A stretch of DNA of 64,000 bases from assembly GCA_041664365.1 (NCBI GenBank), contig JBAYKW010000007.1, positions 434-64,433 of the forward strand, given 5' to 3'. A program made the translations under genes and the position numbers. Below are positions 1 to 64,000 of the stretch, piece after piece. Under the pieces are notes generated by a model that was not told where the DNA came from, did no database searches, and saw only the letters and a program-made list of their open reading frames with translations. Positions within the stretch are counted from its first letter, which is position 1, and each line of letters starts with the position of its first letter. The DNA is from Patescibacteria group bacterium. GTDB taxonomy: Bacteria > Patescibacteriota > Patescibacteriia > UM-FILTER-42-10.

Positions 1-1124
1 TCCTTGCCGTAATTTAAATCTTTCATTAATTTTGTCGGTGCATTGCGCAGGACCAATGGCACACCCAGACTGCTGGTTTCTTGTGCGTCTCTCGCCGCTT
101 TCTCGTAGGCAGTATAGAGAGTATTAGATTTTTTTGCCTGGGCCAGATAAACCACCACCTGCGCCAGAGCAAGCTTGCCTTCGGGCATACCAATAAAGTG
201 CACGGCGTCTTTCGCGGCATTGGCATAAACCAAAGCTTTGTTATCCGCCAAGCCGATATCTTCCGAAGCAAAGCGTACCAGCCTCCTGGCAACATATAAT
301 GGATCCTCGCCGGCTTCCAGCATTCTGGCCAGCCAATAAAGGGCCGCGTCTGCATCCGAGTCTCTCAAACATTTATGCAAAGCGGAAATAATATTGTAAT
401 GCTCTTCACCATTTTTATCGTAGTATAAAATGGTATTCTGGATTGCTTCTTTTATATCTTTTTCATTCAATTCATAGTTCTTCTTTCCATTACTGGCGAT
501 CTCAATCGTAGTTAAAAGACTGCGCGCATCACCACCGGAAAATTTAATCAGAACATTCTTCCCTTTACGGTTTATTTTTAATTTTTGCTCGCCCAGTCCG
601 CGCGTTTTATCTTTCAGCGCCAGGTTAATAATTTTTTCCTGATCACTTCCGGATAATGGCTTAAAAGTCAGCACTCTGGATCTGGATAACAGCGCTGAGT
701 TAATAGTAAAAGACGGATTCTCTGTTGTAGCGCCGATCAGCGTCAAAATTCCCTTCTCTACATAAGGTAATAATACGTCCTGCTGAGCTTTATTAAATCT
801 GTGTATTTCATCCAGAAATAGAATTGTTTTCTGTTTCAAGAATTCCGCATCTTGTTTTGCATTTTCAGCGATCTTTTTTATTTCAGCCACTCCAATCAAG
901 ACGGCACTACTGGCGACAAACCGGCACTTAAATTCATTACTGAGTATCCTGGCTAGAGTTGTTTTACCGATCCCCGGCGGCCCCCAGAAGATCAAAGATG
1001 CAAGCGTCTGATTGGCAATCATCTGTTCCAATATCTTATCTTTGGCCAGAATATGTTCCTGCCCAAAAAATTCCGATAATTTTTGTGGCCTCAATCTCTC
1101 CGCTAATGGACTTAATTCTTTCAT
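1..1124 (-). CDS. rarA: Replication-associated recombination protein A (AAA+ ATPase RarA/MgsA); C-terminus runs off the window
   Basis: Own reverse-complement translation from the ATG at 1124-1122: MKELSPLAERLRPQKLSEFFGQEHILAKDK...WGPPGIGKTTLARIL...ATTENPSF...; Walker A present; the start overlaps the UDG stop as ATGA. Not in the ORF track because it has no stop inside the window. Confidence 0.85.
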   Translation of the reverse strand, partial: MKELSPLAERLRPQKLSEFFGQEHILAKDKILEQMIANQTLASLIFWGPPGIGKTTLARILSNEFKCRFVASSAVLIGVAEIKKIAENAKQDAEFLKQKTILFLDEIHRFNKAQQDVLLPYVEKGILTLIGATTENPSFTINSALLSRSRVLTFKPLSGSDQEKIINLALKDKTRGLGEQKLKINRKGKNVLIKFSGGDARSLLTTIEIASNGKKNYELNEKDIKEAIQNTILYYDKNGEEHYNIISALHKCLRDSDADAALYWLARMLEAGEDPLYVARRLVRFASEDIGLADNKALVYANAAKDAVHFIGMPEGKLALAQVVVYLAQAKKSNTLYTAYEKAARDAQETSSLGVPLVLRNAPTKLMKDLNYGK

Positions 1125-1699
1125 AGTGTATCTATTTTTTCCAAAATCTTCGGAATCTTTTTAAAATCCTTAATCAAAGTTTCGCGCAGACCGCCGTTAT
1201 ACAAAGCGGCCGCCGGATGATAGAGCGGGAGGTAAGTCTGTTTTTCTCCTGTTGATTCATTAATCAGTCTTTTTGGCTGGCCATGTATGTCAGATATAAA
1301 TCTCCCGGGAATAAAAAACTCCATCGCGTGCCGGCCGAGTGTGATGATTAATTTTGGTTTGATTATCTTTATTTGTGCGTATAAATAACTGCCCGAGCAA
1401 GTCTGCACTTCTTCTGGCAACGGATCACGATTTTCCGGCGGTCGGCACTTAACAACATTAGTGATAAATACATCCTCCCGTTTCATCCCGATCGTATTCA
1501 GCATTTCCTCCAGAAATTTCCCCGCCTGTCCGACAAAAGGAAGTCCTTGCTCATCTTCATTTTTACCGGGGCCTTCACCGACGAACATTAAATCAGCATT
1601 CGGATTGCCGGAACCGGGCACTGCATGCGTTCTTTTTTCGAACAATACACACTTCTGGCATATTTTGATTTGTTCAGCAATTTTTTCTAATTCGGTCAT
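1121..1699 (-). CDS. Uracil-DNA glycosylase, family 4/5 type
   Basis: 192 aa; motifs GEGPG...FVG, HPAAALY; Cys-rich N-terminus CQKC typical of family 4 UDG. Confidence 0.8.
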   Translation of the reverse strand: MTELEKIAEQIKICQKCVLFEKRTHAVPGSGNPNADLMFVGEGPGKNEDEQGLPFVGQAGKFLEEMLNTIGMKREDVFITNVVKCRPPENRDPLPEEVQTCSGSYLYAQIKIIKPKLIITLGRHAMEFFIPGRFISDIHGQPKRLINESTGEKQTYLPLYHPAAALYNGGLRETLIKDFKKIPKILEKIDTL

Positions 1700-1714
1700 A
1701 GGATTGTTGTTGAT

Positions 1715-2095
1715 CTATTTACCGGTTAATGTCGCCACCTTCTCCACAATTTGAGCTGGAACTACTTTTGACTTTATTATATAATCTACCGCGCCCAGTT
1801 TCAATGCCTCGTCAACAACTTCCTTTTTGTCCAGATTTGAAAACACAATCACCGGGATACTTTCAGTCTTTATATTCTGCTTTATTTCTCTAAGTACCTG
1901 CATACCGTCCTCATTGAAAAGAATTATATCCAAAAGAATTACATCCGGCTTTTGTTCCCGAGCCATTTTACAACCGGATTCACCGCCTTCGGCAGAGATG
2001 AAGTCATAACTTTCCAAGCGAAATTTTGCACCATACAACTGGGCCTGATTTACATCATCTTCTATCATCAAAATTTTATATTTCCTGGCAGTCAC
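1715..2095 (-). CDS. Single-domain response regulator (CheY-like receiver)
   Basis: 126 aa; KILMIEDD...DVILLDIILF; adjacent to the histidine kinase. Confidence 0.75.
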   Translation of the reverse strand: MTARKYKILMIEDDVNQAQLYGAKFRLESYDFISAEGGESGCKMAREQKPDVILLDIILFNEDGMQVLREIKQNIKTESIPVIVFSNLDKKEVVDEALKLGAVDYIIKSKVVPAQIVEKVATLTGK

Positions 2096-2100
2096 TTTGA

Positions 2101-3234
2101 TTATTTAGATTTTGCCAAAAGATTAAATTCCACACAAAATTTGGTCCCCTTATTTTCTGTACTCTCCATCCAAATTTTTGCTCCCGGATGTTTATCAATT
2201 ATCCCCTTCACAATAAACAGCCCCAATCCGGAACCATCAGTATAGGCGCTCCTGGCGTTACTCGCTCTGATAAATTTCTTAAAAACCTTATTCTGATCCT
2301 CCTCCGGAATGCCAATACCGGTATCCTGCACTGTCAAAATTGCTTTTGTTTTTTTCTTTACTAAAAATACTGAGATCGTACCCTTGTTTGTATATTTGAT
2401 TGCATTGTCCAAAATATTATTGATCGCCTCCTCAATATACCTTAAACTGCCACGCATCATCATTGGTTTCGCCGGTTTGCGCCAGACAAGCTTCAACTTC
2501 TTATTCTTAATATCCAGACTGTGCTGCACGACTATCTTTTCAATCAGTTCAGTTAAATCAAATTTATCACTTAAACTCATTGCCTTTTCACCGGCCGTAT
2601 CCATCTCTGAAGCCATTAAGATATCATTGATTATCTCCTCCAGTTTAATACTCTTCTGATACATCCCGTCAATGAACTTAGCTTTTTCTATTTGTTTCAT
2701 TTTGTCCAGATCACCATCTCTCAGCATGGCCAATGTACCCTTAATAACTGACGTGGGTGTTCTCAATTGATGTGAAGCGATGTCCAAAAATTCAGAACGC
2801 ATCTCAATAAGCTTCATCATGCGGTCGGCCTTTTTCTGGATTTCTCTGGTTTGTTCTTTAACCCTGTCTTCCAGTTCATTTGAAAGCTGCTTTAGACTTT
2901 CCTTCGTTTTCTTTTCAAAAAAATTAGATTTAATTATTTTCTCCGTGCTCTTATTGAAGAAATAGCCATAAACGATGACCAGGGAAAAAATTATAATGAT
3001 AGCTGAAACAGAAATATTTTTATCAACCAGATAAAATAACAGGAAAGAAAAACAAATCAGAACCATACTGATCACCTGATACTGCAAAAACAAGCATTTG
3101 CGGAATCTTAATTCACAATACTGGCAACGTTTATAGGGAAGAGAATTAAGATTATTTACCAACCAACAGTTTCTATTAAGATAACAACTCTTTCCAATTT
3201 CTTTTTCCCCGTTTTGTTTTTTTATTTTGCTCAT
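2101..3234 (-). CDS. Sensor histidine kinase with Cys-rich N-terminus and two TM helices
   Basis: 377 aa; H-box EFLDIASHQLRTP; HATPase_c G-boxes (DTGIGI, GSGLGL); N-terminal CYLNRNC...CQYC...C cluster. Confidence 0.8.
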   Translation of the reverse strand: MSKIKKQNGEKEIGKSCYLNRNCWLVNNLNSLPYKRCQYCELRFRKCLFLQYQVISMVLICFSFLLFYLVDKNISVSAIIIIFSLVIVYGYFFNKSTEKIIKSNFFEKKTKESLKQLSNELEDRVKEQTREIQKKADRMMKLIEMRSEFLDIASHQLRTPTSVIKGTLAMLRDGDLDKMKQIEKAKFIDGMYQKSIKLEEIINDILMASEMDTAGEKAMSLSDKFDLTELIEKIVVQHSLDIKNKKLKLVWRKPAKPMMMRGSLRYIEEAINNILDNAIKYTNKGTISVFLVKKKTKAILTVQDTGIGIPEEDQNKVFKKFIRASNARSAYTDGSGLGLFIVKGIIDKHPGAKIWMESTENKGTKFCVEFNLLAKSK

Positions 3235-3237
3235 TAA

Positions 3238-3678
3238 TTAAGAGCTGATTTTATTTTTGCTAAAAATCTTTTTTAAAACTATATACATCAGCGTCGCAAC
3301 GCAAAACCCGACCAGACAGGCCAGAAAGATCATTAGATCAACAACCAGTATGTAAATCCAGGCAAAATTAGTCAGCTCGGTGAAATGTAAAAGCAAAAAA
3401 CCGACCAACAGCAGCACCCCGGTAGCGGCGGCAACAAAATTCAACTCCCCCAATTCTTTCTGTATTGGTTCAACTTTTTTCTTAAAAATACCTTTAGAAA
3501 CCATGGCGTGAATTTGATATGGGATGTTCAGTTTTAAGGAAAAAGCACCAAAAATCGCCAAAAGCGCCACAATTAAAACCAACCATTTATTATGAATGAA
3601 AAAAGCGAGCAGAACCAGAACACCATAAGTAGCCCGGGAAAATTTCAGAGATTTATCATAAATTGAACATTGTTGCAT
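3238..3678 (-). CDS. Small polytopic membrane protein, unknown function
   Basis: 146 aa, about 4 hydrophobic segments. Confidence 0.5.
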   Translation of the reverse strand: MQQCSIYDKSLKFSRATYGVLVLLAFFIHNKWLVLIVALLAIFGAFSLKLNIPYQIHAMVSKGIFKKKVEPIQKELGELNFVAAATGVLLLVGFLLLHFTELTNFAWIYILVVDLMIFLACLVGFCVATLMYIVLKKIFSKNKISS

Positions 3679-3684
3679 ATTTTT

Positions 3685-5070
3685 TTATTTAACGGATAAT
3701 TTATTGTCCTCGATAATTTTACCAACAGCCAAACACGCCTTTCGCACATCTTTAATATTATTATATATATAGAAGCTTAATCTGCAGCTGGCCGGGGGAT
3801 TCAATTCATAAAAGTGATGAGCCAGAGTGGCACAATGGCATCCGGCTCTGGATTCAATATCCAGCTTGTTTAATTCTTCCGCTATCTTAAACGGGCTTAT
3901 GTCCGGATGGTTAAAAGCCACCAGACAGGTCCTGGCTCCCGGGTCCTTCGGTCCGTATATTTTTAACGAAGGGATTTGTGACAATATTGTCAGTGCTTCA
4001 CCAATTAATTCCTTCTCATGAACTTCAACAACATTCATCGTCTTTCTAATATCTGAGATATCCAATTTTTTTCCAGTCATAAAATACAAACTCTTCCCGT
4101 TATTCAAGGCAAAATCCATCAACAGCCTCAAAGTCTGAGCGGATAAAATCGTCCCTAAGATATTAGGGGTGCCCGCGGTGAACTTCCAGGGGAGCACATT
4201 GTATTCCACTTTCTCCGGCGCAACCTTCCCTTCCGCGATCATGTCACCGCCATAAAGAAATGGTTTCATTTGTTCTAATAGTTCTTCTCTGGCATACAGC
4301 GCGCCGACACCAAAGGGTGACATAATTTTATGAAAAGACCAAGCCAGAAAATCCACGCCCAATTCTTTCACATCCACAAAAACATTTGGGACCATCTGCG
4401 CACCGTCAATTAAAAGTAATGATTTTTTTTCTCCATTCGGCTGACTATATCCGCTGGTATCGGCAATCGCCCTGATTTCTTTGACCGGATTCTTAGTACC
4501 CAAAAAATTTGATGCCCCGGTACAGCAAATCAGTTTCGTTCTTTCATCCACAATTGATTTTAAATGCGCGAGGTCCAGCTGTCCAGTTTCTTTATCAAAT
4601 TTTGCTATCCTGCATTCAACATTCACCCCGAACTTTGGTAATATTTCTTTCGTCAATCCATACCATGGAACGTAATTTGAATTATGTTCCATAAATGTCG
4701 TGACTACATTATCTCCGTCTCTAAACTCGGTCATTAGAGAATACATGACTGAATTAATCGCTTCCGTTGTATTTCTGTATAAAATTATATTCCTTTTGGA
4801 TGGAGCGCCAATAAACTGAGCAATAGTATCATAAGATGATTCAAATAATTCCGTAGTTTCTATTGAGGACTGCGACTGACCCCGATGGACATTGTCATAT
4901 TTTACAATGAGTCTTTTCAGCAAATCCAATAACTGGACCGGGGCCTGCGTACTCGCTGCATTATTAGAAAGCACCCTCCCGTACTTTATCGCCGGAAAGG
5001 ATTTTCGTATTCTGTCAGTATTAATCATAAAATTATTATATTTTATATAATTGATCCTGCAAAAAAACAT
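3685..5070 (-). CDS. sufS: Cysteine desulfurase, SufS/class V aminotransferase family (true start possibly the internal ATG at 5028)
   Basis: PLP-lysine context SFHKIMSPFG, catalytic Cys in RAGCHCA; no Shine-Dalgarno before either candidate start. Confidence 0.75.
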   Translation of the reverse strand: MFFCRINYIKYNNFMINTDRIRKSFPAIKYGRVLSNNAASTQAPVQLLDLLKRLIVKYDNVHRGQSQSSIETTELFESSYDTIAQFIGAPSKRNIILYRNTTEAINSVMYSLMTEFRDGDNVVTTFMEHNSNYVPWYGLTKEILPKFGVNVECRIAKFDKETGQLDLAHLKSIVDERTKLICCTGASNFLGTKNPVKEIRAIADTSGYSQPNGEKKSLLLIDGAQMVPNVFVDVKELGVDFLAWSFHKIMSPFGVGALYAREELLEQMKPFLYGGDMIAEGKVAPEKVEYNVLPWKFTAGTPNILGTILSAQTLRLLMDFALNNGKSLYFMTGKKLDISDIRKTMNVVEVHEKELIGEALTILSQIPSLKIYGPKDPGARTCLVAFNHPDISPFKIAEELNKLDIESRAGCHCATLAHHFYELNPPASCRLSFYIYNNIKDVRKACLAVGKIIEDNKLSVK

Positions 5071-5231
5071 TAAACAACACTATCATTATAGCCACTTGGT
5101 CCGTTATAAGCAATATATTAGCCAAAACCAACAAGCCAGCCAATCGACTATACGATGTCTGGTTTTCGGCAAATTATAGGATTGCTACTTCTTTTATCAA
5201 CAAAAATGGTGGCCGATCTCGAATTTATCAA

Positions 5232-6014
5232 TCAGTACCTGCTAACTATCTTCAGTAAATTATTATGCACCTTACCGTTTGAGGCAAGCATATCTTTCGA
5301 GCTCAAGCTCCACTCATTACCCTTGAAGTCCGTCACCTTACCACCGGCCTCCCTGACTAATAAGACGCCCGCACCTACATCCCAAGGATGAGCGCCAGGG
5401 ATCACGATTGTTTCCGTCCGACCGTCCGCGACAAAACCGAGTTCGATTGACGCAGCGCCCAGTTGTCGGATATCTCGGCCATCATGTTTTAGTCTGCTGT
5501 AAATTGCGATTGCCCTTTTCCTGTCCTCTGTCCTGTGGCCATGACAATAAGTAAGCATTGATTCTCCGACGGTACTTAACTTGGACACCTTTAATTTCTT
5601 GCCGTTCAAAAATGCACCTTTACCTTTTTCCGCAACATAAAGTTCTTTCATGAACGGTGCGTAGACAACCCCGAGCACTACCTCGTCATTTTTAAAAACC
5701 GCGATTGAAACAGCGTACAACGGATTGCCCATAGAATAGTTTGTAGTGCCATCCAGCGGATCAACAACCCAAAGGTACTCTGATTTTCTTTTTTTGCCAC
5801 CACCTTCTTCGCTCAACACACTATGATCAGGATAATTCTTCTTTATATGTTTTAAAACAATTTTTTCCGCCCGATAATCTTCCGACGTCACTATTTCATG
5901 TTTATCTTTAAACTGCACATCTTTGGAAGAAATATTGTGAAATCTCTTTAATAAAGATGCACCGGCCTCTCTTGCCGCTCTTATGGCTACTTGCTTCATG
6001 ATATGTTGTCTCAA
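5232..6014 (-). CDS. suhB: Inositol monophosphatase family protein (SuhB-like)
   Basis: WVVDPLDGTTNY and VSEEGG motifs. Confidence 0.8.
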   Translation of the reverse strand: MRQHIMKQVAIRAAREAGASLLKRFHNISSKDVQFKDKHEIVTSEDYRAEKIVLKHIKKNYPDHSVLSEEGGGKKRKSEYLWVVDPLDGTTNYSMGNPLYAVSIAVFKNDEVVLGVVYAPFMKELYVAEKGKGAFLNGKKLKVSKLSTVGESMLTYCHGHRTEDRKRAIAIYSRLKHDGRDIRQLGAASIELGFVADGRTETIVIPGAHPWDVGAGVLLVREAGGKVTDFKGNEWSLSSKDMLASNGKVHNNLLKIVSRY

Positions 6015-6037
6015 TGTTAATTGGTTAACTGTAAATA

Positions 6038-6550
6038 TTAATTTCCGATTATGCCCTCAACAAATTGAATTTGTTCTTCTACAGGTTGGCCCATTTGAAG
6101 ATAGTGATAGTCCAGCCCTATTTTTTCGAGTGCCACTTCATGAACTTCCGGGAAATTGCGTTCGAATTTTTTCATCAAAGCTTCCTTATCAATTACTCTA
6201 TCCCTTTTTTCTTCTCTTAATAAACACTCCTCCTTTGATAATAGACAAAGAAAAATATTTAAATCTACAGTGTTATCGATTTTTTTCAGCTGCTCGGCAT
6301 TAAAATCATGATGATTAGTACCTAATTCCAGAATAACGTCTTGGTTAAGCTTTCCTAAGTCAGCATACATTTCCTCATATGCCTTGATTGCCAAACTTTC
6401 ATCCCTCAATTTACCACTCTCATCCTTATATTTCTTAATATATTCATAAACATCATGCAGTTTGAAATTCGGGTATTTTTTCATAAAAGCATTGGCAAAT
6501 GTCGTTTTGCCCGCTCCCGGATAGCCAATCAACACTATAATTTTTTTCAT
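6038..6550 (-). CDS. P-loop NTPase / AAA_33-like small kinase
   Basis: Walker A GYPGAGKTT at the N-terminus, 170 aa. Confidence 0.5.
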   Translation of the reverse strand: MKKIIVLIGYPGAGKTTFANAFMKKYPNFKLHDVYEYIKKYKDESGKLRDESLAIKAYEEMYADLGKLNQDVILELGTNHHDFNAEQLKKIDNTVDLNIFLCLLSKEECLLREEKRDRVIDKEALMKKFERNFPEVHEVALEKIGLDYHYLQMGQPVEEQIQFVEGIIGN

Positions 6551-6551
6551 A

Positions 6552-7274
6552 CTATTTGGGGTTAAACTTCTTTTGTACTCTCAGAGCCCACTCATCCAAA
6601 GGATTTTCTATTCCATATTTTTGGTTCTCCCGCAACCACTTCGAAATGTTCGTCCATGTTAAACCATGGAAACCAAATTGGTTTGTCCAATCGATACCAT
6701 CTTTCTCATTAGATTCAAAGGAAAACTGTTTAGCTAACTCAATTGGCGCAAACACTATGCCTTTCTTTTCTAGATAATCACGAATCTTAACAGAGATAAA
6801 CCAGTCTTCTGGGTCTTTATCTGGTATTTGGATAGAATCATCTTTTTGTAATAATTTGAGTAGTTTTTTACTTCGCAAACTAAACCCGCCATTCCCGACT
6901 GTATATTTTTTATTTTCCCACCATGGAGAGCCAATATAATCATAGCTCAGAAATTTATCAGACCACGCAGAAGGGTTAAGAATAAATCCATCATACTGTA
7001 TTACCAAAACAAAATCGGTATTTATATAGCTATTGATATCTTTGATCATAAAATGGTTATAAGCCTCAATACTATTTATTGGATCAATAGCAACAACATT
7101 TATATTATCACTGCGCAAAGAAGTGAGTAATTTTATCTTGCCGAAGTTAAAATCTTTCATGCAGATTTCCGCTGCTTGAATTAATCTATCTATGTTAATA
7201 CAATCTAGACCAAAAAGTGTTACAGTTGGAAGAAGTGTTTTCATCAGATCGCTCGAAGCAACCGTCCTTTTCAT
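6552..7274 (-). CDS. DUF5672-like (putative nucleotide-sugar transferase fold) protein
   Basis: 240 aa; GNGGFSLRS motif recalled from DUF5672 proteins; family assignment from memory only. Confidence 0.4.
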   Translation of the reverse strand: MKRTVASSDLMKTLLPTVTLFGLDCINIDRLIQAAEICMKDFNFGKIKLLTSLRSDNINVVAIDPINSIEAYNHFMIKDINSYINTDFVLVIQYDGFILNPSAWSDKFLSYDYIGSPWWENKKYTVGNGGFSLRSKKLLKLLQKDDSIQIPDKDPEDWFISVKIRDYLEKKGIVFAPIELAKQFSFESNEKDGIDWTNQFGFHGLTWTNISKWLRENQKYGIENPLDEWALRVQKKFNPK

Positions 7275-7366
7275 GTTATTACGATATATTTATCGGTTAT
7301 AAATAATAGTAGCCTCTCTATCCCTCATAATTTTAACACACTTTCAACAAAATATTAACCAGAAAC

Positions 7367-7395
7367 TTGACAACTTTGTGACAATGATATATCTT
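7367..7395 (+). promoter_or_regulatory. Putative sigma70 promoter (TTGACA -35; TATATC/TATCTT -10 candidates) driving high-GC island 1
   Basis: cTTGACAactttgtgacaatgaTATATCtt read directly from the sequence. Confidence 0.3.
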
Positions 7396-7530
7396 TACTT
7401 AATTAAAGTGCTTTATTACGATAAAGTACCAATCGTTCCTTGATAAGTGAATCATGCGGAATATACCCAAAAAACAAACGACTTTCGGTACAAACCACGA
7501 TCCTCAACCCAAAGACAGGGAGGTGTCATC

Positions 7531-7773
7531 ATGACGATTGACTCGACCAGTATTATTACAGCCCTCAACAACCTGAGCGGAGTCACTCACATTTCGGAAA
7601 ACGGAGGTCTGACGGTCCGAATTCCCGACAACAGCGGGAAAACTGTTCACGTTGCCGTGGACCGCCTTACCGGCATCTGCACCTCGGACGGTCAGGTGGT
7701 CGGAACCCTCCCCACCAGCGAGATCAGCCAGGCGCTTCCTAACTCCATCTTCCCCCACAACCAGAAACGGTGA
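7531..7773 (+). CDS. Small hypothetical protein (80 aa), high-GC; paralog of the next gene
   Basis: Shine-Dalgarno GGGAGG 7 nt before the ATG; shares the motif V.V.R(L/M)TG.CT with the 7845 gene. Confidence 0.5.
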   Translation: MTIDSTSIITALNNLSGVTHISENGGLTVRIPDNSGKTVHVAVDRLTGICTSDGQVVGTLPTSEISQALPNSIFPHNQKR

Positions 7774-7844
7774 GTCGTTCCCCACCAACACTCTCCTCGT
7801 CCGATGACGCGTTCATTCGGAACGCACAGCACAGGAGGGTTACC

Positions 7845-8114
7845 ATGACCAGGCAGCTCATCATCGCCGAGATCTATAGGTACATCCGGTCCATTCAGGA
7901 CCAGGAGCTCGGCGCATGCATCGACGTTACCATCCCTTGGGGTAGGCAAGGTGAGATTTCCGTCCGCGTCGAGCGGATGACCGGTAAGTGCACTAATCTG
8001 CACACCGACATGGAGATGCTGACCATCGACCCTAAAGCCCTCGACGCGGCATTTGCCGTCCGAGCAACGAAGCACGGCATCAATGGAACCGAATCCATGG
8101 GAGCACACGCATGA
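7845..8114 (+). CDS. Small hypothetical protein (89 aa), high-GC; paralog of the 7531 gene
   Basis: Shine-Dalgarno AGGAGGG before the ATG; IDVTIPWGRQGEISVRVERMTGKCTN aligns with LTVRIPDNSGKTVHVAVDRLTGICTS. Confidence 0.5.
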   Translation: MTRQLIIAEIYRYIRSIQDQELGACIDVTIPWGRQGEISVRVERMTGKCTNLHTDMEMLTIDPKALDAAFAVRATKHGINGTESMGAHA

Positions 8115-8154
8115 TTTGCATATCGTTCGTCCCCACCGGACGAAACACAAAAAA

Positions 8155-8207
8155 GGCGACCAACAACTTAAGATCGCAACATCTTCAGAGGTCGCCTCAT
8201 TTTTTTT
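8155..8207. terminator. Two-tier hairpin (GGCGACC...GGTCGCC) followed by T8; bidirectional, serves the island-1 genes and folC
   Basis: An A-run precedes and a T-run follows; the right arm abuts the folC stop at 8197. Confidence 0.6.
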
Positions 8208-9504
8208 CCTTCAAGATTTCACCGATAGTATAAAGTGAGCCGGTAACAATTACTGTTCCATTATTCCCCGCCAATCTCTTCGCCATCACGATACCATCAT
8301 CCAATGAAGCGGTAATTATCCCTTTTGGATAATATTTTTTTAATTTTGATGCACGATAAAAATCCCTAAGATCATCAATCTTCGTTACATCCGGAAAAAT
8401 CAGTTTATCAGAAAATTTTGCCAGCGTACGCAATATAGCCGGTACCTGTTTTTTCGTGTTCTTTATACTGACTAGAAAAACAGTATTATGCGGTTTAACA
8501 CCCACGTCATGCAGTGCCTTGACTAATGCCCTGATGCTGAATAGATTATGCGCACCGTCCAGGATCACCATGGGATTTTTCTGCCAGATCTGGAATCTTG
8601 CCTCGTGCGCGGTGTTTCCGGCAGCTTTAATAATAGCCTGTGGCGGTATCACAAAACCCTGATTACTAAGTTGCCTGGCGGAAGCAAAAGCACAGGCAAA
8701 GTTTTCCGCCTGATGCCTGCCGATCAAGGACAGTCTCAGATTTCGATATATATCACCCTGATAACTGATATTAATATAAGTACCGGTCAAATCGACTTTT
8801 TTGATTGAATATTTTAGATCCTTGTTAATATTAATCAATGAGGCTTTTTTAGCTTTCACTTTATTTTTTATTACTTTCAGCGCGTTACCCTTAGCTGCTG
8901 TTGAAACTGCGTCATTGTTTTGGATTATGCCGGCCTTTTCTCCCGCTATTTTGGTAATTGTATTACCCAGGGATTTTGTGTGATCAAAGCTAATATTGGT
9001 AATGATTTTATTTTTCAAACCAACCGCCGTTGTTGCATCTAGCCGACCGCCCATGCCCACTTCGATAACAACTACATCTGTTTTTTCTTCGGCGAAATAC
9101 TGGACCGCCAGAGCGGTAGTAAACTCAAAAAATGTAACGTGATCTCCGCGTTTGCCGATTTCTTTCAGTAAGGGGATCATCCGGTCGCCGATTTTTTTCA
9201 CTCTCCGAAGAGTAATCGGCCTACCGTTGATCATAATCCTTTCACTGGGCGATACTAAATACGGAGAATAAAATGATCCGGTCTTATACCCAGCTTCCCT
9301 CAGAATCTTTTCTAGAAATGCCACGGCAGAACCCTTTCCTTTTGTGCCAGCTACCTGCACACCGATCAGTTTTTTTTCGGGACTGCCCATTTTCTGAAGC
9401 AGTGATTTGACCCGGTGCAGTTGCAAAAAATCCTTACTGACAAAGCGCGGGTCGTAAGGTTTCAGATATTTTTGGTACTGATTGAATATTTCTTTTGCTC
9501 TCAC
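8197..9504 (-). CDS. folC: Folylpolyglutamate synthase / dihydrofolate synthase
   Basis: Mur-ligase P-loop VAGTKGKGS; 435 aa. Confidence 0.8.
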   Translation of the reverse strand: MRAKEIFNQYQKYLKPYDPRFVSKDFLQLHRVKSLLQKMGSPEKKLIGVQVAGTKGKGSAVAFLEKILREAGYKTGSFYSPYLVSPSERIMINGRPITLRRVKKIGDRMIPLLKEIGKRGDHVTFFEFTTALAVQYFAEEKTDVVVIEVGMGGRLDATTAVGLKNKIITNISFDHTKSLGNTITKIAGEKAGIIQNNDAVSTAAKGNALKVIKNKVKAKKASLININKDLKYSIKKVDLTGTYINISYQGDIYRNLRLSLIGRHQAENFACAFASARQLSNQGFVIPPQAIIKAAGNTAHEARFQIWQKNPMVILDGAHNLFSIRALVKALHDVGVKPHNTVFLVSIKNTKKQVPAILRTLAKFSDKLIFPDVTKIDDLRDFYRASKLKKYYPKGIITASLDDGIVMAKRLAGNNGTVIVTGSLYTIGEILKEKK

Positions 9505-10334
9505 TATTTTTTACGCAACTGTTTTAATAATTTAATATCATTTTCTCTGCCTTCGGCAGGAGTTTCCAGAATAAAATCTACATTTCTTAATTTCGGATGG
9601 TTGATTAACGCCTCAAATCCATCTTTGCCAATCTCTCCTTGGCCGATATGTTCATGCCGGTCAACCTTGGCGTTTAGTTCTACTTTAGAATCATTGGCGT
9701 GGATTAATTGCAACAAATCAATCCCGACAACCTCATCAAACTTCTTGAGTGTTTCATCAACATCTTTTTTAGTCCGCAAATCATAACCGGAAGCAAACGC
9801 GTGTGCCGTATCAAAACAAACTGCCACTTTTTTATGATTTACTTTTTTTATAATCCTGCCAATCTCCTCGAAACTGTCACCGATAACACTCCCGGAGCCA
9901 GCAGCAATCTCCAATAAAAAAGTCGCTTTACCAGTATATCCTTTCAGTAATTCTTTTATTCCGTCTATTACCATTTGCAGTGCTTTTGCTCGCGTAAAAT
10001 CCTTTGATGAGCCTAAGTGGGTCATTACTGCTACAACACCTAATTGCGAGGCGCGATCCAATTCCTCACGAATAATACTGATAGAACCGTTCCGAACCCG
10101 ATCCTGTTTTGAAGCTAAATTAATATAGTAAGGTGTGTGAATATACGCCTTACCTAGTCCGCTAGCTTTAATATTTTTCTGAAATTTTTTTACAACTTCA
10201 TCGTTGATTTCAGGTGCTTTGCCTCCGCGCGGTGAACGCGAAAACATCTGGAAACATTCACAGTTTTCAGTAAAGGCATTCAGCGGAGCATTTTCCATTC
10301 CGCCGGCTATGGATACATGGGCGCCAATATTCAT
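9504..10334 (-). CDS. nfo: Endonuclease IV (deoxyribonuclease IV)
   Basis: MNIGAHVSIAGG...HANDSK...HEHIGQGEIG; Nfo metal-binding motifs. Confidence 0.85.
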   Translation of the reverse strand: MNIGAHVSIAGGMENAPLNAFTENCECFQMFSRSPRGGKAPEINDEVVKKFQKNIKASGLGKAYIHTPYYINLASKQDRVRNGSISIIREELDRASQLGVVAVMTHLGSSKDFTRAKALQMVIDGIKELLKGYTGKATFLLEIAAGSGSVIGDSFEEIGRIIKKVNHKKVAVCFDTAHAFASGYDLRTKKDVDETLKKFDEVVGIDLLQLIHANDSKVELNAKVDRHEHIGQGEIGKDGFEALINHPKLRNVDFILETPAEGRENDIKLLKQLRKK

Positions 10335-10362
10335 AGCCTAATTATAGCAGATGCCGACAAAA

Positions 10363-10391
10363 TTGACATTGAACTATTTCATTGTTATTAT
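10363..10391 (+). promoter_or_regulatory. Near-consensus sigma70 promoter (TTGACA, 17 bp spacer, TATTAT)
   Basis: aaTTGACAttgaactatttcattgtTATTATgg, about 65 nt upstream of the GTG at 10461. Confidence 0.5.
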
Positions 10392-10460
10392 GGCGACTCA
10401 GGTTAGTGCAAATTAGCATGAACCTAAACCCGCACATTTTAATGGTGGAAGGAGCCAGTC

Positions 10461-10868
10461 GTGGCTGACGATGGAAAGAAGCGACACGCTTTTGAATACC
10501 TTGTGCACTGCCTCATGGGAGACGTAGCACATGCTAGGGTATTGCGTACCCTAATCCAAACAGGGTTCGTTACCCACGAGGAATTGGGCATCAAGCCCGA
10601 AGACGTGGACACATTCCAAGCACTGTCCCGTATCGCGGACCCCAAAGAACGTGCCATTACGGCATTCCGCGGTTGCCGTGAAGGCAACGTTCTTGCCAAC
10701 TTCGGCGTGATCCAATTTCTTTTCCGTTCCCGCCAGATCAGGCCCACCGATCTGCGCGAGGGTGACGACAGCATCCTAAAGGTAGGCTCCGACCTGAGTC
10801 ATTTTCACAAAGCGCACACCGCACATCTCGCCAGGATTCTCCCATCGGAAAAATCCGCGCAAGACTAA
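10461..10868 (+). CDS. Hypothetical protein (135 aa), high-GC, GTG start
   Basis: Shine-Dalgarno GGAAGGAG 7 nt before the GTG; clean ORF ending at a terminator. Confidence 0.5.
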   Translation: MADDGKKRHAFEYLVHCLMGDVAHARVLRTLIQTGFVTHEELGIKPEDVDTFQALSRIADPKERAITAFRGCREGNVLANFGVIQFLFRSRQIRPTDLREGDDSILKVGSDLSHFHKAHTAHLARILPSEKSAQD

Positions 10869-10885
10869 CCCCTTGCGTTTTTTTA
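10857..10885 (+). terminator. Rho-independent terminator CGCAAG...CTTGCG + T7 (copy 1 of a duplicated terminator)
   Basis: Hairpin then TTTTTTT; near-identical copy at 11924-11951. Confidence 0.6.
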
Positions 10886-10937
10886 TTCTGCATATACAAA
10901 ATAAATCCGCCTCTGGCGGGTACTATGTTTATATCCA

Positions 10938-10966
10938 TTGACACTATGATTCAATCATGATAAATT
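10938..10966 (+). promoter_or_regulatory. Sigma70-like promoter (TTGACA, 17 bp spacer, TAAATT) with a perfect palindrome ATGATTcAATCAT in the spacer
   Basis: ccaTTGACActatgattcaatcatgaTAAATTcc. Confidence 0.45.
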
Positions 10967-10991
10967 CCACAACCTCCTCCTAGACAGTCTT

Positions 10992-11018
10992 CAGTTGTGC
11001 TCACGGTGAGGACAACTG
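10992..11018 (+). promoter_or_regulatory. 13-bp-arm near-perfect inverted repeat in the 5'UTR (CAGTTGTGCTCAC g GTGAGGACAACTG); operator or RNA hairpin
   Basis: One mismatch across 13-bp arms; lies between the promoter and the Shine-Dalgarno of the 11048 gene. Confidence 0.4.
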
Positions 11019-11047
11019 AATCACCTGTTTGTTCAGGGAGGAAACTA

Positions 11048-11341
11048 ATGACGTTTATTGGCAACACTCAACTCCCGAAATTCGGAGACATAATCCAGAT
11101 CACCATTCCCGGCAACCCCGGTTTCGTGCTGAAGGTCACCGTGATCTCCGAATGGGCCATCGACCAGGAGGAAGAAGAACACATCAGCTTCGTGTTTTTC
11201 CTGCCCCGTGACTCGTTCCCTCTGGTGTTCGCCCGTCGGGTCGTAACCCTGGACAAGACCAATGAGAAGTGGACCGTCCGCATCAAGAACGGCGAGTCCA
11301 CCATTATCCAGGAAGTCACCGTGAACATCCTCCGCGACTGA
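11048..11341 (+). CDS. Hypothetical protein (97 aa), high-GC
   Basis: Shine-Dalgarno AGGGAGG before the ATG; ORF ends at a terminator. Confidence 0.5.
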   Translation: MTFIGNTQLPKFGDIIQITIPGNPGFVLKVTVISEWAIDQEEEEHISFVFFLPRDSFPLVFARRVVTLDKTNEKWTVRIKNGESTIIQEVTVNILRD

Positions 11342-11367
11342 CTTCATCCCGCTCTTTCCCGCCACTC

Positions 11368-11391
11368 CACCATTTGGAATGGCTTTTTTTA
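11368..11391 (+). terminator. Terminator CCATTtggAATGG + T7 (copy 1 of the second duplicated terminator type)
   Basis: Hairpin plus T-run; similar copy at 11574-11602. Confidence 0.55.
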
Positions 11392-11422
11392 TTCTCACCA
11401 AAACGTAACCAATTATAGAAAG

Positions 11423-11450
11423 TTGACTTTCCATTCATAAAATATATAAT
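11423..11450 (+). promoter_or_regulatory. Consensus-like sigma70 promoter TTGACT, 16 bp spacer, TATAAT
   Basis: agTTGACTttccattcataaaataTATAATtt. Confidence 0.5.
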
Positions 11451-11456
11451 TTCTTT

Positions 11457-11602
11457 AGTCATACGTGGAGCAGGGGGTCTTCGTTTTGGACAGCATCCTC
11501 CACGGAGGGTGTCTGGGGTTAAAATCCCAGCCGGAGATCCCCTCTCCACCAAATATCAACGCTCTTTCCTAATCCATTCCTCCCTTTGGGATGGTTTTTT
11601 TT
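11457..11602 (+). ncRNA. Candidate structured RNA (small RNA or cis-regulatory leader) ending in an intrinsic terminator
   Basis: Transcript from the consensus promoter; nested helices (CTGGGGuuaaaauCCCAG, GGAGGG...CCCTCTCC); terminator hairpin plus T8 at 11574-11602; no convincing ORF. Confidence 0.35.
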
Positions 11603-11634
11603 ATTTTGACAGATTTTTTGCACCGTGTTATGTT

Positions 11635-11925
11635 ATGCCAACTGCCTTTCAGCAGAGAACCGACACCCGCGACTCAAGGAGAATAATATTGCTCTCGAAA
11701 CGCAGAATCAGAAGGCTCGTACGGCGCACCATCGCGTCATTTGTCGGCATTATTTTCGGTCTGGTTCCTGCCTGGTTCCTTCTTTATGATCTACACACAA
11801 CTCAAGGTAACAAACTCTATTTTGCCAAATGGTTATGGCCAATACTTACTGTGCAGTTCTTTCTGATCATTTTCACCTTCGCCTGGATCTGGGCGATCTG
11901 GACCAATCGGATCCCAGAACTCTAA
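11635..11925 (+). CDS. Small two-TM membrane protein (96 aa), high-GC; no obvious Shine-Dalgarno
   Basis: Arg-rich N-terminus then two strongly hydrophobic helices; the ORF ends exactly at a terminator. Confidence 0.35.
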   Translation: MPTAFQQRTDTRDSRRIILLSKRRIRRLVRRTIASFVGIIFGLVPAWFLLYDLHTTQGNKLYFAKWLWPILTVQFFLIIFTFAWIWAIWTNRIPEL

Positions 11926-11951
11926 CGCAAGCTGACCCTTGCGTTTTTTTA
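11924..11951 (+). terminator. Terminator CGCAAG...CTTGCG + T7 (copy 2)
   Basis: Near-identical to 10857-10885. Confidence 0.6.
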
Positions 11952-12014
11952 TACAAAGAAAAAAGGCGACCCTGCAGAGGTATCGCCTAAAACTCTCATA
12001 AACAGCAACGATGC

Positions 12015-12521
12015 TTAACGCGGACGATGGTGAGGATTGTACTTGCGGAAAGGCTCCCGCAGTTCTTGTGCCCGATAGAGCACGAGGCTCAGTTCGAGCA
12101 TCTCGTCCAGGGAATCGACCAGAAACACATTGGCAAGCCGGAGCTTGCGAAGGTGTTCGCGCACGAGTGCGCGTGCGCGCAGACTCTCCTTGCGCGCAAC
12201 GGGATCGTTGAGCTCATCGTTCAGCTTGTCATCGATCATGATGACGAACTCCCGATGATCATCGAGCCGGATGGCGTTCAGGATGCTGAACCCGGTTTCA
12301 GCCAGCGACCCGGTCCCGTAGGACTCGTCGGTCACGGGGAAGAGGATGACTGCATCCTCAGCGAGATGCTGTGCTTCCTCCACGGCACATTCGGGGGTCC
12401 AGTCCTCGACTTGGGGATTGAAGAAAGCGACACCAAGATCCTGGTACAGCTTGATGAACTTCGCGCGCCAGGTACTTGATCCACAGGTCCCGAACAATCC
12501 GATTGTTAGCATTACGCTCAC
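12015..12521 (-). CDS. Nucleoside 2-deoxyribosyltransferase-like (Nuc_deoxyrib_tr superfamily) protein, high-GC
   Basis: IGLFGTCG...DESYGTGSLAETGFSILNAIRLDD resembles the D.GT..E.G.A core of PF05014, assigned from memory; 168 aa. Confidence 0.45.
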   Translation of the reverse strand: MSVMLTIGLFGTCGSSTWRAKFIKLYQDLGVAFFNPQVEDWTPECAVEEAQHLAEDAVILFPVTDESYGTGSLAETGFSILNAIRLDDHREFVIMIDDKLNDELNDPVARKESLRARALVREHLRKLRLANVFLVDSLDEMLELSLVLYRAQELREPFRKYNPHHRPR

Positions 12522-12597
12522 CCTTTCATCCTTTTGTCCACTGACACGAGTGAACAGTCATCACTAGTCGCCACGAATGACATTGTGACGACACGAT

Positions 12598-12626
12598 AGG
12601 ATATCATAAAATATGTTTCATGTCAA
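12598..12626 (-). promoter_or_regulatory. Sigma70-like promoter (minus strand: TTGACA, 17 bp spacer, TATCCT) for the 12015-12521 gene
   Basis: Reverse complement reads TTGACAtgaaacatattttatgaTATCCT. Confidence 0.4.
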
Positions 12627-12654
12627 GACTTAATCATATTGTATAAATAAAAAA

Positions 12655-12690
12655 GAGGCGGCAACGAAGATGAAGCCGCCCTGTGCCTGA
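12655..12690 (-). terminator. Intrinsic terminator (GGCGGCttcatcttcgttGCCGCC + T-run on the minus strand)
   Basis: Hairpin followed by TCTTTTTT when read on the minus strand. Confidence 0.55.
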
Positions 12691-12997
12691 CTGGGATCAT
12701 TTGTCCCTCTTCCTGGGCTAGCCAGGCGATAGCCGAAAATGCGTGATGCATTTCCCTACCATTCGCCTTTTCAGGCGGGGGAAAAGGAGCTCGAGCTCTC
12801 TCTGTGGAGAAAGAAATGATAGCGACCCTTCTCTCGCAAGGGGAGTGTTTGCCTCGGCGCAGTGTGGTCCGGCTCCGTATCCTTGCCTTTTCCCCGAAAC
12901 AGATCGGGGACGGAGAGACGCTCCTCTCGACGCTGACTTTCAGGCGATCTGGGCCGTCCAGTGAATCATACGTCACCTCCCTTCCGGTTTTGGACGC
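12691..12997 (-). ncRNA. Candidate independent ~340-nt GC-rich transcript (small RNA, or mRNA of a doubtful small ORF) between its own promoter and terminator
   Basis: Minus-strand promoter at 13004-13031 and terminator at 12655-12690; strong Shine-Dalgarno AAGGGAGG plus ATG at 12976, but that ORF reads through the terminator. Confidence 0.3.
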
Positions 12998-13003
12998 ATA
13001 TTT

Positions 13004-13031
13004 ATATTAACATGAAAACATGATTAATCAA
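13004..13031 (-). promoter_or_regulatory. Sigma70-like promoter (minus strand: TTGATT, 16 bp spacer, TAATAT)
   Basis: Reverse complement reads TTGATTaatcatgttttcatgtTAATAT. Confidence 0.4.
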
Positions 13032-13076
13032 TGTCGGCCTGATACAGACTGCATATTATATTCTGCTCGCATATAA

Positions 13077-13115
13077 AAAAAGAGTCGCATGCAGTATGAG
13101 CAATTGACTCTAGCG
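13077..13115 (-). terminator. Terminator for the OMP gene (GAGTC...GACTC hairpin + T7 on the minus strand)
   Basis: A7 on the plus strand immediately 5' of the hairpin. Confidence 0.45.
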
Positions 13116-13133
13116 AAAGAACATGCCCGATCT

Positions 13134-14036
13134 TCAGTTGAGATCGAACTGCACAGACCAGATAATTGTCGGGTGGCTGTGCTGCTGAAGCACCAGATTG
13201 GGTTGGAACTTCAGTGCCCCCTGTCGTAGCTCGGCACCGACAACAACCTCGACATCATCCGTCACCAGTTGTTCTTGTGCCATCGTCAGTAGTGCAAATT
13301 GAGTCCGCTGGGTACAGCGCGCGGTCAGTGCGAATGATTCGTTCAAATCCGCCACAGCAGTAACCAGCCAGCCCCGGCTGTGTTGGAAATCTCTCCGCCA
13401 CAGCATGGCGGATTCCACACTCAGTCCAGATGCCGGACAAACCGACAACTTGCCGTAATACAGTGTACGCTCACCCGGCGGCTGACGACCGGACTGAAAT
13501 GCTCCGGAGAGACGCAGTGGTCCAATCCAGGACGACGTAACAGATGCTGTGAAGTCGCGTGACTGGTTGTCGTCCGGGACATTATGTCCCGATCCGTTGA
13601 ATACGCACGACTGGAATGATCCGAGCCGATTCGCGAACAGGATCGATACGCCGATGTCATACTGGTCAGTAATGTAATAGTCCGTCAACGCATAGGCTAC
13701 GAACCGCTTTTTCCCCGGCGAGGATTCAACCTGCATCATCGGGTTGGTGAACTGACCCAGACGCAATTTGCTCCTGCCTAAGATAGGCAGAGTCATCCGG
13801 TATTCGAGATAGACCTGAAGTGGGATTGTGTTCTTCCCCACCTGCGCCTCACCGAACAGTGTGAGACTGTCCATACTCGCGGTAAGGAATGGCCGAAGCC
13901 GGCGTAGTTCGAAGCCCTGCCCCGCATCCTGAATCTGACCGTAACCGCCGGCATGCAGAACAGGAAAATATTCCCCCGTCTGAGCCATGGCGCTCGCTGT
14001 ACAGAACAGCATTACTACCAGAACCACGTTTCTCAT
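13134..14036 (-). CDS. Secreted putative outer-membrane beta-barrel (porin-like) protein, high-GC
   Basis: Signal peptide MRNVVLVVMLFCTASAMA/QT; amphipathic beta-strand periodicity; aromatic-rich C-terminus ...WSVQFDLN. Confidence 0.5.
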   Translation of the reverse strand: MRNVVLVVMLFCTASAMAQTGEYFPVLHAGGYGQIQDAGQGFELRRLRPFLTASMDSLTLFGEAQVGKNTIPLQVYLEYRMTLPILGRSKLRLGQFTNPMMQVESSPGKKRFVAYALTDYYITDQYDIGVSILFANRLGSFQSCVFNGSGHNVPDDNQSRDFTASVTSSWIGPLRLSGAFQSGRQPPGERTLYYGKLSVCPASGLSVESAMLWRRDFQHSRGWLVTAVADLNESFALTARCTQRTQFALLTMAQEQLVTDDVEVVVGAELRQGALKFQPNLVLQQHSHPTIIWSVQFDLN

Positions 14037-14087
14037 GCGCGTCCCTCTCTTTCTGGATGTACACACCCTCCTTAAGCAAAGTTGTGT

Positions 14088-14116
14088 ATCTTAAACAAAC
14101 TTGCAGAGGATGTCAA
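14088..14116 (-). promoter_or_regulatory. Sigma70-like promoter (minus strand: TTGACA, 17 bp spacer, TAAGAT) for the OMP gene
   Basis: Reverse complement reads TTGACAtcctctgcaagtttgttTAAGAT. Confidence 0.4.
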
Positions 14117-14135
14117 GGATCATTTTATAACCAAA

Positions 14136-14170
14136 AACCACCCTAACAAACGTAACCAGGGTGGTTTTTT
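14136..14170. terminator. Bidirectional terminator AACCACCCT...AGGGTGGTT flanked by A5 and T6 (tig terminator)
   Basis: Lies between the tig stop at 14173 and the island. Confidence 0.6.
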
Positions 14171-14172
14171 AA

Positions 14173-15465
14173 TTACTCTTGAGTAGCCAGCTTGTAAAGC
14201 ATATCAATCACTTTCTGATTGACCATCACATTTTTTACGAAACTGTGATAGTCAGGATAGTCTAGCTGTTTTAACATTTCATCATTACCCTGCTGTTCGT
14301 ACATTTTTTTGCTCTTATCTATTTCTTCATGAATCTCCGCTTCCGTCGCTTCGATTTTTTCCAGTTCAGAAACTTTCCGGATCAACAACGCTGTCCTAAC
14401 TCTCTTTTCCGCCCGCGGTTCAAAGGACGTTCTCAGTTCTGCTTCAGTTTTTTTGATACTCTGTAGATAGTCTTCGTATTTCAATCCCTGATTTTCAAAA
14501 TCGTGACGTAATTCGTGAATCATTTTGTCTATTTCGGAAGCCACCAGGTCTTCCGGAAATTCACCGAACTTGCTTTTGCCCGCAATGGACTCCAGCATTT
14601 CCAGCTCAACCCGCTGACGTTCTTTGTTTTCCAATTCCTGAAGCAAGTTTTTACTGATCTGGTCTTCCAGATCCTTAATCGACTTGAACGGACCGAATGA
14701 TTTCGCAAATTCATCATTGGCTTCCGGTTTTTCAATCTTGAAAACTCCATTCACTTTAATCCGGAACTCGGCCGGTTTACCGGCCAGGATTTTTTGGAAA
14801 TATTCCTTCGGAAACTTCAGTTCAAATTCCTTGGTTTCACCTTTTTTCATCCCAATCAATTTATCTTCAAACCCGGGGATGAAATTTCCCTCGCCGATGA
14901 TAATCGGCTGGTTCTTACCCTGTCCGCCTTCGATGGGAACTTTATTTTGAAATACTTCAATATCTACTTCCGCTTTATCACCTTTTTGTACTTCCCGGTC
15001 AACGAGAGCTTCTTTACTGCGCATCTTTCTTAAATCATCCACCGCTTTCCCCAATTCTTTCGGATCTACTACCACTTTCTTCTTTTTGACTTTTACTGAT
15101 TTATAATCTCCAATTTCTACAGTCGGCAGCAGTGACACGGTTGCTTTATAGATAAAGGGATTGCCTAAAGCCTGTTTGATTATATCAATCTTTGGTGTTG
15201 AAATGATAATTATTTTTTCCTGTTCAATCGCTTGACCAATACTCATCTGGATCGCAAAATCAGCGGCCTCGGCCATAATCTGGTCCGCTCCCACCTTTTT
15301 TATTACCACATCATCCGGCACCTTACCTGGCCTGAATCCGTCAATGCGGATACCGGCACCGATCTTTTTGAGTGCCGCCTGGTAATATTTCTCTAATTCT
15401 TCAGCCGGAAGCTCAATGGTTAATTCCATTTGACCTTTTGGCAGCTGGTTCTTTGTTATTTGCAT
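14173..15465 (-). CDS. tig: Trigger factor
   Basis: 430 aa; N-terminal ribosome-binding, FKBP-like and C-terminal domains; low-GC native composition. Confidence 0.85.
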   Translation of the reverse strand: MQITKNQLPKGQMELTIELPAEELEKYYQAALKKIGAGIRIDGFRPGKVPDDVVIKKVGADQIMAEAADFAIQMSIGQAIEQEKIIIISTPKIDIIKQALGNPFIYKATVSLLPTVEIGDYKSVKVKKKKVVVDPKELGKAVDDLRKMRSKEALVDREVQKGDKAEVDIEVFQNKVPIEGGQGKNQPIIIGEGNFIPGFEDKLIGMKKGETKEFELKFPKEYFQKILAGKPAEFRIKVNGVFKIEKPEANDEFAKSFGPFKSIKDLEDQISKNLLQELENKERQRVELEMLESIAGKSKFGEFPEDLVASEIDKMIHELRHDFENQGLKYEDYLQSIKKTEAELRTSFEPRAEKRVRTALLIRKVSELEKIEATEAEIHEEIDKSKKMYEQQGNDEMLKQLDYPDYHSFVKNVMVNQKVIDMLYKLATQE

Positions 15466-15579
15466 AAAAAAAATCCTTTATTCTTTAAGGAAGTTAAGTA
15501 AGGGCATTATAGCGGATTAGGGGTTTTTTGCAAATGCAAACAAAAAACGGGCCTTGATATAACCCGCTTTTAGGATATT

Positions 15580-17037
15580 TTAGTTTTTTGGCCGGTTATC
15601 TACTATTCTTTTTTCCTTTAATTCGGTTTCCATACCCAGCTGATCCAGGAGGGATTTCAGATCCCTTTTCTCAGTAAGAACCTGAATGAACATGTCGTTA
15701 TGGATTTTTTTCTTTATTTCCTCTGACAGATCTTCATATGACATCCCTTCTTTGGGACAAAGATAGACAACGATTTCGTCAATTTCATATGGATCATTAT
15801 TTTTCTTTCGAATCTCCACTTGCCATTCTTCAACCTCTTTCATACCGGACAATAGAGGATATAATATGTTCAGATTTACTAGCTCGCCTTTCAATTTAGT
15901 AAGATGAAATTCTTTAACATCCGAAGACCGCTGAATATCCATTTTAATTCTTGGTACAGTTTTACCGCAGAAGGCACATTGTCCGTATTCAATCCCCTGG
16001 ACCATATCGCCGGTCTTATAACGAAGTACCAGCGAGCCTCTCCAATCCAAGGCAGTATAAACCAATTCGCCCGACTGACCTTCCTCAACCCGCTTGCCGT
16101 CTTTGTCAATCACCTCAAAAAATTCCAGGTCCGGATAGGTATGATAGCCGGAATCTTCCGCACACTGGATCCAGGCGGTCTTACCTTCAGTTAAAGCATA
16201 AGTCGCAAAAATTTGCACATCCTTTGCGCCTACTTGCGTCAATAGCTCTTTAACTTTAATACGGAGTCCCGGACTGACACGCTCCCCCCCGAAAATAATA
16301 TATTTTAAGTTTGAAAAATCTCTTTTCTGTTTGACCGCTTCGCGCAGCAGATGATAACTATAGCCAGGAATAAACGCCACTAAGCCGGCTTTCATATTCT
16401 GGATCGCATCCATTATTTTTTGAGTCCCCATCACCTTACCACCGCCGGTGGCTAGTGATGTCATACCGATTGTTGTGAAACCATAGTAAGCCAACCAAAA
16501 CGCCAAATGCGGTGAATACGGGAAAGCATTGATAGCCACGTTATCTCGGCTGACATTAATCACATCAATCAGACGGTTTGCTGATTCTTTAAGATATGTG
16601 AGATCCCTTTCCGAATAACCAAAAGGTGTAGGAAGTGCCGTTCGTCCGGTAGTAAAATGCAAATGGATCGGTTTGTATTCCCTGCCCGATTCCCTTTTAA
16701 TATCTTTACCGGTAATTTTACCCCAGACGATTTTCAGCAAGGTTCCCTTGGAAGCATATTTTTTGATCATATGCTCATCCGGTTGGAGCATAAACCGCTT
16801 CGGTTTTGCCCTGTCATCTTCTGTTGGTGCGAGATCTTCTTTGGATGTAAAAGGCAGTTTAACCAGATCATCGGTCGTTTTAATATCATCAAAACTCAGT
16901 TTATTTTTTTCCAGCAATTCCCGATAATAAGGATGGAAGGGAATCTGGTACTTCATCAGCGCCCGTAGTTTTTTATTTTGGATCCTTCTTTGTTCATCTC
17001 TTGAACTATGGGCAAGTTTTTTCCAGTTTTCGTACAT
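15580..17037 (-). CDS. Phenylacetate-CoA ligase-like / F390 synthetase family adenylate-forming enzyme
   Basis: 485 aa; PaaK-like N-terminus (QNKKLRALMKYQIPFHPYYRE...), AMP-binding core. Confidence 0.65.
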   Translation of the reverse strand: MYENWKKLAHSSRDEQRRIQNKKLRALMKYQIPFHPYYRELLEKNKLSFDDIKTTDDLVKLPFTSKEDLAPTEDDRAKPKRFMLQPDEHMIKKYASKGTLLKIVWGKITGKDIKRESGREYKPIHLHFTTGRTALPTPFGYSERDLTYLKESANRLIDVINVSRDNVAINAFPYSPHLAFWLAYYGFTTIGMTSLATGGGKVMGTQKIMDAIQNMKAGLVAFIPGYSYHLLREAVKQKRDFSNLKYIIFGGERVSPGLRIKVKELLTQVGAKDVQIFATYALTEGKTAWIQCAEDSGYHTYPDLEFFEVIDKDGKRVEEGQSGELVYTALDWRGSLVLRYKTGDMVQGIEYGQCAFCGKTVPRIKMDIQRSSDVKEFHLTKLKGELVNLNILYPLLSGMKEVEEWQVEIRKKNNDPYEIDEIVVYLCPKEGMSYEDLSEEIKKKIHNDMFIQVLTEKRDLKSLLDQLGMETELKEKRIVDNRPKN

Positions 17038-17061
17038 GTTTTTTAATCAATATTTAATTTT

Positions 17062-18453
17062 TTAAAATTCTTTATTAACTGTAGCACGATCAGAGTTATC
17101 AGTCATCCCGATATATACAAAATCACATTTCTTTCCGCTTTTCACTACTTCGTCTTGGTTTATCCATGGTAAGTATCCAGCTTCAATAATTTGCCTGGAA
17201 AATTCTTCTGGTGGTAATTTAATGCCAGGTAGATATACGCTTACCGATTCAAATCCATCTGCCATCGTTAATGCTCGATCCAACAATTTTTCATCTCGCA
17301 TCCTCTGTTCTGACAAGGCATGTATCGCTCCGATTGTTTTTACACCTGTTTTAATAATTATATCCTTTACCGCATCATAAGACACATCTTCAGCCTCCCA
17401 GTGTGCTTCTTTTTTAACATTATCAGGATATGGCTCGGACCATTCTTTGATAAATGAATAAACAATGCATCGATGCGCCCCAAGCTGTTGAATAATTTTT
17501 TTAATTTTTGGTAACGCATTTTTATGTTTACAATCCAAAATCAATACAACGTCCGGAGCTTTATCCAGCATTTTCACGGCTGTGTCTATATCAATGTTTT
17601 GGGGTAGAGGCAAATTATTTTTAACATAATACTCTTTTGGGTGCCCAACATATATTTTACCGGTTTGATCATCATATGCTATATCCAATTCGATGCTCGT
17701 ACCTTTACTGATCGCTTCTCGTATTGTATCTTCATGCACCTCCCGCATATGCCAATAGATATAAGGTCTGTTTATTTTTTTTGCTTTTTCAATCGGATGA
17801 ATATTTTCTATCGGCTTGCCGGTCAGAAGAGAAATTTTTTCTAAAACCTGTCCGGTAATTTCGTGCAGTATATCTTTATTTAATTCCTGATCATAATATG
17901 AATCAAAGGTCATCGGTTGTCCAAAATTTATTCTGATTTCATGTTTTCTGCAAAAAATTAATGACAATAACTTCACATCTTTATCGTTCGGACCAATATA
18001 GCCGACGGGGATTACCGGGCACTTCGCCCATAGTGCCAGACGAGCCACCCCTGTTCTCCCTCTGCCGATCGTATCATCATAGTGCCTGTGCCCCTCCGGG
18101 AATATTCCGACTATTCCTCCCTGTTTCAGATGATCCGACGCTATTTCCAAACAGCGCCCCGGGTTTTCTTTATCAACATAAATCATCCCAAACCACCGTT
18201 CTCCAACCAGACTACCAAAAAACTTTTTTAATTCTATTTTACTGATAAATCTTGGTTTGGTTCTGCTATGACGCCCCGTAATAAAAGCGATTAACAGCGG
18301 GTCCATAAAACTTACATGGTTGGCAGCAATGATGTATGGCCCCTTTGTCGGTATATTTTCTATGCCGGTAATTTTTTTTATCCGCAACATAATAATCGGC
18401 GTCAACAAAATCCGCGTTAAATGAAAAAATATCGTATCTTTCTGTCTTTCTAC
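17062..18453 (-). CDS. Fusion protein: lysophospholipid acyltransferase (PlsC) domain plus glycerophosphodiester phosphodiesterase-like (GDPD) domain
   Basis: NHVSFMDP (HX4D) and FPEGHR acyltransferase motifs N-terminal; HMRE...ENT-like...IELDIAYDDQTGKIYVGHP GDPD signature C-terminal; start taken at MVERQ (ATGA overlap with the upstream gene). Confidence 0.6.
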   Translation of the reverse strand, partial: VERQKDTIFFHLTRILLTPIIMLRIKKITGIENIPTKGPYIIAANHVSFMDPLLIAFITGRHSRTKPRFISKIELKKFFGSLVGERWFGMIYVDKENPGRCLEIASDHLKQGGIVGIFPEGHRHYDDTIGRGRTGVARLALWAKCPVIPVGYIGPNDKDVKLLSLIFCRKHEIRINFGQPMTFDSYYDQELNKDILHEITGQVLEKISLLTGKPIENIHPIEKAKKINRPYIYWHMREVHEDTIREAISKGTSIELDIAYDDQTGKIYVGHPKEYYVKNNLPLPQNIDIDTAVKMLDKAPDVVLILDCKHKNALPKIKKIIQQLGAHRCIVYSFIKEWSEPYPDNVKKEAHWEAEDVSYDAVKDIIIKTGVKTIGAIHALSEQRMRDEKLLDRALTMADGFESVSVYLPGIKLPPEEFSRQIIEAGYLPWINQDEVVKSGKKCDFVYIGMTDNSDRATVNKEF

Positions 18454-18992
18454 CATCGCTTGTTGATTTTTAAATAGTAACCGATATTGCGCACCAGAAT
18501 ATGCAAAACAAAAGTGAATACAATCAGCGCCAAAGAGCGTACCCAACCGACCGGCCAAATAATTGATACTAAAGCGATCGCCCCAACAGCAGCATCTATC
18601 TGGTCCCAGGGCATAAACTTTTTTCCCGGCGCAATACCCACCCGCCTTTTGATAAAACTTTTGACCATATCACCGAACAGTGCGCCGAACCCGATTAAGA
18701 AACCTACAAGCCATACCGAATATTGATCATAAGGAAATATGCTGATCTTTTCAAATGTTTCAAACTGCATCAACCATTTTTGAATCGCAACAATTATTAT
18801 ACTAATAGAAGTCCCACTGATTAGACCTCGCCAAGTTTTATGATCACCGAGCAGGTTTTTGCCGTCAAACCATTTAAAATTAAAATCAACCGGATGCGCC
18901 AGCCACTTCCAGTGTTCTTTCATCAAAACCGGCATCATATTAGCAAAAATGCCGGGCAACATAAAATATAAATAGGCTAAAAGAATCATCAA
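18450..18992 (-). CDS. CDP-archaeol synthase-like (CarS/DUF46) integral membrane protein
   Basis: 180 aa polytopic membrane protein; KTWRG motif; CarS-like proteins are recurrent in CPR genomes. Confidence 0.55.
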   Translation of the reverse strand: MMILLAYLYFMLPGIFANMMPVLMKEHWKWLAHPVDFNFKWFDGKNLLGDHKTWRGLISGTSISIIIVAIQKWLMQFETFEKISIFPYDQYSVWLVGFLIGFGALFGDMVKSFIKRRVGIAPGKKFMPWDQIDAAVGAIALVSIIWPVGWVRSLALIVFTFVLHILVRNIGYYLKINKRW

Positions 18993-19056
18993 TTATCGTT
19001 TTACATATGATAAATCAGGGTTATTTTACCATTTTATCGACCTTTTTAAAAGTATC

Positions 19057-19085
19057 TTGACGTGTCTTGGATAATACTCTAGTAT
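19057..19085 (+). promoter_or_regulatory. Putative sigma70 promoter (TTGACG, 17 bp spacer, TAGTAT) for island 3
   Basis: aTCTTGACGtgtcttggataatactcTAGTATgg. Confidence 0.35.
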
Positions 19086-19201
19086 GGTAATTACATTGAC
19101 AATTTGTTCAAGTTATCAAGAGTGATTCAGATCCCGCCTTTGCGGGAATACGCAGGACCGGCCTGCTAAAAACTGAATCCAGCAACCCTCTCCAAGGAGG
19201 A

Positions 19202-19237
19202 ATGGGTGCTAACTCCGGCCCAATGCGGGGAAGATGA
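19202..19237 (+). CDS. Candidate 11-aa leader peptide (MGANSGPMRGR) with a strong Shine-Dalgarno in the long 5'UTR
   Basis: AAGGAGGA 1 nt before the ATG; followed by a weak hairpin plus T5 at about 19257-19276. Confidence 0.2.
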   Translation: MGANSGPMRGR

Positions 19238-19305
19238 TAGAAGTCAGATGCTTTCCTTAGGGGAAGTTTTTGTTTTAACAAGTCACTCCAGCCGGGAGGA
19301 ACCCC

Positions 19306-19653
19306 ATGGCCAGCCCAACTAGCAATCAGGTTTTTCACGCACTGTGCGTCCGCGCCGAAGCATCCGGTCACCATTCACATGGACATCCGCTCTGTGTCCT
19401 GATTCAGGGACGCGAGGCGTTCCTCTGCGAACGTCACGACACTCCCGAAGGTTGGGTTACGCGGACAGTCTGCATTCCACCGGAGGATATCCTCAACTAC
19501 GTCGGCGAAGAAGACGCTGACGCAATTCGGTCGAAATTCCCGATCTTCTCCGATCAGTTCACCGTCAACGGTGACAACTACCCCCAGCCGGAAGGATTCG
19601 GGGCTCCCGTGAGAATCGAACCGAAACCGGAGCCTGCACCGCAGGCAAGCTAA
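19306..19653 (+). CDS. Hypothetical protein (115 aa), high-GC, His/Cys-rich N-terminus (HHSHGHPLC...C)
   Basis: Shine-Dalgarno GGGAGG before the ATG. Confidence 0.5.
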   Translation: MASPTSNQVFHALCVRAEASGHHSHGHPLCVLIQGREAFLCERHDTPEGWVTRTVCIPPEDILNYVGEEDADAIRSKFPIFSDQFTVNGDNYPQPEGFGAPVRIEPKPEPAPQAS

Positions 19654-19664
19654 GGAGCGAAACC

Positions 19665-19865
19665 ATGTCACTGCGCGACGGGCTCACACTTGCTGAGGCG
19701 ACCGTTCGCCAACAGCACCTGGACCAGGTACACCAGTCCAATTCTCTGACTGAAGACGAATGCGTCATTCGGAGAGTTATCGCTCAGTACGAAGCGGGCG
19801 AAGACACTCCGGCTACCCGGGTACTCTCCGACTGGATCGCCAGTCGCACGGCACAATCCACCTAA
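19665..19865 (+). CDS. Hypothetical small protein (66 aa), high-GC
   Basis: Shine-Dalgarno AAGGAG 8 nt before the ATG; 11 nt after the previous stop (operon-like). Confidence 0.45.
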   Translation: MSLRDGLTLAEATVRQQHLDQVHQSNSLTEDECVIRRVIAQYEAGEDTPATRVLSDWIASRTAQST

Positions 19866-19887
19866 TCGTTCATTCACCCAAATCGAA

Positions 19888-19921
19888 AGGACCATGGTTC
19901 CCCACGGCCCTTTTTTTTATT
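19888..19921 (+). terminator. Putative terminator (GGACCATGGTTCC palindrome region + T8)
   Basis: T8 run after GC-rich dyad; stem is imperfect. Confidence 0.35.
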
Positions 19922-19935
19922 TCTACCAATCGATC

Positions 19936-21951
19936 CTAGATTAACAAACCAACAATCAGCAGTGCTACTACATTGATCACTTTGATCATCGGGTTGATCG
20001 CCGGACCGGCCGTATCTTTATACGGATCGCCGACTGTGTCGCCGGTAACCGCCGCCTGATGCGCCGGAGAATTTTTTCCGCCGTAATGCCCGTCTTCAAT
20101 ATATTTCTTGGCATTGTCCCAAGCCGCTCCGCCCGCTGTCATTGATAGTGCGACAAAGACACCGGTAATGATTGAACCGATCAACATTCCGCCCAGCGCG
20201 TCGATCCCTAATAAAAATCCAACGGCAATTGGCGCAACAACCGGGATTGCTGCCGGAAATATCATTTCTTTCAATGCCGCCTTAGTTACAATATCAACTG
20301 CTTTGCCGTATTCCGGTTTGGCAGTACCTTCCATAATCCCCTTAATCTCACGAAACTGTCTGCGCACTTCTTCAACCACACTGGTTGCAGCCCGGCCAAC
20401 AGAGCGCATCGCGACTGAACCGAATAAATATGGTAGGGAACCGCCGATGAACAGACCGATCAGAACATTATGATTACTCAAAGCAAATTGAGCATCAATT
20501 CCTTTATCCATAATTTCCTGTACATATGATGCAAACAACACCATCGCAGCCAAGCCGGCTGAGGCGATTGCATACCCCTTTGTAACTGCTTTAGTTGTGT
20601 TGCCCACTGAATCCAGTGGATCAGTTACCGCTCTGACCGATTCCGGCATGTCGGACATCTCGGCAATTCCGCCGGCGTTATCAGTAATCGGGCCAAAGGA
20701 ATCGATGGCAACAATAATTCCTGTTAAAGAAAGCATCGCCATGGTTGCAATGGAAATTCCATAGAGACCAAGATCATAATCGCCAAGTAACATATAGCTG
20801 GCCAATATTCCGCCGACAATCACCAGTACCGGCAAGAAAGTTGATTCCATGCTGACTGATATTCCTGTAATAATATTTGTTCCGTGACCACCCTCTGATG
20901 ATTTGGCGATACTCTTAACCGGACGGTATTCTTTTGATGTGTAATATTCTGTAATCACTACAATTAACCCGGTAATCACTAATCCTATTAAACTGGCATA
21001 AAATATACTCATGGCATAAGGTTTGTCGCCAAATGCATTATCAGTCGCAAAGTAAAAAAGAACTGCCGCGACTAAACCGCTGACAATTATTCCTTTATAC
21101 AGCGCGCCCATGATGTTGGGTTTGTTATTGTTTAGCCGGACAAAGAAACTGCCGATCACCGAAGCGATAATCGCCAGTCCGCCCAGAATCAACGGGAACT
21201 CAACTGCTGTCTGTTGTAACACACTGTCACTTTTGAATATCAGTGAGCCCAGTAACATCGCGGCAATTGTTGAAACTGCATAAGTCTCAAATAGGTCCGC
21301 GGCCATACCGGCGCAGTCACCGACATTATCACCGACATTATCCGCGATCACGGCCGGGTTGCGTGGATCATCTTCCGGAATACCGGCTTCAACCTTACCC
21401 ACTAAATCCGCTCCGACATCCGCACCCTTGGTAAAGATACCACCACCTAAACGGGCAAACACAGAAATCAGTGATCCGCCCAGACCCAAACCAACCAGAG
21501 CTTTAAGATCTGAAGTAATAAAATAAAAACCGGCGACAGACAGTAACCCGAGGCCAACTACCATGAACCCCGTTACTGCACCACCTTGAAAAGCAATATC
21601 AAAAGCTTTCTTAATTCCGGATCTGGCCGCTTCCGCTGTTCGGACGTTGGTACGCACCGAAACATTCATTCCGATGTACCCGGCGAGTGCCGAACTGATT
21701 GCGCCAATCAGAAATCCGAATGCAGTCAGTTTACCTAGTGCGAGCCAAAGGATTACGAAAAGAATTGCGGCAACAATTGCGACTGTTCTATATTCCCGTT
21801 TAATAAAAGCGGCGGAACCCTCGCGGATAGCCTTAGCAATATCTTTCTGTTTGCCTTCACCCTCTGGTTTTTTCATTATCGAAATAATAAGGAAAATACC
21901 ATATGCAAGCGCGATCAGCGCTGCTACGATAGACCAATGCACAAGTCTCAT
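19936..21951 (-). CDS. hppA: Membrane-bound proton/sodium-translocating pyrophosphatase
   Basis: 671 aa; [23 protein letters not shown] motifs. Confidence 0.9.
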
Positions 21952-22009
21952 TGCTTCACTCCTTGTTTATCTTCGGTCCGCAAATTAGCGGCATCGAAAT
22001 AGTTAATAA

Positions 22010-23314
22010 TTATTTGTCTTTTTTATCCTCTTTTTTTGCTGATGCTTTTTTCTTGGCTGTCTTTTTTTCTGGTTTATCTTCTGTTTCCTTTACTTCTTCT
22101 TTTCCTTCAACCTCATCATCAGATGATTCAGATTTTTCTTCTTTCGGTTTATCTTTTGCTTTATTCTTTTCTTCTACTGTTTCACCTTCTTTAATAATAT
22201 CTATCTTGAGGCCGGTTAGCTTGGCGGACAGGCGGACGTTCTGACCGCTTTTTCCGATTGCCAGAGATAGCTGATCTTCCTTCACTTCTGCGATCGCTCT
22301 CCCTTCCTTTTCATCCAGTTTGACGCTGATGACTTTCGCCGGTGATAGAGAATTGATAATAAACTTAATCGGATCCTCGTCATATTCGATAATATCAATT
22401 TTTTCTCCGCCGAGTTCCGCGATAATTGTCTGCACGCGGGTTCCGCGCTGGCCGACACACGAACCGACCGGATCAATATTTGACTCCTTTGACTGAACTG
22501 CTATTTTTGTCCGGGAACCGGCTTCTCGCGCTACTGCCTTTATCTCGATTGCGCCATTGGCAATTTCCGGCACTTCCATTGTAAACAGTTTCTTCACCAT
22601 TTCCGGATGAGATCTGGATACAACAATTTCCGGTCCTTTGGTGGTTTTGGTAACAGAGACAATATATACTTTAATTCTTTGACCAGAATTATAACGTTCC
22701 TGTTCAATCTGCTCCTGTGGAGGCATGACGGCTGTAGTCTGGCCGATATCAACTAAAACAACCCTTCCTTCAACCCTTTGGATAGTGGCATTGATGATTT
22801 CTCCTTCACGGTCTTTGTAATCACTGTACACAACATCCCGTTCCGCTTCGCGTAATTTCTGAATAATAACCTGCTTGGCAGTTTGCGCAGCCATTCTACC
22901 GTATGCTTCCGGCGGAAACATTTCGGTTCTGATTTCATCACCCAAAGAAACATCTTTTTTCAATTTCCTAGCCTCTGAAATCATAATGTCAGTTTTGGGG
23001 TTAAACAGTTCAACCCTCTCTTCTTCAGTTAATTCCCTTTTCTCTTCTTTGGCCTTTTCCCGCTTTTCTTTTTCTTCTTCCTTAGCCTTCTCAATTTCTT
23101 CTTCCGTCATATCCGCTACAACATGCTTTACATCAAAAATACGTGATGCGGCCGTTTCGATATTAAACTCCACTTTAATATTCTCGTCTTTTTCGCCAAA
23201 ATCTTTCCGGTAAGCCACGGCTAAAGCAGCCTCGATTGTCTCAATAACCGAACTCTCGGAAATATTTTTCTCGTCGCAAATTTGTTTGATCGCTTTTTGA
23301 ATTTCTGATGACAT
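22010..23314 (-). CDS. nusA: Transcription termination/antitermination factor NusA with Lys/Glu-rich C-terminal tail
   Basis: N-terminal domain, S1 and KH domains; acidic/basic low-complexity C-terminus. Confidence 0.85.
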   Translation of the reverse strand: MSSEIQKAIKQICDEKNISESSVIETIEAALAVAYRKDFGEKDENIKVEFNIETAASRIFDVKHVVADMTEEEIEKAKEEEKEKREKAKEEKRELTEEERVELFNPKTDIMISEARKLKKDVSLGDEIRTEMFPPEAYGRMAAQTAKQVIIQKLREAERDVVYSDYKDREGEIINATIQRVEGRVVLVDIGQTTAVMPPQEQIEQERYNSGQRIKVYIVSVTKTTKGPEIVVSRSHPEMVKKLFTMEVPEIANGAIEIKAVAREAGSRTKIAVQSKESNIDPVGSCVGQRGTRVQTIIAELGGEKIDIIEYDEDPIKFIINSLSPAKVISVKLDEKEGRAIAEVKEDQLSLAIGKSGQNVRLSAKLTGLKIDIIKEGETVEEKNKAKDKPKEEKSESSDDEVEGKEEVKETEDKPEKKTAKKKASAKKEDKKDK

Positions 23315-23412
23315 ATCTTTTATCCTTATCGTTAAACATAAATAAAACTAGTCTTCATAATGAACACTAGTCAACACCAGTATAACAAAGAGGCAAAATA
23401 ATGCAAGTCGAC

Positions 23413-23443
23413 AAATAAAAAAAGCTACCTTGGAAAGATAGCT
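23413..23443 (-). terminator. Terminator for prs (AGCTA...TAGCT + T8 on the minus strand)
   Basis: A8 on the plus strand precedes the hairpin. Confidence 0.5.
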
Positions 23444-24434
23444 AGCGCTGTTCGAAGCAGATTGCCGAGACGGAAGTCTCTGTGGTAATTGCCTCGATGG
23501 CGGGGGCAAAAACATCCGCGAATGAACAAACCTTGATATTCGAGCCGAAACCCGCCTTCATGCCGATAGGGATGGTGTCTCCCACAATCAGCGACTTCAG
23601 ACGAGACTGCCCGATCTTGCCGACAGCATCCCCGGAGAATACCGGATGTGCTGCGATCCCGTGAACAACCCTGGCACCGCTATCCAGCACGGCTTCCGCG
23701 GCACCGATCATCGTACCACCACCATCGACCATGTCATCCAGAATGATGCAGATGCACCCCTTCGGATCACCGTAGATCTCGTTGACCCGGGAATGTCCGT
23801 GTCCACTACGTTCCTTGTCGATGATCACGACACGATCTCCCGGGAAACGGTGTTTGCGGTAGTTACGGACCATTTTACCGCCATTGATATCCGAAGATAC
23901 CAGCGCAAACGGCGTATCCGGTCCGTATTCTTCCCGTTCACTCGCCACGATCCGCTTGATCTCCGGCACCATTACCGGATACATGTACAGGTGGTCACAA
24001 GGGATGTTGAAGAACCCTTGGATCTGCGCGGCGTGCAGTTCCGCCGTGACTACCCGGTTGGCACCGGCGGCAGCCAAAAGGTCCGCGACCAGTCTCGCGG
24101 TGATCGGCACCCTACCTTCCTTCTTGCGGTCCTGGCGCGCACAGCCGAAATACGGCATCACTGCCGTAACCGCGGCGGCCGAAGCTCGCTTGGCAGCATC
24201 AATCATCACGAGCAGCTGCATCAGATTGTCGGCGGGTGGCTGAGTGGACTGGATGATGAAGACGTGTCTTCCACGCACATTCGCATCCAGCTGAGCGAAA
24301 GGTTCTCCGTCAGCAAACGGAGTGGTTTTGGCCGGGCTCAGAGGAACGCCCAGTTTGGACGCAATCGCCTGAGCCAGCTCAGGGCACGATCCGCCGGAAA
24401 AAAGCACGATTCTGGAGAGATCCATTGTCGCCAC
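23442..24434 (-). CDS. prs: Ribose-phosphate pyrophosphokinase, high-GC
   Basis: 330 aa; PRPP-binding loop and full Prs architecture; composition far from flanking genes. Confidence 0.85.
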   Translation of the reverse strand: MATMDLSRIVLFSGGSCPELAQAIASKLGVPLSPAKTTPFADGEPFAQLDANVRGRHVFIIQSTQPPADNLMQLLVMIDAAKRASAAAVTAVMPYFGCARQDRKKEGRVPITARLVADLLAAAGANRVVTAELHAAQIQGFFNIPCDHLYMYPVMVPEIKRIVASEREEYGPDTPFALVSSDINGGKMVRNYRKHRFPGDRVVIIDKERSGHGHSRVNEIYGDPKGCICIILDDMVDGGGTMIGAAEAVLDSGARVVHGIAAHPVFSGDAVGKIGQSRLKSLIVGDTIPIGMKAGFGSNIKVCSFADVFAPAIEAITTETSVSAICFEQR

Positions 24435-24516
24435 CTCCTCACAGGCAAGTTACAGGGTCTTAGTTGTCAAAGGTTTATTACCTTAACATGCCTATTTGAA
24501 GAATTCAAGTAAATAA

Positions 24517-24547
24517 AACCACCCTACATTGTAGGGTGGTTTTATTA
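24517..24547 (-). terminator. Terminator ACCACCCTAC att GTAGGGTGGT + T-rich (for the surface protein gene)
   Basis: 10-bp stem; resembles the tig terminator. Confidence 0.5.
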
Positions 24548-24551
24548 CCTT

Positions 24552-25679
24552 CTATTTACTAGGAGGGGGAGGCGGCATATTATTACCACCTTCACTTTTT
24601 TCCGAATTCTCTTTATGTAGCAAGGTTTGTTGTCCCGAATGATCGGAAGGTTTATTTTCCAATCCGCCTAATTTCTCAAGTCCTTTGAGACCACCTTGGT
24701 CTCCTTTATCACCGCGACCGCGGAGATTTACTGCAATTATGATTACAATAATTGCCAGAATTACCCACCAAACTAATGCTGACTGATCACTATCAGAATT
24801 ACCATTCTCATCAGTTTCAGTGTTGGTGTTAGCATTGCTATCATTTTCATCCGAAGCTGTTGTTTCTTCATTATTCTCATCTGCAGTAATTTCTTGTTCT
24901 GCTTCAATTGAAGTAGCGACTGAAGCCTCACTTACGCCCATAACCTGGGGGTCAGTGTATTCTTCAGTTGACATATCGGGCGCCTTAACAAAAAACCCGA
25001 CGACATTTGAATAACTGCTTTCTTTGCTCTCGGCATTTACAGCTGTTACATACACCAGATGAGCTTTGTTTGGATCAAGATCGAGAAATGGTTGATAAGA
25101 AAAATTGGCAACGCCTGACTTATCATTTTCAACCATAAATTGTCCATTTAACTCTTTATCGATGAAAACTTTGATCAACGAATCATTCACAGCTAAGCCG
25201 GTAATAAACGGCTTTGTTGAAACTGTTTTATTGTTTACAACTAGTTGAAACAAAGTGGGGGCTGGAAACGGATCCTCTATTCTGAATAATGTCTCTTTTG
25301 ACATTAAACTTTTTAGATTGGATTCCTTTTCTATTGCCACCACAGAAACAGTATGTTCTCCGGATTTAAGCGATATAGACGGAACAAATGAAAAGCTTGC
25401 AGTCCCGCTTTTATCTTCTGAAACCTTCGCCATACCGTTTAACTGGCCATCGATAAATACTTCGACCTTGGTATCATTTTTTGTGAGGCCGGTAATCACC
25501 GGTTGCTCATAGATGGTGGAATCCTTCGCTTTAGGCCATATCAACGTTGGGGTTGAGACAGTCGAGCTGGCTGCCAGTAGACTCTGTGGAACAACCAACA
25601 GAGTGATGACACAGACAGACATAAAGATTCCGAAAACCTTGCTTAAAGAGGATTGCTTAAAATACTTTAACATATTCAT
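24552..25679 (-). CDS. Secreted and anchored surface protein with two tandem Ig-like repeats, acidic D/E/N-rich linker, C-terminal TM anchor and PPPPP tail
   Basis: Signal peptide; repeated P.ITGL..ND..V.VFID..LNG...V..DKSG.A.FS blocks. Confidence 0.6.
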   Translation of the reverse strand: MNMLKYFKQSSLSKVFGIFMSVCVITLLVVPQSLLAASSTVSTPTLIWPKAKDSTIYEQPVITGLTKNDTKVEVFIDGQLNGMAKVSEDKSGTASFSFVPSISLKSGEHTVSVVAIEKESNLKSLMSKETLFRIEDPFPAPTLFQLVVNNKTVSTKPFITGLAVNDSLIKVFIDKELNGQFMVENDKSGVANFSYQPFLDLDPNKAHLVYVTAVNAESKESSYSNVVGFFVKAPDMSTEEYTDPQVMGVSEASVATSIEAEQEITADENNEETTASDENDSNANTNTETDENGNSDSDQSALVWWVILAIIVIIIAVNLRGRGDKGDQGGLKGLEKLGGLENKPSDHSGQQTLLHKENSEKSEGGNNMPPPPPSK

Positions 25680-25765
25680 AATTTTTCCTCTTTTACTTTT
25701 TTAAGGGACACTTGTCTTATACAGACAGTGTTTCATCTTACTACAGCAATTCTAAAAGTGTCAAA

Positions 25766-26161
25766 TTAAAAAATATCAATCTCACGATTATTTACTTCCG
25801 AAATTCCAACTCCTTTAATATGTTTGATCAGGTGAGTAAAAAAATCCATACGAAACTGCACAACAATAACATCAATCCGATATTCTGACACTTCCGGGTA
25901 AGTTGCAAGAAAAACTTCAATTGTCTTAATTATTCTATTTATTTTAATATCAGTTATCGCTTCTTCCGGGGCACCGAACGAATTAGTGCAACGGCTCTTA
26001 ACCTCAATAAAGACGGTCTCACCCCCATCCTTGCCGATAATATCAATCTCCCCGAATCGGGAAGTATAGTGCCGATCAATAATAAAGTACCCGAGCCCCA
26101 TACAATACTCCACCGCAATATCTTCCCCAATTTTGCCGATATTTTGACGGTAATTCTGCAT
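25766..26161 (-). CDS. yraN: YraN family (UPF0102) endonuclease-like protein
   Basis: GEDIAVEY...GEIDIIGKDG...VFIEVKSR; start chosen at the internal MQNYRQ. Confidence 0.7.
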   Translation of the reverse strand: MQNYRQNIGKIGEDIAVEYCMGLGYFIIDRHYTSRFGEIDIIGKDGGETVFIEVKSRCTNSFGAPEEAITDIKINRIIKTIEVFLATYPEVSEYRIDVIVVQFRMDFFTHLIKHIKGVGISEVNNREIDIF

Positions 26162-26244
26162 AACAAAACGCCCTTTCAAGGCAGTGCGCTTTATAAAAAA
26201 GCGCCCTGCCAAGAGGGCGCCCAATAATCAATTTATTTATAGCA

Positions 26245-26802
26245 CTATTTCTTTATATATTCAAGTAAAAAATGATAGGGTCCGGTATCTAGTGTTTTTT
26301 CTAAACTATAGCCCAGTTTTTCCACAATTCCTTTGATTTCATCCTCTGAAACACGATCTTCTGTCTGTGGCCCGAATGGCGTGCTCATTTTTTTCCAGTC
26401 AACAATCACCAATTTACCACCCTTTTTTAGAAGACGGGTTGCTTCCGTAATAACCGCTTCGTGTTTTTTTGTCTGGAACAGCGTATTCACCAATAAGGCA
26501 AAATCTAGACTGCTCTCGCGGATTTTTGTCGCACCGAGAATTTCCAAATTAGACCAGACCATTCTAACGTTCGTCAGCCCTTCCAGCTTTACTTTCGTCC
26601 ACACGCTTTTCAAAACATTTTTCAGTACATCAACCGCGTATACCTGCCCTTTATCTCCAACCGCCTTTGCCGCCTGCAAAGTAAAATATCCCATACCTCC
26701 GCACCCCAAATCTCCCACCACGTCTCCATATCCAACACCGGCCTGATGAATAATCGCCTCCGGGTTTAACAATTCGTTTCCTCCCGCTGCTTTTCTTTCC
26801 AT
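26245..26802 (-). CDS. Class I SAM-dependent methyltransferase
   Basis: DLGCGGMGYF motif I. Confidence 0.7.
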   Translation of the reverse strand: MERKAAGGNELLNPEAIIHQAGVGYGDVVGDLGCGGMGYFTLQAAKAVGDKGQVYAVDVLKNVLKSVWTKVKLEGLTNVRMVWSNLEILGATKIRESSLDFALLVNTLFQTKKHEAVITEATRLLKKGGKLVIVDWKKMSTPFGPQTEDRVSEDEIKGIVEKLGYSLEKTLDTGPYHFLLEYIKK

Positions 26803-26849
26803 GTTCTTTGAGATTAGTGTCCTTTATTATTATACTTCATTTCTTGTTC

Positions 26850-27464
26850 TTATACCAAATCCTTCATCGGTGAAAATGAGATCCGATGGATTTTACAAAT
26901 TCCGTATTTTTCAATCTTCTTCTGATGATGTTCTGTACCATACCCTTTGTGAGCATGAAAATTATATTCCGGATAATCTTTGTGCGCCTCTACCATAATA
27001 AAATCCCTGGTGACCTTGGCGATAATTGACGCCGCTGCAATTGAGGCAACTTTTTGGTCGCCTTTGGTAATTGCATGGTGTTCAATCCCAACATGATCCA
27101 GAAGAAAATAATCCACAAGCAAATAATCCGGTCGCAGGATTAGTTTTTTCACCGCCTGTTCCATCGCGAGTGCGTTTGCGTCGTTAATACCGATGCGGTC
27201 AATTGTTTTTTCTGAAACGATCCCCACGCTCCAGTTTAATGCGTTTTTGACGATTTCAATATACAGCTGTTTGCGCCGTGTCGGAGATAGTTGTTTTGAA
27301 TCCCGCAAACCGTCTACGCGAATTCTGGGATTCAAAATAACACTGGCCGCTACAATCGGGCCGGCCCATGCTCCGCGCCCGGCTTCATCAAGTCCGGCAA
27401 CTTTTAAGTAGCCTTTCTTTTTTAATTTTTCCTCTTCTTGATATGTTGGTTCAACCATATTCAT
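26850..27464 (-). CDS. rnhB: Ribonuclease HII
   Basis: AGLDEAGRGAWAGPIVAASV. Confidence 0.85.
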   Translation of the reverse strand: MNMVEPTYQEEEKLKKKGYLKVAGLDEAGRGAWAGPIVAASVILNPRIRVDGLRDSKQLSPTRRKQLYIEIVKNALNWSVGIVSEKTIDRIGINDANALAMEQAVKKLILRPDYLLVDYFLLDHVGIEHHAITKGDQKVASIAAASIIAKVTRDFIMVEAHKDYPEYNFHAHKGYGTEHHQKKIEKYGICKIHRISFSPMKDLV

Positions 27465-27512
27465 CCCTTCTACAAACAGTATATCACTATTAATAGTAAC
27501 GGAAAATGGCTG

Positions 27513-28790
27513 TTAGTAACCCTTCGCGTGCAATGCCTCAGCCACTCTCTCGATAGCAAGAATATAAGCAGCGGTCCTCATATCAGTATTATATTTTTCT
27601 TTATTTTCCCATACTTTGTCAAAAGCGGAAGTAATCAGCAGTTTCAGTTTTTTATTTACCACTTCTTCGGTCCAGTATTCATTAGAGATATTTTGTAGCC
27701 ATTCAAAATAGGAAACCGTTACTCCGCCGGAATTCGCCAAGATATCCGGCACCACCATTATTCCCCTCTTCGCCAGTTTTTCATCCGCTTCCGATGTGAC
27801 CGGTCCATTAGCCAGCTCAAACACCACCTTCGCTTTTATCTTCCCTGCATTTGTTTTGGTAATCTGATTTTCTAATGCTGCCGGCACTAAAATATCACAC
27901 GGTAATTCAAGCAGTTTTTTATCGGACAATCTTGCGTAGTTCTTACAGTCACAAACTGCCCCAGTACAATAACAACCGCTTGCTAGTCCTTTTTCTTTTT
28001 TAGTATCCATTACGTGAACCGGATCCAACCCTTTGCCGCGTTTATCAAAAATACTTCCTTGCGAATCTGATATAGCGATTATTTTATATCCTGCCTGATG
28101 TGCAAACTGTGCAAAATGATACCCGACATTACCGAGCCCCTGTATTACAATCTTTGTGTTCTTTGGATTAAGTTTCAGTTTTTTAGCTACTTCTTGCAAT
28201 AAATAGAAACCACCCAGCCCTGTTGCCGGCCCCCTACCCTGTGACCCGCCCAACGCCAAAGGTTTACCGGTTATTACCGCAGGAGTAAAACGCCCAGTCA
28301 GTTTACTGTATTCATCCACCATCCATCCCATTATTTTCGGATTGGTATTTACATCTGGTGCGGGCACATCCTGATCCGGTCCGATAAAATCCCTTACGGC
28401 ATTAATATACCCTCTAGACAATCTTTCGAGCTCTCCTTCAGAAAGTTTTTTCGGATCAACTTTAATCCCTCCCTTACCCCCGCCGAAAGGAATATTGGCT
28501 ACGGCAGTTTTCCAGGTCATCAGAGCGGCCAGTGCTTTTACTTCGTGTAAATTAGCCTGGGGATGGAAACGGATACCCCCCTTATAAGGCCCTCGATCAT
28601 TATTATACTGGACGCGATATCCCTCAAATATTTTCCATGAGTGATCATCCATTTTCACTGGGATGGAAAATTGAAATGTTCTATAAGGAACTTTCAAAAT
28701 CTCATAGATATTCCGGTCTAAATCGATCAGTTCCGCCGCTTTCTTTAACTGCTCTAGTGTATTAGCAAAAGGATTTTTAGTTGTAGCCAT
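27513..28790 (-). CDS. gdhA: Glu/Leu/Phe/Val-family glutamate dehydrogenase
   Basis: GGGKGGIKVDP; Rossmann GLGNVG. Confidence 0.85.
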   Translation of the reverse strand: MATTKNPFANTLEQLKKAAELIDLDRNIYEILKVPYRTFQFSIPVKMDDHSWKIFEGYRVQYNNDRGPYKGGIRFHPQANLHEVKALAALMTWKTAVANIPFGGGKGGIKVDPKKLSEGELERLSRGYINAVRDFIGPDQDVPAPDVNTNPKIMGWMVDEYSKLTGRFTPAVITGKPLALGGSQGRGPATGLGGFYLLQEVAKKLKLNPKNTKIVIQGLGNVGYHFAQFAHQAGYKIIAISDSQGSIFDKRGKGLDPVHVMDTKKEKGLASGCYCTGAVCDCKNYARLSDKKLLELPCDILVPAALENQITKTNAGKIKAKVVFELANGPVTSEADEKLAKRGIMVVPDILANSGGVTVSYFEWLQNISNEYWTEEVVNKKLKLLITSAFDKVWENKEKYNTDMRTAAYILAIERVAEALHAKGY

Positions 28791-28807
28791 TGAATTATCT
28801 TTAATAA

Positions 28808-30007
28808 TTATTTGTACTCTTCTAATGCAATTTTTAATATTTCCATCGCCCGGGTAAGTTGTTTTACATCTAAAACAAACGCGATGCGTATTTCATTTTT
28901 CCCAGCCCCTTCCGTTTCGTAAAAACCGGCAGCCGGTGCGAACATAACTGTTTCATTCTGATCATTAAATTCTTCCAATAACCAACGGCAAAAATATTCC
29001 GCATTATCGATAGGCAATTTAACAATTAAATACAATGCACCCTGTGGTTTGTAATATTCTACGCCAGGGATTGTGTCCAGAGATTTTATTACGACATCCC
29101 TTCTCTGCTTATATTCTTTCACCATAGGATCGATATATCTATCGGGTTGCTTTAATAGAGGGATAACTGCAAGCTGTTCAATTGTTGGGGAAGAAAGACG
29201 GCCTTGAGCGAATTTTAAAACATTCTCCATGACTTTTTTATTTTTTGATGCGATACAACCGATACGCGCCCCACAAATATTAAAACGTTTTGAAATACTG
29301 TCCACGACAATTATCCGATCGTGAATCTCTGTAAAATCCATCATGCTGATTGCTTCACCTTCAAATACAATTTCTCTGTACACCTCATCAGCAATAATAA
29401 ATATATCATGCTTTTTTGCCAGCTCCGCGACTTTTTTTAATTCCTCACGGGAATAGACCGTACCGGTAGGATTAGAAGGGTTACAGATAATAATCGCTTT
29501 CGTTTTTTCAGTAATCTTTTTTTCTATTTCCTCGTCTGATGGCAGATGAAATCCGTTTGTTAAAAATGTTTGTACCGGTACCGGTTTAACTGAAGCCATC
29601 CGGGCAAACGTAATATAGTTAGCATAAAGCGGTTCAAAGATTATTACTTCATCTCCTGGGTCTGCCACAGTCATTAAGGCAAAAATGATTGCCTCACTCC
29701 CGCCGGTGGTGACAATTATATCCTCGCTGACAAAAGGAATATTGTTTTGCTGATAATAATCGCTCCACGCATTTACAACTTCCGCATAGCCCTCCGACGG
29801 AGCATACGCTACAGTCTTTTCTTGATACTTTCTTACTTCCGTGAAAAATCTTTTTGGGGTCTCCAAATCCGGCTGCCCGATATTTAATTGATAAACTTTT
29901 ACCCCCCGCTTTTTTGCCGCGCCGGCAAAAGAAGAAAGCTTTCGGATTGAAGAAGCGTGCATCCCATCTGCTCGAAAAGAAAGCGGAATAGAGTTATTTG
30001 ATGGCAT
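28808..30007 (-). CDS. Class I/II PLP-dependent aminotransferase (aspartate aminotransferase-like)
   Basis: SKRFNICGARIG PLP-lysine context. Confidence 0.75.
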   Translation of the reverse strand: MPSNNSIPLSFRADGMHASSIRKLSSFAGAAKKRGVKVYQLNIGQPDLETPKRFFTEVRKYQEKTVAYAPSEGYAEVVNAWSDYYQQNNIPFVSEDIIVTTGGSEAIIFALMTVADPGDEVIIFEPLYANYITFARMASVKPVPVQTFLTNGFHLPSDEEIEKKITEKTKAIIICNPSNPTGTVYSREELKKVAELAKKHDIFIIADEVYREIVFEGEAISMMDFTEIHDRIIVVDSISKRFNICGARIGCIASKNKKVMENVLKFAQGRLSSPTIEQLAVIPLLKQPDRYIDPMVKEYKQRRDVVIKSLDTIPGVEYYKPQGALYLIVKLPIDNAEYFCRWLLEEFNDQNETVMFAPAAGFYETEGAGKNEIRIAFVLDVKQLTRAMEILKIALEEYK

Positions 30008-30019
30008 AGTATTTTAATA

Positions 30020-30979
30020 TTATTTTTTTTCTCCCCAATCTACACCGCCTTGTCTTCCGGTTTTTCTCTGTAAATATTTGTAAGTCTGTAATGCTGCCTT
30101 TGCCCCTTCTCCGGCAGAGATCACAACTTGTTTATAAACAATATCAGTAACATCCCCCGCTGCAAATACACCGGGACAAGATGTCTCACAATTACTATTA
30201 ATTACAATTTGATTGCGGTCATTGCGATCCACTAAATCTTTTACAATATCAGTCTTTGCAATATAACCAACCTCCACAAAAACCCCGTCACAGTTGATTT
30301 TGTCTTCTTCTTCAGTCTGATTGTTTTTTATACTGACCGCTTCAACTTTATTACTCCCATGTATTTCAACTACTTCACTATTCAACAATATTTTAACGTT
30401 TTCTTTCTGCTTTATTTTATCTAAAATAATATTTTCCCCACGGAAAAAATCTTGCCTGTGGATCAGATACACTTCGTTGGCAATTTTTGACAACAGCTCA
30501 GCAGAATCCAAAGCGGAGTTGCCACCGCCGACCACTATTACAGTTTTATTTTTAAACAATGGGCCATCACATGTGGAACAATATGAAACGCCCCTGTTTT
30601 TTAAACCATTTTCACCTGGCACACCCAGATCTCTCGGCGTAAGCCCAAATGCCAAGATTACTGTTTTCCCAATAAATTCTTCTTTTGAAGTTGTTATTCT
30701 GAATTCACTATCTGTCTTTTCAATTTTATTTACTTCCTGATAAATAATTTCTGCACCGCTGTCTTCTGCTTGTTTTTTAAATTGCTCCATTATTTCCAGT
30801 CCGTTCGTTTTGCCCAAACCGGGATAATTCTCCACAATCCCGGCGATTGAAGCCTGCCCACCAAGATCCTTTGTGATTACCAACGTCTTCAGTGTTCTGC
30901 GTGCAGCATAAATAGCCGCGGTCAGTCCGGCAGCCCCAGCACCAATAATAATGCAGTCATATTCTCTTGCAGATGGCAT
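30020..30979 (-). CDS. trxB: Thioredoxin-disulfide reductase
   Basis: GAGAAGLTAA FAD motif; CSTC redox Cys pair; GGGNSA NADPH motif. Confidence 0.85.
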   Translation of the reverse strand: MPSAREYDCIIIGAGAAGLTAAIYAARRTLKTLVITKDLGGQASIAGIVENYPGLGKTNGLEIMEQFKKQAEDSGAEIIYQEVNKIEKTDSEFRITTSKEEFIGKTVILAFGLTPRDLGVPGENGLKNRGVSYCSTCDGPLFKNKTVIVVGGGNSALDSAELLSKIANEVYLIHRQDFFRGENIILDKIKQKENVKILLNSEVVEIHGSNKVEAVSIKNNQTEEEDKINCDGVFVEVGYIAKTDIVKDLVDRNDRNQIVINSNCETSCPGVFAAGDVTDIVYKQVVISAGEGAKAALQTYKYLQRKTGRQGGVDWGEKK

Positions 30980-30996
30980 TAAATTTGATTTAAAAA

Positions 30997-31320
30997 TTAT
31001 AGGTTTTCGTCGATGACTTTCTGCAGATCTTCTTTTGACTGTGCTCCGATCGATTGCTTAACAACTTCCCCATCCTTAAAAAATAAAAAGGTCGGGATAC
31101 TCATGACGTTATATTTCTGCGTTGTGGCCTGATTTTCATCAATATTCATTTTTGCAATTTTTACTGCCTTACCTTCATTGTCCTTCATTAATTCTTCCAT
31201 TACCGGTAACATGATTTTGCATGGTGTACACCATTCCGCCCAGATATCAACCAAAACTAGCTGGTCGTGCTTTAACACTTCCTGCTCAAAATTATTATCA
31301 TTTATTTCAACGCCTGCCAT
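30997..31320 (-). CDS. trxA: Thioredoxin
   Basis: WCTPC active site. Confidence 0.85.
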   Translation of the reverse strand: MAGVEINDNNFEQEVLKHDQLVLVDIWAEWCTPCKIMLPVMEELMKDNEGKAVKIAKMNIDENQATTQKYNVMSIPTFLFFKDGEVVKQSIGAQSKEDLQKVIDENL

Positions 31321-31342
31321 TGTATAATTCCTTTCCTATTAA

Positions 31343-31609
31343 TTAAGTTAATTTAAATAAATTAGTTGTAATCTTTTCCAAATCCTCTGATTTCTTTTTA
31401 ATACTTCCCTCCCCAGTTAGACACTCTCTTGATTCATTGCGCAACACACTTACGCCCAACGAATCCAGTGACGCTCTCGCGGCCATTAACTGTGTAATTA
31501 TTTCACCACAGTTACGCTTATCCTGTAACATTCTCTCAATGCCTTTTAGTTGGCCTATAATTCGCCGTAGATGTGCCTGATTCTTTGGTATTTTATCAGT
31601 ATTTGCCAT
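31343..31609 (-). CDS. CsoR/RcnR-family metal-sensing transcriptional repressor
   Basis: 88 aa; HLRRIIGQLKGIERML...C...helical DUF156 pattern with conserved Cys and His. Confidence 0.65.
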   Translation of the reverse strand: MANTDKIPKNQAHLRRIIGQLKGIERMLQDKRNCGEIITQLMAARASLDSLGVSVLRNESRECLTGEGSIKKKSEDLEKITTNLFKLT

Positions 31610-31719
31610 GATTGTGTAATTATAATATACCCCCCTAGGGTATATTATATTAATTCCAAAAAATTGTCAATAGACATAACTCATTTCAATTATATCCTCA
31701 ATATGACTTGGGTCTTAAA

Positions 31720-31750
31720 TAAAAAATGCCCCAGCCAATGATGGTGGGGC
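31720..31750 (-). terminator. Terminator for csrA (GCCCCA...TGGGGC + T6 on the minus strand)
   Basis: A6 on the plus strand precedes the hairpin. Confidence 0.5.
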
Positions 31751-31778
31751 GGGCGAGAAATGTACAGCGAATGAAGAG

Positions 31779-31988
31779 TTACCTGTTTTTGGTTTTGGTC
31801 CCTCGTTTGCGCGAGCCCTGAGGGATTTCGCTGGCGATCTCGATAGCGATCTCCTCGCGGTGAACAGGGATGCTCCTGGGAGCGTCGATCCCGATCTGAA
31901 CCTGGTCGCCCCTGATGTCGACGACCATGATCGAGATATCGTCCCCGATCATGATTTTTTCGTTGCGCTTGCGGCTGAGGATCAGCAT
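31779..31988 (-). CDS. csrA: Carbon storage regulator CsrA (RNA-binding), high-GC
   Basis: MLILSRKRNEKIMIGDDI...VHREEI; Shine-Dalgarno AAGGAGGA before the ATG; GGA motifs in the 5'UTR. Confidence 0.8.
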   Translation of the reverse strand: MLILSRKRNEKIMIGDDISIMVVDIRGDQVQIGIDAPRSIPVHREEIAIEIASEIPQGSRKRGTKTKNR

Positions 31989-32501
31989 GGGTCTTCCTCC
32001 TTGAATGGGCCGTTTTGCTCCCTGAGAATCCATGGAAGCCGGATTACAATAACAAATAATGAAATATTAATCAAGCCCCTACCTATTTATCTGATGTTCC
32101 ACGTAGAACAAAATCAAAAACCGCCCTATTCATATGGGGACGGATTTATCATTTGCCGTATAATTTTGTTTATTTAGTTCGACTCACACATTGATAAGGA
32201 TGAATTTGGTATTTTGATAATATGAATCACAACCTGCACACCATCTGCACTCGAGACATTCGGTTATTAATAGTTGAGTGGCCGAAACCCTAACAAAGTG
32301 AGAGATACCCTCCAGACATAATCGGGACACTCGACTCATTGTTGGATAAGATAATCCTTGTCGTTAGTAATGAGTGGTCGAAGACCACGTTAAGCCTCTC
32401 GACTTCGCTCGAGGCACTCGATTCTTCTTTTGATATTGTCGAAGGCGTTAGTAGCGCCATAGACCACGAGTGAGTCCCGAACTTGTGAGGGACGAATCGA
32501 G

Positions 32502-32577
32502 TGGTGGAGATGAGGGGACTCGAACCCCTAACCCCTTCCATGCCATGGAAGTGCTCTACCAATTGAGCCACATCCCC
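32502..32577 (-). tRNA. tRNA-Ala (anticodon GGC), CCA encoded
   Basis: Manual cloverleaf: 7-bp acceptor stem with the G3:U70 Ala identity pair, D-arm GCTC/GAGC, anticodon loop aTGGCat, T-loop TTCGAGT. Confidence 0.8.
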
Positions 32578-32946
32578 ATTTATATTTAATTCAACAATTT
32601 ATTACATAACTGAATTTGAAGTAATCAAATTATATTATGGTTGAGGCAATATGTCTAGAGAATTAATAAAGTAATTAAATATTTTGTAATGCTGTTGATT
32701 AACTGTTTATATTATGTAAACAAAGTAAGATATTATATTTGCTCATAGCATGACAAAAGCAAAGACTATAATTAATTTGTATTAACCATTTTAATATTTT
32801 CGATGGTTATAAAACAATATTTATCTCTCTTAATCAATATATGATAATGGACTCAATTAAAAAACAAAATGTTCCACGTGGAACATTTATCCTAATATAG
32901 TAACAATGGGGGATTGTCTTAAATATTCATACGTTTGACCCGTGTC

Positions 32947-33020
32947 TGGTGGAGATACTGGGAATCGAACCCAGGCCTCAGCAATGCGAATGCTGCGTAA
33001 TACCACTTTACTATATCCCC
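32947..33020 (-). tRNA. tRNA-Ala (anticodon CGC), CCA encoded
   Basis: Manual fold: G3:U70, anticodon loop tTCGCat, T-loop TTCGATT. Confidence 0.75.
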
Positions 33021-33076
33021 AGCAAACATGGATCAGTAAATCAAGAATTAATACTCAATTTACAAATAATACATGG

Positions 33077-33151
33077 TGGTGCCCCCGGCAGGAATCGAAC
33101 CTACATCTAAAGCTTAGGAGTCTCTCGTTCTATCCATTGAACTACGGGGGC
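33077..33151 (-). tRNA. tRNA-Arg (anticodon CCT) with a 31:39 A-G mismatch; CCA encoded
   Basis: Manual fold: acceptor GCCCCCG/CGGGGGC, D-arm GTTC/GAAC, anticodon loop cTCCTaa, T-loop TTCGATT. Confidence 0.55.
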
Positions 33152-33790
33152 AAAAATATAAATACTTTATTCACTATCAAGAGGTGTCCATTGTCAGCCC
33201 AAGGCTGATCCGCCTCGGGCGGAAACTACGAGGGCAGAACACTAAATATATAAATGAGATAACACAGTTACATACACATATCCTTTTATAACCGCAAAAC
33301 TCACTTTACCAATAAAGCCTGCTTTTTGCTACCACAAAACCTATATTTGGCTAATTTTAGTGCAATTTTAGATTATATTACTGAAATTGAAAATCATGCT
33401 TGCTTATGCGTCGCACAACTATTTTATAACTATTTCAGCTATTTTTTTACTGAGATCATTTATAATTTCAGTATTGGTATCCAAAACAACTAAACCTGCA
33501 AGAATTGCAGAAAATAGTAAAACTACCGCAAACAATATTTTCAAATCTGTTCTAAGAAATGATTTACTTTCTTCCATATAGTGTATATTCTAATGAAAAA
33601 TAAGTAATTACACAAGTAGTATTGACATTATACTAATAGTATGTTATATTCTGACATTTATCCACAGTTGCTTGATTTTTAATCATTTAAATAGTTTGAT
33701 CCCGGCAGCACCTGTAATTAGCAATTTTGAGATATTAGACTTTTCTATTAAGCATATAATTGTTTGCAGTTGCTTTAGCGAATTAAGATA

Positions 33791-33822
33791 CAAAAAAACC
33801 TCCCTTACTAGAGGGAGGTTTA
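33791..33822. terminator. Bidirectional terminator CCTCCC...GGGAGG flanked by an A-run and a T-run
   Basis: Downstream of the minus-strand gene ending at 33831. Confidence 0.5.
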
Positions 33823-33830
33823 AATATATT

Positions 33831-34133
33831 TTATAATGAGATTGGGGGAGCAGATTTATTTTTCCCCAGTTCCTTTGTGTTGAATAATTTTTCTTTGTCT
33901 TTACTAATTGAATCGTCCACAGTCATTCTATTTTGATCAATTGAAATTACCTGCGTTCTATTTACAATAAGGTCTTTGGAAAAAAACTCTTCAATTAAGT
34001 TACTGCCTCTTACGATATATTGATCCACTCCGTGCGTTTCAATATTAATTATCAGCTCAGAAATTTTTCCTAACTCTTCGCCTGATTCCGTAAAAACAGG
34101 GAGATGAAGAAGTTTTTTCGAAGAAATTTTCAT
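33831..34133 (-). CDS. PRC-barrel domain protein
   Basis: 100 aa; LLHLPVFTESGEELGKISELIINIETHGVDQYIV pattern. Confidence 0.5.
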   Translation of the reverse strand: MKISSKKLLHLPVFTESGEELGKISELIINIETHGVDQYIVRGSNLIEEFFSKDLIVNRTQVISIDQNRMTVDDSISKDKEKLFNTKELGKNKSAPPISL

Positions 34134-34135
34134 GA

Positions 34136-34921
34136 TTATTTTTGATCAATAACTTGAGGAATTACTTTTTTTGTATTTTTATCCCTAAAAAGCAAATACT
34201 GCTGCCCCACTTGAAACAGTGTGGACGTTGCCCAATATAAAGTCAAACCGGCGGGGAACTGGATGCCGAATATCACGGTTATTACCGGCATAAAATACAT
34301 CATTTGTCTGTTAATCGCGGCTGACTTACCCTCATCTTTACTTCCTTTTGTATCTATTTCCGGTTTCTTTCTCATCATCATCTTGCCTTGTAAAAACTGC
34401 AAACCGCCGGCGAGGAAAGCAAGTATATAATTTCCTTTTTCTGCTAAATCAACAAAACCTAAAAACATCAAATTCACCGGCGTTGTCGTGTAGGTATCTT
34501 TTAAATACCCATATAAATGTTTCACTTGATCTGCGACCAGCACCCCTGTTTCTGAGTCCGTTGTGAGACCACCAAAGAATACCCGGTATAAAGCAATCAG
34601 AATTGGCAGTTGGATCAGAAGGGGGAGACAGGAAGAAAAGGGGTTAACCTTATTTTGCTTATAAAAACTCATCAATTGTTTACCCATTTCCTCTCGATTA
34701 TCCTTATATTTGGCCTTAATTGCGTCTAATTTGGGCTGTGTCTCCTGTAGCGTCTTTTGCGATCTAATAGATGAACGAGAAGGAAGATATAGGACCAGTT
34801 TGATCAATAAAGTGAGGACAATTATTGCGATTCCTAAGTCCTTCCAGGGTAAAACATCATAAATATAAATCAGTCCGTTAAATAGCGGCTCGTAGAGTAC
34901 AGTGTTAAAAAATTCTGCCAT
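34136..34921 (-). CDS. yidC: Membrane protein insertase YidC (short form)
   Basis: 261 aa, 5 TM; position in the rpmH-rnpA-yidD-yidC cluster. Confidence 0.85.
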   Translation of the reverse strand: MAEFFNTVLYEPLFNGLIYIYDVLPWKDLGIAIIVLTLLIKLVLYLPSRSSIRSQKTLQETQPKLDAIKAKYKDNREEMGKQLMSFYKQNKVNPFSSCLPLLIQLPILIALYRVFFGGLTTDSETGVLVADQVKHLYGYLKDTYTTTPVNLMFLGFVDLAEKGNYILAFLAGGLQFLQGKMMMRKKPEIDTKGSKDEGKSAAINRQMMYFMPVITVIFGIQFPAGLTLYWATSTLFQVGQQYLLFRDKNTKKVIPQVIDQK

Positions 34922-34933
34922 TGTTTAGTATTT

Positions 34934-35212
34934 TTATTTAGTTAAATCTAACGGGTCATACCCGCCTTGGCTATAAGGATTACATTTTACAATCCTTGCC
35001 GCCGACTTAATACCGCCTTTTATCACCCCGTATTTTTCAACCGCCTGATACGAATATTCGGAACAGCTGGGAAAATGCTTGCAATAACCATGAGGATATT
35101 TATAAGAAAAAAATCCATGGTCGGGCGACAAGGTTTTTTGGTAGCTTTTAACCAAGAATAATACCGCCTTTCGCGGCATTAGCACCCATTTATTAATCTT
35201 TTTTTTCGGCAT
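34934..35212 (-). CDS. yidD: Membrane protein insertion efficiency factor YidD
   Basis: SYQKTLSPDHG...CKHFPSCSEY...KCNPYSQGGYDP. Confidence 0.8.
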   Translation of the reverse strand: MPKKKINKWVLMPRKAVLFLVKSYQKTLSPDHGFFSYKYPHGYCKHFPSCSEYSYQAVEKYGVIKGGIKSAARIVKCNPYSQGGYDPLDLTK

Positions 35213-35549
35213 ATAAGCGTGATTTTCTGAACAGTTTTTCTATATCTGCTTCAATTTCTTTAAATGACTTATTTTTTACCCCCGGTCTTGCGGAAATTAT
35301 AAAATCGTATCCGGAAAAGATATTGGGGAGTTGTTTCTTAATTATCGCCCTCATTCTTCTTTTCAGTAAATTACGATCAACACTATTTTTATAAATTTTT
35401 TTTGAAATTACAAACCCAAACCGGCTGTTAACTTTTTCTTTTTTCTGAAGATATCTTAAGGAAAGAGAGGGGAGAAAAATGGATTTCCTTTTTTCATAAA
35501 TTTTTTTATAGTCTCCCTCGTTCGTAAGTCGGTATTGCTTAGGAAGCAT
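35193..35549 (-). CDS. rnpA: RNase P protein component
   Basis: 118 aa basic protein; position after rpmH. Confidence 0.8.
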   Translation of the reverse strand: MLPKQYRLTNEGDYKKIYEKRKSIFLPSLSLRYLQKKEKVNSRFGFVISKKIYKNSVDRNLLKRRMRAIIKKQLPNIFSGYDFIISARPGVKNKSFKEIEADIEKLFRKSRLYAEKKD

Positions 35550-35572
35550 AAATAAAAAAATTAGACAGATAA

Positions 35573-35698
35573 TTTAGCTCTTTTTTTTGTTCTTCTTCTT
35601 TTAATAACTTTTTTTCCGGTTGGCGAACTCATTCTTTCCCGGAAACCGTGCGTTTTTTGTCTCTTTCTTTTTTTTGGCTGGTATGTTCTTTTGGGCAT
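35573..35698 (-). CDS. rpmH: 50S ribosomal protein L34
   Basis: Own translation [41 protein letters not shown]; not in the ORF track (under 60 aa). Confidence 0.85.
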
Positions 35699-35901
35699 CT
35701 TTTTTTTATAATTTTTCTATTACTCATTTATAAGTACATGTAGTCTAACAGACGATTGCTCGACGGTCAACGCCAAAATAGTTTATCCTCATTCTTTCCA
35801 CAGATTATAAACAAGTCAAACCATTTTTGACGATATCTGTCTTTCATGTTTTATGCTATAGTCAGTGATAGTCTATATTTAGCAATAAACTATATATTAT
35901 C

Positions 35902-37266
35902 ATGACGAAGGAGCAGCTTTGGCAAGCAGTTTTGGGGGAGTTAGAATTATCGCTGAGCAAAGCAAATTTTACCACTTGGTTTAATAATACCTTTGTTTCC
36001 GAATTCGATGATGAAAAGATTATAATAGCGGTTCCAAACACTTTCACCAAAACTTGGTTTGAAAATAAATATCATCAAACCATCACCCAAGCTCTCCAAA
36101 ATGTCACTGAAAACAAAATTAGAGAAGTAACTTATAAAGTGGAGTTTTCAAAGAACCCAAACAATTCCACTTTAAAACCTCAGATATCTGAAGCAGAAAA
36201 AAAGGTGGATTCTTTAAAGAAGAAAAGTGCGCAGGAAAATGATAACGGACTTAATCCTTCTTATACATTTGAAAATTTTGTTGTCGGCAAAGGAAATGAC
36301 CTAGCTAAGGCAGCCTGTATAGCAACCGCGGAAAAACCAGGGATTATTTATAATCCTCTTTTTATTTATGGCGGAGTGGGGTTAGGAAAAACCCATTTAC
36401 TACAGGCGGTCGGTCATAGAACAATGGAAATATATAAAAACAAGAAGGTTGTTTATGTTACTTGTGAAAGTTTTACTAATGATTTCATTCAGTCGGTAAG
36501 TAATGGAAAAACAGAAAAATTTAAAGACTATTATCGCTCTGTAGATGTTTTGTTAATTGATGATATACAATTTTTGGCAACAAAAGAGCGCACACAGGAA
36601 GAATTTTTCCACACCTTTAATACACTCCACCAAGCTCGGAAACAAATTGTTATCAGTTCCGACCGACCGCCAAAGGCAATCCCGGCATTAGAAAAAAGGC
36701 TTATTTCTCGTTTTGAATGGGGGATGATCGCGGATATTTCCAGTCCTGATTTAGAAACAAGGGCGGCTATTTTAGAAACAAAATGCAGAGAAAAGGGTTA
36801 TCAACTAAGCAACGAAATTCTCTCTTCTATTGCCGCTTCAGTACAAAACAATGTTAGAGAGCTTGAGGGTGCTTTAAACCGCATTATTGCCCATCACCAG
36901 CTCAATAACAGTACGCCAACGCTTGAATCAACGAAAGAAGTGTTATCTGCCCTTGCCAGCACACCAAGAAAAGGCGCATTAACTCCAAAACAGGTTATCG
37001 CAACTGTGGCCGAGTTCTATGAAATTAATATAAAAGATTTGATTGGTGAAAGCAGAAAAAAGGAATTGGTCGTGCCGAGACAGATTTCCATGTTTTTAAT
37101 GAGGGAGGAAATAAAAACTTCTTACCCGAGTATTGGACAGGAGGTTGGTGGTAGAGATCATACAACCGCAATGCATGCATATATGAAAATAACAAAAGAA
37201 GTGGAAGAAAATGAAAAAATAAAGCAGGAAATTGATTTAATCCTTCAGCGTCTTTATAATAATTAA
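35902..37266 (+). CDS. dnaA: Chromosomal replication initiator DnaA
   Basis: GGVGLGKTHLLQAVG Walker A; C-terminal DnaA-box binding domain. Confidence 0.9.
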   Translation: MTKEQLWQAVLGELELSLSKANFTTWFNNTFVSEFDDEKIIIAVPNTFTKTWFENKYHQTITQALQNVTENKIREVTYKVEFSKNPNNSTLKPQISEAEKKVDSLKKKSAQENDNGLNPSYTFENFVVGKGNDLAKAACIATAEKPGIIYNPLFIYGGVGLGKTHLLQAVGHRTMEIYKNKKVVYVTCESFTNDFIQSVSNGKTEKFKDYYRSVDVLLIDDIQFLATKERTQEEFFHTFNTLHQARKQIVISSDRPPKAIPALEKRLISRFEWGMIADISSPDLETRAAILETKCREKGYQLSNEILSSIAASVQNNVRELEGALNRIIAHHQLNNSTPTLESTKEVLSALASTPRKGALTPKQVIATVAEFYEINIKDLIGESRKKELVVPRQISMFLMREEIKTSYPSIGQEVGGRDHTTAMHAYMKITKEVEENEKIKQEIDLILQRLYNN

Positions 37267-37484
37267 CAATTAACTTTTTTGTGTAAAAATCTGTTGATAA
37301 AGGGTGTAGATAATTTGTAGAAAAACAGAAAGAATAATTCTCTTGAACTTTATACACAAAACAACCAACCACTTATCCAAAATAAAATGTTAATAAACAT
37401 TCCAAAAAATAAAAGGGAAAACAAAGAATTAAAATCTTTATCCACTTATTAACATTATTACTACTATAATTAATATAATATACT
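37267..37484. promoter_or_regulatory. Probable oriC: AT-rich dnaA-dnaN spacer with at least four DnaA-box-like 9-mers
   Basis: TTATCAACA (revcomp at 37292-37300), TTATCTACA (revcomp at 37305-37313), TTATCCAAA (37374-37382), TTATCCACT (37438-37446); strand orientation flips here. Confidence 0.55.
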
Positions 37485-38591
37485 ATGAAACTATATTGTA
37501 CCCAGGAAAATTTAAATAGGGGATTAAATATTGTAAGCCATCTGGCAGGTAAGAATACTACCCTTCCAATCCTTGATAATATTTTAGTAAGTATTGAAAA
37601 TGGTATAATTCAACTTTCTACCACAAATTTAGAAATGGGGATCAGTTGTAAAATTAGAGGTAAGGTGGAAAGTGAAGGAAAAACAACTATTCCAGCAAAA
37701 TTATTTTCTGACTATATCAGTCTTCTACCAAATGAGAAAATTTATATTGAAGAAACTGAAAAAAAGATATATATCAGCTGTACCGATCAGGAAACAACAA
37801 TTCAGGGGATGTCGGCTGAGGACTACCCTTTAATTCCTTCATTAGAAAAAAAGAATAAGATTGTGATTAAAACCGAGGATTTAAAAAATGTTGTCAAAGA
37901 AACACTATTTGCCGCTGCCTATGATGAAACAAGGCCGGAAATCAGCGGAATGTTAATAAAAATTGAAGGGAATAAGGCAAGATTTGTTGCAACTGACAGC
38001 TACCGACTCGCCGAAAAAACAATAATTATTGATTCAAAAGGAGTGGGTGATGTAGAAAGCATTTTACCATCCAGAACTATGCAGGAGCTTGTTAGGATTG
38101 TTGGCATGTCAGAGTCGGAAGAAATAGAAATGTATATAGCAGAAAATCAGGTTCTCTTTTGTGTTGATGATATTGAAATAATTTCCCGGGCAATCGAGGG
38201 GAATTATCCGGACTATCAGCAAATAATACCAAAAGAGAAAAAAACCGGCGTCCTGGCAAATAAAGAGGATTTGTTAAAAGTAATAAAAACAACAAGTCTT
38301 TTTTCAAAGAGTGGGATTAATGATGTAAACATCAAAGTGGTAAAAGAAAACAATGAATTAATTGTTTCCGCAATTAATTCACAACTGGGAGAAAACATAT
38401 CTAGGCTGAAAGTTGAGATCGAGGGGGAGGATAATCAAATTGTTTTTAACCACCGTTATCTTTTGGACGGACTGCAGTGTATTGATTCAGAAAAAGTGTT
38501 TTTAGAAATAATAAATAACACAAACCCTGGTGTGGTTCGACCGGAAAATGATGAAAATTACGTTTATATAATCATGCCGATTAAACAGTAG
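37485..38591 (+). CDS. dnaN: DNA polymerase III beta sliding clamp
   Basis: 368 aa, three-domain clamp. Confidence 0.85.
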   Translation: MKLYCTQENLNRGLNIVSHLAGKNTTLPILDNILVSIENGIIQLSTTNLEMGISCKIRGKVESEGKTTIPAKLFSDYISLLPNEKIYIEETEKKIYISCTDQETTIQGMSAEDYPLIPSLEKKNKIVIKTEDLKNVVKETLFAAAYDETRPEISGMLIKIEGNKARFVATDSYRLAEKTIIIDSKGVGDVESILPSRTMQELVRIVGMSESEEIEMYIAENQVLFCVDDIEIISRAIEGNYPDYQQIIPKEKKTGVLANKEDLLKVIKTTSLFSKSGINDVNIKVVKENNELIVSAINSQLGENISRLKVEIEGEDNQIVFNHRYLLDGLQCIDSEKVFLEIINNTNPGVVRPENDENYVYIIMPIKQ

Positions 38592-38597
38592 GAAGAA

Positions 38598-38891
38598 ATG
38601 AGAAAAATAGAAAATCTTCTGGAAGGCTCTTTGGTTCGTGCCGGTATAGAGCAAAGAGTAAATTCTTTGCGGGTAATTTATGAAGTTAAGAAAATATTTC
38701 TTAATATGTTCGGGGTAAACTCCCGCTTCACTGTCGTCCCCAAAGGGGTTAAAGAAAAAATTTTATTAATAGAGGTTAGGGACGAATCAGAAATCCAGGA
38801 GATTAAAAACAGGGAAGAAGAAATATTAGTTGAACTTGAAAATAAATTAAAAAAAACAGCAGTCAAAAGATTGCGATTCTTATTAAGGTAA
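38598..38891 (+). CDS. DUF721/DciA-like small protein downstream of dnaN
   Basis: 97 aa; conserved position after dnaN; weak pattern match. Confidence 0.4.
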   Translation: MRKIENLLEGSLVRAGIEQRVNSLRVIYEVKKIFLNMFGVNSRFTVVPKGVKEKILLIEVRDESEIQEIKNREEEILVELENKLKKTAVKRLRFLLR

Positions 38892-38896
38892 AATAT

Positions 38897-41749
38897 CTAC
38901 TCAATAGTTAAAGGCAACAGGTCACTCGTTGCCTTTTTGTTATTTCTGGTTGTTACAGAAAGATAAAGACTGTATAATCCTGCTTCTGGGTAGTTTTCCC
39001 AAACAAATGTGTTCGAGTTTGATTTGGGGTCTGAGATGGAATTAATTAAAGTCGGTGGTTCTGATGTGTTCGGTTTGGAATAGTATAAACTTATTTTTTC
39101 AACACCAGCTGGGCTGTATGAATAGCTTTGGATGGTTAAGGGAAAATCATCTTGGTTGAGGGTGGAGGAAGAGCTTGGAGAAACAAAATATACAGTTGCC
39201 GAAAGGTCGGAGTTATAAGAAAATGTTACACTTGCCTGAGAAAAATTTGAAACTTCATCATACGCTATAACAGTTAGGGTATGCGACCCGTTCGTCAGGT
39301 TAAATGGGGAATATGAAGTTTGAAATGGTTTTTTTGTTACTGATTCAACGAGTGTTTTATCAATAAAATATTCTACCTTATTAATTTTGTGATTTCCGCT
39401 TGCTGTAGATTTTGTTGATACTGAAAATGTCTCTTCATTTAACTCCGAATCTTTTATTGGTTTTGTTATTGTTACTGTCGGCTGTTCTTCTGTTGGTCTG
39501 AAACCACAATCTTCAAACACTTCTTTCCCCGGAGAAACATACCCGTTTCTTTCTGCCCATGCTCGTACAGGAGCTTCCCACTGGTTGAATTGAGGGTCGC
39601 TGGCAGGGTTTTTAGGGTTAGGTCCTTCTGGGTCGTTTTTATCAACATAATATAGGATACTATGAGTTTCTTTAAAATCAACTTCCTTTTTATATTTTTC
39701 CGGATACGTATCAATACAACTTTGCGGGATTGTTTTACCGGAATAAATATCGACTACCCTTTTTGTGATGGTATCAATTTCCCCTTTTAATATTGGCTTT
39801 TCAGAATTATTTGCTGGCGGTTGTTTGAATATTTCAACAGGTGATCCGACTAAAATTCTTTTCATAAACTGGTTCCAAATTGGAGCGGCAACGACAGATC
39901 CGTCTGCGCCACGGGACATCTCAGTGTTGTCATTATTCCCAACCCATACCCCAGTTGCGATAGAAGGGGTATATCCCATCGTCCAGCCATCTTTATAGTC
40001 ATTGGTAGTGCCGGTTTTAACCGCTACCGGTCTGTCCGGGAGAGTAAGAAAATTTGAAGAACCAAATATATAAGCGCGGGCATTATTATCCGTGAGTATG
40101 CTGTTTAGTTGCTGTACGGCCACCCGATCAATCACTTCTTCTCCTTCCGACTCGGTAAATTCTTCCAGAGTCTTACCATCCCGGTCCTCAACTTTAATAA
40201 TTGCAGTGTGGGGGTAACGTACGCCCTCACGGGCCAGTGTGGAAAAGGCGGAAACATGTTCCAGTAGTTTAACATCTCCTCCACCCAACACTAGGGAAAG
40301 ACCATAACGGTCTGGGTCGTTAAGTGTGGTATAACCAAGATCGTGAGCAGTATCAATTACATTGTTAACTCCGGCCAAATATAGGGTCTTTACTGCTGGG
40401 ATATTAAGCGATCCTGCCAGTGCTTTTTTCATTGATATGGGACCTCGTTCACCGCCGTCATAGTTAGATGGGGTGTAATCGCCGAAATCTGTTTTCAAAT
40501 CAAACAGCATGGTTTCCGGAGTATAACCTCTTTCAAAGGCAGTAACGTAGGCGATCGGTTTGAAGGATGATCCCGGTTGGTTGCCACGGATTGCTATGTT
40601 TACTTGTCCGTCGATTTCTTCATCAAAGTAATTTCTGGATCCGACCATGGTCAGTATCTGTCCTGTTTTAGTATCAATCGCTACCAAGGCGGCGTTCTCC
40701 GCGTTATAACGTTCCTCGTTCTTTGGTGCTTGTTCGGCAATCACTTCTTCGGCAATTTTTTGTTTGTCATAATCAAGAGTTGTAATGACTTTTAATCCCC
40801 CCTCTTCCACAACTCTTTCACCGTATTTTTCTGTGAGCAACTCTTTCACATACATCACAAAGTGGGGCGCTTCAATATCTGTAAATTGAACTGTAAAATC
40901 CAGCTCTGTTTTTTTTGCTTCTTCTGCCTCCGCCTCTGTTATATACTCCTGTTCAGCCATCATGTCTAAGATGTATTGTTGGCGACCAATCAACAAATCT
41001 TTGTTTGATCCATATGGAGAATAGCGGGTAGGGGCTTGCGGTAATGCTGCAAGAAGCGCAGATTCCGCAAGGTTAATGTCCTGAACTTTTTTACCAAAAT
41101 ATTTTTGACTTGCTGCCTGGACTCCATAAGCAGTAGAACCGTATGGGATTTCATTTAAATACATTTGTAGGATCTCATCCTTGGAGAATTTTTTTTCAAT
41201 CTGGTATGACAATATCCATTCTTTCACTTTTCTAGTTATAGTTCTTTCGTCTGTGAGGATCGAATTTTTAACAAATTGTTGGGTAAGAGTTGAGCCACCC
41301 TGGACGCTCCCACCTCTCAGTTTTTGCAGTACTACACCACGAAATATACCCCAAAGGCTTACGCCTCCGTGTTTGTAAAAAGTTTTATCTTCTATCGCAA
41401 TGGTCGCGTGCTCTAAGTAATCCGGGATTTCTTCCAAAGTTACCAAAGTTCTTTTTTTGTCGCCGTAAATTTCATATAAAAGGTGTTCACCAGTGCGGTC
41501 AAATATCTGCGTACTTTGAGCAATATTTCTTTCTAATATTTTGTCCGGATCCGGGAGGTCTTTTGATATCCAGGCAAACATTCCCACCATAATAATAACA
41601 CCTGCCAAAGAAACAATACCAAATAACTTCAAATAAAAAGCTTTCCCCCGGTGTCTCCACCCTTTTTTATTTTTTCCAGCTTGAGAGGTCCCAACCGGAT
41701 GGCTTTTCCAAGAACGACGGAATTCATTTGATAGTTGTGGTATAGGCAT
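38897..41749 (-). CDS. Class A penicillin-binding protein (PBP1A, transglycosylase + transpeptidase) with a long C-terminal beta-rich extension
   Basis: EDKTFYKHGG (GT51); SSFKP, KTGTT (TPase); N-terminal TM anchor. Confidence 0.85.
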   Translation of the reverse strand: MPIPQLSNEFRRSWKSHPVGTSQAGKNKKGWRHRGKAFYLKLFGIVSLAGVIIMVGMFAWISKDLPDPDKILERNIAQSTQIFDRTGEHLLYEIYGDKKRTLVTLEEIPDYLEHATIAIEDKTFYKHGGVSLWGIFRGVVLQKLRGGSVQGGSTLTQQFVKNSILTDERTITRKVKEWILSYQIEKKFSKDEILQMYLNEIPYGSTAYGVQAASQKYFGKKVQDINLAESALLAALPQAPTRYSPYGSNKDLLIGRQQYILDMMAEQEYITEAEAEEAKKTELDFTVQFTDIEAPHFVMYVKELLTEKYGERVVEEGGLKVITTLDYDKQKIAEEVIAEQAPKNEERYNAENAALVAIDTKTGQILTMVGSRNYFDEEIDGQVNIAIRGNQPGSSFKPIAYVTAFERGYTPETMLFDLKTDFGDYTPSNYDGGERGPISMKKALAGSLNIPAVKTLYLAGVNNVIDTAHDLGYTTLNDPDRYGLSLVLGGGDVKLLEHVSAFSTLAREGVRYPHTAIIKVEDRDGKTLEEFTESEGEEVIDRVAVQQLNSILTDNNARAYIFGSSNFLTLPDRPVAVKTGTTNDYKDGWTMGYTPSIATGVWVGNNDNTEMSRGADGSVVAAPIWNQFMKRILVGSPVEIFKQPPANNSEKPILKGEIDTITKRVVDIYSGKTIPQSCIDTYPEKYKKEVDFKETHSILYYVDKNDPEGPNPKNPASDPQFNQWEAPVRAWAERNGYVSPGKEVFEDCGFRPTEEQPTVTITKPIKDSELNEETFSVSTKSTASGNHKINKVEYFIDKTLVESVTKKPFQTSYSPFNLTNGSHTLTVIAYDEVSNFSQASVTFSYNSDLSATVYFVSPSSSSTLNQDDFPLTIQSYSYSPAGVEKISLYYSKPNTSEPPTLINSISDPKSNSNTFVWENYPEAGLYSLYLSVTTRNNKKATSDLLPLTIE
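38911..38940. terminator. Terminator GGCAAC...GTTGCC + T5 shared by convergent genes
   Basis: Hairpin overlaps the last codons of the minus-strand PBP gene. Confidence 0.55.
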
Positions 41750-41791
41750 TTTTTGGAATTTTAATTTCCACGAATGACAATAATAACTTAG

Positions 41792-42661
41792 TTATTGTTG
41801 CTTTGTCAAAGTTTGTTTAGCCAGCATCGCTGCGCCGATAATTGCACTGTTTTTTAGTGAAGAAATTCTGATTGAGCATGGCCTGATCAGTGATCTTCTG
41901 GTCATCTCTTTGCGCATGGAAAGAGAAAAAAACTTCCAAGCCTGGCTGATTTTTCCGCCGAGTACAATCACATCCGGATCGTAGACATTGATTGTATTAA
42001 CCAGACCGATCCCCAAATATTTTCCCATTTCACGCCAGGCACGGAGAGCTTTTATATTGCCGTGTTTAGCAAGTTTGTATAGGCCAAGGCCGTCGGCTGT
42101 TGGTAGGTCGTATTTTCTGGCCAGCCAGGCGATTCCTTTCTTGCCGACGTATTGTTCAAAACAGCCGGAATTTCCGCATTCACACTGTGGTCCGTTATAG
42201 TCCAGTGTCGTGTGTCCGATTTCTGAGGCTTCCTTTCTGCCGTGGTAAATCTTCTGGTCAATTACCAAGCCCCCGCCGATCCCTGTACCCAGGGTAATAC
42301 CGGTTACAATATTCTGGTGTTTTCCTTTCCCCACCATAGCTTCCGCCAATGCAAAACAGTTGGCATCATTATCTAGAAATACCGGCAGTCTGAAAGCACG
42401 TTCCAGTCGGCTTTTTATTAAAGATCCGCGAACGGGGATATTAACAGCCGCCGGCCAGCCTAAACCGATCCCAGCGCATTCTTCAGAAGACTGTAATAGT
42501 AGTTGGACATTTTCAATCACCTTTTTTATTATTAATCTTTGGCGATGACGGGTTGGTACCAAAGTGGTGAATGTTTCCAACACCTTACCTTTAGAAGAAA
42601 CAAGCCCACCCTCTAAAGTGGTCCCGCCCATATCGATCCCGATGTATGTTTTTTGTTTCAT
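41792..42661 (-). CDS. ROK-family glucokinase
   Basis: IGIDMGGT; CxCGxxGCxE zinc motif. Confidence 0.75.
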   Translation of the reverse strand: MKQKTYIGIDMGGTTLEGGLVSSKGKVLETFTTLVPTRHRQRLIIKKVIENVQLLLQSSEECAGIGLGWPAAVNIPVRGSLIKSRLERAFRLPVFLDNDANCFALAEAMVGKGKHQNIVTGITLGTGIGGGLVIDQKIYHGRKEASEIGHTTLDYNGPQCECGNSGCFEQYVGKKGIAWLARKYDLPTADGLGLYKLAKHGNIKALRAWREMGKYLGIGLVNTINVYDPDVIVLGGKISQAWKFFSLSMRKEMTRRSLIRPCSIRISSLKNSAIIGAAMLAKQTLTKQQ

Positions 42662-42728
42662 TTATGTCTTTCTATTATATCAGGAGTGGTGTATAATTTG
42701 AATATCTAAGCCTTATTTCCCAGTAAAA

Positions 42729-43913
42729 GTGAATAAAAAAGAGTTACAACTGGAATTATTATCCCGCGGTGTTGAAGAAATAATTGACCGGCAAAGTTTA
42801 GAAAAAAAACTGAATTCCGGAAAAAAATTACGGATTAAACTTGGTATTGACCCGACCAGCCCAAATCTACATATCGGCAGAACAATCCCGTTACTAAAAT
42901 TGCGTGATTTCCAGGAGCTGGGGCACAAGATAATATTTATTATCGGCGATTTTACTGGTGTGATTGGTGACACTTCAGATAAAGAAAGCGAACGTCCGAT
43001 GCTGGATGAAAAAACAGTCGCGCAGAACATGAAGAATTATGTTAAACAGGCAGAAAAAATTTTAGATATTGAAAAATGTGAGATCCATTACAATAGCGAG
43101 TGGCTTGAAAAACTGGATTATCATGATATCGGTAAACAGGCGGACATATTTTCTCTGAATGAATTCATCTCCCGGGAAAATATCGCAAAACGGCTGGATG
43201 CCGGCAAGCGGGTTTCTTTACGCGAGTTGCTTTACCCGCTGATGCAGGGTTATGATTCGGTTGCGGTAAAGGCGGACGTAGAAATCGGCGGAACCGACCA
43301 GCGGTTTAATTTGTTAGCCGGACGCGAATTACAAAGACATTATAACCAACCGGCGCAGGATATAATTACTAATCCGCTGATTGAAGGTTTGGACGGGCGC
43401 AAAATGAGTTCCAGCTGGGGTAATACTATTGATCTGCTGGATCCGGCGGAAGAGATTTACGGCAAAGTTATGTCACTCCGCGATGAATTAATTATCCGCT
43501 ATTTTGTATTGACGACCCGCGTTCCGCTCAAAGATATTGCGGTTTATGAAAAAGATTTGAAGGCTGGTAAAAACCCCCGCGACTATAAGATGAAACTGGC
43601 ATATGAGTTGGTAAGATTTTATCATTCGGAAAATAAAGCAAAGCAGGTGGCCGAGGAATTTACCAAAGTATTTGCAAAAAAAGAAAAACCGACTAATGTG
43701 CCGTCTGTAACAATTAAATATGATGATTATTTAATCCCGGATTTGCTCGTCGAGTTAAAATTGGCCAAGAGTAAAAGTGAAGCCCGCCGTTTAGTTGAAC
43801 AGGGTGGTGTGAGAATTGATACTAAAGTAAAAACTGATTGGAAGGAAAAGGTGAAGGTTCAGAAAGGTACATTGGTACAGGTGGGGAAGAAAAAGTTTGT
43901 TGAAATAAGATAG
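42729..43913 (+). CDS. tyrS: Tyrosine-tRNA ligase with C-terminal S4 domain
   Basis: GIDPTSPNLHIG (HIGH region), KMSSS, S4-like C-terminus. Confidence 0.85.
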   Translation: MNKKELQLELLSRGVEEIIDRQSLEKKLNSGKKLRIKLGIDPTSPNLHIGRTIPLLKLRDFQELGHKIIFIIGDFTGVIGDTSDKESERPMLDEKTVAQNMKNYVKQAEKILDIEKCEIHYNSEWLEKLDYHDIGKQADIFSLNEFISRENIAKRLDAGKRVSLRELLYPLMQGYDSVAVKADVEIGGTDQRFNLLAGRELQRHYNQPAQDIITNPLIEGLDGRKMSSSWGNTIDLLDPAEEIYGKVMSLRDELIIRYFVLTTRVPLKDIAVYEKDLKAGKNPRDYKMKLAYELVRFYHSENKAKQVAEEFTKVFAKKEKPTNVPSVTIKYDDYLIPDLLVELKLAKSKSEARRLVEQGGVRIDTKVKTDWKEKVKVQKGTLVQVGKKKFVEIR

Positions 43914-43936
43914 CATGAACATTAATAAATATAATA

Positions 43937-44287
43937 ATGAATGAACAAGGTTTTGAAAGCGATTTTGACATTGAGCAGTTTAGAACGATACTAGCTGCTA
44001 AAACTGAGGAATTTGCGACAGATAGCTATATTACTTATGGGAGTGAATCGAACCAGGAAGAGAATGAAAGAAAAAAAATGAATGCCGCCGAACTTCGTGG
44101 CAGGTTATTAGTGGATTGTGCCGAGGCACTCTTAAAATCGAATGATGCAGAGACAGTAATGTCAGTGATAAGAGAAGCTTTGGTATATTATAGATATGGC
44201 AATGGTTCTGAACTGTTTCCCGGTAGAGCAAAAGAAGATTTTTATTATGATCTTGCTTTAGCAATTGCCAAAGCAAAAAATGAATAG
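43937..44287 (+). CDS. Hypothetical protein
   Basis: 116 aa, no recognisable motif. Confidence 0.4.
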   Translation: MNEQGFESDFDIEQFRTILAAKTEEFATDSYITYGSESNQEENERKKMNAAELRGRLLVDCAEALLKSNDAETVMSVIREALVYYRYGNGSELFPGRAKEDFYYDLALAIAKAKNE

Positions 44288-44374
44288 CAACTATATTTTT
44301 AGTGATAGAAAGTAATGGAAGGATAAATTCTTTAAAAACACTGAGTAGTTTAAAGGAGGATTAAATCAAATAAT

Positions 44375-44686
44375 ATGGGTGAAATTGTTAAATTATTTCC
44401 ATCGGGGAGTGATGACTCTGAGAAAGGCGGGGGGCTTAAATTTGATCAGCGTTTGAACGCTGAAAATATTACTTTGATGTTGGAATTTCTTACTGCACTT
44501 ACCAGGGGTGATCGGTCAGCATTACACCAACCCAATATAGAAATTAGAAGAAGTTTAGTTGCCGTGGCGACAAATGAGGAATTACTTGCAATAGCTAATC
44601 AAAGTAACGAATCTGATTGGCAAGAGCATCCTTCTTATTATCACGCGTTGATTGCGGAGTTAAGAGAACGGCGCCTGATCGGGTAA
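44375..44686 (+). CDS. Hypothetical protein
   Basis: 103 aa; Shine-Dalgarno AAGGAGGA upstream. Confidence 0.45.
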   Translation: MGEIVKLFPSGSDDSEKGGGLKFDQRLNAENITLMLEFLTALTRGDRSALHQPNIEIRRSLVAVATNEELLAIANQSNESDWQEHPSYYHALIAELRERRLIG

Positions 44687-44696
44687 ATATAAATAG

Positions 44697-44726
44697 AGCC
44701 CCTTAATAAAACAAGGGGTTTTATTA
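44697..44726 (+). terminator. Terminator CCCCTT...AAGGGG + T-run
   Basis: Immediately after the 44686 stop. Confidence 0.55.
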
Positions 44727-44925
44727 TTATAATTATCTTGCTAGTCTCTAATATTTGCCAATATAAAAGAGAAGTAGTAGGCTAATCTTAGCATAATATC
44801 AAAATCAGTTGTTTTATCATTGATTTTGCCCCAAAACTTAGTATTAAACATAGTTTTGAGTAATCCCCAGTATTATTACAGGGGATATAAATCAAAGTAT
44901 TTGATATAAATTAATTAGTCGGTAA

Positions 44926-45744
44926 ATGTTAAATCTAGAAAAAGTAAACAAATCTTTCGGTAGGGATGATGATTTCGAAGTTATAAAAGATATAACCCTT
45001 TCAGCCAATGATGGTGAATTTATTTGTATCCTTGGTCCAAGTGGTTGTGGAAAGACAATTTTGCTTTATTTGATGGCGGGGTTTTTAAAACCAACTGGTG
45101 GAAAGATTTTGATGAATGGTGAAATGATTTCCGGTCCCAGTTGTGATCGCATGATGGTTTTTCAGGGCCATGTTCTTTTCCCTTGGAAGACGGTTTATGA
45201 AAATATTTATTATGCTTTGGATAAATCAACATTCAGTAAGGATGAGAAAGATAAACTGGTTATGAAATATTTGGACCTGATGGCACTGGCTTCCTTTAAA
45301 GATTGGTATCCTTATAAACTTTCCGGCGGAATGCAACAACGCGTTGCTTTGGCAAGGGCGTTGGTCACAAATCCGGAAGTTCTGTTGATGGACGAGCCTT
45401 TCTCTGCACTCGATTCTCAATACCGAAAATTTTTAAGGAAAAATCTGGAAATTATTTGGAGAAAGACAAAAAAAACCATAATTTTTGTTACGCATAGTGT
45501 GCACGAGGCAATAAATTTGGCCGACAAAATTTATCTCCTGTCTGCCAGGCCTGCGACTATAAAAAAAGTGTATACAGTAAATCTCCCCAGGCCAAGAGAT
45601 CAATCTAGTAAAGATTTCATACAGCTAAATAATGAAATTGAAGAGGACCTAACTGAGGAATTTGAAAAAATAATTAAAACACCGTCAATGGGAGAGTCTT
45701 TATCTCATATATTAAAATTAAACGGTAGAAGAGGTATTTTATGA
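44926..45744 (+). CDS. ABC transporter ATP-binding protein (NitT/TauT family)
   Basis: [23 protein letters not shown], Walker B LLMDEP. Confidence 0.85.
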
Positions 45745-46760
45745 ATAAAAAATATTTTTTTGGCACCCTGTTTGCATTATTTGCATTAGTATTTATTTAT
45801 TATTTCAATAATTCACTTAACGACAAAAATAACAAGGAAGAAAATAAAATCAAGATAGGGTATAGCATAGACAGCGTAAATCATGCCCCAATTATTATTG
45901 CTGACAATATGGGTATTTTTGATAAACACAAGCTCAATTTGGAACTTATTCCTTTCAAGGGTGGTAAAGAGGTGCAGCAGGCGCTAGCTATGGGCAGTAT
46001 AGATATCGGTTCGGCCGGCGCAACAAATTTTTTCATCCCGATAGCCAAAGGATCCCCGATAAAGATTATTGCTCCTTTAGCAGTTTCCCCGACATTAGTA
46101 TTTGTTGATCCTAGTAGCAATATTAAGACATTTGATGATTTAGTGGGAAAAACCATAGCATCACGAATAGGGCAAAGTTCCAACATCTCGTTAGGTTATG
46201 CTCTTAGGAAAGAGAATATCCCTATCAATACGATAACTTTTGAAGATATTGAGGGTAATCTGCGCCCCCTTGCCTTAATGGAGAAGAAGGTGGTTGATGT
46301 AGCGGTGGCAGGAGAATACAATGAAAAAATATATCTTGATTATGGAGCGGTTGTTTTCGAAGAGTGGATAACAAAAGGTTATGCAGACAAACCAATGCCC
46401 AGAACAGTTATTGCCGTTAATACAGATTCTTTGGAAAAAAATAAAGAAGAAATCAGCAGTTTTATTGATGCAATTATTGAAAGTCAAAGATATATTAAGG
46501 ATAACCCCGATGATGCAGCGGTAATCATTTCCAAACAAATAGAAGAAGCAACTGAAGGAGCGGTAGTCTTTTCTGTCGAAGAATTAAAAGAACAATGGAA
46601 AACAGTAAAATATGTTCTTTGGTATGAACCTTCGGATGTCGTGGAAATTTCGAAAGTAGCGCAAGAAATAGGAGATATACAAACAGCGCTGAGTGTGGAA
46701 CAGATCTTTGATCTGAGTTTTGAGGAAAAATTAAAAAATGCTCAAGATGAAATTTACTAA
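45741..46760 (+). CDS. ABC transporter substrate-binding protein (NMT1/SsuA-like)
   Basis: N-terminal signal anchor; operon position. Confidence 0.65.
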   Translation: MNKKYFFGTLFALFALVFIYYFNNSLNDKNNKEENKIKIGYSIDSVNHAPIIIADNMGIFDKHKLNLELIPFKGGKEVQQALAMGSIDIGSAGATNFFIPIAKGSPIKIIAPLAVSPTLVFVDPSSNIKTFDDLVGKTIASRIGQSSNISLGYALRKENIPINTITFEDIEGNLRPLALMEKKVVDVAVAGEYNEKIYLDYGAVVFEEWITKGYADKPMPRTVIAVNTDSLEKNKEEISSFIDAIIESQRYIKDNPDDAAVIISKQIEEATEGAVVFSVEELKEQWKTVKYVLWYEPSDVVEISKVAQEIGDIQTALSVEQIFDLSFEEKLKNAQDEIY

Positions 46761-47541
46761 GCGAAAAATAAGAAAAATTGCATTGGGGTCGATACCATTT
46801 TTGACTATTTTAGTTGTTTGGGATTTGTTTTACTATTTTAACCAAGACCTAAAATGGCTGATTCCTTCCCCGCTTCAGACTGTCTCATCTTTTTGGCAGA
46901 TGGTTACTGATGGAACGTTTTTAAAGTTGATATCAGTCAGTATATTCAATCTGATCCCGCCCTATATTTTTGCAATAATTTGTGCTGTAGTACTCGGCAC
47001 CTTGATGGGGGTTAATAAAACTGTCCATAAAATTTTCTTTCCATTCTTGTCTGCAATTTACCCGGTACCATCATTGGCTTGGCTTCCGTTTATGATACTG
47101 TTTTTAGGATTTACCAGAGAGGCAATTTGGTTTGTTATTTTTGTTTCCAGCTTCATGAAGATTATTTACAATGTTATCAGCGGGATTCAAAATGTTAATA
47201 TCGAATATGTTTTGGTGGCAAAGAATTTCGGTTTTAGTAAAACTAAGATTGTGTTTGATGTATTTCTGCCATCCGCTCTTCCTCAGATTATGACGGGGCT
47301 TAGAGTAGGTTTTGGTTCTGCTTGGAGATCTTTGATTGGAGCGGAAATGTTGGTTGCGACAATCGGGGGGTTAGGAAAATTTATATGGATGTCCCAATGG
47401 TTTTTTGATTTTGACAAGGTAATGGCCGGTATCGTAGTCATTTCTTTAGTAAGTATTTTTATAGAGCAAATAGTATTTAGGCGATTAGAAAAAAATACTT
47501 TGGTTAAGTGGGGGTTTATAAGTGATGAACAAAAAATTTGA
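46738..47541 (+). CDS. ABC transporter permease (BPD-transport family)
   Basis: 6 TM; EAA-like loop GAEMLVA. Confidence 0.75.
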   Translation: MLKMKFTKRKIRKIALGSIPFLTILVVWDLFYYFNQDLKWLIPSPLQTVSSFWQMVTDGTFLKLISVSIFNLIPPYIFAIICAVVLGTLMGVNKTVHKIFFPFLSAIYPVPSLAWLPFMILFLGFTREAIWFVIFVSSFMKIIYNVISGIQNVNIEYVLVAKNFGFSKTKIVFDVFLPSALPQIMTGLRVGFGSAWRSLIGAEMLVATIGGLGKFIWMSQWFFDFDKVMAGIVVISLVSIFIEQIVFRRLEKNTLVKWGFISDEQKI

Positions 47542-47584
47542 TTCACTTTATCAGCGGAGTTAATGTTAAAATAAATCCAAACAT

Positions 47585-47995
47585 ATGACCGAAATCCCAA
47601 ATAAGCTTTACAGGACCAGTGTTAAAGCTTTGATATTGGACGATAAAAAAAGATTTTTACTTTTATTGGAAGAAAATGGTTATTGGGACCTCCCTGGGGG
47701 TGGACTTGATTTCGGGGAAAATTCTCATGATTGTATTATAAGGGAGTTAAATGAAGAAACGGGATTGGAAGTTATCCATATTAAAAAGAATCCGTCCTAT
47801 TTTATAACGGCTTTGCATATGAACGGTCAGTGGAAAGCCAATATACTATATGAAACACAGGTAAAAGATCTAAATTTTACTTCTTCCAAAGAATGCGTGG
47901 AAATAAGATTTTTTACAAAGGAGGAAGCGTCCAAGGAAAAGATTTATCCTAATGTTAAAGAATTTTTAAAAGAGTACAATCCAAATAACCACTAG
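47585..47995 (+). CDS. NUDIX hydrolase
   Basis: Nudix box GG.LDFGENSHDCIIRELNEETGL. Confidence 0.8.
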   Translation: MTEIPNKLYRTSVKALILDDKKRFLLLLEENGYWDLPGGGLDFGENSHDCIIRELNEETGLEVIHIKKNPSYFITALHMNGQWKANILYETQVKDLNFTSSKECVEIRFFTKEEASKEKIYPNVKEFLKEYNPNNH

Positions 47996-48020
47996 CAAAA
48001 AAACAGAGGAATCGATTTTG

Positions 48021-48107
48021 TATGAATAGAATAATTAACAAATTTGCTAAGGAACTAAGTTTCCAAACCGGCCGTTACATGCTCTCGCCGGAGTTTTTAA
48101 GTTTGTG
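48021..48107 (+). pseudogene. Truncated duplicate of the 5' end of the radical SAM gene (28 codons then TGA), retaining the native Shine-Dalgarno
   Basis: MNRIINKFAKELSFQTGRYMLSPEFLSL* versus MNKILNKLAKELSFQTGRYMLSPEFLSLVITM... at 50124; 37-nt identical core. Confidence 0.7.
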
Positions 48108-48193
48108 AGGTAGTAAATTTATATTGGCATTGGTATATTTGGTGTATCACCATTGACTTCATGTTTCAGTTATGATACAATAATGTCATACAT

Positions 48194-48829
48194 ATGAAAC
48201 GTAAATCAAAAAGTAATCTCCTTGAAGAGCTAACATCTTTACCATATTTTACTAAAGATCTTATTTGTCAATTAGGTAAAGCCGAAAATAGCTATAGTCT
48301 AAAAGATAGCACTATTGATACATATATAAGCCGTTTTCTTAAGGAAAAAGAAATAATCTCTTTAAAAAGAGGTTTATATGTGTCGATGGACTTTTATAAT
48401 AGTAACAAGGATAATCTGTCATATTCATTTTTTCTTGCGAATATTATTAAGAAGCCTTCATATATAAGTTCTTGGGCCGCTCTTCAGTACTACAATCTTT
48501 CTACTGAAATAATACATACAATCACATCAATTACACCAAGAGTCACAAGAAATTATGAAACAAAAATTGGTACTTTTTCATATCAGTCTGTAAAGAAGAA
48601 CTTATTTTCTGACTTTTCTTTTGTAAAAGATAAGTTTGAATTTTTTATTGCCTCCCCCTCTAAGGCTTTATTTGATTTACTTTATTTCAAAACAAGACAA
48701 TTTAGAGGTATAAAGATTAACGATGTAGATTCAATAATTGAAGACTTACGCATTGATATTAGTGAATTGGGCGAAGAAGAGCGGAAGAGATTTTATTTTA
48801 TGATAAATAAAAATATACGTCATGGATAA
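48194..48829 (+). CDS. abiEi: AbiEi-family type IV toxin-antitoxin antitoxin (wHTH transcriptional regulator)
   Basis: 211 aa; N-terminal wHTH with ...ISLKRGLYV (the RG(L/V)Y AbiEi signature); 8-bp overlap with the toxin gene. Confidence 0.6.
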   Translation: MKRKSKSNLLEELTSLPYFTKDLICQLGKAENSYSLKDSTIDTYISRFLKEKEIISLKRGLYVSMDFYNSNKDNLSYSFFLANIIKKPSYISSWAALQYYNLSTEIIHTITSITPRVTRNYETKIGTFSYQSVKKNLFSDFSFVKDKFEFFIASPSKALFDLLYFKTRQFRGIKINDVDSIIEDLRIDISELGEEERKRFYFMINKNIRHG

Positions 48830-50114
48830 TCAAATCATTGTAGCACTTAAAAAAAAGATAGAAGAAATTTCTGCATATGAAGGGGTTGATGCGGAAACTC
48901 AACGCAACTCAATAAAGGAATACCTACAGTTTTATGTGCTTAATTTTATTTATCACCATCCAGAATACAGCAACTGGATTATGTATGGAGGTTCAGCGCT
49001 TCGCATTTGTCATGATCTTAATAGGATGTCGGTTGATTTAGATTTTGAGGTTAATCACGTAATCACAAACGATTTTCTGGAAAAACTGAAGGTAGAAATA
49101 GCCGTCCATTTTGAAAATATATATAATATCGATTCTAGTTCTCTTAGTATTGGGATTACAAATAATAGGGGTGTCACATTAAAATTTCATATAGGAGAAG
49201 AGCTCGGTTTGGGGTTTGCTTCTAAGCAGGTGCATATAAAAATCGATCTAAATCATTTTGTCGCACCAAAAACGGTAGTTGTAGAGCACATACCAAAGAA
49301 CGAGAATCAACTTTCGTTTGTAATTAAAACGTATAATTTATCCGCGCTCATGGCAAGTAAAATTGCCGCAATTTTTCTACGAGGGCCACGTGGAGTTGGT
49401 AGGGTGGTACATGAAGAAAAAGGACGTGATATATATGATCTGCTTTGGTATATGAATAAAAAAATTGTACCTGATTTGGATTACTTATCCGCCAAAGATA
49501 TTAAGTTTGCAGATCCAAAAGAACTATTCAATAATATTACCATTAAGATATTAAACAATCCAAAAACAGATGTAAATCTTAAACATGATTTAACCCCTCT
49601 TTTTATGGATCAAGCCTTTATAAATAATTGGCTCATTAATTGGAGGGATAGTTATCTACAATATCTCAAAGACTATAGAATTCATACCGTATCCACTCTC
49701 GAAAAAATAAGTATAACCCAAGAATTTCATACTGACATATTTTATTTTATATATTGGTATAATATTGAAGATGGAAATCAAGCGAGAATCATATTTCGTA
49801 TTAGTGATTATTGGATTGAATATGGGGAAGGGGATTTAGCAGTCAAGGTTAGTGAAAAAGTAAAGAGGCTGTGTGAATTTAATAGTAATGGATGGACAAG
49901 CCATCCTCCGTCGCAGGATAAATTAATGGAATATGCCGAGCTATTTTACCAAAAGATTGAGCGGTATCTTAAAAAAACAAACCACATAATGCTGGGTGAA
50001 ATTATTACTACTAAACTAATACGGATGACTACTGATCATTTAAACCAGCAAGAACAAATATTATTAAATAAGTCCGCTCTACTTTCTTGTGAATTAGATG
50101 ATTTATTAAAATAA
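48822..50114 (+). CDS. abiEii: AbiEii/AbiGii-family nucleotidyltransferase toxin (DUF1814) with about 130-aa C-terminal extension
   Basis: MYGGSALRICHDLNRMSVDLDFE (GG.AL...DLD NTase motif); 430 aa. Confidence 0.6.
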   Translation: MDNQIIVALKKKIEEISAYEGVDAETQRNSIKEYLQFYVLNFIYHHPEYSNWIMYGGSALRICHDLNRMSVDLDFEVNHVITNDFLEKLKVEIAVHFENIYNIDSSSLSIGITNNRGVTLKFHIGEELGLGFASKQVHIKIDLNHFVAPKTVVVEHIPKNENQLSFVIKTYNLSALMASKIAAIFLRGPRGVGRVVHEEKGRDIYDLLWYMNKKIVPDLDYLSAKDIKFADPKELFNNITIKILNNPKTDVNLKHDLTPLFMDQAFINNWLINWRDSYLQYLKDYRIHTVSTLEKISITQEFHTDIFYFIYWYNIEDGNQARIIFRISDYWIEYGEGDLAVKVSEKVKRLCEFNSNGWTSHPPSQDKLMEYAELFYQKIERYLKKTNHIMLGEIITTKLIRMTTDHLNQQEQILLNKSALLSCELDDLLK

Positions 50115-50123
50115 ATTATTATT

Positions 50124-50208
50124 GTGAATAAAATATTAAACAAACTAGCTAAGGAACTGAGTTTCCAAACCGGCCGTTACATGCTCTCGCCGGAGTTCTT
50201 AAGTTTGG
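50124..50208 (+). repeat. Direct repeat copy B (about 85 bp) of 48021-48105
   Basis: Shared core gtttccaaaccggccgttacatgctctcgccggagtt. Confidence 0.75.
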
Positions 50209-51137
50209 TGATCACCATGAAATGCAACTTCAAATGCCAATCCTGTTCGATCTGGCAGAAACCGTTTGAGAAAGAATTGGAGCAAGAAGATTGGGTAAAG
50301 ATTATTGAAAAATTGACTCACACATTAAAGCCGAATACTTTCGTAGAAATCAATGGCGGAGAGCCGTTAATCAGAAAAGACCTAGTAATATTTTTAATCA
50401 AGGAATTAAAGAAACATTTTAATAAAGTTGCATTGAACTCCAACGGATTACTGGTAAATGAAACAAACTTGGATGAATTGAAACAGGCCGGTTTAGATCT
50501 GATTAAGATATCACTCTACAGTTTAGAGGAAGAAGTACATAATAGTATGCGCGGGCACAGTCTGGCCTTTCAGCATGCTAAAAGAGCGGTAGAACTGATT
50601 ACCCAAAAGCAGATTCCACTTGAAATTGGTTTGTTAGTTACAACGAAAAATATTAAAACTGCTCCGGCACTTATTCAGTATCTTCAAAAATTACCGAACA
50701 CTTCAATCATTCTTCAACCTTTGGATGAAAAAATTGAATCAGCGGAATCAAAAGACCAGAAGGATAATAATCTGATTCCTGACCTTTGGCCGGAGAAAGA
50801 AGATGTGGTCAGTTTCTTCGACTGGGTGGAAAAACATAACCAGGGTATCAAGAATTCCTTGCCCAATATTAAAGCGATACGCCAGTATTATTTGAACCCA
50901 CCCGACATATTGAAATACCGTTGTTTTGCCGGGCAAAGGAATCTGGTGATATATCCAGGTGGAGATGTTGCGTTTTGTTTTAAAAGGAAAGCGATTGGCA
51001 ATATAAACAATCAAGACATAGAATTAATGTTAAAAAATGCCTCTGGTGAAAGAAAGCAGATAAAATATTGTCAGATCGTGGGTTGTAATTTTTCGCGCGG
51101 ATTAAAGGAAGCAATCCACGACAGAATTACGAAATAA
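50124..51137 (+). CDS. Radical SAM protein with C-terminal SPASM/twitch-like Cys cluster; GTG start without a Shine-Dalgarno
   Basis: CNFKCQSC (CX3CX2C), NGGEPL; C-terminal C..C..C..C pattern (RCFAG, AFCF, KYCQIVGCNF). Confidence 0.75.
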   Translation: MNKILNKLAKELSFQTGRYMLSPEFLSLVITMKCNFKCQSCSIWQKPFEKELEQEDWVKIIEKLTHTLKPNTFVEINGGEPLIRKDLVIFLIKELKKHFNKVALNSNGLLVNETNLDELKQAGLDLIKISLYSLEEEVHNSMRGHSLAFQHAKRAVELITQKQIPLEIGLLVTTKNIKTAPALIQYLQKLPNTSIILQPLDEKIESAESKDQKDNNLIPDLWPEKEDVVSFFDWVEKHNQGIKNSLPNIKAIRQYYLNPPDILKYRCFAGQRNLVIYPGGDVAFCFKRKAIGNINNQDIELMLKNASGERKQIKYCQIVGCNFSRGLKEAIHDRITK

Positions 51138-51154
51138 AATTAAATAAATAGCAT

Positions 51155-51183
51155 AAATCCCTCATTAGCGAGGGATTTTTTAG
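51155..51183. terminator. Bidirectional terminator ATCCCTC...GAGGGAT + T6
   Basis: Between convergent genes. Confidence 0.6.
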
Positions 51184-51205
51184 ATTAATATGTTAGTCTT
51201 AATAA

Positions 51206-52018
51206 CTAGTTGTCTGGATAGATAACTATCATGACTCTCCGACCATTTGTTGGGTCGCCGTTGTTCCAATCATGAGTGGCATTGATCAGAACATCCGGAT
51301 CATAGACATAGTCGTGTCCTTTGCGGGTGCCGGGGTCATTGGTAATAATCTGTGTTTCCGTCCAGCCTTTAACCACCAGCGCGTGATAGAGCGGACCCGG
51401 TTGTTTAAAATTCGGATTGCCAAGCTCGCGTCCTGCGGAGAGCAGAATCACTGGTTTTCCTTGAGCAACTTGTTGTTTAATGTCATTAATTGTGATGTCA
51501 TAAACTACATCCACTCTTTTGTAATGGTAAAAATCTTTGATCAACTGAGCGGTTTCTTCCGCGGAAGTACTTTTATAATCGCCATATTGGACATTTTGAA
51601 AATCTACCAGCGCGAGCAGCTCATTGTCGGCGGTTTGAGTGTCTTCAAACGGTTTGTTTTCGTAAAAACGATGTACCATCAAAAGCGCCGCTTCTTCGCA
51701 AGTGTCTTCGTGAATTTCATCCCAATTTGCAAGCGGGGCTTGTGAAGTAAAGGGTACATCGAGATTGAGTGTTTTTGGTATGTTAATTGCGACATTTGCA
51801 TTTACTTGATTCAAGTTGACATTAGCAGAATTGGTATTTCGGTTTTCGTTTGACGCCTTCGTGTTTGTATTGGCTGAAATATCATTATATGAAACAGCAT
51901 CAGGTACCGGTTCTTCAAACTGCTCTTTAACCCAATCAGAAACCGGCACGCGGTACCAGTAAAGTACGGCGAGTAATGCGGTGATGATAATTATGCTGAT
52001 GAATAATTTTTTCTTCAT
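51206..52018 (-). CDS. Membrane-anchored papain-fold C39-like peptidase domain protein
   Basis: DTCEEAALLMV (catalytic Cys context) and GHDYVYD; paralogous to the C-terminus of 53629-55569. Confidence 0.5.
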   Translation of the reverse strand: MKKKLFISIIIITALLAVLYWYRVPVSDWVKEQFEEPVPDAVSYNDISANTNTKASNENRNTNSANVNLNQVNANVAINIPKTLNLDVPFTSQAPLANWDEIHEDTCEEAALLMVHRFYENKPFEDTQTADNELLALVDFQNVQYGDYKSTSAEETAQLIKDFYHYKRVDVVYDITINDIKQQVAQGKPVILLSAGRELGNPNFKQPGPLYHALVVKGWTETQIITNDPGTRKGHDYVYDPDVLINATHDWNNGDPTNGRRVMIVIYPDN

Positions 52019-52050
52019 GGTTTTTTGATTGGATCAGGAAGGTTACTACA

Positions 52051-53619
52051 TCATGACCGCTTTGTCAAGCCACTAAGGCGCGTAAACCAGGAACGGACGA
52101 TAGTTGTGTTTTCATCACGCAGGGCATTGCTTACCAAAAAATAAACGAATGCACCGATTAAAACCCCGCTGATGATTTGGATAATCCCCGTCAATGTTCC
52201 GGCTGTGAAAGCGGAACGGAACCACCACAAATAAACGGAGAGAATAGCTGACATAGCCAGCGTGGCAATAATACTGGTACGGGTAGTTGTGATGAAAGAG
52301 GCAATATGGAATCCCTGTACGCGTTTATGGAGGATTAGTAATAGTAATGTTAATTGCAATGCATTCGCAATAGCAAATCCAAGTGGAAGTCCCGCAACGC
52401 CGATCCATTTTGTGAAGGCAAGCGCGCTGACGATATTAGTGGCGGTCATTGCCAGAGAAATTAAGAGCGGAGTCTTGGTATCAAGTTGAGCATAAAATGC
52501 GCGTAGCAGCAGATGGACGACGCTTTCTAAAGGTGTTACCAGGCAGAAGACGCCGAGCGTGAAAGCGGTGGCACGCATGTTGGCATCTGTGAATTGCCCA
52601 CCACTAAAAAGCACATCCGTTATCTCGAAGCGGAGTAGGAACATACCTACGCCAGCCGGCAAGGTAAAAAAAAGGATCCGGGAAAATGTACGGCGGATAT
52701 GTTCCACAAATTTTGGCCAGTCACGGGTACTGGCGGTATCGGTTAGTGTCGGTGAAACAGCGGTGGCCAGCGCAATCCCGAATAAACTGACGGGTAGACT
52801 TTGCAAATTTCTGGAAAGATTAAAAACGGCGATACTGCCGACTGCGAGTGTTGATGCAATGGCATTCCACGCCCAGAGATTTGCCTGAACCGCCATCAGA
52901 TTAATCATGCGCGGGACCATCAGCGTGCCGATCTTGCGGAGTGCCGGGTGTTTTAAATCCAGAATGGGAGTATAACGATATGGTGTGCGGATCAGTTCCA
53001 CAAATCTAAACAGCAGATGCAAAAAAGCACCCGCAATAGTGCCGATAACAGCGGCATGGATGCCGAATTTTTCACTGAATATTAATAGGCCACCAACAAT
53101 ACCGATATTATAAAAAACGGGGGAAAAAGCATAACTGGCAAACCGTTTCATGGAAACTAGGATTGAACCGAATGCATTGGAAAGTGAAAAAAGCAGTGGC
53201 GAGAGCAGCATCAGGCGGGACAGTTCGACGGTAAGCGTTCTTTGTTCACCGTCAAATCCTGGCGCCACCAGTCTGATCAGCACCGGCATCAAAAAGAAAA
53301 CGATTACTGAAAGTATGGTCAGGACAATCGCTGTAAGGTTGAGTACTGTGTTTGCAACACGAAATGCTTCAGAGTTTTGTTTGCGCGCAGTGATATCGGT
53401 CAGGACCGGCATCAGTACCGAAAGAGAAACACCGGCAAATAAGAGATTGGCAATAACATCCGGGATGATAAACGCGGTGTTATATGCATCAAGCGCGGCA
53501 CCGGCGCCGAATGTCGAAGCCAGAAGGCGGTCCCGAAACAAGCCAAGTAGATAACTCAGTAATGATGCTGCGCCCAAAACTAAAGCGCCTCGGGTAATGG
53601 ATTGTGATTTCAATTGCAT
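52051..53619 (-). CDS. murJ: Lipid II flippase MurJ
   Basis: 522 aa, 14 TM, MviN/MurJ family. Confidence 0.85.
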   Translation of the reverse strand: MQLKSQSITRGALVLGAASLLSYLLGLFRDRLLASTFGAGAALDAYNTAFIIPDVIANLLFAGVSLSVLMPVLTDITARKQNSEAFRVANTVLNLTAIVLTILSVIVFFLMPVLIRLVAPGFDGEQRTLTVELSRLMLLSPLLFSLSNAFGSILVSMKRFASYAFSPVFYNIGIVGGLLIFSEKFGIHAAVIGTIAGAFLHLLFRFVELIRTPYRYTPILDLKHPALRKIGTLMVPRMINLMAVQANLWAWNAIASTLAVGSIAVFNLSRNLQSLPVSLFGIALATAVSPTLTDTASTRDWPKFVEHIRRTFSRILFFTLPAGVGMFLLRFEITDVLFSGGQFTDANMRATAFTLGVFCLVTPLESVVHLLLRAFYAQLDTKTPLLISLAMTATNIVSALAFTKWIGVAGLPLGFAIANALQLTLLLLILHKRVQGFHIASFITTTRTSIIATLAMSAILSVYLWWFRSAFTAGTLTGIIQIISGVLIGAFVYFLVSNALRDENTTIVRSWFTRLSGLTKRS

Positions 53620-53628
53620 AAAAATTGG

Positions 53629-55569
53629 TTAGCGGACGACGACTCCGGCATTGCCGAAAATGCCCCAGTCCTGTTCGAAGCGGGCCTTGGTCCAATAAAT
53701 TTGCCCGGCATAAGTGTCATTTAAAATAATCTGAGTTGGGTTATCTTTATTACCGACGTAGCCGATGACGGTGCGGGCATGTTCGCCCTTCCAGGCATAG
53801 ATATATTTTCCGGCGGGTGTGTGCCAGGAATCTTCATAGCCGGAGCCATAAACTCCCCACACAACAACCGCGTTGCCTTTGCTGATTTCTTCCGTGATTT
53901 GTGTCACAGTCCAACCGGTAAAGGCCTCAGAGGGACGCCAGTGGTTGGCTGCGCGGGCAATTGGGTCCCAATAGACACCGTAGCCGGAGGTATTCTGTCT
54001 ACCGCGGATATCGCCGACAAAAGCTTCATATGGATCACCCCAAGTTGCGCCGGAGTGTGGTGTAGTATCGTAACCGACATAGGCCATAATGTCGCTTTCT
54101 GAGACAGAAACTCCTTTACCAGCCAGCGCCATTTTCAAGGCGGCGGCCTCGCAGGATAAAGGTAAATCCTGCAGGTCGCTTGCGATAGTAAGCTTCACTA
54201 CTTCCGGTTCTGTTGTGAAAGAATATGATAAATCTTTTGTTAGATCGAGCCCGTGCACACTTACTATGCCACTTTTTAAATTCAGTTTATAGGTTGAATT
54301 ATTCTGGAAAGCGTCTGATGGCTGGATAATCATCGTGTTCCCTTCCCAGCGAAAGGTAAGTGGTATACTTGGTTCAAGTGTAATATGTGCTTCGGCTGAC
54401 ACATGATCTACTTCCTGATTAAATGCGATTCGAATTCCGCTTTTACTCCCAACTCCGGTGGCATTGTTCCCCGGAGATGTACGGAGTACTTTAATTTCTC
54501 CAATGGTTGTAAATTTATATGAAAGAGGTTCTTCGAGATAGCCACCACCTTGAGTTTTTGTATCAGCTTTGATCATAACTTCATAATCGGTTCCGTAAGC
54601 TAATTTTGCAGCAGGGGTGACAGTTACAACTGTGGCATCTTCAGAAAGTGTGATGCTAGGGTTGATGTCCGGCGTGACTGATAAATTCGCGCGCAAGGAT
54701 TCCAAGTCCATTGCTTTGGTAAATGTAACAGAAATCGGTGTGTCAATAAAAACCGCTTTCCCAGTTGGAGTCGATTCAGCTATTAGTGGTGGCGCGATTG
54801 TCTTAAAAGCGCCGTCATACATTTTTTCTGGCTCACTGCGATGCACGATTTCGCGGGTTGAAATATCACGAGATACGCTAACCCTGAAAACAGTTAAATT
54901 ATATCTTGTTGATTGCTCAAGCGGTTCAGTCGGTGTGAGTGTATATAGATTTTTTGTTTCATTAATTGTTTCTAGAAAAGCAATTTCCGGATCGAACACA
55001 AACTCGAATTCAGCGATATCAGGGTTCGGTTCGGTCAGTTCAATGGTAATTGGGGTAGCTGGTGAAATGTTTTGTGAACGTATTTCAGGGAATACCGCAA
55101 AAATATCCGGCAGGGGTCTTGTTGTAAATTGAAAAGTGGATGAACTTGTTTTACCTACCGGAAGCGGGCTTTGAATATTTTTTAAATCAACTTGATAAGT
55201 AGTCCCCGCAAGTAGTGTGTGGTTTGGTACAAAACGGATGCGCCGGAAAAAACGTCGGTTGAATAAAGGCGCTTCAAAATGCCACTCACCTTCAATATCG
55301 GGTGAAAGGGAAACTGAAAGCGTCTGCCGATCTACCGGACGGCTGAAATCAATAACAATTGATGTAGAAAGGTCTATGTTTTCAGAAGCTTGCGGACTAA
55401 CCTGCGTAATTGTCGGGGTGAATAAAAAGTTTCTTGCCAGGAAAATAAAAAGTACCAGCACGACTGCAAGTACTCCAAAAATAATAATTGCTCGTGAACG
55501 TAAAAAATTTAGATATTTTTTATTGGCTATATATTTATTCTTTTTATCCTCGGTAAAATTCTGCAGCAT
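53629..55569 (-). CDS. Membrane-anchored protein with tandem Ig-like (Big/SbsA-type) repeats and a C-terminal C39-like peptidase domain
   Basis: N-terminal TM; repeated beta-rich modules; C-terminal LSCEAAALKMAL...GEHARTVIGY. Confidence 0.55.
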   Translation of the reverse strand: MLQNFTEDKKNKYIANKKYLNFLRSRAIIIFGVLAVVLVLFIFLARNFLFTPTITQVSPQASENIDLSTSIVIDFSRPVDRQTLSVSLSPDIEGEWHFEAPLFNRRFFRRIRFVPNHTLLAGTTYQVDLKNIQSPLPVGKTSSSTFQFTTRPLPDIFAVFPEIRSQNISPATPITIELTEPNPDIAEFEFVFDPEIAFLETINETKNLYTLTPTEPLEQSTRYNLTVFRVSVSRDISTREIVHRSEPEKMYDGAFKTIAPPLIAESTPTGKAVFIDTPISVTFTKAMDLESLRANLSVTPDINPSITLSEDATVVTVTPAAKLAYGTDYEVMIKADTKTQGGGYLEEPLSYKFTTIGEIKVLRTSPGNNATGVGSKSGIRIAFNQEVDHVSAEAHITLEPSIPLTFRWEGNTMIIQPSDAFQNNSTYKLNLKSGIVSVHGLDLTKDLSYSFTTEPEVVKLTIASDLQDLPLSCEAAALKMALAGKGVSVSESDIMAYVGYDTTPHSGATWGDPYEAFVGDIRGRQNTSGYGVYWDPIARAANHWRPSEAFTGWTVTQITEEISKGNAVVVWGVYGSGYEDSWHTPAGKYIYAWKGEHARTVIGYVGNKDNPTQIILNDTYAGQIYWTKARFEQDWGIFGNAGVVVR

Positions 55570-56479
55570 CTTCTGGTGAAACGGAATTAATAATTACACC
55601 TGATCCAATTTCCACACCCGCCCAGATTGACCCCCGCGGGGTTATTTTCAGATATAGATGCTGGTCTTCATCATTGATAACCTGATGGAAATAGTAGTTG
55701 TAAGGAAGCCCCAGTTCCGCAACTTTGAGTAAAACCTTTTTCAAGATCTTGGCAAATGACATTCTCTCCGCGCTGGTTAAAACTGTAATATTATCCAGAT
55801 GACGTTTGGGCATAATCCAGATTTCGTAGTTGTGGATGGAAGCATAAGGAGTAAAGGCAATTACGTTTTTATCTTCAAAGACAAAACGTGGTCCTTTGCG
55901 TTCTTCCTTTATTACATCACAATAGACACAAGTTCCTTTTTCCAGTTTATACTCCTGGGTTTTTTGCGATTTATCCATGAGGTGCGGGGGGAGAAATTCG
56001 GTGGCGAATACCTGTGAATGAGCGTGGGCGACTGACTGCCCCGCTTTTCCGCCGTCATTTTTGAAGATTAATATATATTTGATTTTATCCAGTTTTGAAA
56101 TTTCGTAAGTCCGTTCCGCATAAACGTCAAATAGTTTTTTAATGTGGCTTTCCGGCAGATATTCCAGTTCAGTCGCGTGATCCGGTGTTTCAATCACTAA
56201 TTCCTGAACGCCGTAGGCATTAGGATTGTCCAAAGTTACGGCCGGGAATTTATTTTTTAGTGTCAGGAGCGACCAGTTTTTCCCCTGTCCGTCATATTTT
56301 CTGATGATCAAATCCTTTTCAATATTTTCCGGGCAGAAAACACATTTTTTCTCCCTGGTTATTTTACTGACAATCTGTTCAAAATCATGCGGGCGATTTC
56401 CCCGGCGGGGTGCAATGATCACATATTTATCTTGGATGTAATCTTTTCTTATTTCAGATTTTTGGACGTTTTCGCTCAT
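55544..56479 (-). CDS. Galactose-1-phosphate uridylyltransferase-like (HIT superfamily) enzyme
   Basis: CVFCPEN zinc knuckle, HAHSQ (HXHXQ). Confidence 0.65.
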   Translation of the reverse strand: MSENVQKSEIRKDYIQDKYVIIAPRRGNRPHDFEQIVSKITREKKCVFCPENIEKDLIIRKYDGQGKNWSLLTLKNKFPAVTLDNPNAYGVQELVIETPDHATELEYLPESHIKKLFDVYAERTYEISKLDKIKYILIFKNDGGKAGQSVAHAHSQVFATEFLPPHLMDKSQKTQEYKLEKGTCVYCDVIKEERKGPRFVFEDKNVIAFTPYASIHNYEIWIMPKRHLDNITVLTSAERMSFAKILKKVLLKVAELGLPYNYYFHQVINDEDQHLYLKITPRGSIWAGVEIGSGVIINSVSPEDAAEFYRG

Positions 56480-56484
56480 GGTAA

Positions 56485-57960
56485 TTATTTTGAATTTAAT
56501 GATTTTTCGTATAGTTCAATATATTTTTGCGCCGACTGAGTCCAGGAGAAATCCTGATTCATGCAATTAACCACCAATCTTCGCCAGAGTTTTTTATCCT
56601 GATAAATTTGCAGAGACTTTTTGGTAACGGCCAACAGTTCGTCGCTTTGATAGTTCTGGAATACAAACCCGGTTCCGGTTCCTAACCCTGCATTGTAATT
56701 CTGGACGGAATCCTTTAACCCGCCGGTAGCTCTGACAATCGGTACAGTTCCGTAACGCATGGCGATCATTTGTCCGAGACCGCATGGTTCAAATCGGGAA
56801 GGCATGAAAAACAGGTCGGATGCGGCATAAATTTCCTGTGCCAGGTCAGCTTTAAATCCAATTACTACCGCCACCTTTTCCGAATGCTTTTCCGCTTCCG
56901 CTTTCAGTTTTTCTTCCAGCACCGCTTCGCCGGTTCCTAAAAAGACCATCTGTACTTCCAGTGTAGCAAGTTCATCAATGATTTCAAGAATCAGATCCAA
57001 TCCTTTTTGGTCAGTCAGCCTGGAAACCATGCCAATTACCGGAATTTCTTTATTCTCAGGCAAATTGACGGCTTTTTGCAGGATCAGCTTATTGTCATCC
57101 TTTTTCTCGATATCCTTAATAGAATAATTTATTTTAATTTGCGGATCCTTCGCCGGGTTGAAATGGTCCTGGTCAATGCCATTTAAAATTCCATATAAAT
57201 CTTCTTTTCTTTTCGCCAACGTCCCTTCCAATCCTTCGCCAAATTCTTCCGTGAGAATCTCTTTCGCGTAAGTTGGGCTGACGGTATTGATGATATTGCT
57301 GTTCAAAATCGCCTGTTGCAAAAAGTTTATGTCATTGTTTTTACCGAACCGTTCACTCAAAGTCGGCCAGTCTTTTTCGGTAACCCCCAGCTTATCAAAT
57401 ACTTTTTCCGGTGAGCACTTCCCCTGGAAGGCCAGATTGTGGATCGTAAGTACGGTAGGGAAGTCCGGTCGTTCCTTTTCTTTGCTGTGCAGTATTTTAA
57501 TCATCGGGATCATAATGCTGGCATGCCAGTCATGACAATGGATTACATCCGGCGTCCATTTCAGCGATCCGAACAGTTCTAAAACCGAACGAGCAAAAAA
57601 TGTGAAACGTCTGGTTTCCTTGCCGAAGTCTCCGCCGATGTCGCCGTAATAAATATCATTTTCCCCCAGAATCTCCGGATGGTCGACGAAATAAACTGGG
57701 ACAGAGCTGTTTGGTAAATTAGTCTTCCAGATGCTGACATTTTCTTCTTTGTTTTTGAAAGGGATGCTGACATTTTCCACAATTTTTTTAAGTCCATATT
57801 TTTTTTCATCAATTACGCCGTATTTTGGCATGATCACCCGGACGTCAATCCCCAGTTGCTTCAAAGCTTTTGGCAGTGCTCCCACCACATCGGCTAATCC
57901 GCCCACTTTGGCAAAAGGAGTAATTTCAGATGCGACGAACAGAACTTTTATTTTTTTCAT
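56485..57960 (-). CDS. glgA: Glycogen (starch) synthase
   Basis: KVGGLADVVGALPKAL N-terminus; GT5 + GT1 domains. Confidence 0.85.
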   Translation of the reverse strand: MKKIKVLFVASEITPFAKVGGLADVVGALPKALKQLGIDVRVIMPKYGVIDEKKYGLKKIVENVSIPFKNKEENVSIWKTNLPNSSVPVYFVDHPEILGENDIYYGDIGGDFGKETRRFTFFARSVLELFGSLKWTPDVIHCHDWHASIMIPMIKILHSKEKERPDFPTVLTIHNLAFQGKCSPEKVFDKLGVTEKDWPTLSERFGKNNDINFLQQAILNSNIINTVSPTYAKEILTEEFGEGLEGTLAKRKEDLYGILNGIDQDHFNPAKDPQIKINYSIKDIEKKDDNKLILQKAVNLPENKEIPVIGMVSRLTDQKGLDLILEIIDELATLEVQMVFLGTGEAVLEEKLKAEAEKHSEKVAVVIGFKADLAQEIYAASDLFFMPSRFEPCGLGQMIAMRYGTVPIVRATGGLKDSVQNYNAGLGTGTGFVFQNYQSDELLAVTKKSLQIYQDKKLWRRLVVNCMNQDFSWTQSAQKYIELYEKSLNSK

Positions 57961-57965
57961 AATTT

Positions 57966-58631
57966 TTATTCACCCCAATTAGGTAATTGTTTAGCGTCTT
58001 TGGCGAGAGTTTCAGTTTCTTCCCCGGTCTGCATATTTTTTATTTTATCACCAACCCATTTATTCCCGTCGAAATATTTCAGTTTTTGGGAGATCGGTCC
58101 TACTTCCGGCTTTTCAGGATTCTGTCCCTGTTCCAGGATTTCGGTTGCTTCAATCAGGATTCTTCTGCCGTCGCCGAAGTCTTTGTAAACATCTCTGGTT
58201 ATTTTCCAGGAATGTCCGGCGTCAACTCCAGATTCGATTTTTCCGGTCTGAGTTTTGCTGTCTCCTTCACCGTACTGTGTGTTAATACGCCACTGATTTT
58301 CGTGTTTAGGGTCACCTACCTGTGTTGAAAGTGTCTGACCTAATTCTTCTATTTGTCTTCCCTGATCATCATAGCCGAAGAATTGCTGACGATGACCCGC
58401 TAAAGTGTCCGGTGAAGGTTCTTGATCCTTTTGATACCAACGCTCTTCACGATGGAGTACATTGCCATTAGCATCAACCATCTCCTTTTTTAGGGGTTGC
58501 CCATTTTCAGTTTGCTTTACCCTCTCCTGCATTCCATCCGTTAATTCCGGTGGTTCAAATACATTAAAATTGATTTTTGATTCATCTGATTCTCCAGGGT
58601 CTCCTCCTGGAAGGAATTTACTATCATTCAT
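57966..58631 (-). CDS. Hypothetical hydrophilic protein
   Basis: 221 aa, no motif. Confidence 0.4.
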   Translation of the reverse strand: MNDSKFLPGGDPGESDESKINFNVFEPPELTDGMQERVKQTENGQPLKKEMVDANGNVLHREERWYQKDQEPSPDTLAGHRQQFFGYDDQGRQIEELGQTLSTQVGDPKHENQWRINTQYGEGDSKTQTGKIESGVDAGHSWKITRDVYKDFGDGRRILIEATEILEQGQNPEKPEVGPISQKLKYFDGNKWVGDKIKNMQTGEETETLAKDAKQLPNWGE

Positions 58632-58650
58632 ATATTTTAATTAAGATTTA

Positions 58651-59754
58651 TTATTCTCTTATGAGACCATGTTTCTCTTTAAGAAACATTAGGTTGCTGG
58701 TTGATTTGCCTCTAACCTCTGTCAAAAAATTAACTAAATTTTCCGGTGAGGAATTAATTACGCGATCCGGAAAAACTCCCAAAGATTCCAATTTTTTTAA
58801 TACTTTGACCAGTCGGACAATTATTCTGACACCCGGCCCGCTAGTCATCCGTTCGATCCGGTATTTGTTCAGAATTTCAATATCTCCATCGTTTGCATCA
58901 CCCGCTGCCCATTTCTTTTTCTCGCCGGTAACTTCTTTGCCACCTGATTTATACTGGTTGAAATCATGGGCATCTAGATCTAAACTGAAACGTACCCCAC
59001 TGTTTGCCGCCATTTCGAGCAGTTTGCGGGAAGGTTGGCAGTTTAAATTTATTTCAAATGCTTTATTTTGAGCTACCATTTCATCCAAGATTTCCTGCCA
59101 AACACTCCAGTATTCCTCCCAGTACTCCGGTGATTTTTCTTTGTCTTTTCTGGTGTAACGGTCAGGATGACCGATAACATCCACATGGCCGTTTCTAACA
59201 GTGGCTAGTAGTGACTCCTTGATAGCAGATGGTTCTTTTTCGTTGGCAATAACATGACGTGAAGCAACTACTAAATCCAGCTTGGCCAAAATCTCATCCG
59301 GAACATCCACGATTGCCTTTCCATTATCATCAAACATGATATTGGCCTCAACGCTGGAGAAGGCGATGATATCAAAGTTTCCTTCCCGGTTAATCTCTTC
59401 AATTTCTTTCGCGCCAGATACTAGTGATTGGGATATTGGATCTGCGGGTGAAAGTTTTTCGGGATTGCGTGGGTTGGAAGAGTGTTCGGAAAAAGCGACA
59501 AACCGAAGTCCGATTCTCTGGTAGTATTTCATAATTTCTTGTGGGTGGTACAATCCCTCGTAATCGCCGGTTTCTTCCCGAGTGCTTTTTGTCGAATGGG
59601 AGTGGGCATCGCCCTGCCACCACTTACTGATATATTTAGTTAATTCCCTCTGCTCACCAGCTTCGCTTTCTTTTGGTGGCAACCCCGCCTGATCACGTTT
59701 TTTACGCGCTTCCTCCTGCGGATCAATATAGGGTATCGATGGTAGTTCTCTCAT
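58651..59754 (-). CDS. PHP-family metal-dependent phosphoesterase
   Basis: GDAHSHST, FSEH, IGHPDR, LDLDAHD. Confidence 0.6.
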   Translation of the reverse strand: MRELPSIPYIDPQEEARKKRDQAGLPPKESEAGEQRELTKYISKWWQGDAHSHSTKSTREETGDYEGLYHPQEIMKYYQRIGLRFVAFSEHSSNPRNPEKLSPADPISQSLVSGAKEIEEINREGNFDIIAFSSVEANIMFDDNGKAIVDVPDEILAKLDLVVASRHVIANEKEPSAIKESLLATVRNGHVDVIGHPDRYTRKDKEKSPEYWEEYWSVWQEILDEMVAQNKAFEINLNCQPSRKLLEMAANSGVRFSLDLDAHDFNQYKSGGKEVTGEKKKWAAGDANDGDIEILNKYRIERMTSGPGVRIIVRLVKVLKKLESLGVFPDRVINSSPENLVNFLTEVRGKSTSNLMFLKEKHGLIRE

Positions 59755-60620
59755 AGATATTTTTTTAAATTATCATAAATAGTATAAGGCATTTTCATAT
59801 AGTCCTGCATACTGTTAACGATATTCCCTCTGGATCTGGTTTCACTGTGGAAATCCGATCCGCCGGTCATCAGCAAGCTGTGTTTTTTGGCAAAGTATTG
59901 ATAATGTTCTACCTGATGCCAGTTATGATAAGGGGAGATTGCTTCAATGCCAGACAGCCCCTCTTCTTTCAGTTCCAGAATTATCGTATCTTCTTCCCAG
60001 GTCAGTTTGTGTCCCGGGTGAGCCAGAACGGCTAATCCGCCGGCATTTTTTACCAGACTAATTGCGTCTGGAGTAAGTAAGCTGGTATGTATGATCGGGC
60101 AGAAGGATCTTTTAGAAAAATATTTATTAATAATTTCGAACAGGTCAGGGTCTGGTTTCCCGCAGTCTTTCCGGATTAACTCTTTGTTTTCCGGAAAACT
60201 GGAGAGCATGGCAATAATCTCCGCCACGCTCAGATATTTCGTGATCAGTGAATCAATTTTTCCCCTATCAACGGTAAACCCGTATTCTTCCAGGCGGTCG
60301 AGTGCTTTCCTAATATTCGCCAAATGTTGTTGTTGTAGTGTATTGAGCGTTCTGTTTAACTCTTGATTATCAAGATCAAAACCATAGCCCAGTAAATGCA
60401 ATCCTTTACCTTTATAGTCGGTATATATTTCTACTCCTGGTACAACCGCAACCCCTTTTTGCTTTCCAATCGTCATGATTTCTTTAACCCCGAAGATTGT
60501 GTTGTGGTCAGTCAGTGAAATCGCCATAATATTCCTCTCAACAACCCGATTGACCAATTCGTCACAACTTAAATCGCCTCCGGAGTAATGAGAATGAAAA
60601 TGCAGGTCGCAATATTTCAT
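59751..60620 (-). CDS. PHP domain protein
   Basis: DLHFHSHYSGGD, TDHN, LAHPG. Confidence 0.75.
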   Translation of the reverse strand: MKYCDLHFHSHYSGGDLSCDELVNRVVERNIMAISLTDHNTIFGVKEIMTIGKQKGVAVVPGVEIYTDYKGKGLHLLGYGFDLDNQELNRTLNTLQQQHLANIRKALDRLEEYGFTVDRGKIDSLITKYLSVAEIIAMLSSFPENKELIRKDCGKPDPDLFEIINKYFSKRSFCPIIHTSLLTPDAISLVKNAGGLAVLAHPGHKLTWEEDTIILELKEEGLSGIEAISPYHNWHQVEHYQYFAKKHSLLMTGGSDFHSETRSRGNIVNSMQDYMKMPYTIYDNLKKYL

Positions 60621-60631
60621 TTGCTTCTTGG

Positions 60632-61660
60632 TTATAAATTAAGCAGTCGCTTTGCTTCCGGGAATGTGTGGTCAATAATTGTTCTTTGGACAGCCGCTCT
60701 GTTTTTTTTGGTATCAACTAAAATAGAAACGCAGAACGCGGTAATCTGCATTACCCACCAGACTTTCCATAGATCTATCTGCTCTTTGGCCGCTTTGGTA
60801 TCTTGGTTGGTTTTTTTGAGATAATTTTTCAGAAATATATCGTGCAGTTTGTGGATAGTTTTTAATGAAGCTCTTTTCTGCCAGCCTAAAAGTTCCATCT
60901 GGACAAAATAGTTGGCGATATCACAGAATGGATCAAACTTCCAGGCGTTGCCGAAATCAATCACGCCGACATTATCCCCGTTAAATACAATATTATTGGA
61001 ATTCAAATCGCCATGGATTAAGCAGTGCCGGTTTGGTTGGTAATATTTTTTATATCTTTTCAGGAATGTCTCGAGGTATAATTTTCCTTCCGCTTCTAAC
61101 TCCGGAGAAAATTTCTTATAATCGTTGACAAAGAATCCTACCTCATCCTGGATCCGTTTTAGAGTTTTTGTTCTGCCGTTTTTGATTTTTAGATTATGGA
61201 ATTTGGCCACCCAGTTGGATGCGAGTAGCGCCTGTTTTTCCAAACCCGGCTTGCCGTCCAGAATCAAATCAGTGAAAATCTTACCCGGGTATTCTTCGTA
61301 AACCAGCATCCGCCATTTGGGGTAATTACCAAGCGGGCGTGTGATTTGATATCTGCCGCTGTCGAAACCCCTACTGTAGATTGCCTGCATCGCCTGGTCG
61401 GAATTTTTTATTTCCCAGGCCTGGTGAGCGCTCGGAACATTTGCCCTGATAATTCTTTGTTCTGTTTTGCCATCCGGATATTCTAGTTTCAAAGTATAGC
61501 GAACGGATTTTTTAAATTTGTAAGGACTTTGATCTTTCAATTCAAAACCGACCAGCTTCGCCCCCTTATAGAATTTTGGGATGATGGTTTCTTTAAAGAA
61601 TTTTTCCATGATGCGGATGCTGACTGCGTGGCGGAGAATTGAACGATCTTCTTTTTTCAT
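60632..61660 (-). CDS. APH/protein-kinase-fold phosphotransferase (maltokinase-like?)
   Basis: LIHGDLNSNN, DFGNA. Confidence 0.6.
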   Translation of the reverse strand: MKKEDRSILRHAVSIRIMEKFFKETIIPKFYKGAKLVGFELKDQSPYKFKKSVRYTLKLEYPDGKTEQRIIRANVPSAHQAWEIKNSDQAMQAIYSRGFDSGRYQITRPLGNYPKWRMLVYEEYPGKIFTDLILDGKPGLEKQALLASNWVAKFHNLKIKNGRTKTLKRIQDEVGFFVNDYKKFSPELEAEGKLYLETFLKRYKKYYQPNRHCLIHGDLNSNNIVFNGDNVGVIDFGNAWKFDPFCDIANYFVQMELLGWQKRASLKTIHKLHDIFLKNYLKKTNQDTKAAKEQIDLWKVWWVMQITAFCVSILVDTKKNRAAVQRTIIDHTFPEAKRLLNL

Positions 61661-61670
61661 AGTTCCTGTT

Positions 61671-63050
61671 TTATTTTTTAGTTAGTTCGCTTTCTTTTTC
61701 TTTCAATTCGGTAACGCGATCCCGAATTTGCGCCGCCCGCTCATATTCCTGTGATTTAGCCGCGGTGAGCATCTGGTTTTCCAGGTTGCCGACGATCTTA
61801 TCAAATTCCTCCTGCGGGATGTATGGCATTTCCGCGGTGATCCTCTGGGTGACATCTTCGTCCGCGAGTTTGCTCAACTCTTCTACCTTCCCGGTACGCT
61901 GCCATTCAAATGACTCTTGGATGATGTTTAAATACAGATCGCGTGCTTTGTCTTTTTTCTTCTGATCAATCGGCAAGGTCTGCAGGATATCTTTAAACTC
62001 TTTGGCACCGACCTCGATCATTTCAATACTCCACCAAGGTTGTGCGGAAGCCCACCAGTATTGGTCGGAATGCACAGCTTTATCCAAAGCGTTTCTTGCT
62101 TTTTCATACACCGGTGAACCCTGGTCCATGCCGTTTACTTCCTCAATCGCCATATTGGTCAATTCCCATTGCCAGGTATGGATCTGATTATCATCGCTCT
62201 TCCAGCGGGAATATGGAGTATTGCGTTCGATATCTTTTTTCATCAATGCCCAGCTGGAATCGAGCGGTTGCACCTCCGCCTTTTTGGTAAAAAACTGATC
62301 AACATCCGACAGGAAAACGCTTTCCAGCTCTTTGGTCTTGTATAGATCAAAGAGCAGATCTTCGAGTCCCGGTCGATGGTGACCGAAGGTTTCACCGTCC
62401 ATGGCGGTAATTAAATACTCTTTTTTGTTTACCCGGTCGCCCAGCAGTTTAACCAACATGTCGCTGGAAAAAACACTCATGCCGATTTCAGCGGACAAAA
62501 TCCGGAAACTGGTTTCCCGATCGCGGAAATAAACATTCAGATTATTATTGCCTTTAAGCTGATAAATTGTATCCGGCTTGATGGCGCCAGTAGTTCCGTT
62601 GAATGCCAATTCATCTAAAATGATCCATTTATATCCCAGTTTGGAAGCGATGTCACCAACCTTTTTGGCATAACCCATTTCCGTCGGGAAAAAGCCTTTC
62701 GGTTGGTAAGATTTACCGAAATACTTTTTATTGGTTTCGTGATTCAGTTTAATCTGCCGTTCTATTTCTTTTTCCGGCATTAATGGGAGAAAAGCATGAT
62801 ACTTGGCGGAGTCGGTAAAATCAATCTGCCCTCTTTCCGATAGCATTTTCAAATCGGCAACTACATCCATACATCCGTCCCTTTCGAACAACTCAACCAG
62901 CGCTGCGTTAATATTCAGCGTCACTTTTGCTTTGGGGTCCGCTTTCAAACCCTTAGTCAGGCGCCTATAACTTTCATTGGCGATTTTCTTAACCCAGTAA
63001 GATTTCTGGGTCGGCGGTTGGTAGATGTGTAAAAAATTTATCCAATACAT
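61671..63050 (-). CDS. GH57-family alpha-glucan enzyme with a C-terminal UVR (UvrB/C-like) helix
   Basis: INFLHIYQPP N-terminus; C-terminal EYERAAQIRDRVTELKE. Confidence 0.65.
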   Translation of the reverse strand: MYWINFLHIYQPPTQKSYWVKKIANESYRRLTKGLKADPKAKVTLNINAALVELFERDGCMDVVADLKMLSERGQIDFTDSAKYHAFLPLMPEKEIERQIKLNHETNKKYFGKSYQPKGFFPTEMGYAKKVGDIASKLGYKWIILDELAFNGTTGAIKPDTIYQLKGNNNLNVYFRDRETSFRILSAEIGMSVFSSDMLVKLLGDRVNKKEYLITAMDGETFGHHRPGLEDLLFDLYKTKELESVFLSDVDQFFTKKAEVQPLDSSWALMKKDIERNTPYSRWKSDDNQIHTWQWELTNMAIEEVNGMDQGSPVYEKARNALDKAVHSDQYWWASAQPWWSIEMIEVGAKEFKDILQTLPIDQKKKDKARDLYLNIIQESFEWQRTGKVEELSKLADEDVTQRITAEMPYIPQEEFDKIVGNLENQMLTAAKSQEYERAAQIRDRVTELKEKESELTKK

Positions 63051-63060
63051 TTTTTTTCGT

Positions 63061-64000
63061 TTAAGTTTCTTTTTTCCCAGCCATGTAAGGCTTATAATTA
63101 TAGCCTGCTAAAAACATCTTCTTTTCTTTTTTAGCACGGCCGGAATATTGCCACTGATGGGCTAGTTTTTTAATTTGCTCGGAAAGCAGTCTGGCATTTT
63201 TTAATTTACTGATCGGAGGATTTTTCAGTGTATTAATTAAATCCATTAATCTATTAGCTCCTTCTTCGATTATTTCTACGCTCCACCACGGATGGGCCGA
63301 TGCCCACCAGAAGAAATCACTGCTCATACTCCTGTCCAATAATTTACGAGCTGAATCAAAATTTTTATCCTTGGTTGATTCTTTGACCGTGGCAAGTACC
63401 AGGTCAAAGAGTTGCCATTGTAATTTGTGGATCGGATTTTTCGGATGATCCCACAGTTCAAAAGCAATCCCGTTTTTCAACTCCTTTTCAGAGGATGCCC
63501 AGCTGGAAGCGATGGGAGTGATGGATTTGAAAGAGCTGTATTGTTTTAAAGCATCGGAGTATGTCTCTGTCTGGATTTTTTTATCCAAGGTCAGTTCTTT
63601 AAATACCTTTTCCATCCCTGGTCGGTGGTGCCCGAGTGTTTCCCCATCAAAAGCAGTAAATAGTGGTTCTCCTGTGCAGCAGGTTTTTCTAAATTCCCTC
63701 TTTGTTTCCGCTTGCGGTTTAACAGTAAATAGGTCGGACATGTTGTGATTGCGAAATGCTACTTTCAGCGGGGTTCCTTCTATGTGGTATCCGTTTTTCC
63801 AGTTAACTAGCCCTCTCTTTTTTTGGTAGGCAATCTCATCCAGCGCAATCCAGGAAAATTTTTCTTTTACCAGTGCTTTAGCGACTTTATCGCTATAGCA
63901 CATTTCCGGCGGGAAGAACCCGGATGGTTGGTACGACTTACCAAAATATTTGGTATTAACTTTGGTATTAAGTTGAATCTGGCGCTGTATTTCTGAAATG
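63061..64000 (-). CDS. GH57 paralog; N-terminus beyond the window edge
   Basis: Own translation of 63904-64000 (...ISEIQRQIQLNTKVNTKYFGKSYQPSGFFPPEM) aligns to the upstream paralog (IERQIKLNHETNKKYFGKSYQPKGFFPTEM); the ORF continues past 64000. Confidence 0.65.
   Translation of the reverse strand, partial: ISEIQRQIQLNTKVNTKYFGKSYQPSGFFPPEMCYSDKVAKALVKEKFSWIALDEIAYQKKRGLVNWKNGYHIEGTPLKVAFRNHNMSDLFTVKPQAETKREFRKTCCTGEPLFTAFDGETLGHHRPGMEKVFKELTLDKKIQTETYSDALKQYSSFKSITPIASSWASSEKELKNGIAFELWDHPKNPIHKLQWQLFDLVLATVKESTKDKNFDSARKLLDRSMSSDFFWWASAHPWWSVEIIEEGANRLMDLINTLKNPPISKLKNARLLSEQIKKLAHQWQYSGRAKKEKKMFLAGYNYKPYMAGKKET

Follow-up and report, generated by a model that had tools for sequence, protein, structure and literature searches.

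Small GC-rich units between core genes of an origin-proximal patescibacterial region: probable old accessory islets resembling phage morons

The DNA analysed here (the window, 64,000 nucleotides) is part of a contig of a Kerfeldbacteria-related member of the Patescibacteria, an uncultivated and ultrasmall host, and covers an origin-proximal region. Five segments of GC 0.54-0.58 stand out from a backbone of GC ~0.40 (Table 1). In 100-nt and 400-nt windows they reach GC 0.50-0.65 vs ~0.28-0.45 in the surroundings, with sharp steps placed in intergenic gaps. Island ORFs have a GC of 0.47-0.58 and a GC3 of 0.56-0.78, compared to a GC3 of mostly 0.30-0.45 in 48 backbone ORFs, and C/(C+T) in two-fold pyrimidine-ending codons is 0.58-0.87 (11 of 11 island ORFs) vs 0.06-0.52 (48 of 48 backbone ORFs), so that the two sets do not overlap. 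GC1 and GC2 are shifted as well, the proteins evidence a Lys-to-Arg shift (Lys 3.5 vs 8.9%, Arg 7.4 vs 4.0%, backbone second), and spacers and untranslated regions within the islands have a GC of 0.49, compared to 0.28 between backbone genes. The units broadly resemble each other in GC and codon usage, with mild GC3 heterogeneity (p = 0.019). A previous sequence-only reading had described autonomous, foreign-looking GC-rich segments with abrupt intergenic edges between intact native genes of an AT-rich backbone; windowed GC, GC3 and codon usage confirmed the five segments and separated them clearly from the flanking genes, all of which were found intact. Positions 1-400, which are GC-rich as well, were considered as a sixth island and rejected, as they belong to the 3' end of an AAA (RarA-like) core gene.

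That reading had counted five modules and spoken of their proteins. The count rises to ~12 units, as island 2 comprises seven abutting ones, and several GC-rich pieces are RNA: the leader of island 3, similar to a SAM-I riboswitch, a conserved stretch of ~345 nt in unit 2f and, in unit 2c, a putative small RNA. The islets can be described as about a dozen small accessory transcription units located in inter-operon gaps and apparently self-contained, in that they combine strong Shine-Dalgarno sequences and intrinsic (rho-independent) terminators, both as anticipated, with promoter-like sites; transcription from these sites and its termination are predictions. Scanning of the 7.0-26.9 kb region detected 57 sigma70-like sites vs 34.8 +/- 6.4 in shuffles and 33 terminator-like sites vs 19.7 +/- 4.8, and 7 of the 15 best promoter sites (at least 10/12 matches) are located at 5' ends of island units. 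The near-consensus promoter expected for each module was present in island 1 and in six of the seven units of island 2, but sites in islands 3, 4 and 5 are weaker: the island 3 site has only 9/12 matches, that of csrA, read by eye, 8/12, and those of prs and unit 2f (the latter also read by eye) were absent from the scan list. Eight of the 11 island proteins, P1a among them, have no recognisable family in Pfam, NCBIfam or PHROG, in agreement with the earlier expectation for most of them; the exceptions are prs, csrA and the nucleoside-deoxyribosyltransferase-like P2e.

Table 1. Coordinates of the GC-rich segments and their predicted features (positions in the window).
Feature	Position	Strand	Description
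Island 1	7.37-8.21 kb		GC-rich segment
Promoter-like site	7367-7395	+	TTGACA-17-TATCTT; scan, 10/12 matches
Leader hairpin	7408-7429	+	9 bp stem, UACG loop; read from sequence
P1a	7531-7773	+	80-aa orphan, GGAGG Shine-Dalgarno sequence; orthologs in L002, L003
P1b	7845-8114	+	89-aa orphan; orthologs in L002, L003, L085
Long hairpin	8152-8212		A-run and T-run flanks; read from sequence
Island 2	10.36-14.13 kb		GC-rich segment, tig-nfo gap
Unit 2a	10363-10885	+	TTGACA-17-TATTAT (11/12 matches); P2a 10461-10868; terminator 10857-10878; scan
Unit 2b	10938-11392	+	TTGACA-17-TAAATT; P2b 11048-11341 (97-aa orphan); terminator; scan
Unit 2c	11423-11606	+	TTGACT-16-TATAAT (scan, 11/12 matches); candidate small RNA, ~150 nt; terminator
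Unit 2d	11606-11952	+	TTGACA-17-TATGTT; P2d 11689-11925; terminator; scan
Unit 2e	11955-12626	-	TTGACA-17-TATCCT (12626-12598); P2e 12015-12521; terminator 11955-11990; scan
Unit 2f	12650-13031	-	TTGATT-16-TAATAT, promoter-like; conserved RNA, ~345 nt (12650-12996); terminator
Unit 2g	13075-14116	-	TTGACA-17-TAAGAT (14116-14088); P2g 13134-14066; terminator; scan
Island 3	19.06-19.92 kb		GC-rich segment
Promoter-like site	19057-19085	+	TTGACG-17-TAGTAT; scan, 9/12 matches
SAM-I-like riboswitch	19110-19275	+	Aptamer 19110-19240, terminator hairpin 19250-19275; RF00162
P3a, P3b	19306-19918	+	Orphans, 19306-19653 (115 aa) and 19665-19865 (66 aa); terminator 19880-19918
Island 4	23.42-24.51 kb		GC-rich segment
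prs unit	23423-24508	-	TTGAAT-17-TGtTAAGGT (24508-24480); prs 23442-24434; terminator 23423-23443
Island 5	31.72-32.09 kb		GC-rich segment
csrA unit	31722-32091	-	TTGATT-17-TATTGT, weak, promoter-like; csrA 31779-31988; terminator 31722-31760; promoter and terminator read from sequence

In island 1, both promoter hexamers (-35 and -10) are unchanged among the window, L002 and L003, the last two being other species-level MAGs, and the leader hairpin lies within a stretch of ~50 nt that is invariant in the three genomes between divergent flanks. P1a shares 81-86% amino acid identity with its orthologs (dN/dS 0.11-0.15) and P1b, a weak paralog of P1a (E = 4e-4), 55-63% (dN/dS 0.3-0.5). The long hairpin is read as a putative bidirectional terminator common to island 1 and the convergent folC, the stop codon of which (8197-8199) falls inside its 3' arm.

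Island 2 occupies the gap between tig and nfo. P2a is a helical-repeat orphan of 135 aa (dN/dS 0.11-0.15) preceded by a promoter, leader and Shine-Dalgarno sequence almost invariant across three genomes; among 1.84e9 protein representatives its only relatives were its own cluster and two weak repeat proteins. Unit 2c has a fold energy of -60.8 kcal/mol (z = -4.84; 0/200 shuffles equally stable), with no Rfam family and no copy in any relative fetched. P2d, 78 aa long from a TTG start as is its cluster representative, is hydrophobic and probably membrane-spanning, and has an ortholog in L002 (dN/dS 0.13). P2e resembles nucleoside 2-deoxyribosyltransferases (PF15891, E = 1.8e-6, 28.6 bits, under the cut-off of 30). 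The RNA of unit 2f starts with a short ORF (9 codons) preceded by a strong Shine-Dalgarno sequence. It is 74-78% identical to its L085 counterpart, long blocks being unchanged and indels of 1-2 nt disrupting every reading frame; 8 of 84 predicted pairs are compensatory, and it matched no Rfam family. P2g shows a signal-peptide-like N-terminus and an all-beta secondary structure, with an unusable AlphaFold model (pLDDT 29.7); L083 and L085 have a homolog with 64% identity at this site (dN/dS 0.08-0.12), and a search of 5.8 billion proteins retrieved three clusters, all within this clade.

The content of this gap differs among genomes. The window carries units 2a-2g, L002 has 2a and 2d, and L003 only 2a plus a decayed copy of the 2b promoter, unit 2b itself being found in neither L002 nor L003. 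The L085 gap contains 2g, 2f, a gene of the 2b family (24% identity to P2b, E = 4e-8) and further orphans, and that of L082 an M78 peptidase and HTH pair. The tig-nfo gap is thus a hot spot of differential loss, in which close relatives vary mainly by loss of units.

The island 3 leader resembles the SAM-I (S-box) riboswitch RF00162 in its core strings (UAUCAAGAG, GCAACC, GGUGCUAA-UCC and AGAU-AU), in its four-helix junction and in a downstream terminator whose 5' arm could pair alternatively with the 3' part of the aptamer. It differs in its score (34.3 bits, E = 1.1e-5), which is under the Rfam gathering threshold of 44.4, and in P2, a helix that normally bears a kink-turn and that holds here a 48-nt insertion with two hairpins replacing the usual helix. 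In addition, SAM-I riboswitches usually control genes of methionine or SAM metabolism, whereas the genes downstream in island 3 are tiny orphans. Counterparts in L002, L003 and L082 scored 29.6-36.2 bits; in the alignment 98.4% of the cells were paired vs at most 53.5% in slid controls, and 8 cells changed on both sides, a number matched by 0/500 shuffles. Over five genomes TTGACG is invariant and the -10 element reads TAGTAT or TAATAT. Downstream of the riboswitch, 5/5 genomes have the P3b family, as tandem paralogs in L085, and P3a is present only in the window, L002 and L003 (dN/dS 0.16-0.44 for both); a SAM-repressed pair of small proteins is the probable arrangement.

Island 4 encodes ribose-phosphate diphosphokinase (prs; NF002320, 340.7 bits, exceeding the cut-off of 297) in the gap between a surface-protein gene and nusA, a site shared by L002, L003, L082, L083 and L085; the promoter block is invariant across five genomes, and the dN/dS of the ORF is 0.06-0.11. 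The nearest outgroups of prs are 45-50% identical, an identity ordinary between phyla and therefore no proof of transfer. Island 5 encodes CsrA, 69 aa from the start MLILSRK (PF02599, 82.7 bits, cut-off 27), behind the Shine-Dalgarno sequence AAGGAGGA, and orthologs occupy the same site in L082 and L083.

The synteny comparison suggested along with the sequence-only reading located islands at matching sites in at least five further genomes, all assembled independently. Islands 1, 3 and 4 and unit 2a are present in L002 and L003 (~80-85% nucleotide identity); islands 3, 4 and 5 and units 2f and 2g are found again in less closely related genomes of other projects, and blastn and tblastn placed prs, csrA, P3b, P1b, P2g and 2f at syntenic sites in L082, L083 and L085. 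Every island ORF with an ortholog has a dN/dS of 0.06-0.5, showing purifying selection. Synonymous p-distances of island and backbone genes rank alike among the window, L002 and L003, with island dS below that of most backbone genes; between the deep lineages dS exceeds 2 and four-fold site identity is only 0.29-0.39. In L005, a more distant syntenic genome, tig and nfo, H+-PPase and plsC, and folC and the next gene are adjacent and these gaps are empty, suggesting that the islands were inserted into a compact ancestral gene order. The five segments are genuine genomic DNA and, as their positions are shared by related genomes, old residents rather than products of misassembly, engineering or recent import.

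The GC3 logit offset between islands and backbone is 0.94-1.19 in all five genomes; since it is constant despite saturated synonymous divergence, plain unameliorated transfer fits poorly. Polarised synonymous changes were 135 S>W and 99 W>S, compared to ~180:83 from backbone per-site rates, in a parsimony count that at this divergence is biased toward 50% GC, and the S/W state correlation between the window and L082 is at most 0.18. Neutral decay would still be allowed if the ancestral GC3 at the clade root was at least 0.95.

Altogether, this evidence makes it probable, with modest confidence, that the islands are old accessory units with the mode of action of phage morons, kept GC-rich by some force. 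Morons, reportedly described in 2000 by Juhala and by Hendrix with their respective co-workers, likewise are small extra genes with their own promoter and terminator and a composition unlike that of their neighbours, sited between genes adjacent in relatives, so that gain or loss spares the flanking operons. The islets differ in that they reside in the core of a cellular chromosome beside oriC, have long been inherited vertically within a clade, are in some cases RNA genes or riboswitch-controlled, and show a stable compositional offset instead of the trace of a fresh transfer. With horizontally transferred genomic islands and islets they share an unusual GC content and codon usage, cargo that is accessory or orphan, a hot spot (tig-nfo) with units present in some genomes and absent from others and, for one unit, proximity to tRNA genes; however, they measure just 0.3-1 kb per unit, lack integrase, flanking direct repeats, mobility genes and a found donor, and do not decay in composition as the amelioration model predicts. 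Island 2 also recalls integron gene cassettes, small single-gene modules ending in a hairpin and arranged end to end, but its units have their own promoters, use both strands, lack intI, attC or attI signatures and end in ordinary intrinsic terminators followed by T-runs.

In the islet model, a host sigma70-type RNA polymerase would transcribe every unit from its own promoter, strong Shine-Dalgarno sequences would drive translation of each ORF, and an intrinsic terminator would close each unit while the upstream native gene retained its own. Because the units bring promoter and terminators, their gain or loss is proposed to leave the neighbours undisturbed, following the logic of morons within a cellular core region. 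The units probably entered the clade ancestor from GC-richer sources. Their cargo would add functions to the host, with prs serving PRPP synthesis, csrA regulation after transcription and P2e probably the salvage of nucleosides, and with P2g as a secreted beta-rich protein and P3a/P3b as the probable SAM-repressed pair, besides several products of no assigned role. Their GC-richness would not be a fading trace of entry; some force favouring GC at synonymous and untranslated sites would hold the offset steady. Natural competence, along with horizontally acquired pathways in some lineages, has been described in Patescibacteria (PMC11665869). Competence is a possible route, as are viral contigs, which carry two cargo families: relatives of P2e (56-61% identity, on two IMG/VR contigs) and of CsrA. 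No donor lineage was found for any unit in protein sets of 5.8e9 and 1.84e9 sequences or in metagenome and viral scans, and the orphans are restricted to this clade, so the case for foreign ancestry is built on composition (the Lys-to-Arg shift included), patchy distribution and empty sites.

The steady offset could also mean that these are native, very highly expressed genes under translational selection for C-ending codons. The preference for C- over U-ending codons (Phe/Tyr/Ile/Asn) amounts to S = 1.4-1.9 in each of the five genomes, equal in size to classic expression-linked bias on the scale said to have been set by Sharp and colleagues in 2005; the shift is greatest in NNY boxes and nil in Gly and Ala boxes, island dS is low, and tig and trx lean slightly the same way (NNC 0.39-0.41 vs a mean of 0.30). 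However, Leu moves to CTS, Arg to CGS (including CGG), Ser to TCG, and Lys, Glu and Gln to G-ending codons, which is GC-type rather than optimal-codon usage, and GC1, GC2, amino acid composition and untranslated spacers are shifted too. Furthermore, tig, nusA and H+-PPase, native genes expected to be abundant, are far from island NNC values within a backbone set of window ORFs that contains no ribosomal-protein genes, and orphan status, presence/absence variation and the sites empty in L005 fit native genes badly. We therefore consider this explanation unlikely.

Remnants of prophages or mobile elements, either true phage morons or cargo left after element decay, would explain the moron-like anatomy, the P2e and CsrA families on IMG/VR contigs and the L082 M78-HTH pair, typical of mobile elements. 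This origin seems improbable, given flanks made of core genes adjoining oriC, negligible PHROG matches, no genes for phage structural proteins, integrases or recombinases within or next to the islands, and no viral relatives of P1b, P2a, P2g or P3b in the viral scans; searches at the islands for mobility genes, target-site duplications and flanking or att-like repeats found none.

Repeated recent acquisition from one high-GC, outer-membrane-bearing (Gram-negative) donor, with GC not yet ameliorated, had been proposed from the sequence and would agree with the similarity among units, with the signal-peptide-like, all-beta P2g and with the named outgroups nearest to prs (Desulfuromonadales, Bdellovibrionota and similar taxa). 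It is very improbable: the islands predate the split of synonymously saturated lineages that share their sites, synonymous changes are near balance with GC-to-AT not dominant, donor-like sequences were not found in the sets and scans searched, P2e relatives lie on phage contigs of 36-46% GC, and the outer membrane was deduced from a single protein, P2g, whose fold prediction failed. Chimeric metagenome assembly or deliberate construction, for which only the orderly succession of promoter, ORF and terminator and the abrupt GC changes speak, is in practice refuted by the comparison of genomes, as the contig was assembled twice independently (76,700 and 76,574 bp) and orthologous islands that diverged alongside their genomes (55-92% amino acid identity), with purifying selection and conserved regulatory blocks, recur in MAGs of several projects and samples.

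The window corresponds to the reverse complement of most of the ENA metagenome contig ERZ27249449 k141_641551 (76.7 kb), also recorded in NCBI/JGI, with a length of 76,574 bp, in a 'Patescibacteria group bacterium' MAG. At species level the nearest genomes are L002 and L003, two MAGs of groundwater Patescibacteria whose trigger factors are 96% identical to that of the window, followed by L004, a Candidatus Kerfeldbacteria MAG (65%). The AT-rich backbone is made of ordinary core genes, including tig, nusA, folC, an nfo-like AP endonuclease, H+-PPase, gdh, trxB and rnhB. Based on dnaA, dnaN and the cumulative GC-skew minimum, oriC is placed at about 35.6 kb, and therefore all the GC-rich islands are located 4-28 kb from the origin on one replichore; given the origin position and the gene strands, the plus-strand units (island 1, units 2a-2d of island 2 and island 3) are head-on to replication.

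The sequence-only reading had described five GC-rich segments that begin and end abruptly in intergenic gaps, and both observations were confirmed by sliding windows: islands 1 to 5 (7.37-8.21, 10.36-14.13, 19.06-19.92, 23.42-24.51 and 31.72-32.09 kb) have a GC content of 0.50-0.65 versus about 0.28-0.45 in the backbone, and the GC steps lie within the gaps. In a mechanical ORF call, GC3 was 0.56-0.78 for island ORFs and mostly 0.30-0.45 for backbone ORFs. The cleanest discriminator was the share of C at two-fold pyrimidine-ending codons, which amounted to 0.58-0.87 in all 11 island ORFs and to 0.06-0.52 in all 48 backbone ORFs; the two ranges do not overlap. GC1 and GC2 are also raised, Leu, Arg and Ser codons are of the GC type, and amino acid usage differs from that of the backbone (Lys 3.5 vs 8.9%, Arg 7.4 vs 4.0%). 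The untranslated spacers within the islands have a GC content of 0.49, compared to 0.28 for backbone intergenic DNA. Ribosomal or other known RNA genes were rejected as the source of the GC peaks, as Rfam at gathering thresholds detected only three tRNAs, and a candidate sixth island at the GC-rich left edge of the window proved to be the 3' end of a core AAA gene.

Each module had been proposed to carry its own promoter and terminator. Consensus scans supported this view, with 57 promoter-like sites between 7.0 and 26.9 kb (34.8 +/- 6.4 in shuffles) and 33 terminator-like sites (19.7 +/- 4.8 in shuffles), the 5' ends of island units hosting seven of the 15 best promoter matches, and the promoter blocks are conserved across genomes. 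As read from the sequence, island 2, in the tig-nfo gap, consists of seven abutting units (2a to 2g). Each opens with a -35/-10 pair and a leader, continues with either a GGAGG-type Shine-Dalgarno or an RNA body, and closes with a hairpin and its T-run. For three islands the case for a promoter is weaker: that of island 3 reads TTGACG-17-TAGTAT, that of prs (island 4), TTGAAT-17-TGtTAAGGT, was not listed by the scan yet is invariant in five genomes, and that of csrA (island 5) shows 8/12 matches by eye. Some terminators of island 2 are near-copies of each other, namely those of 2a (10857-10885) and 2d (11924-11952) and those of 2b (11362-11398) and 2c (11574-11610), the latter pair with 81% identity over 37 nt; this similarity suggests that unit ends were duplicated or that units have recombined with each other.

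The comparison of gene order with related Patescibacteria revealed that the islands occupy the same sites in other genomes. The alignment with L002 and L003 (78-85% nucleotide identity) is unbroken through islands 1, 3 and 4 and unit 2a, and the island proteins P1a, P1b, P2a, P3a, P3b and Prs are present in both at 63-92% amino acid identity (tblastn). A more distant group, L082, L083, L084 and L085, comprises genomes from other samples with trigger factors 81-85% identical. In this group prs again separates the surface-protein gene from nusA, csrA keeps its csoR-like and trx neighbors, the island 3 element is flanked by H+-PPase and carS, the P1b gene follows folC, and the P2g gene together with 2f follows tig. 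Every island ORF with an ortholog has a dN/dS of 0.06-0.5, and the synonymous distances among the window, L002 and L003 rank in the same order for the islands (0.33, 0.32, 0.29) and for the backbone (0.37, 0.39, 0.34). Altogether, the syntenic orthologs, the dN/dS values and the matching ranking indicate that the islands were inherited vertically with the genome. Acquisition from a high-GC donor, understood as recent transfer, was thus not borne out, since the islands are shared at the same sites with the L082-L085 group. A chimeric assembly and a deliberate construction are excluded by the same comparative evidence: the islands are found at the same sites in independent genomes and have diverged along with the backbone under a dN/dS of 0.06-0.5. 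A pattern that looked alarming is therefore natural biology and provides a test case in which compositional 'foreignness' does not equal recent transfer; both GC-based transfer detection and MAG contamination filters would misjudge such regions.

In L005, a farther and still syntenic Kerfeldbacteria-like genome, tig overlaps nfo, plsC directly adjoins H+-PPase, and folC likewise adjoins the gene that follows it. The gene order is thus the same but compact, and the sites of islands 1-3 are empty. Units vary most in a hot spot, the tig-nfo gap, where the window carries 2a-2g, L002 carries 2a and 2d (2b, 2c and 2e-2g being absent), and L003 carries 2a only (2b-2g being absent), with a degraded 2b promoter copy behind it. 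In L085 the hot spot combines the 2f RNA with an ortholog of P2g (64%), a remote homolog of P2b (E = 4e-8) and further orphans, and in L004 it contains two unrelated ORFs with raised GC3. This pattern points to mainly differential loss from a richer ancestral set. In L082 (19573-20406) an AT-rich pair encoding an M78 peptidase (ImmA/IrrE-like) and an HTH protein replaces the GC-rich units. Non-homologous ORFs with a GC3 of 0.55-0.65 were also observed between operons of this region in L004 (2179-7641; the tig-nfo, nfo-folC and post-folC gaps among the sites) and in L005 (21-581 and 9114-9521). As judged from these sequences, GC-rich islets may be a wider habit of the Kerfeldbacteria-like group. 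No integrase or other mobility family was detected among the island proteins in Pfam, PHROG and NCBIfam scans, and no flanking repeats or target-site duplications were found at the island edges.

The statement that most island proteins lack a recognizable family holds for eight of them, which were orphans in the family searches, and fails for three others. Prs is a ribose-phosphate diphosphokinase (NF002320, 340.7 vs a cut-off of 297; TIGR01251, 272.1 vs 113), and CsrA matched PF02599 with 82.7 bits vs a gathering threshold of 27. P2e resembles PF15891 (nucleoside 2-deoxyribosyltransferase-like), with 28.6 bits (E = 1.8e-6) and thus short of the gathering threshold of 30, and a PDB sequence search retrieved no relative of this protein. 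The prs clade comprises 6 clusters, after which identity drops to at most 50%, to Desulfuromonadales, Bdellovibrionota and similar taxa. Searches with P2g and P2a found no homologs of these orphans outside the clade: P2g forms three clusters among 5.8 billion proteins, all within this clade, and among 1.84 billion representatives P2a matched only its own cluster and, weakly, two helical-repeat proteins. Searching PHROG, NCBIfam and PDB sequences with the orphans gave nothing useful. The donor with an outer membrane that had been considered is unsupported because structure prediction failed for P2g (pLDDT 29.7, beta strands only) and P2e (pLDDT 50.2), the AlphaFold models being too poor for fold searches; P2g had no match in Pfam, NCBIfam or PHROG either. 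The P2e family also occurs on IMG/VR viral contigs at 56-61% identity (IMGVR_UViG_3300038361_000164, L092, and IMGVR_UViG_3300035661_000391, L093), in one case beside a pair resembling SbcCD-type nucleases, as judged by size and N-terminal sequence, and CsrA is found on such contigs at 50-67% identity. The viral contigs with either family (L092, L093 and L094-L105) range from 36% to 63% GC, and the GC3 of the genes tracks that of the contig.

Part of the island content, three elements in all, is RNA. The 190-nt leader of island 3 resembles the SAM-I riboswitch with a score under the RF00162 gathering score of 44.4, and the element is likewise sub-threshold in L002, L003 and L082 (29.6-36.2 bits). 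It bears a 48-nt, two-hairpin insertion in P2 and is 78-90% identical across five genomes, far above the downstream ORFs. The predicted P1-P4 junction and terminator, with a conserved core, kept 98.4% of cells paired compared to at most 53.5% in slid controls, and 8 cells were changed on both sides, a number reached by none of 500 shuffles; this covariation stems mainly from the inserted hairpin and the terminator, with no variation in the pairs of P3 and P4. The aptamer is followed by a terminator (19250-19275) whose 5' arm could pair instead with the aptamer stretch GGGGAAGAU, which would correspond to the usual OFF-switch layout. The genes downstream are tiny orphan ORFs (P3b family) and not methionine or SAM genes.

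Unit 2f, which always adjoins the P2g gene and has a predicted promoter and terminator of its own, is 74-78% identical to its counterpart in L085, with long identical blocks, and 8 of its 84 predicted pairs are compensatory. At its start, both genomes have a 9-codon ORF behind a strong Shine-Dalgarno sequence. No Rfam family matched 2f, and a conserved 21-mer was found in JGI metagenomes only in the L085-type genome and in none of the viral contigs. A protein-coding role was rejected since indels of 1-2 nt relative to L085 break the frame of the 117-aa ORF, as was a CsrB/RsmZ-type sponge for CsrA, the GGA motifs (11) being within the range of dinucleotide shuffles (9.3 +/- 2.1). Unit 2c, a candidate small RNA, was seen in the window genome only and not found in the relatives. 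In the literature searched, neither such islets nor this variant of the riboswitch were described from Patescibacteria. These elements give an uncultivated phylum parts that can be tested: promoters and terminators that may be strong, a switch that probably responds to SAM, and two candidate RNAs.

Replication genes and RNA elements located in the window
Feature	Position	Strand	Remarks
dnaA	35902-37266	+	right of likely origin
dnaN	37485-38591	+	right of likely origin
Likely replication origin	~35550-38600		rnpA and yidC to the left (minus strand)
SAM-I-like riboswitch + terminator	19110-19275	+	RF00162 34.3 bits (sub-threshold), E = 1.1e-5
Unit 2f RNA, ~345 nt	12650-12996	-	counterpart in L085, 11020-11385
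Unit 2c, candidate small RNA, ~150 nt	11451-11606	+	best promoter match of the region; highly stable predicted fold, z = -4.84

The cause of the GC-richness is the least settled part of the analysis. The amino acid shift, the raised GC1 and GC2, the codon types and the GC-rich spacers are signs of a probable GC-rich ancestry. The offset is steady: GC3 of island orthologs in five genomes is 0.64, 0.68, 0.68, 0.51 and 0.57 versus 0.40, 0.39, 0.41, 0.29 and 0.34 for the backbone, which corresponds to a logit offset of 0.94-1.19 in all five, with a strength of C-over-U preference (S) of 1.4-1.9. Ordinary translational selection as the cause of this excess fits its size and stability and also agrees with a lower dS in island genes and with Gly and Ala boxes that do not shift; however, it accounts neither for the G-ending Lys, Glu and Gln codons and the use of CGG and TCG, nor for the amino acid shift and the GC-rich untranslated regions. 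The codon comparison set contained no ribosomal-protein genes, as none lies in the window.

As an explanation of the offset, a decaying trace of that ancestry fits poorly. Synonymous sites are saturated between the window and L082/L083 (dS > 2 or not computable; identity at four-fold sites 0.29-0.39), and the GC/AT state at synonymous sites shared with L082 is correlated at no more than 0.18, a value from which it was derived that neutral decay would require an ancestral GC3 of at least about 0.95 at the split. Among the three close genomes, polarized synonymous changes numbered 135 GC>AT and 99 AT>GC versus about 180:83 predicted by backbone per-site rates, implying an island equilibrium GC3 of about 0.6, a figure that parsimony polarization biases toward 0.5. 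Judged from these synonymous sites, the GC excess is not a decaying trace.

It is also conceivable, and in our estimation rather unlikely, that the clade maintains, within its AT-rich core, a separate GC-rich 'compartment' made up of some dozen autonomous units, genes as well as RNAs, with an excess constant at about one logit of GC3 through synonymous saturation. If true, this would imply a dedicated GC-favoring process acting on these units only, and not ordinary transfer plus amelioration; candidate forces would be selection that favors stable, GC-rich mRNAs in insulated monocistronic units, or biased gene conversion with an unseen reservoir of phages or plasmids as the partner. Such a compartment would also hold undescribed RNAs, namely the SAM-I variant controlling orphan micro-proteins and the ~345-nt structured RNA. 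If due to selection or biased conversion, the steady offset bears on the open question of what sets bacterial GC content.

With respect to known systems, the island units behave like phage morons: they sit between genes that are adjacent in related genomes (tig-nfo, H+-PPase-plsC and folC-next gene in L005), have a nucleotide composition unlike that of the flanking genes and, on sequence-level evidence, their own promoter and terminator. They nevertheless fail the defining feature of morons, residence in a phage, as they are flanked by cellular core genes (tig, nusA, folC, H+-PPase, with dnaA at 35.9 kb), and a PHROG search found no phage genes among the island proteins. The islands resemble classical genomic islands in their atypical composition and patchy distribution among relatives, but lack an integrase or mobility family and bounding direct repeats. 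Unlike integron cassettes, the units carry their own promoters, and no integrase family was matched among the island proteins scanned. We place the islands among horizontally derived accessory islets, as an unusual variant that is old, passed on by vertical descent and partly RNA, with a steady GC offset. Of the earlier interpretation, the autonomous units of deviant composition between native genes stood, whereas the chimera, the construct, the recent import and the outer-membrane donor did not. The islands show that reduced Patescibacteria genomes carry small moron-like accessory units at fixed inter-operon hot spots near the replication origin; the notable remainder, in a phylum without cultivated members, consists of the stable compositional offset, the SAM-I-like variant that precedes orphan micro-proteins, and the new candidate RNAs.

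Some neighboring genes showed features of their own. The H+-pyrophosphatase (19936-21951, minus strand) is 98-99% identical to those of L002 and L003 and only 51% to those of L082, L083 and L085, a comparison in which its neighbors are 81-91% identical; its dS versus L002 and L003 is also low (0.75-0.79). This gene appears to have been swapped in place for a distant version in one sub-lineage, as suggested by the sequence identities. The PlsC-like acyltransferase ORF (17062-18558, minus strand; 498 aa) has an extra C-terminal domain; its counterparts in L002 are two separate genes (218 + 244 aa), and the number of plsC paralogs varies in other relatives. The genes for tRNA-Ala(GGC), tRNA-Ala(CGC) and tRNA-Arg(CCT) (32502-33151, minus strand; spacers 20-25% GC) adjoin island 5 and read GC-rich codons, which are unusually common in island genes. 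Finally, the 16-nt palindrome TGTTCCACGTGGAACA occurs twice (expected count 0.21), a single mismatch being present in one of the copies. It lies immediately upstream of the csrA promoter (32095-32110) and between two of the tRNA genes (32870-32885), and may be a regulator-binding site.

Follow-up and report, generated by a model that had tools for sequence, protein, structure and literature searches.

What kind of locus lies between the housekeeping genes nfo and tig in this Patescibacteria MAG, and where does its content come from? In the window (the whole stretch of 64,000 nucleotides that was analysed) the gap between both genes extends from 10335 to 14172, and from 10400 to 14100 the GC content rises to 0.50–0.58, against about 0.40 in the surroundings. 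A sequence-only reading of the same DNA had described here a 3.7-kb island of three plus-strand and three minus-strand units. This compositional island is real, but the count was wrong: the plus strand carries four units (p135, p97, RNA145 and TM) and the minus strand three (p168, RNA350 and p310), seven in all, which are listed in Table 1 together with their predicted signals.

Table 1. Position of the genes, RNAs and predicted regulatory signals in and around the nfo–tig gap (window coordinates).
Feature	Position	Strand	Remarks
nfo	9504-10334	-	AP_endonuc_2; left flank
Promoter of p135	10363..10391	+	TTGACA-17-TATTAT with TG; boxes conserved in L055 and L056
p135	10461..10868	+	135-aa orphan; GTG start behind GGAAGGAG
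Terminator of p135	10857..10886	+	CGCAAG..CTTGCG and T-run; overlaps the stop codon
Promoter of p97	10938..10966	+	TTGACA-17-TAAATT with TG; boxes identical in L057
5' leader of p97	10967..11047	+	predicted structure; 5' CCUCCUCC pairs with Shine-Dalgarno GGGAGG around a 15-bp hairpin
p97	11048..11341	+	97-aa orphan; GC3 0.78
Terminator of p97	11350..11398	+	also first copy of the ~50-nt repeat; same terminator after p97 in L057
Promoter of RNA145	11423..11450	+	TTGACT-16-TATAAT; 11/12 positions
RNA145	11457..11602	+	candidate ~145-nt RNA; 18-bp closing stem, two hairpins inside, own terminator
Promoter of TM gene	11606..11634	+	TTGACA-17-TATGTT with TG; abuts the preceding T-run; conserved in L056, L057 and L059
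TM78	11689..11925	+	78 aa; TTG start behind AGGAG; basic N-terminus, two hydrophobic segments
Terminator of TM gene	11924..11952	+	CGCAAG..CTTGCG and T-run
Terminator of p168	11959..11989	-	AGGCGA..TCGCCT and U6; read from sequence
p168	12015..12512	-	165 aa from ATG 12512 (most likely start); NDT/TIR-fold, PF15891-like
Promoter of p168	12598..12626	-	TTGACA-17-TATCCT with TG
RNA350	12647..12998	-	predicted ~350-nt noncoding RNA; own terminator (stem 12682-12655, U-run 12654-12649)
Promoter of RNA350	13004..13031	-	TTGATT-16-TGtTAATAT, extended -10; read from sequence
Terminator of p310	13075..13112	-	AGAGUC..GACUCU and U7; GC..CTCTTTTTT end conserved in L005
p310	13134..14036	-	300 aa from ATG 14036 (most likely start); Sec signal peptide (..SAMA/QT), beta-rich body
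Promoter of p310	14088..14116	-	TTGACA-17-TAAGAT
tig	14173-15465	-	trigger factor; right flank

Each unit has its own predicted sigma-70-like promoter and intrinsic terminator. Between 9500 and 15500 we counted 19 promoter-like sites where 7.4 ± 2.5 were expected, and 15 terminator-like sites where 6.5 ± 2.9 were expected. The -35 and -10 boxes of p135, p97, TM, RNA350 and p310 are kept in the orthologous units of other genomes, with variable spacers. The units are packed end to end, so that a TTGACA box follows immediately on the T-run of the preceding terminator. The only notable repeat inside the gap is a direct repeat of about 50 nt, whose second copy (11560-11610) is the terminator region of RNA145. 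With promoters and terminators conserved module by module, the description of the island as a mosaic of independent monocistronic modules, and not an operon, holds. Judging from these signals, the cassettes would be transcribed independently by the sigma-70-type machinery of the host.

When the same gene set was sought in other genomes, as the sequence-only reading had proposed, the flanks were conserved and the content was variable. Five related genomes keep the synteny folC-nfo...tig-AMP-ligase with different sets of units in the gap: nfo-p135-tig (L055, which shares its metagenome assembly with the window), nfo-p135-TM-tig (L056), nfo-p135-p97-sigma70-TM-tig (L057), nfo-p135-TM-small ORFs-HTH-M78-tig (L059, M78 being a peptidase) and nfo-360aa-70aa-93aa-324aa-125aa-RNA350-p304-tig (L005, where p304 is a porin-like gene). 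Six different cargo sets are therefore found between the same conserved core genes, and because five relatives with the same flanks carry different unit sets we consider the gap a flexible hotspot of monocistronic cassettes. Its likeness to an accessory hotspot, already pointed out from the sequence, is borne out in this way. The notion that the whole gene set forms one island is not, as p135 and TM are resident in the clade and p168 is found alone in 43 other genomes. Flexible islets and hotspots of enterobacteria and Pseudomonas show the same fixed core flanks with cargo that changes from one related genome to another. In the nfo–tig gap of the clade this cargo includes regulators and, in L059, CapH/CapP-like genes. 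Here, unlike in those, the cargo consists of single genes or RNAs with their own promoter and terminator, in a Patescibacteria host, and is GC-rich in most lineages. Cassette GC3 is high in most lineages (0.56–0.78), with the exception of p135 in L059 (0.47), and synonymous sites are near saturation between the cassette-bearing lineages. An old horizontal transfer followed by amelioration, in its simple form, does not explain that cassettes stay GC-rich at nearly saturated synonymous sites.

Purifying selection acts on the proteins of the gap and on RNA350 (the dN/dS of the core genes, for comparison, was 0.02 for tig and 0.04 for nfo). The two small proteins that had been singled out as unfamiliar, the GTG-started one of 135 aa and the one of 97 aa, are both orphans. 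The six homologs of p135 are all 135 aa long and 62–82% identical, with dN/dS of 0.11–0.15. The gene adjoins nfo in L055, L056, L057 and L059, and the design of its terminator recurs in these four. It had no match in Pfam, NCBIfam or PADLOC and no significant one in PHROGs or PDB, and is a clade-restricted orphan, resident beside nfo. For p97 a single homolog was found, in L057, where it likewise follows p135; the proteins are 52% identical, and the DNA from promoter to terminator 74%. The leader differs from that of L057 by few substitutions and one 4-nt indel, folds with an MFE of -32.5 kcal/mol (z -3.5) and matches no covariance model of Rfam 15. The dN/dS of p97 was 0.44, and family searches (Pfam, NCBIfam, PHROGs, PADLOC) were empty apart from one PHROG of unknown function, at a borderline E of 1e-3. 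These data point to an orphan that evolves fast behind a strongly conserved leader, which folds over the Shine-Dalgarno, and the translation of p97 is probably gated by this sequestering leader.

RNA145 is known from one sequence. The promoter-driven structured RNA of about 145 nt that had been noticed here is upheld as a candidate by its promoter and by its fold (MFE -60.8 kcal/mol, z -5.1, none of 200 shuffles folding as well). It belongs to no Rfam family and has no homolog among the fetched loci and viral contigs, so that it would be an orphan, very stable hairpin RNA. We discarded a role as riboswitch or attenuator of the TM gene, since the TM orthologs of L056, L057 and L059 have their own promoter and leader without RNA145. 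The TM product does have the two hydrophobic segments of the two-TM mini-protein proposed before, but not its length of 96 aa. The TTG at 11689, conserved in four genomes, is most likely the start and gives 78 aa, while the alternative ATG at 11635 lies directly against the -10 box. The three orthologs of TM78 are 59–75% identical (dN/dS 0.13–0.20) and Pfam gave only sub-threshold matches; TM78 is another clade-restricted orphan under purifying selection.

The separate transcript of about 340 nt that had been proposed on the minus strand corresponds to RNA350, whose transcription is predicted. It is 76% identical to its counterpart in L005 over 343 columns, against 31–42% at the fourfold sites of the neighbouring genes, and just outside its promoter and terminator the identity drops to 43–55%. 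L005 retains the extended -10, in the form TGCTATTAT. Indels of 1, 1, 1, 2, 3 and 8 nt break any frame, and the substitutions are distributed 27/28/29 over the codon phases, that is, without codon periodicity. Conservation above the neutral level without a coding signal argues for a noncoding RNA under selection. Eight compensatory pairs were counted, against 0–2 in slid controls, with two sequences only and a structure derived from the same two. RNA350 had no match in Rfam 15 at E up to 10 (the window was scanned at the gathering threshold, and 10300-14250 at E up to 10, the latter giving three chance-level matches only). Like the large GC-rich noncoding RNAs raiA, OLE, ROOL and GOLLD, it would be a stand-alone, GC-rich RNA bounded by promoter and terminator in an AT-rich genome (PMC6429828), and it shares with them the conservation, with putative compensatory changes. 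Unlike such Rfam classes it falls outside any Rfam 15 family and is known from two lineages of one clade only, always beside a porin-like gene.

The gene described before as Nuc_deoxyrib_tr-like does belong to an NDT/TIR-fold family, although its product is most likely 165 aa long and not 168. Against PF15891 (Nuc_deoxyri_tr2) p168 scores 28.6 bits for a cutoff of 30 (E 1.8e-6), and most of the listed homologs have a precomputed match to this family. The protein has the NDT-type flavodoxin-like fold, and TIR domains match this fold almost as closely as NDT does. All 26 aligned members have the residue E75, located after the central strand in the motif SL[AS]E.G, and we take it to be the acidic catalytic residue, as in NDT and Rcl enzymes. 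In comparison with the solved members of the NDT-like/TIR-fold superfamily (PDB 4mcj, YtoQ 8of6, MilB 4ohr) p168 is only 13–19% identical and carries an extra C-terminal helical segment. The best 120 homologs are 61–73% identical and come from many Patescibacteria classes. In the 43 other genomes, examined as fetched loci, the remaining island genes are absent within 6 kb, and p168 frequently has a much higher GC than its flanks (0.58 versus 0.34 in L011, 0.61 versus 0.38 in L018). The family is widespread in Patescibacteria and is found also in true phage contigs, including huge phages. We infer that p168 probably acts on nucleotides, as an N-glycosidase or a transferase, for salvage or modification, and that its family moves between Patescibacteria and huge phages.

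The claim of a beta-barrel protein with signal peptide fares well for p310, as a candidate. It has a Sec signal peptide, read by eye as MRNVVLVVMLFCTASAMA/QT, with an equivalent one in P0003, and L005 has both promoter boxes, the Shine-Dalgarno GAGAGGG and the ATG in unchanged form (dN/dS 0.07). Only three close homologs were found among 5.8 billion proteins, and a profile search extended the family to 34 representatives. No direct Pfam match was obtained for p310 itself. Porin_O_P (PF07396) matches four of 25 members of its family and the longer relatives P0162 and P0165 (best E 1.5e-19), and the profile finds OprP (2o4v) in PDB with an E of 0.015. The AF2 model has a pLDDT of 30 and shows beta hairpins only. 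With PF07396 the protein shares the signal peptide and the all-beta prediction. It differs from it by its size (about 300 aa against 411 in the 2o4v chain), by its non-aromatic C-terminus (..FDLN) and by its host lineage, the described CPR members being monoderm (PMC8871954). We regard p310 as a candidate secreted, distant Porin_O_P-like beta-barrel.

A decayed GC-rich prophage, integrative element or plasmid remnant between nfo and tig could be suspected from the GC of the gap, 10–18 points above that of the host, from the presence of the p168 family in phages and from the moron-like units. Phage morons are autonomous units of promoter, gene and terminator that sit between conserved genes; they have the same architecture as the cassettes and, like these, a composition that differs from their surroundings. 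However, the surroundings of the nfo–tig gap are chromosomal housekeeping genes with no prophage, and viral relatives are lacking for most cassettes, among them p135, TM and p97. Scans of the five proteins with Pfam, NCBIfam and PHROGs detected no integrase, transposase or phage hallmark, nor is there any structural or replication gene. No att-type direct or inverted repeats bracket 10335-14172, and no DNA similarity was found to 50,697 phage and 72,556 plasmid records. Besides, p135 and TM belong to the resident genes of this site, as four other genomes show. Such a remnant is an unlikely origin.

Also unlikely is an anti-phage defence island, with p168 as NADase or nucleotide-depleting effector and the remaining units as partners of p168. 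The gap behaves like a defence hotspot, the fold of p168 is compatible with a TIR domain, and in L059 the HTH and M78 genes form a CapH/CapP-like pair (capP E 2.8e-31). Against this, none of the five window proteins matches PADLOC-DB 2.0, where p168 and p310 gave chance-level E values of 0.036 and 0.057 and p135, p97 and TM nothing at all. The defence alternative raised by the sequence-only reading is not supported on this point. The profile of p168, highly similar among its homologs and alone in its loci, is that of a conserved enzyme rather than of a fast-turnover immune effector, nor does p168 have a conserved sensor or effector partner beside it. Different from known hotspots, the gap of the window lacks integrase, att sites and known defence genes. 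The locus is an accessory-gene hotspot, neither a recognisable defence system nor a mobile element.

We give very little credit to an assembly chimera or contamination that joined foreign GC-rich DNA to a Patescibacteria contig, even with the sharp compositional break, a porin-like gene unexpected in this lineage and a Logan assembly that splits into separate contigs at ~10436-10464 and at 14215. The island–tig join is present both in the ENA MEGAHIT contig and in the Logan contig L001; the latter covers 10436-14215 with 100% identity, running from the island into tig. These two assemblies probably go back to one set of reads. The conserved synteny in other samples is the stronger argument, with the same cassettes lying between these core genes also on contigs of Logan SRR2544004, NCBI GCA_041662505.1, JGI 3300037046 and ENA ERZ27237645, and with one promoter style for the cassettes across genomes. 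Equally improbable is that the gap is essentially an RNA locus, with open frames that occur by chance within the genes of GC-rich structured RNAs: such RNAs are enriched in long GC-rich intergenic regions of AT-rich genomes (PMC6429828, PMC8723152), two units are RNAs and long open frames occur on both strands of the GC-rich stretches, but dN/dS is well below 1 for p135, TM and p310, protein lengths are fixed, Shine-Dalgarno and start codons are conserved, and p168 and p310 belong to protein families.

The data show that these are real units with conserved regulatory boxes, and that what lies between the same flanks varies from genome to genome. We think it rather probable that the nfo–tig gap is a lineage-specific flexible hotspot or islet of one Patescibacteria clade, made of self-contained promoter-gene-terminator cassettes. 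Differential loss from a larger ancestral cluster could account for most of the cargo pattern. No recombinase is encoded in the gap, and under the hotspot reading the cassettes would be gained, lost or exchanged singly, the exchange taking place by recombination, either via the conserved flanks, once DNA has been taken up, or where a terminator meets the next promoter.

The island belongs to a Patescibacteria (CPR) MAG, in which its ORFs are NCBI loci WCW66_04860 to WCW66_04880 and the contig carrying it is ENA ERZ27249449 k141_641551. Between nfo and tig the GC content rises from about 0.40 to 0.50–0.58, and our scan of positions 9500–15500 detected 19 promoter-like sites (7.4 ± 2.5 expected) and 15 terminator-like sites (6.5 ± 2.9 expected). 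Reading of the sequence together with the ORF list gave seven units. The independent units proposed in the sequence-only reading for both strands were confirmed, but not their number, which is four on the plus strand and three on the minus strand instead of three and three.

Units of the island and the core genes that flank it
Feature	Position	Strand	Description
nfo	9504–10334	minus	AP_endonuc_2; left flank of the island
p135	10461–10868	plus	protein unit
p97	11048–11341	plus	protein unit
RNA145	11457–11602	plus	RNA of about 145 nt
TM protein		plus	small protein with two TM segments
p168		minus	NDT-like protein (nucleoside 2-deoxyribosyltransferase-like fold)
RNA350	12998–12647	minus	RNA of about 350 nt
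p310		minus	signal-peptide protein
tig	14173–15465	minus	trigger factor; right flank of the island

The island does not stem from misassembly. Positions 10436–14215 are covered at 100% identity by a 3780-nt Logan contig that reaches into tig, and a second one, which overlaps the first by 29 nt, bears nfo. More decisive is that island units were found between the same core genes in contigs of other samples.

The synteny folC-nfo ... tig-AMP-ligase-acyltransferase-CarS-H+PPase-NusA-PRPP synthase is retained in five other genomes, with trigger factors 81–96% identical to that of the window, and the content of the gap differs among them. Locus L055, from the same metagenome as the window, has only p135, while L056 has p135 and TM. 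The gap of L057 contains p135, p97, a 442-aa sigma-70 factor and TM, and that of L059 p135, TM, a PHA_gran_rgn-like ORF, small ORFs and a HTH plus Peptidase_M78 pair (CapH/CapP-like). In L005 there are ORFs of 360, 70, 93, 324 and 125 aa followed by RNA350 and a p310 homolog adjoining tig. Starting in tig, the window and L005 are homologous at the DNA level across p310 and RNA350, exactly up to the RNA350 terminator; the remaining parts of both islands have nothing in common, not even at the protein level (tblastx of the non-conserved halves). Along the related genomes the -35 and -10 boxes are retained cassette by cassette while the spacers drift, and terminator T-runs adjoin the next TTGACA box, producing a recurrent TTTTTTATTTTGACA joint. 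The nfo-tig gap is a flexible hotspot of monocistronic cassettes, and the mosaic of monocistronic modules, reminiscent of a hotspot, that the sequence-only reading described is correct.

No integrase, transposase or phage structural gene was detected in the island with Pfam, NCBIfam and PHROGs, no repeats border it, and its DNA has no similarity to phage and plasmid records. NCBIfam and PHROGs gave nothing useful for the five island proteins. The defence role also considered at the outset found no support for the window, where PADLOC models matched none of these five proteins. In the nfo-tig gap of L059 (10296–11129), the HTH_3 protein followed by the Peptidase_M78 protein does match PADLOC CapH and CapP (capP E 2.8e-31), which form the regulator pair of CBASS-type systems; next to them we recognised no effector. 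In the window, L056, L057 and L059, the terminators of p135 (10857–10886 in the window) and TM (11924–11952) share CGCAAG..CTTGCGTTTTTTTAT, and in L059 both units are immediately adjacent. The shared sequence may reflect common descent or a preferred recombination joint.

Over 343 aligned columns the RNA350 sequences of the window and L005 share 76% identity, compared with 55% in the spacer upstream and 43% downstream of the terminator. Identity at the fourfold-degenerate sites of the tig, nfo, p310 and AMP-ligase genes is 31–42%, i.e., near saturation. Because its identity exceeds that of the fourfold sites, its indels (1, 1, 1, 2, 3 and 8 nt) include frame-breaking sizes and its substitutions are evenly spread over the codon phases (27/28/29), RNA350 is noncoding and under selection; the same phases led us to reject a protein gene. 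RNAalifold predicted 89 pairs, eight of them with compensatory double changes (0–2 in slid controls), one of which lies in a long-range stem linking the 5' and 3' parts. The predicted closing stem pairs 12968–12961 with 12685–12678. This support for a structure is only suggestive, since there are two sequences and the structure was derived from those two. The fold of the single sequence is unexceptional (z -1.4). Among known RNAs, a CsrB-like sponge was dropped, as the excess of GGA motifs is mild (11 vs 6.4 ± 2.1 expected) and no CsrA is known here. RNase P RNA, tmRNA, 6S RNA and SRP RNA were rejected, their hallmark motifs being absent by eye and ARAGORN and Rfam negative. Neither island RNA had a match in Rfam at the gathering threshold or at E up to 10. 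The 22-base conserved block of RNA350 was found in the metagenome scan only in L054, a locus of the same strain as L005, and the viral scan found nothing. RNA350 also contains a 9-codon mini-ORF (window 12965–12936, minus) behind a perfect Shine-Dalgarno (GGGAGG, 7 nt, AUG); in L005 its position and length are kept and the peptide is unrelated (MIHWTAQIA in the window, MAFRTYRAI in L005).

RNA145 has a promoter matching 11 of 12 consensus positions, its own terminator and a predicted fold with an 18-bp stem around two hairpins (-60.8 kcal/mol, z -5.1). No homolog was found in the fetched related loci, by nhmmer in the window or in the viral scan, and nhmmer over 100 fetched loci plus the window gave no further copies of either RNA. 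It is missing upstream of the TM orthologs, and a TM riboswitch was accordingly rejected. The terminator regions of p97 and RNA145 form a direct repeat of about 50 nt (11350–11398 vs 11560–11610), the RNA145 copy being diverged, which suggests that the RNA145 unit may have arisen or been inserted through local duplication.

Three of the proteins are orphans without relatives in the viral scans. There are six homologs of p135, each exactly 135 aa long and 62–82% identical, and those on the examined contigs (L055–L059) all adjoin nfo. Its dN/dS is 0.11–0.15, and no family match was obtained in Pfam, NCBIfam, PHROGs or PADLOC, nor with its profile against PDB. The TM protein begins with a conserved TTG that follows AGGAG and has 78 aa, including two hydrophobic segments after a basic N-terminus; four genomes have it, with a dN/dS of 0.13–0.20. 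For p97 a single homolog was found, in L057 (52% identical, dN/dS 0.44), and GC3 is 0.78 in both. Its 5' leader of about 90 nt is nearly invariant between the two, with a few substitutions and one 4-nt indel. The predicted fold pairs the 5' CCUCCUCC with the Shine-Dalgarno GGGAGG (z -3.5), from which we infer that the leader would gate translation.

The minus-strand protein p168, most likely 165 aa long, has a family of at least 655 members, of which the best 120 listed are 61–73% identical and the named ones are from Patescibacteria. Its match to Pfam Nuc_deoxyri_tr2 (PF15891) is slightly below threshold, the family has an invariant Glu within a SL[AS]E.G motif, and PDB searches with the sequence and the profile gave nothing useful. 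No specific literature on PF15891 in Patescibacteria was found. GTDB genomes have 43 loci, including one in the cultured Minisyncoccus archaeiphilus, and tblastn of the remaining island proteins detected none of them within 6 kb at any of these loci. In several genomes the gene has a GC content far higher than its flanks, a pattern that fits recent transfer. Two homologs in other Patescibacteria stand out as single-gene GC spikes, at 301–783 of L011 (0.58 vs 0.34 in the flanks, GC3 0.80) and at 3950–4438 of L018 (0.61 vs 0.38, GC3 0.85), as would be expected for a single cassette recently transferred. Other carriers of the family are Lak megaphages, jumbo phages and 39 IMG/VR contigs, in one of which its neighbours are T4 baseplate, SbcCD-like and phage PDDEXK genes. 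Two real phage contigs have homologs 56–58% identical (L068, 4397–5504; L077, 3424–5661). In the first the homolog comes after phage PDDEXK nuclease and SbcCD-like genes with a T4 baseplate gene nearby, and in the second a dNMP kinase is close to it. These neighbours suggest that in huge phages the protein takes part in nucleotide metabolism.

The other minus-strand protein, p310, bears a Sec-type signal peptide and is most likely 300 aa long, a start supported by the conserved Shine-Dalgarno and ATG. A search of 5.8 billion proteins gave only three close relatives, and a profile search 34 representatives. Of the relatives scanned, six match Pfam Porin_O_P with E down to 1.5e-19, namely four family members and two longer proteins, and the profile marginally matches the porin OprP (E 0.015). 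The dN/dS of p310 is 0.07. An AlphaFold model built on three sequences had a pLDDT of 30, too low to be used. The described members of the CPR group are monoderm (PMC8871954), and a candidate porin-like barrel is unexpected there; our literature search on porins in Patescibacteria found nothing specific.

In the window, a GC3 above 0.55 is restricted to the genes of the island, to small orphan ORFs at 26–355, 7447–8150 and 19306–19895, and to the PRPP synthase gene. Like the orphan ORFs at 7447–8150 and 19306–19653, the island cassettes are conserved in most related genomes and have a similarly high GC content there, with the exception of p135 in L059 (GC3 0.47). This persistence might be due to genes being exchanged repeatedly from a GC-rich pool, to selection acting at synonymous sites or to a GC bias linked to recombination. 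An old transfer with later amelioration does not fit, as the richness persists despite a synonymous divergence above 1 in the core genes of these genomes.

A second GC-rich patch (7447–8150, GC 0.55–0.58), located between folC and a DUF5672 gene, has small ORFs of 108 and about 89 aa on the plus strand and an overlapping one of 152 aa on the minus strand, all without Pfam match, and a promoter-like site at 7367–7395. It is conserved and GC-rich in L005 and L055–L059, and either strand or frame may be the real one, or it may be an RNA. A third GC-rich patch (19057–19895) has orphan ORFs of 115 aa (19306–19653, plus; dN/dS 0.19–0.28) and 66–75 aa (19668–19895), both conserved in related genomes. 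Upstream, a promoter-like site (19057–19085) and a terminator-like hairpin (19250–19267) could bound another RNA or leader of about 180 nt. At the window edge there is a GC-rich orphan ORF of 109 aa (26–355, minus, GC3 0.62) without Pfam match. The PRPP synthase gene (23442–24434), of housekeeping type, shares the compositional anomaly of the cassettes, the genome having about 41% GC and the gene 58% (GC3 0.66), and its L005 ortholog is likewise GC-rich (0.55).

A flexible islet between core genes is a known kind of feature. What is new is its contents: two unclassified RNAs, a conserved leader, orphan proteins, a NDT-fold enzyme shared with phages and a porin-like protein in a CPR genome. A much wider reading, which we consider a long shot, is that a clade-wide pool of autonomous, persistently GC-rich cassettes moves between chromosomal gaps, genomes and phages without a dedicated recombinase, and that the conserved pair of RNA350 and a secreted porin-like barrel acts at the host-cell interface of a monoderm lineage.

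Patescibacteria are reduced and host-dependent, and their accessory genes are almost wholly unannotated. This locus provides a clean and comparable case of genome variation, with autonomous cassettes exchanged one by one within a single gap whose flanking core genes are fixed. It also offers candidates for experiments: the two RNA genes, a leader hiding its ribosome-binding site, a nucleotide-enzyme family shared with megaphages, and a secreted protein resembling porins in a lineage regarded as lacking an outer membrane. If the GC-rich cassettes are a mobile pool, they would bear on how these symbionts acquire genes.

What the first reader, a model, noticed from the sequence alone, without database searches (positions are those of the whole stretch)
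12015..12521. Nuc_deoxyrib_tr-like gene with its own promoter and long 5'UTR in the high-GC island
The motif around DESYGTGSLAETGF fits the nucleoside 2-deoxyribosyltransferase / nucleotide-processing fold. This fold recurs as an effector domain in nucleotide-centred conflict systems. Here it stands alone behind a TTGACA/TATCCT promoter next to an enigmatic ~340-nt transcript.
Basis: partly seen in the sequence, partly recalled or inferred. Interest (0 to 1): 0.55.

Follow-up and report, generated by a model that had tools for sequence, protein, structure and literature searches.

The report
Stand-alone NDT-like enzyme tied to NAD salvage
A real, self-contained gene for a small sugar-base-bond-cleaving enzyme of the deoxyribosyltransferase/TIR fold, from an uncharacterised family shared by ultra-small Patescibacteria and large phages, whose relatives repeatedly sit beside NAD-recycling genes, so it probably frees nicotinamide from a pyridine nucleotide and is not a defence effector.

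Summary
The ORF is real. The likely coding region is 12015-12512 (-), 165 aa, starting at the ATG at 12512. It has a near-consensus promoter, a 5' leader of about 78 nt and an intrinsic terminator. It matches Pfam PF15891 (Nuc_deoxyri_tr2) at E 1.8e-6, 28.6 bits against a cut-off of 30. It does not match PF05014, LOG/SLOG or any PADLOC model.

It belongs to a strongly conserved family of about 165 aa. There were 990 hits, at 60-73% identity across Patescibacteria, and relatives occur in many large viral contigs. Glu72 is invariant and lies where the NDT/DNPH1/TIR catalytic Glu lies.

No partner gene is universal. However, in 25 of 166 related loci, in more than 10 different gene orders, the gene lies next to nicotinamidase, PncB, NadE, NadR-like, Macro, Nudix or NADAR genes, often with overlapping stop and start codons.

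Best reading (confidence 0.45): a pyridine-nucleotide N-glycosidase (NMN or NAD+ to nicotinamide) that feeds Preiss-Handler salvage.

In this genome it is one cassette inside a 2.3-kb variable segment (10336-12649) that a syntenic relative lacks. The window has no NAD-salvage genes nearby.

Its conflict-effector framing is not supported.

The parts
12015..12512 (-). Coding sequence of the NDT-like protein (165 aa plus stop); start at ATG 12512
   Evidence: ORF list. It is 100% identical to the NCBI 165-aa protein WCW66_04875. Homologue N-termini align to this ATG. PF15891 match at E 1.8e-6.
12285..12338 (-). Active-site segment PVTDESYGTGSLAETGFS (residues 59-76). The codon for the invariant Glu72 is 12297-12299.
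   Evidence: Glu72 is invariant in both the close alignment (A1) and the diverse alignment (A3). In the model it sits at the N-terminus of helix 3, directly after strand 3. A local hhalign alignment places it on the DNPH1 Glu that I recall, from memory, to be the catalytic residue, but this alignment is not significant (E 0.17).
12598..12626 (-). Sigma-70-like promoter: TTGACA, 17 nt with TG, TATCCT
   Evidence: Consensus scan, 10 of 12 matches with TG extension. Such sites are enriched in the island, 14 against 3.6 +/- 1.9. No transcript data are available.
12513..12590 (-). Inferred 5' leader of about 78 nt
   Evidence: Inferred from the promoter position. Fold z-score -1.5. No Rfam match at E <= 1. 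Not conserved in homologous loci.
11958..11988 (-). Intrinsic terminator of the cassette (10-bp GC-rich hairpin plus U6)
   Evidence: Fold of 11945-12020 (-): -20.9 kcal/mol, z -2.6.
10336..12649 (.). Variable (accessory) segment that carries this cassette together with four other small promoter-terminator units. It is absent from the syntenic relative L094.
   Evidence: blastn homology to L094 runs from window 16000 to 12650 and resumes at 10335. In between, L094 carries different ORFans at 9366-12607.

Best explanation
**What it is.** The gene encodes a stand-alone N-glycosidase, possibly also a base-exchange transglycosidase, of the NDT/DNPH1/TIR fold superfamily (Pfam PF15891 type).

**Proposed chemistry (inferred).** The invariant Glu72, at the start of helix 3, attacks or stabilises C1' of a ribosyl nucleotide. 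The glycine/serine-rich loop after strand 1 (F7-G8-T9-x-G11-x-S13-x-W15-R16), S/T64, S69 and R114 hold the phosphate and ribose.

**Proposed substrate (inferred from gene neighbourhoods of orthologues).** The most likely substrate is a pyridine nucleotide: NMN, NAD+, or possibly the riboside NR.
- The released nicotinamide would enter the Preiss-Handler route: nicotinamidase PncA, then PncB, then NadD, then NadE.
- The ribosyl product (ribose-5-phosphate or ADP-ribose) would be handled by Nudix or Macro enzymes.

**Status in this genome.** The family is an accessory, horizontally mobile gene shared by Patescibacteria and large phages. Here it is a monocistronic promoter-gene-terminator cassette inside a 2.3-kb variable segment.

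**Shown:** the ORF, fold class, residue conservation, neighbourhood statistics and hot-spot position.

**Inferred:** catalysis, substrate and physiological role.
For: **Fold and residues.**
- PF15891 matches for all 31 aligned members.
- Model pLDDT 85.5.
- Foldseek matches TIR NADase domains (probability 1.0, TM about 0.5) and a Pithovirus NDT-like protein (TM 0.74).
- F7, G8, R16, P33, L70 and E72 are invariant. T9, W15, E46, H49, D53, S69 and R114 are nearly invariant across sequences down to 32% identity.

**Neighbourhoods.** A local HMM scan of 166 loci found 25 with NAD or ADP-ribose genes. In 16 of these the nearest such gene lies within about 500 nt. More than 10 gene orders occur:
- L035: NDT-PncA-NadE-PncB, co-directional, with a 4-nt overlap.
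- L024: NadE-NDT, 75 nt apart, with PncA and PncB divergent.
- L126: PncB-NDT.
- L112: NDT-PncB.
- L140: PncA-NDT..PncB..NadE.
- L034: NadE-x-NDT.
- L170: Macro-NDT-Nudix..PncA.
- Phage clade: PncB..NDT-Macro..NadR-like.
- L001: NADAR-NDT.

**Neighbour identities.**
- PncB: NF003704, 484 bits against a cut-off of 379.
- NadE: NF002730, 868 bits.
- NadR-like: TIGR01526, E 4e-56.
- Macro: above the Pfam cut-off and closest to the DarG macrodomain.
- Nicotinamidase: a profile of the neighbour family hits yeast Pnc1 at 2.6e-9 and M. tuberculosis PncA at 2.9e-6.

**Transfer to the window protein.** Members linked to NAD genes keep every conserved residue of the window protein and are 49-68% identical to it.

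**Precedents.**
- The NDT/TIR-like DUF4062 (NIR) domain is a Glu-dependent NADase (bioRxiv 10.64898/2026.09.04.749371).
- CD38 performs base exchange on NMN (PMC11903787).
- Phage NadR-like enzymes rebuild NAD+ (PMC13464706).
Against: - The window has no PncA, PncB, NadE, NadR, Macro or Nudix homologue in 64 kb. About 80% of family loci show no NAD gene nearby.
- The neighbour HMMs were built ad hoc from the loci themselves. No matched control set of loci was scanned. Some loci are redundant (L127 resembles L021; by my reading of shared contig lengths, L108 = L007, L167 = L054 and L174 = L055).
- No biochemical data exist for any PF15891 member (no paper found).
- The similarity to DNPH1 is not significant.
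- A constitutive NADase would be wasteful or toxic, which favours NMN or NR, or tight specificity. This cannot be resolved in silico.
- The active-site loop (residues 61-80) is the least confident part of the model (pLDDT 59-76).
Confidence: 0.45

Rival explanations
1. **DNPH1/NDT-like purine-pyrimidine enzyme.** A (deoxy)nucleoside 5'-monophosphate N-glycosidase or nucleoside 2-deoxyribosyltransferase. It would serve base and sugar salvage, or sanitise the nucleotide pool, in organisms that lack de novo nucleotide synthesis. In phages it would reshape dNMP pools.
For: - The Pfam family name and match.
- A local alignment of T61-x-x-S64-x-G-x-G..E72-x-G onto the DNPH1 sequence VTQPSLGVGYELG. 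From memory, this segment includes the phosphate-binding Ser and the catalytic Glu of DNPH1.
- Weak structural matches among viral predicted structures to phage NDTs and CMP/hmCMP hydrolases.
- Patescibacteria depend on nucleotide salvage (general knowledge).
Against: - The hhalign result is not significant (E 0.17). There is no PF05014 match.
- Among 141 cellular and 148 viral neighbour proteins, no nucleoside kinase, phosphorylase, RNR or thymidylate-synthase theme appears. There is one IMPDH.
- NAD and ADP-ribose genes recur instead.
Confidence: 0.22
2. **Conflict or counter-defence enzyme acting on ADP-ribose linkages.** It would hydrolyse or transfer ADP-ribosyl-N-base bonds. Candidate activities are reversal or writing of nucleic-acid ADP-ribosylation, degradation of TIR-derived signals, or NAD+ depletion. 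It would work with, or be opposed by, Macro or NADAR enzymes.
For: - Immediate adjacency to DarG-like macrodomains in at least 3 lineages: L063 overlap, L057 29 nt, L070 113 nt, L170 13 nt, L089, L165.
- Immediate adjacency to an AdfN/gp30.3-type NADAR in L001. The function of AdfN is taken from bioRxiv 10.1101/2024.07.11.602962.
- Common in large phages.
- TIR-like structure.
- Located in a variable hot spot in the window.
Against: - No PADLOC match.
- No sensor, toxin or antitoxin partner in most loci, including the window.
- Co-operonic with housekeeping PncA, PncB and NadE in Patescibacteria. This argues against a toxic activity.
Confidence: 0.2
3. **Non-catalytic NAD/ADP-ribose-binding protein**, acting as a sensor or regulator of the salvage genes.
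For: Small single-domain protein that co-localises with NAD genes.
Against: - The Glu at the catalytic position is invariant, together with a full set of conserved polar residues.
- There is no DNA-binding domain.
Confidence: 0.05

Closest known systems
Pfam PF15891 (Nuc_deoxyri_tr2, 'nucleoside 2-deoxyribosyltransferase like')
   Same: It is the only significant profile match (E 1.8e-6), and all 31 aligned relatives match it. The best structural relative among viral predicted structures is annotated with this family.
   Different: The window protein scores 28.6 bits, below the 30-bit cut-off. The match covers only residues 9-79. The family has no characterised member that I could find. The C-terminal half (RKESLRARALV...NPH) is specific to this subfamily.
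DNPH1/Rcl and Lactobacillus-type NDT (PF05014)
   Same: Same fold class. The Glu lies at the start of the helix after the central strand. There is a glycine-rich loop after strand 1. A local motif T-x-x-S-x-G-x-G..E-x-G aligns.
   Different: No PF05014 match. No match to solved-structure sequences. hhalign gives E 0.17. The gene context points to pyridine nucleotides, not to purine or pyrimidine nucleotides.
TIR-domain and DUF4062 (NIR) NADases
   Same: The top Foldseek matches among solved structures are plant TIR NADase domains. The Glu sits in the equivalent position. NIR shows the same mixed pattern of NDT and TIR structural matches and is a Glu-dependent NADase.
   Different: No TIR or DUF4062 profile match. 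TM is only about 0.5. The protein is not fused to, or paired with, sensor modules. It is encoded with NAD-synthesis genes, not as an abortive-infection effector.
Retron type II NDT effectors (Retron-Eco1/Sen2)
   Same: They are described as only distantly related to PF15891 (PMC7736814). They are N-glycosidase-fold effectors.
   Different: Those effectors carry a C-terminal DNA-binding domain and sit next to a reverse transcriptase and msr/msd. None of that is present here.
Phage NAD+ reconstitution pathways (NARP2, NARP3)
   Same: In one phage clade the gene lies between PncB and a NadR-like NMN adenylyltransferase/kinase. The NadR-like enzyme is the catalytic part of NARP3.
   Different: The NDT-like protein is not a described component of any NARP. 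No PnuC was seen next to it.

Membership tests
PF15891 Nuc_deoxyri_tr2 | Profile match at Pfam's gathering score (30 bits) | tested here: inconclusive
   The window protein scores 28.6-28.7 bits at E 1.8e-6, just below the cut-off. All 31 aligned homologues match, best E 1.2e-8. The precomputed annotation lists PF15891 for most relatives.
PF15891 / NDT superfamily | Three-layer alpha/beta (flavodoxin-like) fold with five parallel strands | tested here: met
   AlphaFold2 model with pLDDT 85.5 and pTM 0.83, and element order E-H-(E)-H-E-H-E-H-E-H. Foldseek TM 0.74 to a Pithovirus NDT-like protein.
NDT superfamily | Conserved acidic nucleophile (Glu) at the N-terminus of the helix that follows the central strand | tested here: met
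   Glu72 is invariant in A1 and A3. It follows strand 55-60 and its loop, at the start of helix 70-81. Its catalytic role is not tested.
PF05014 Nuc_deoxyrib_tr (classical NDT / DNPH1) | Profile or sequence similarity to characterised NDT or DNPH1 | tested here: not met
   No Pfam match at E <= 1. Sequence and profile searches of solved structures found no NDT or DNPH1. hhalign against human DNPH1 gave E 0.17.
LOG / SLOG | Profile match to LOG or SLOG families | tested here: not met
   No such family at E <= 1.
TIR domain | TIR profile match, or strong structural superposition | tested here: inconclusive
   No Pfam TIR match. Foldseek matches plant TIRs at E 2e-4 to 5e-2, probability up to 1.0, but TM only 0.44-0.54.
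Known anti-phage defence systems (PADLOC) | Match to a defence-system protein model, or a conserved multi-gene partner | tested here: not met
   Only a chance-level Cas11b match at E 0.036. No neighbour is conserved across loci.
NAD salvage gene cluster member (functional grouping) | Recurrent, order-independent co-location with pncA, pncB, nadE or nadR | tested here: met
   For the family: 25 of 166 loci, more than 10 gene architectures, and 16 with the nearest such gene within about 500 nt. For the window copy itself: not met, as no such gene occurs in 64 kb.
Pyridine-nucleotide N-glycosidase (for example EC 3.2.2.14) | Release of nicotinamide from NMN or NAD+ | not testable with these tools
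   Requires an enzyme assay.

The most novel reading that the evidence does not exclude
The family may be an ADP-ribosyl-handling enzyme on an NDT/TIR fold. It would use or cleave the N-glycosidic ADP-ribosyl-base bond, with NAD+ as donor and a Glu72-ribosyl intermediate. It would pair interchangeably with Macro or NADAR glycohydrolases, as DarT does with DarG2 or DarG1. That would make it a new class of writer or eraser of nucleic-acid or nucleotide ADP-ribosylation, used by large phages and by Patescibacteria in host-parasite conflicts. A milder novel variant is that it is the long-sought gene for the orphan NMN nucleosidase of the pyridine nucleotide cycle; its orphan status is from my memory and was not checked here.
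Probability: 0.12. Interest if true: 0.8.

Novelty: new variant of a known kind. Interest (0 to 1): 0.5.

Why it matters
- Patescibacteria are obligate symbionts with minimal metabolism. How they obtain and recycle cofactors is poorly known.
- A conserved, uncharacterised N-glycosidase-fold protein that is co-operonic with nicotinamidase, PncB and NadE would add a step to their NAD economy: freeing nicotinamide from scavenged or spent pyridine nucleotides.
- The same protein lies next to NadR-like, PncB, Macro and Nudix genes in large phages. This would add a component to the set of phage genes that manipulate NAD+.
- It would also give a first functional handle on Pfam PF15891.
- The prediction can be tested directly with one recombinant protein and an E72Q control.

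Tried and rejected
- **Solved-structure sequence searches.** Searches with the single protein, a close profile and a diverse profile gave only chance matches: MavC, a Baeyer-Villiger monooxygenase and Voa1.
- **Other libraries.** NCBIfam, PHROGs and PADLOC gave nothing meaningful.
- **hhalign against human DNPH1.** I first verified the recalled sequence. The comparison was not significant.
- **Riboswitch or RNA element in the 5' leader.** No Rfam match and an ordinary fold energy.
- **First neighbour clustering of 47 cellular loci.** It gave no shared partner. The only cluster found in 6 loci was a mix of unrelated ABC ATPases.
- **L007 neighbour.** I first read it as NadR-like. It is closer to CoaD plus a P-loop ATPase, so I dropped it.
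- **N-terminal extensions in longer family members.** They are heterogeneous or likely mis-called starts and were uninformative.
- **Other ORFs of the island.** They have no counterparts next to NDT-like genes elsewhere.
- **Viral scan with the diverse alignment A3.** It failed because no stretch was conserved enough. A1 was used instead.
- **Chimeric assembly as the source of the high-GC island.** Rejected. The flanks are collinear with a related genome, and that genome's variable segment is also GC-rich.
- **One cluster look-up.** It failed on a frame error and was not repeated.

Full report
**1. The observation**

The ORF at 12015-12521 (-) is present and contains the quoted motif. Thirty homologues all start M-x-x-[IV]-G-[LM]-F-G. 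The identical NCBI protein, 'MAG: hypothetical protein WCW66_04875 [Patescibacteria group bacterium]', is 165 aa. The start is therefore the ATG at 12512, not the GTG at 12521.

The window is part of ENA contig k141_641551, 76.7 kb.

The quoted promoter exists: TTGACA, a 17-nt spacer with TG, then TATCCT, at 12626-12598 (-). Promoter-like and terminator-like sites are enriched in the 4-kb island, at 14 against 3.6 +/- 1.9 and 11 against 3.9 +/- 1.9 respectively.

The inferred leader is about 78 nt. It shows no unusual folding (z -1.5) and no Rfam match. A hairpin followed by a U-run ends the unit at 11958-11988.

The gene is 57% GC with GC3 of 69%, in a 41% GC window.

**2. Fold and family**

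- Pfam gives PF15891 (Nuc_deoxyri_tr2) at E 1.8e-6 and 28.6 bits, against a cut-off of 30.
- PF05014, LOG/SLOG and TIR families give nothing at E <= 1.
- NCBIfam, PADLOC and PHROGs give nothing meaningful.
- All 31 aligned members match PF15891.

The protein search returned 990 relatives. The closest are 60-73% identical proteins of about 165 aa from Magasanikbacteria, Parcubacteria, Paceibacterota and unnamed metagenome contigs. An exhaustive profile search found 1149 cluster representatives at E <= 1e-3, including tandem two-domain and three-domain forms.

Conservation is unusually strong, with 50 invariant columns among 31 sequences. Across members down to 32% identity:
- invariant: F7, G8, R16, P33, L70, E72;
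- nearly invariant: T9, W15, E46, H49, D53, S69, R114.

The AlphaFold2 model (pLDDT 85.5) is a five-stranded alpha/beta fold, with Glu72 at the start of the helix after strand 3.

- Among solved structures, Foldseek's top matches are plant TIR NADase domains, at weak TM of about 0.5.
- Among viral predicted structures, the top match is a Pithovirus 'Nucleoside 2-deoxyribosyltransferase like protein' at TM 0.74.
- Sequence and profile searches of solved structures find no relative.
- A profile comparison with human DNPH1, whose recalled sequence I first verified, is not significant. It does align S64 and E72 with a Ser and a Glu of DNPH1 that, from memory, are its phosphate-binding and catalytic residues.

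**3. Genomic setting in the window**

A related genome (L094) is collinear with the window from NusA through trigger factor. It also shares the 310-aa ORF and the whole ~340-nt unit (window 16000 down to 12650). Collinearity resumes from endonuclease IV onward (window 10335 downward).

Between these points the window carries 2.3 kb (10336-12649) and L094 carries 3.2 kb of unrelated ORFans. Both segments are GC-rich. The NDT-like cassette is therefore one of five small promoter-terminator units in a variable hot spot. The breakpoint lies exactly between the terminator of the ~340-nt unit and the -35 box of the NDT-like gene.

None of the other island ORFs accompanies NDT-like genes elsewhere.

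**4. Distribution**

- The GTDB species scan, limited by the search patterns, found 43 loci. They come from many Patescibacteria classes, including the cultured Minisyncoccus archaeiphilus. A few records are labelled Clostridia, Bdellovibrionota, Bacteroidales and others.
- IMG/VR holds 39 loci at 33-61% identity, many on contigs of 200-620 kb.
- GenBank phages with relatives include the Lak megaphages, Pseudomonas phage D6, Serratia phage KpGz_1 and Clostridioides phage phiCD418.
- The metagenome scan found 301 loci.
- A neighbour-joining tree interleaves viral and cellular sequences.

The family is accessory and mobile. It is not a core Patescibacteria gene.

**5. What the neighbours say**

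No partner is universal. A theme emerged step by step.

*Phage clade L057, L063, L070-L075.* The gene lies among these genes:
- PncB (NF003704, 484 bits against a cut-off of 379);
- a NadR-like NMN adenylyltransferase/ribosylnicotinamide kinase (TIGR01526, E 4e-56);
- a macrodomain closest to the DarG macrodomain (Pfam Macro 26.8 bits against 22; NF048014 at E 7.6e-15).

*Patescibacteria loci.*
- L024 has NadE (NF002730, 868 bits) 75 nt upstream, with PncB and two copies of an unannotated family divergent from it.
- L035 has NDT-x-NadE-PncB, co-directional, where x overlaps the NDT stop by 4 nt.
- That unannotated family is a nicotinamidase. Its profile matches yeast Pnc1 (2.6e-9), M. tuberculosis PncA (2.9e-6) and five further nicotinamidases as the top solved-structure hits.
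- L001 has an AdfN/gp30.3-type NADAR 49 nt upstream. AdfN is a DNA ADP-ribosylglycohydrolase.

*Independent test.* I fetched 80 metagenome loci and scanned all 166 loci with HMMs built from these neighbours.
- 25 loci carry at least one such gene; 24 of these are among the 126 loci with at least 5 kb of sequence.
- In 16 loci the nearest such gene lies within about 500 nt.
- New architectures appeared: L126 PncB-NDT, L112 NDT-PncB, L140 PncA-NDT..PncB..NadE, L170 Macro-NDT-Nudix..PncA (tightly packed), L165 Macro-NDT..PncA, and L034 NadE-x-NDT.

More than ten different gene orders argue for functional linkage and against inherited synteny. Members linked to NAD genes retain every conserved residue of the window protein and are 49-68% identical to it.

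*Caveats.*
- The HMMs were built ad hoc.
- No control loci were scanned.
- Some loci are redundant.
- About 80% of loci, including the window, show no NAD gene nearby.

**6. Mechanism**

*Established chemistry of the superfamily (general knowledge).* A carboxylate at this position attacks or stabilises C1' of the (deoxy)ribose. This expels the base, and water or a second base resolves the intermediate.

*Precedents.*
- TIR and the NDT/TIR-like DUF4062 (NIR) domain cleave the nicotinamide-ribose bond of NAD+ with an equivalent Glu.
- CD38 exchanges the base of NMN.

*My reading.* Given the neighbours, the most likely reaction is release of nicotinamide from NMN, NAD+ or NR. The nicotinamide would go to PncA, PncB, NadD and NadE, or to a NadR-like enzyme in phages. 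Ribose-5-phosphate or ADP-ribose would go to Nudix or Macro enzymes.

The many conserved Ser, Thr and Arg residues suggest a phosphorylated substrate.

I give this reading 0.45. The rivals are:
- a DNPH1/NDT-type enzyme of purine-pyrimidine nucleotide salvage (0.22);
- an ADP-ribosyl-linkage enzyme used in conflict or counter-defence, suggested by the tight pairing with DarG-like Macro and AdfN-like NADAR (0.20);
- a non-catalytic binder (0.05).

**7. Comparison and novelty**

The protein is a borderline-scoring member of PF15891. That family has no characterised representative in the literature I could search.

It fails membership tests for PF05014, LOG/SLOG, TIR profiles and known defence systems.

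It works most like a TIR or NIR type NADase, or a DNPH1-type nucleotide N-glycosidase. It is encoded as a stand-alone metabolic or accessory gene.

The 'conflict effector' frame is not supported.

The NAD-salvage association appears to be new, since no paper links the two, and it is directly testable.

Noticed in passing
window 12650-12995 (-): The '~340-nt transcript' is a conserved, apparently non-coding unit. It aligns with L094, L095 and L096 at about 78% identity, with indels of 1, 2, 8, 1, 1 and 3 nt. It ends in a conserved terminator. The two-sequence consensus fold has 95 pairs, of which 10 show changes on both sides and none is broken. There is no Rfam match at E <= 1, and ARAGORN finds no tmRNA. 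Its upstream promoter is weak by the consensus scan (not listed). It is a candidate new structured RNA. Only two distinct sequences are available.
   Followed up: partly
window 11457-11605 (+): A second small unit lies between a TTGACT-16-TATAAT promoter (11423-11450) and a terminator (11574-11594). It folds into a very stable multi-branched structure: -60.8 kcal/mol, z -4.9, with 0 of 200 shuffles as stable. It has no Rfam match and lies inside the variable segment.
   Followed up: partly
window 13134-14066 (-): A 300-310-aa ORF with a signal-peptide-like N-terminus. It has no Pfam, NCBIfam or PADLOC match, and only 3 clusters among 5.8 billion proteins (100%, 88% and 64% identity). All sit at the same position, downstream of trigger factor, in related genomes. 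It is a lineage-restricted secreted or membrane protein.
   Followed up: partly
window 10336-12649 vs L094 9366-12607: There is a variable hot spot between the conserved ~340-nt unit and endonuclease IV. The two related genomes carry entirely different sets of GC-rich ORFans there. In the window each unit has its own near-consensus promoter and terminator, and terminator sequences are duplicated (11362-11398 resembles 11574-11610; 10870-10886 is identical to 11936-11952). No integrase or flanking repeats were found.
   Followed up: partly
L024 515-1387 and 1564-2424; L035 995-2059; L140 5154-6191; L170 10086-10889 and others: A divergent nicotinamidase family of about 270-350 aa. Pfam's Isochorismatase model misses it at the gathering score (23 bits against 27), but a profile links it clearly to solved Pnc1 and PncA structures. 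It is widespread next to PncB and NadE in Patescibacteria and phage-like contigs.
   Followed up: yes
L057 3589-5637, L071 4023-5993, L073 4035-5993 (IMG/VR contigs): An ORF resembling a TonB-dependent receptor (Plug plus beta-barrel) lies immediately upstream of the NDT-like gene in phage-like contigs. Peptidyl-tRNA hydrolase PTH2, RNA ligase and RlaP genes also recur nearby. This is an odd cargo for phages.
   Followed up: no
proteins P0213-P0221, P0270, P0231: The family also occurs as tandem two-domain proteins of about 330-370 aa, and as a 749-aa GC-rich protein with three near-identical repeats. This suggests that the functional unit is a dimer or higher oligomer.
   Followed up: no
window 32502-33151 (-): Three tRNA genes, Ala-GGC, Ala-CGC and Arg-CCT. 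Nothing about them is unusual.
   Followed up: no
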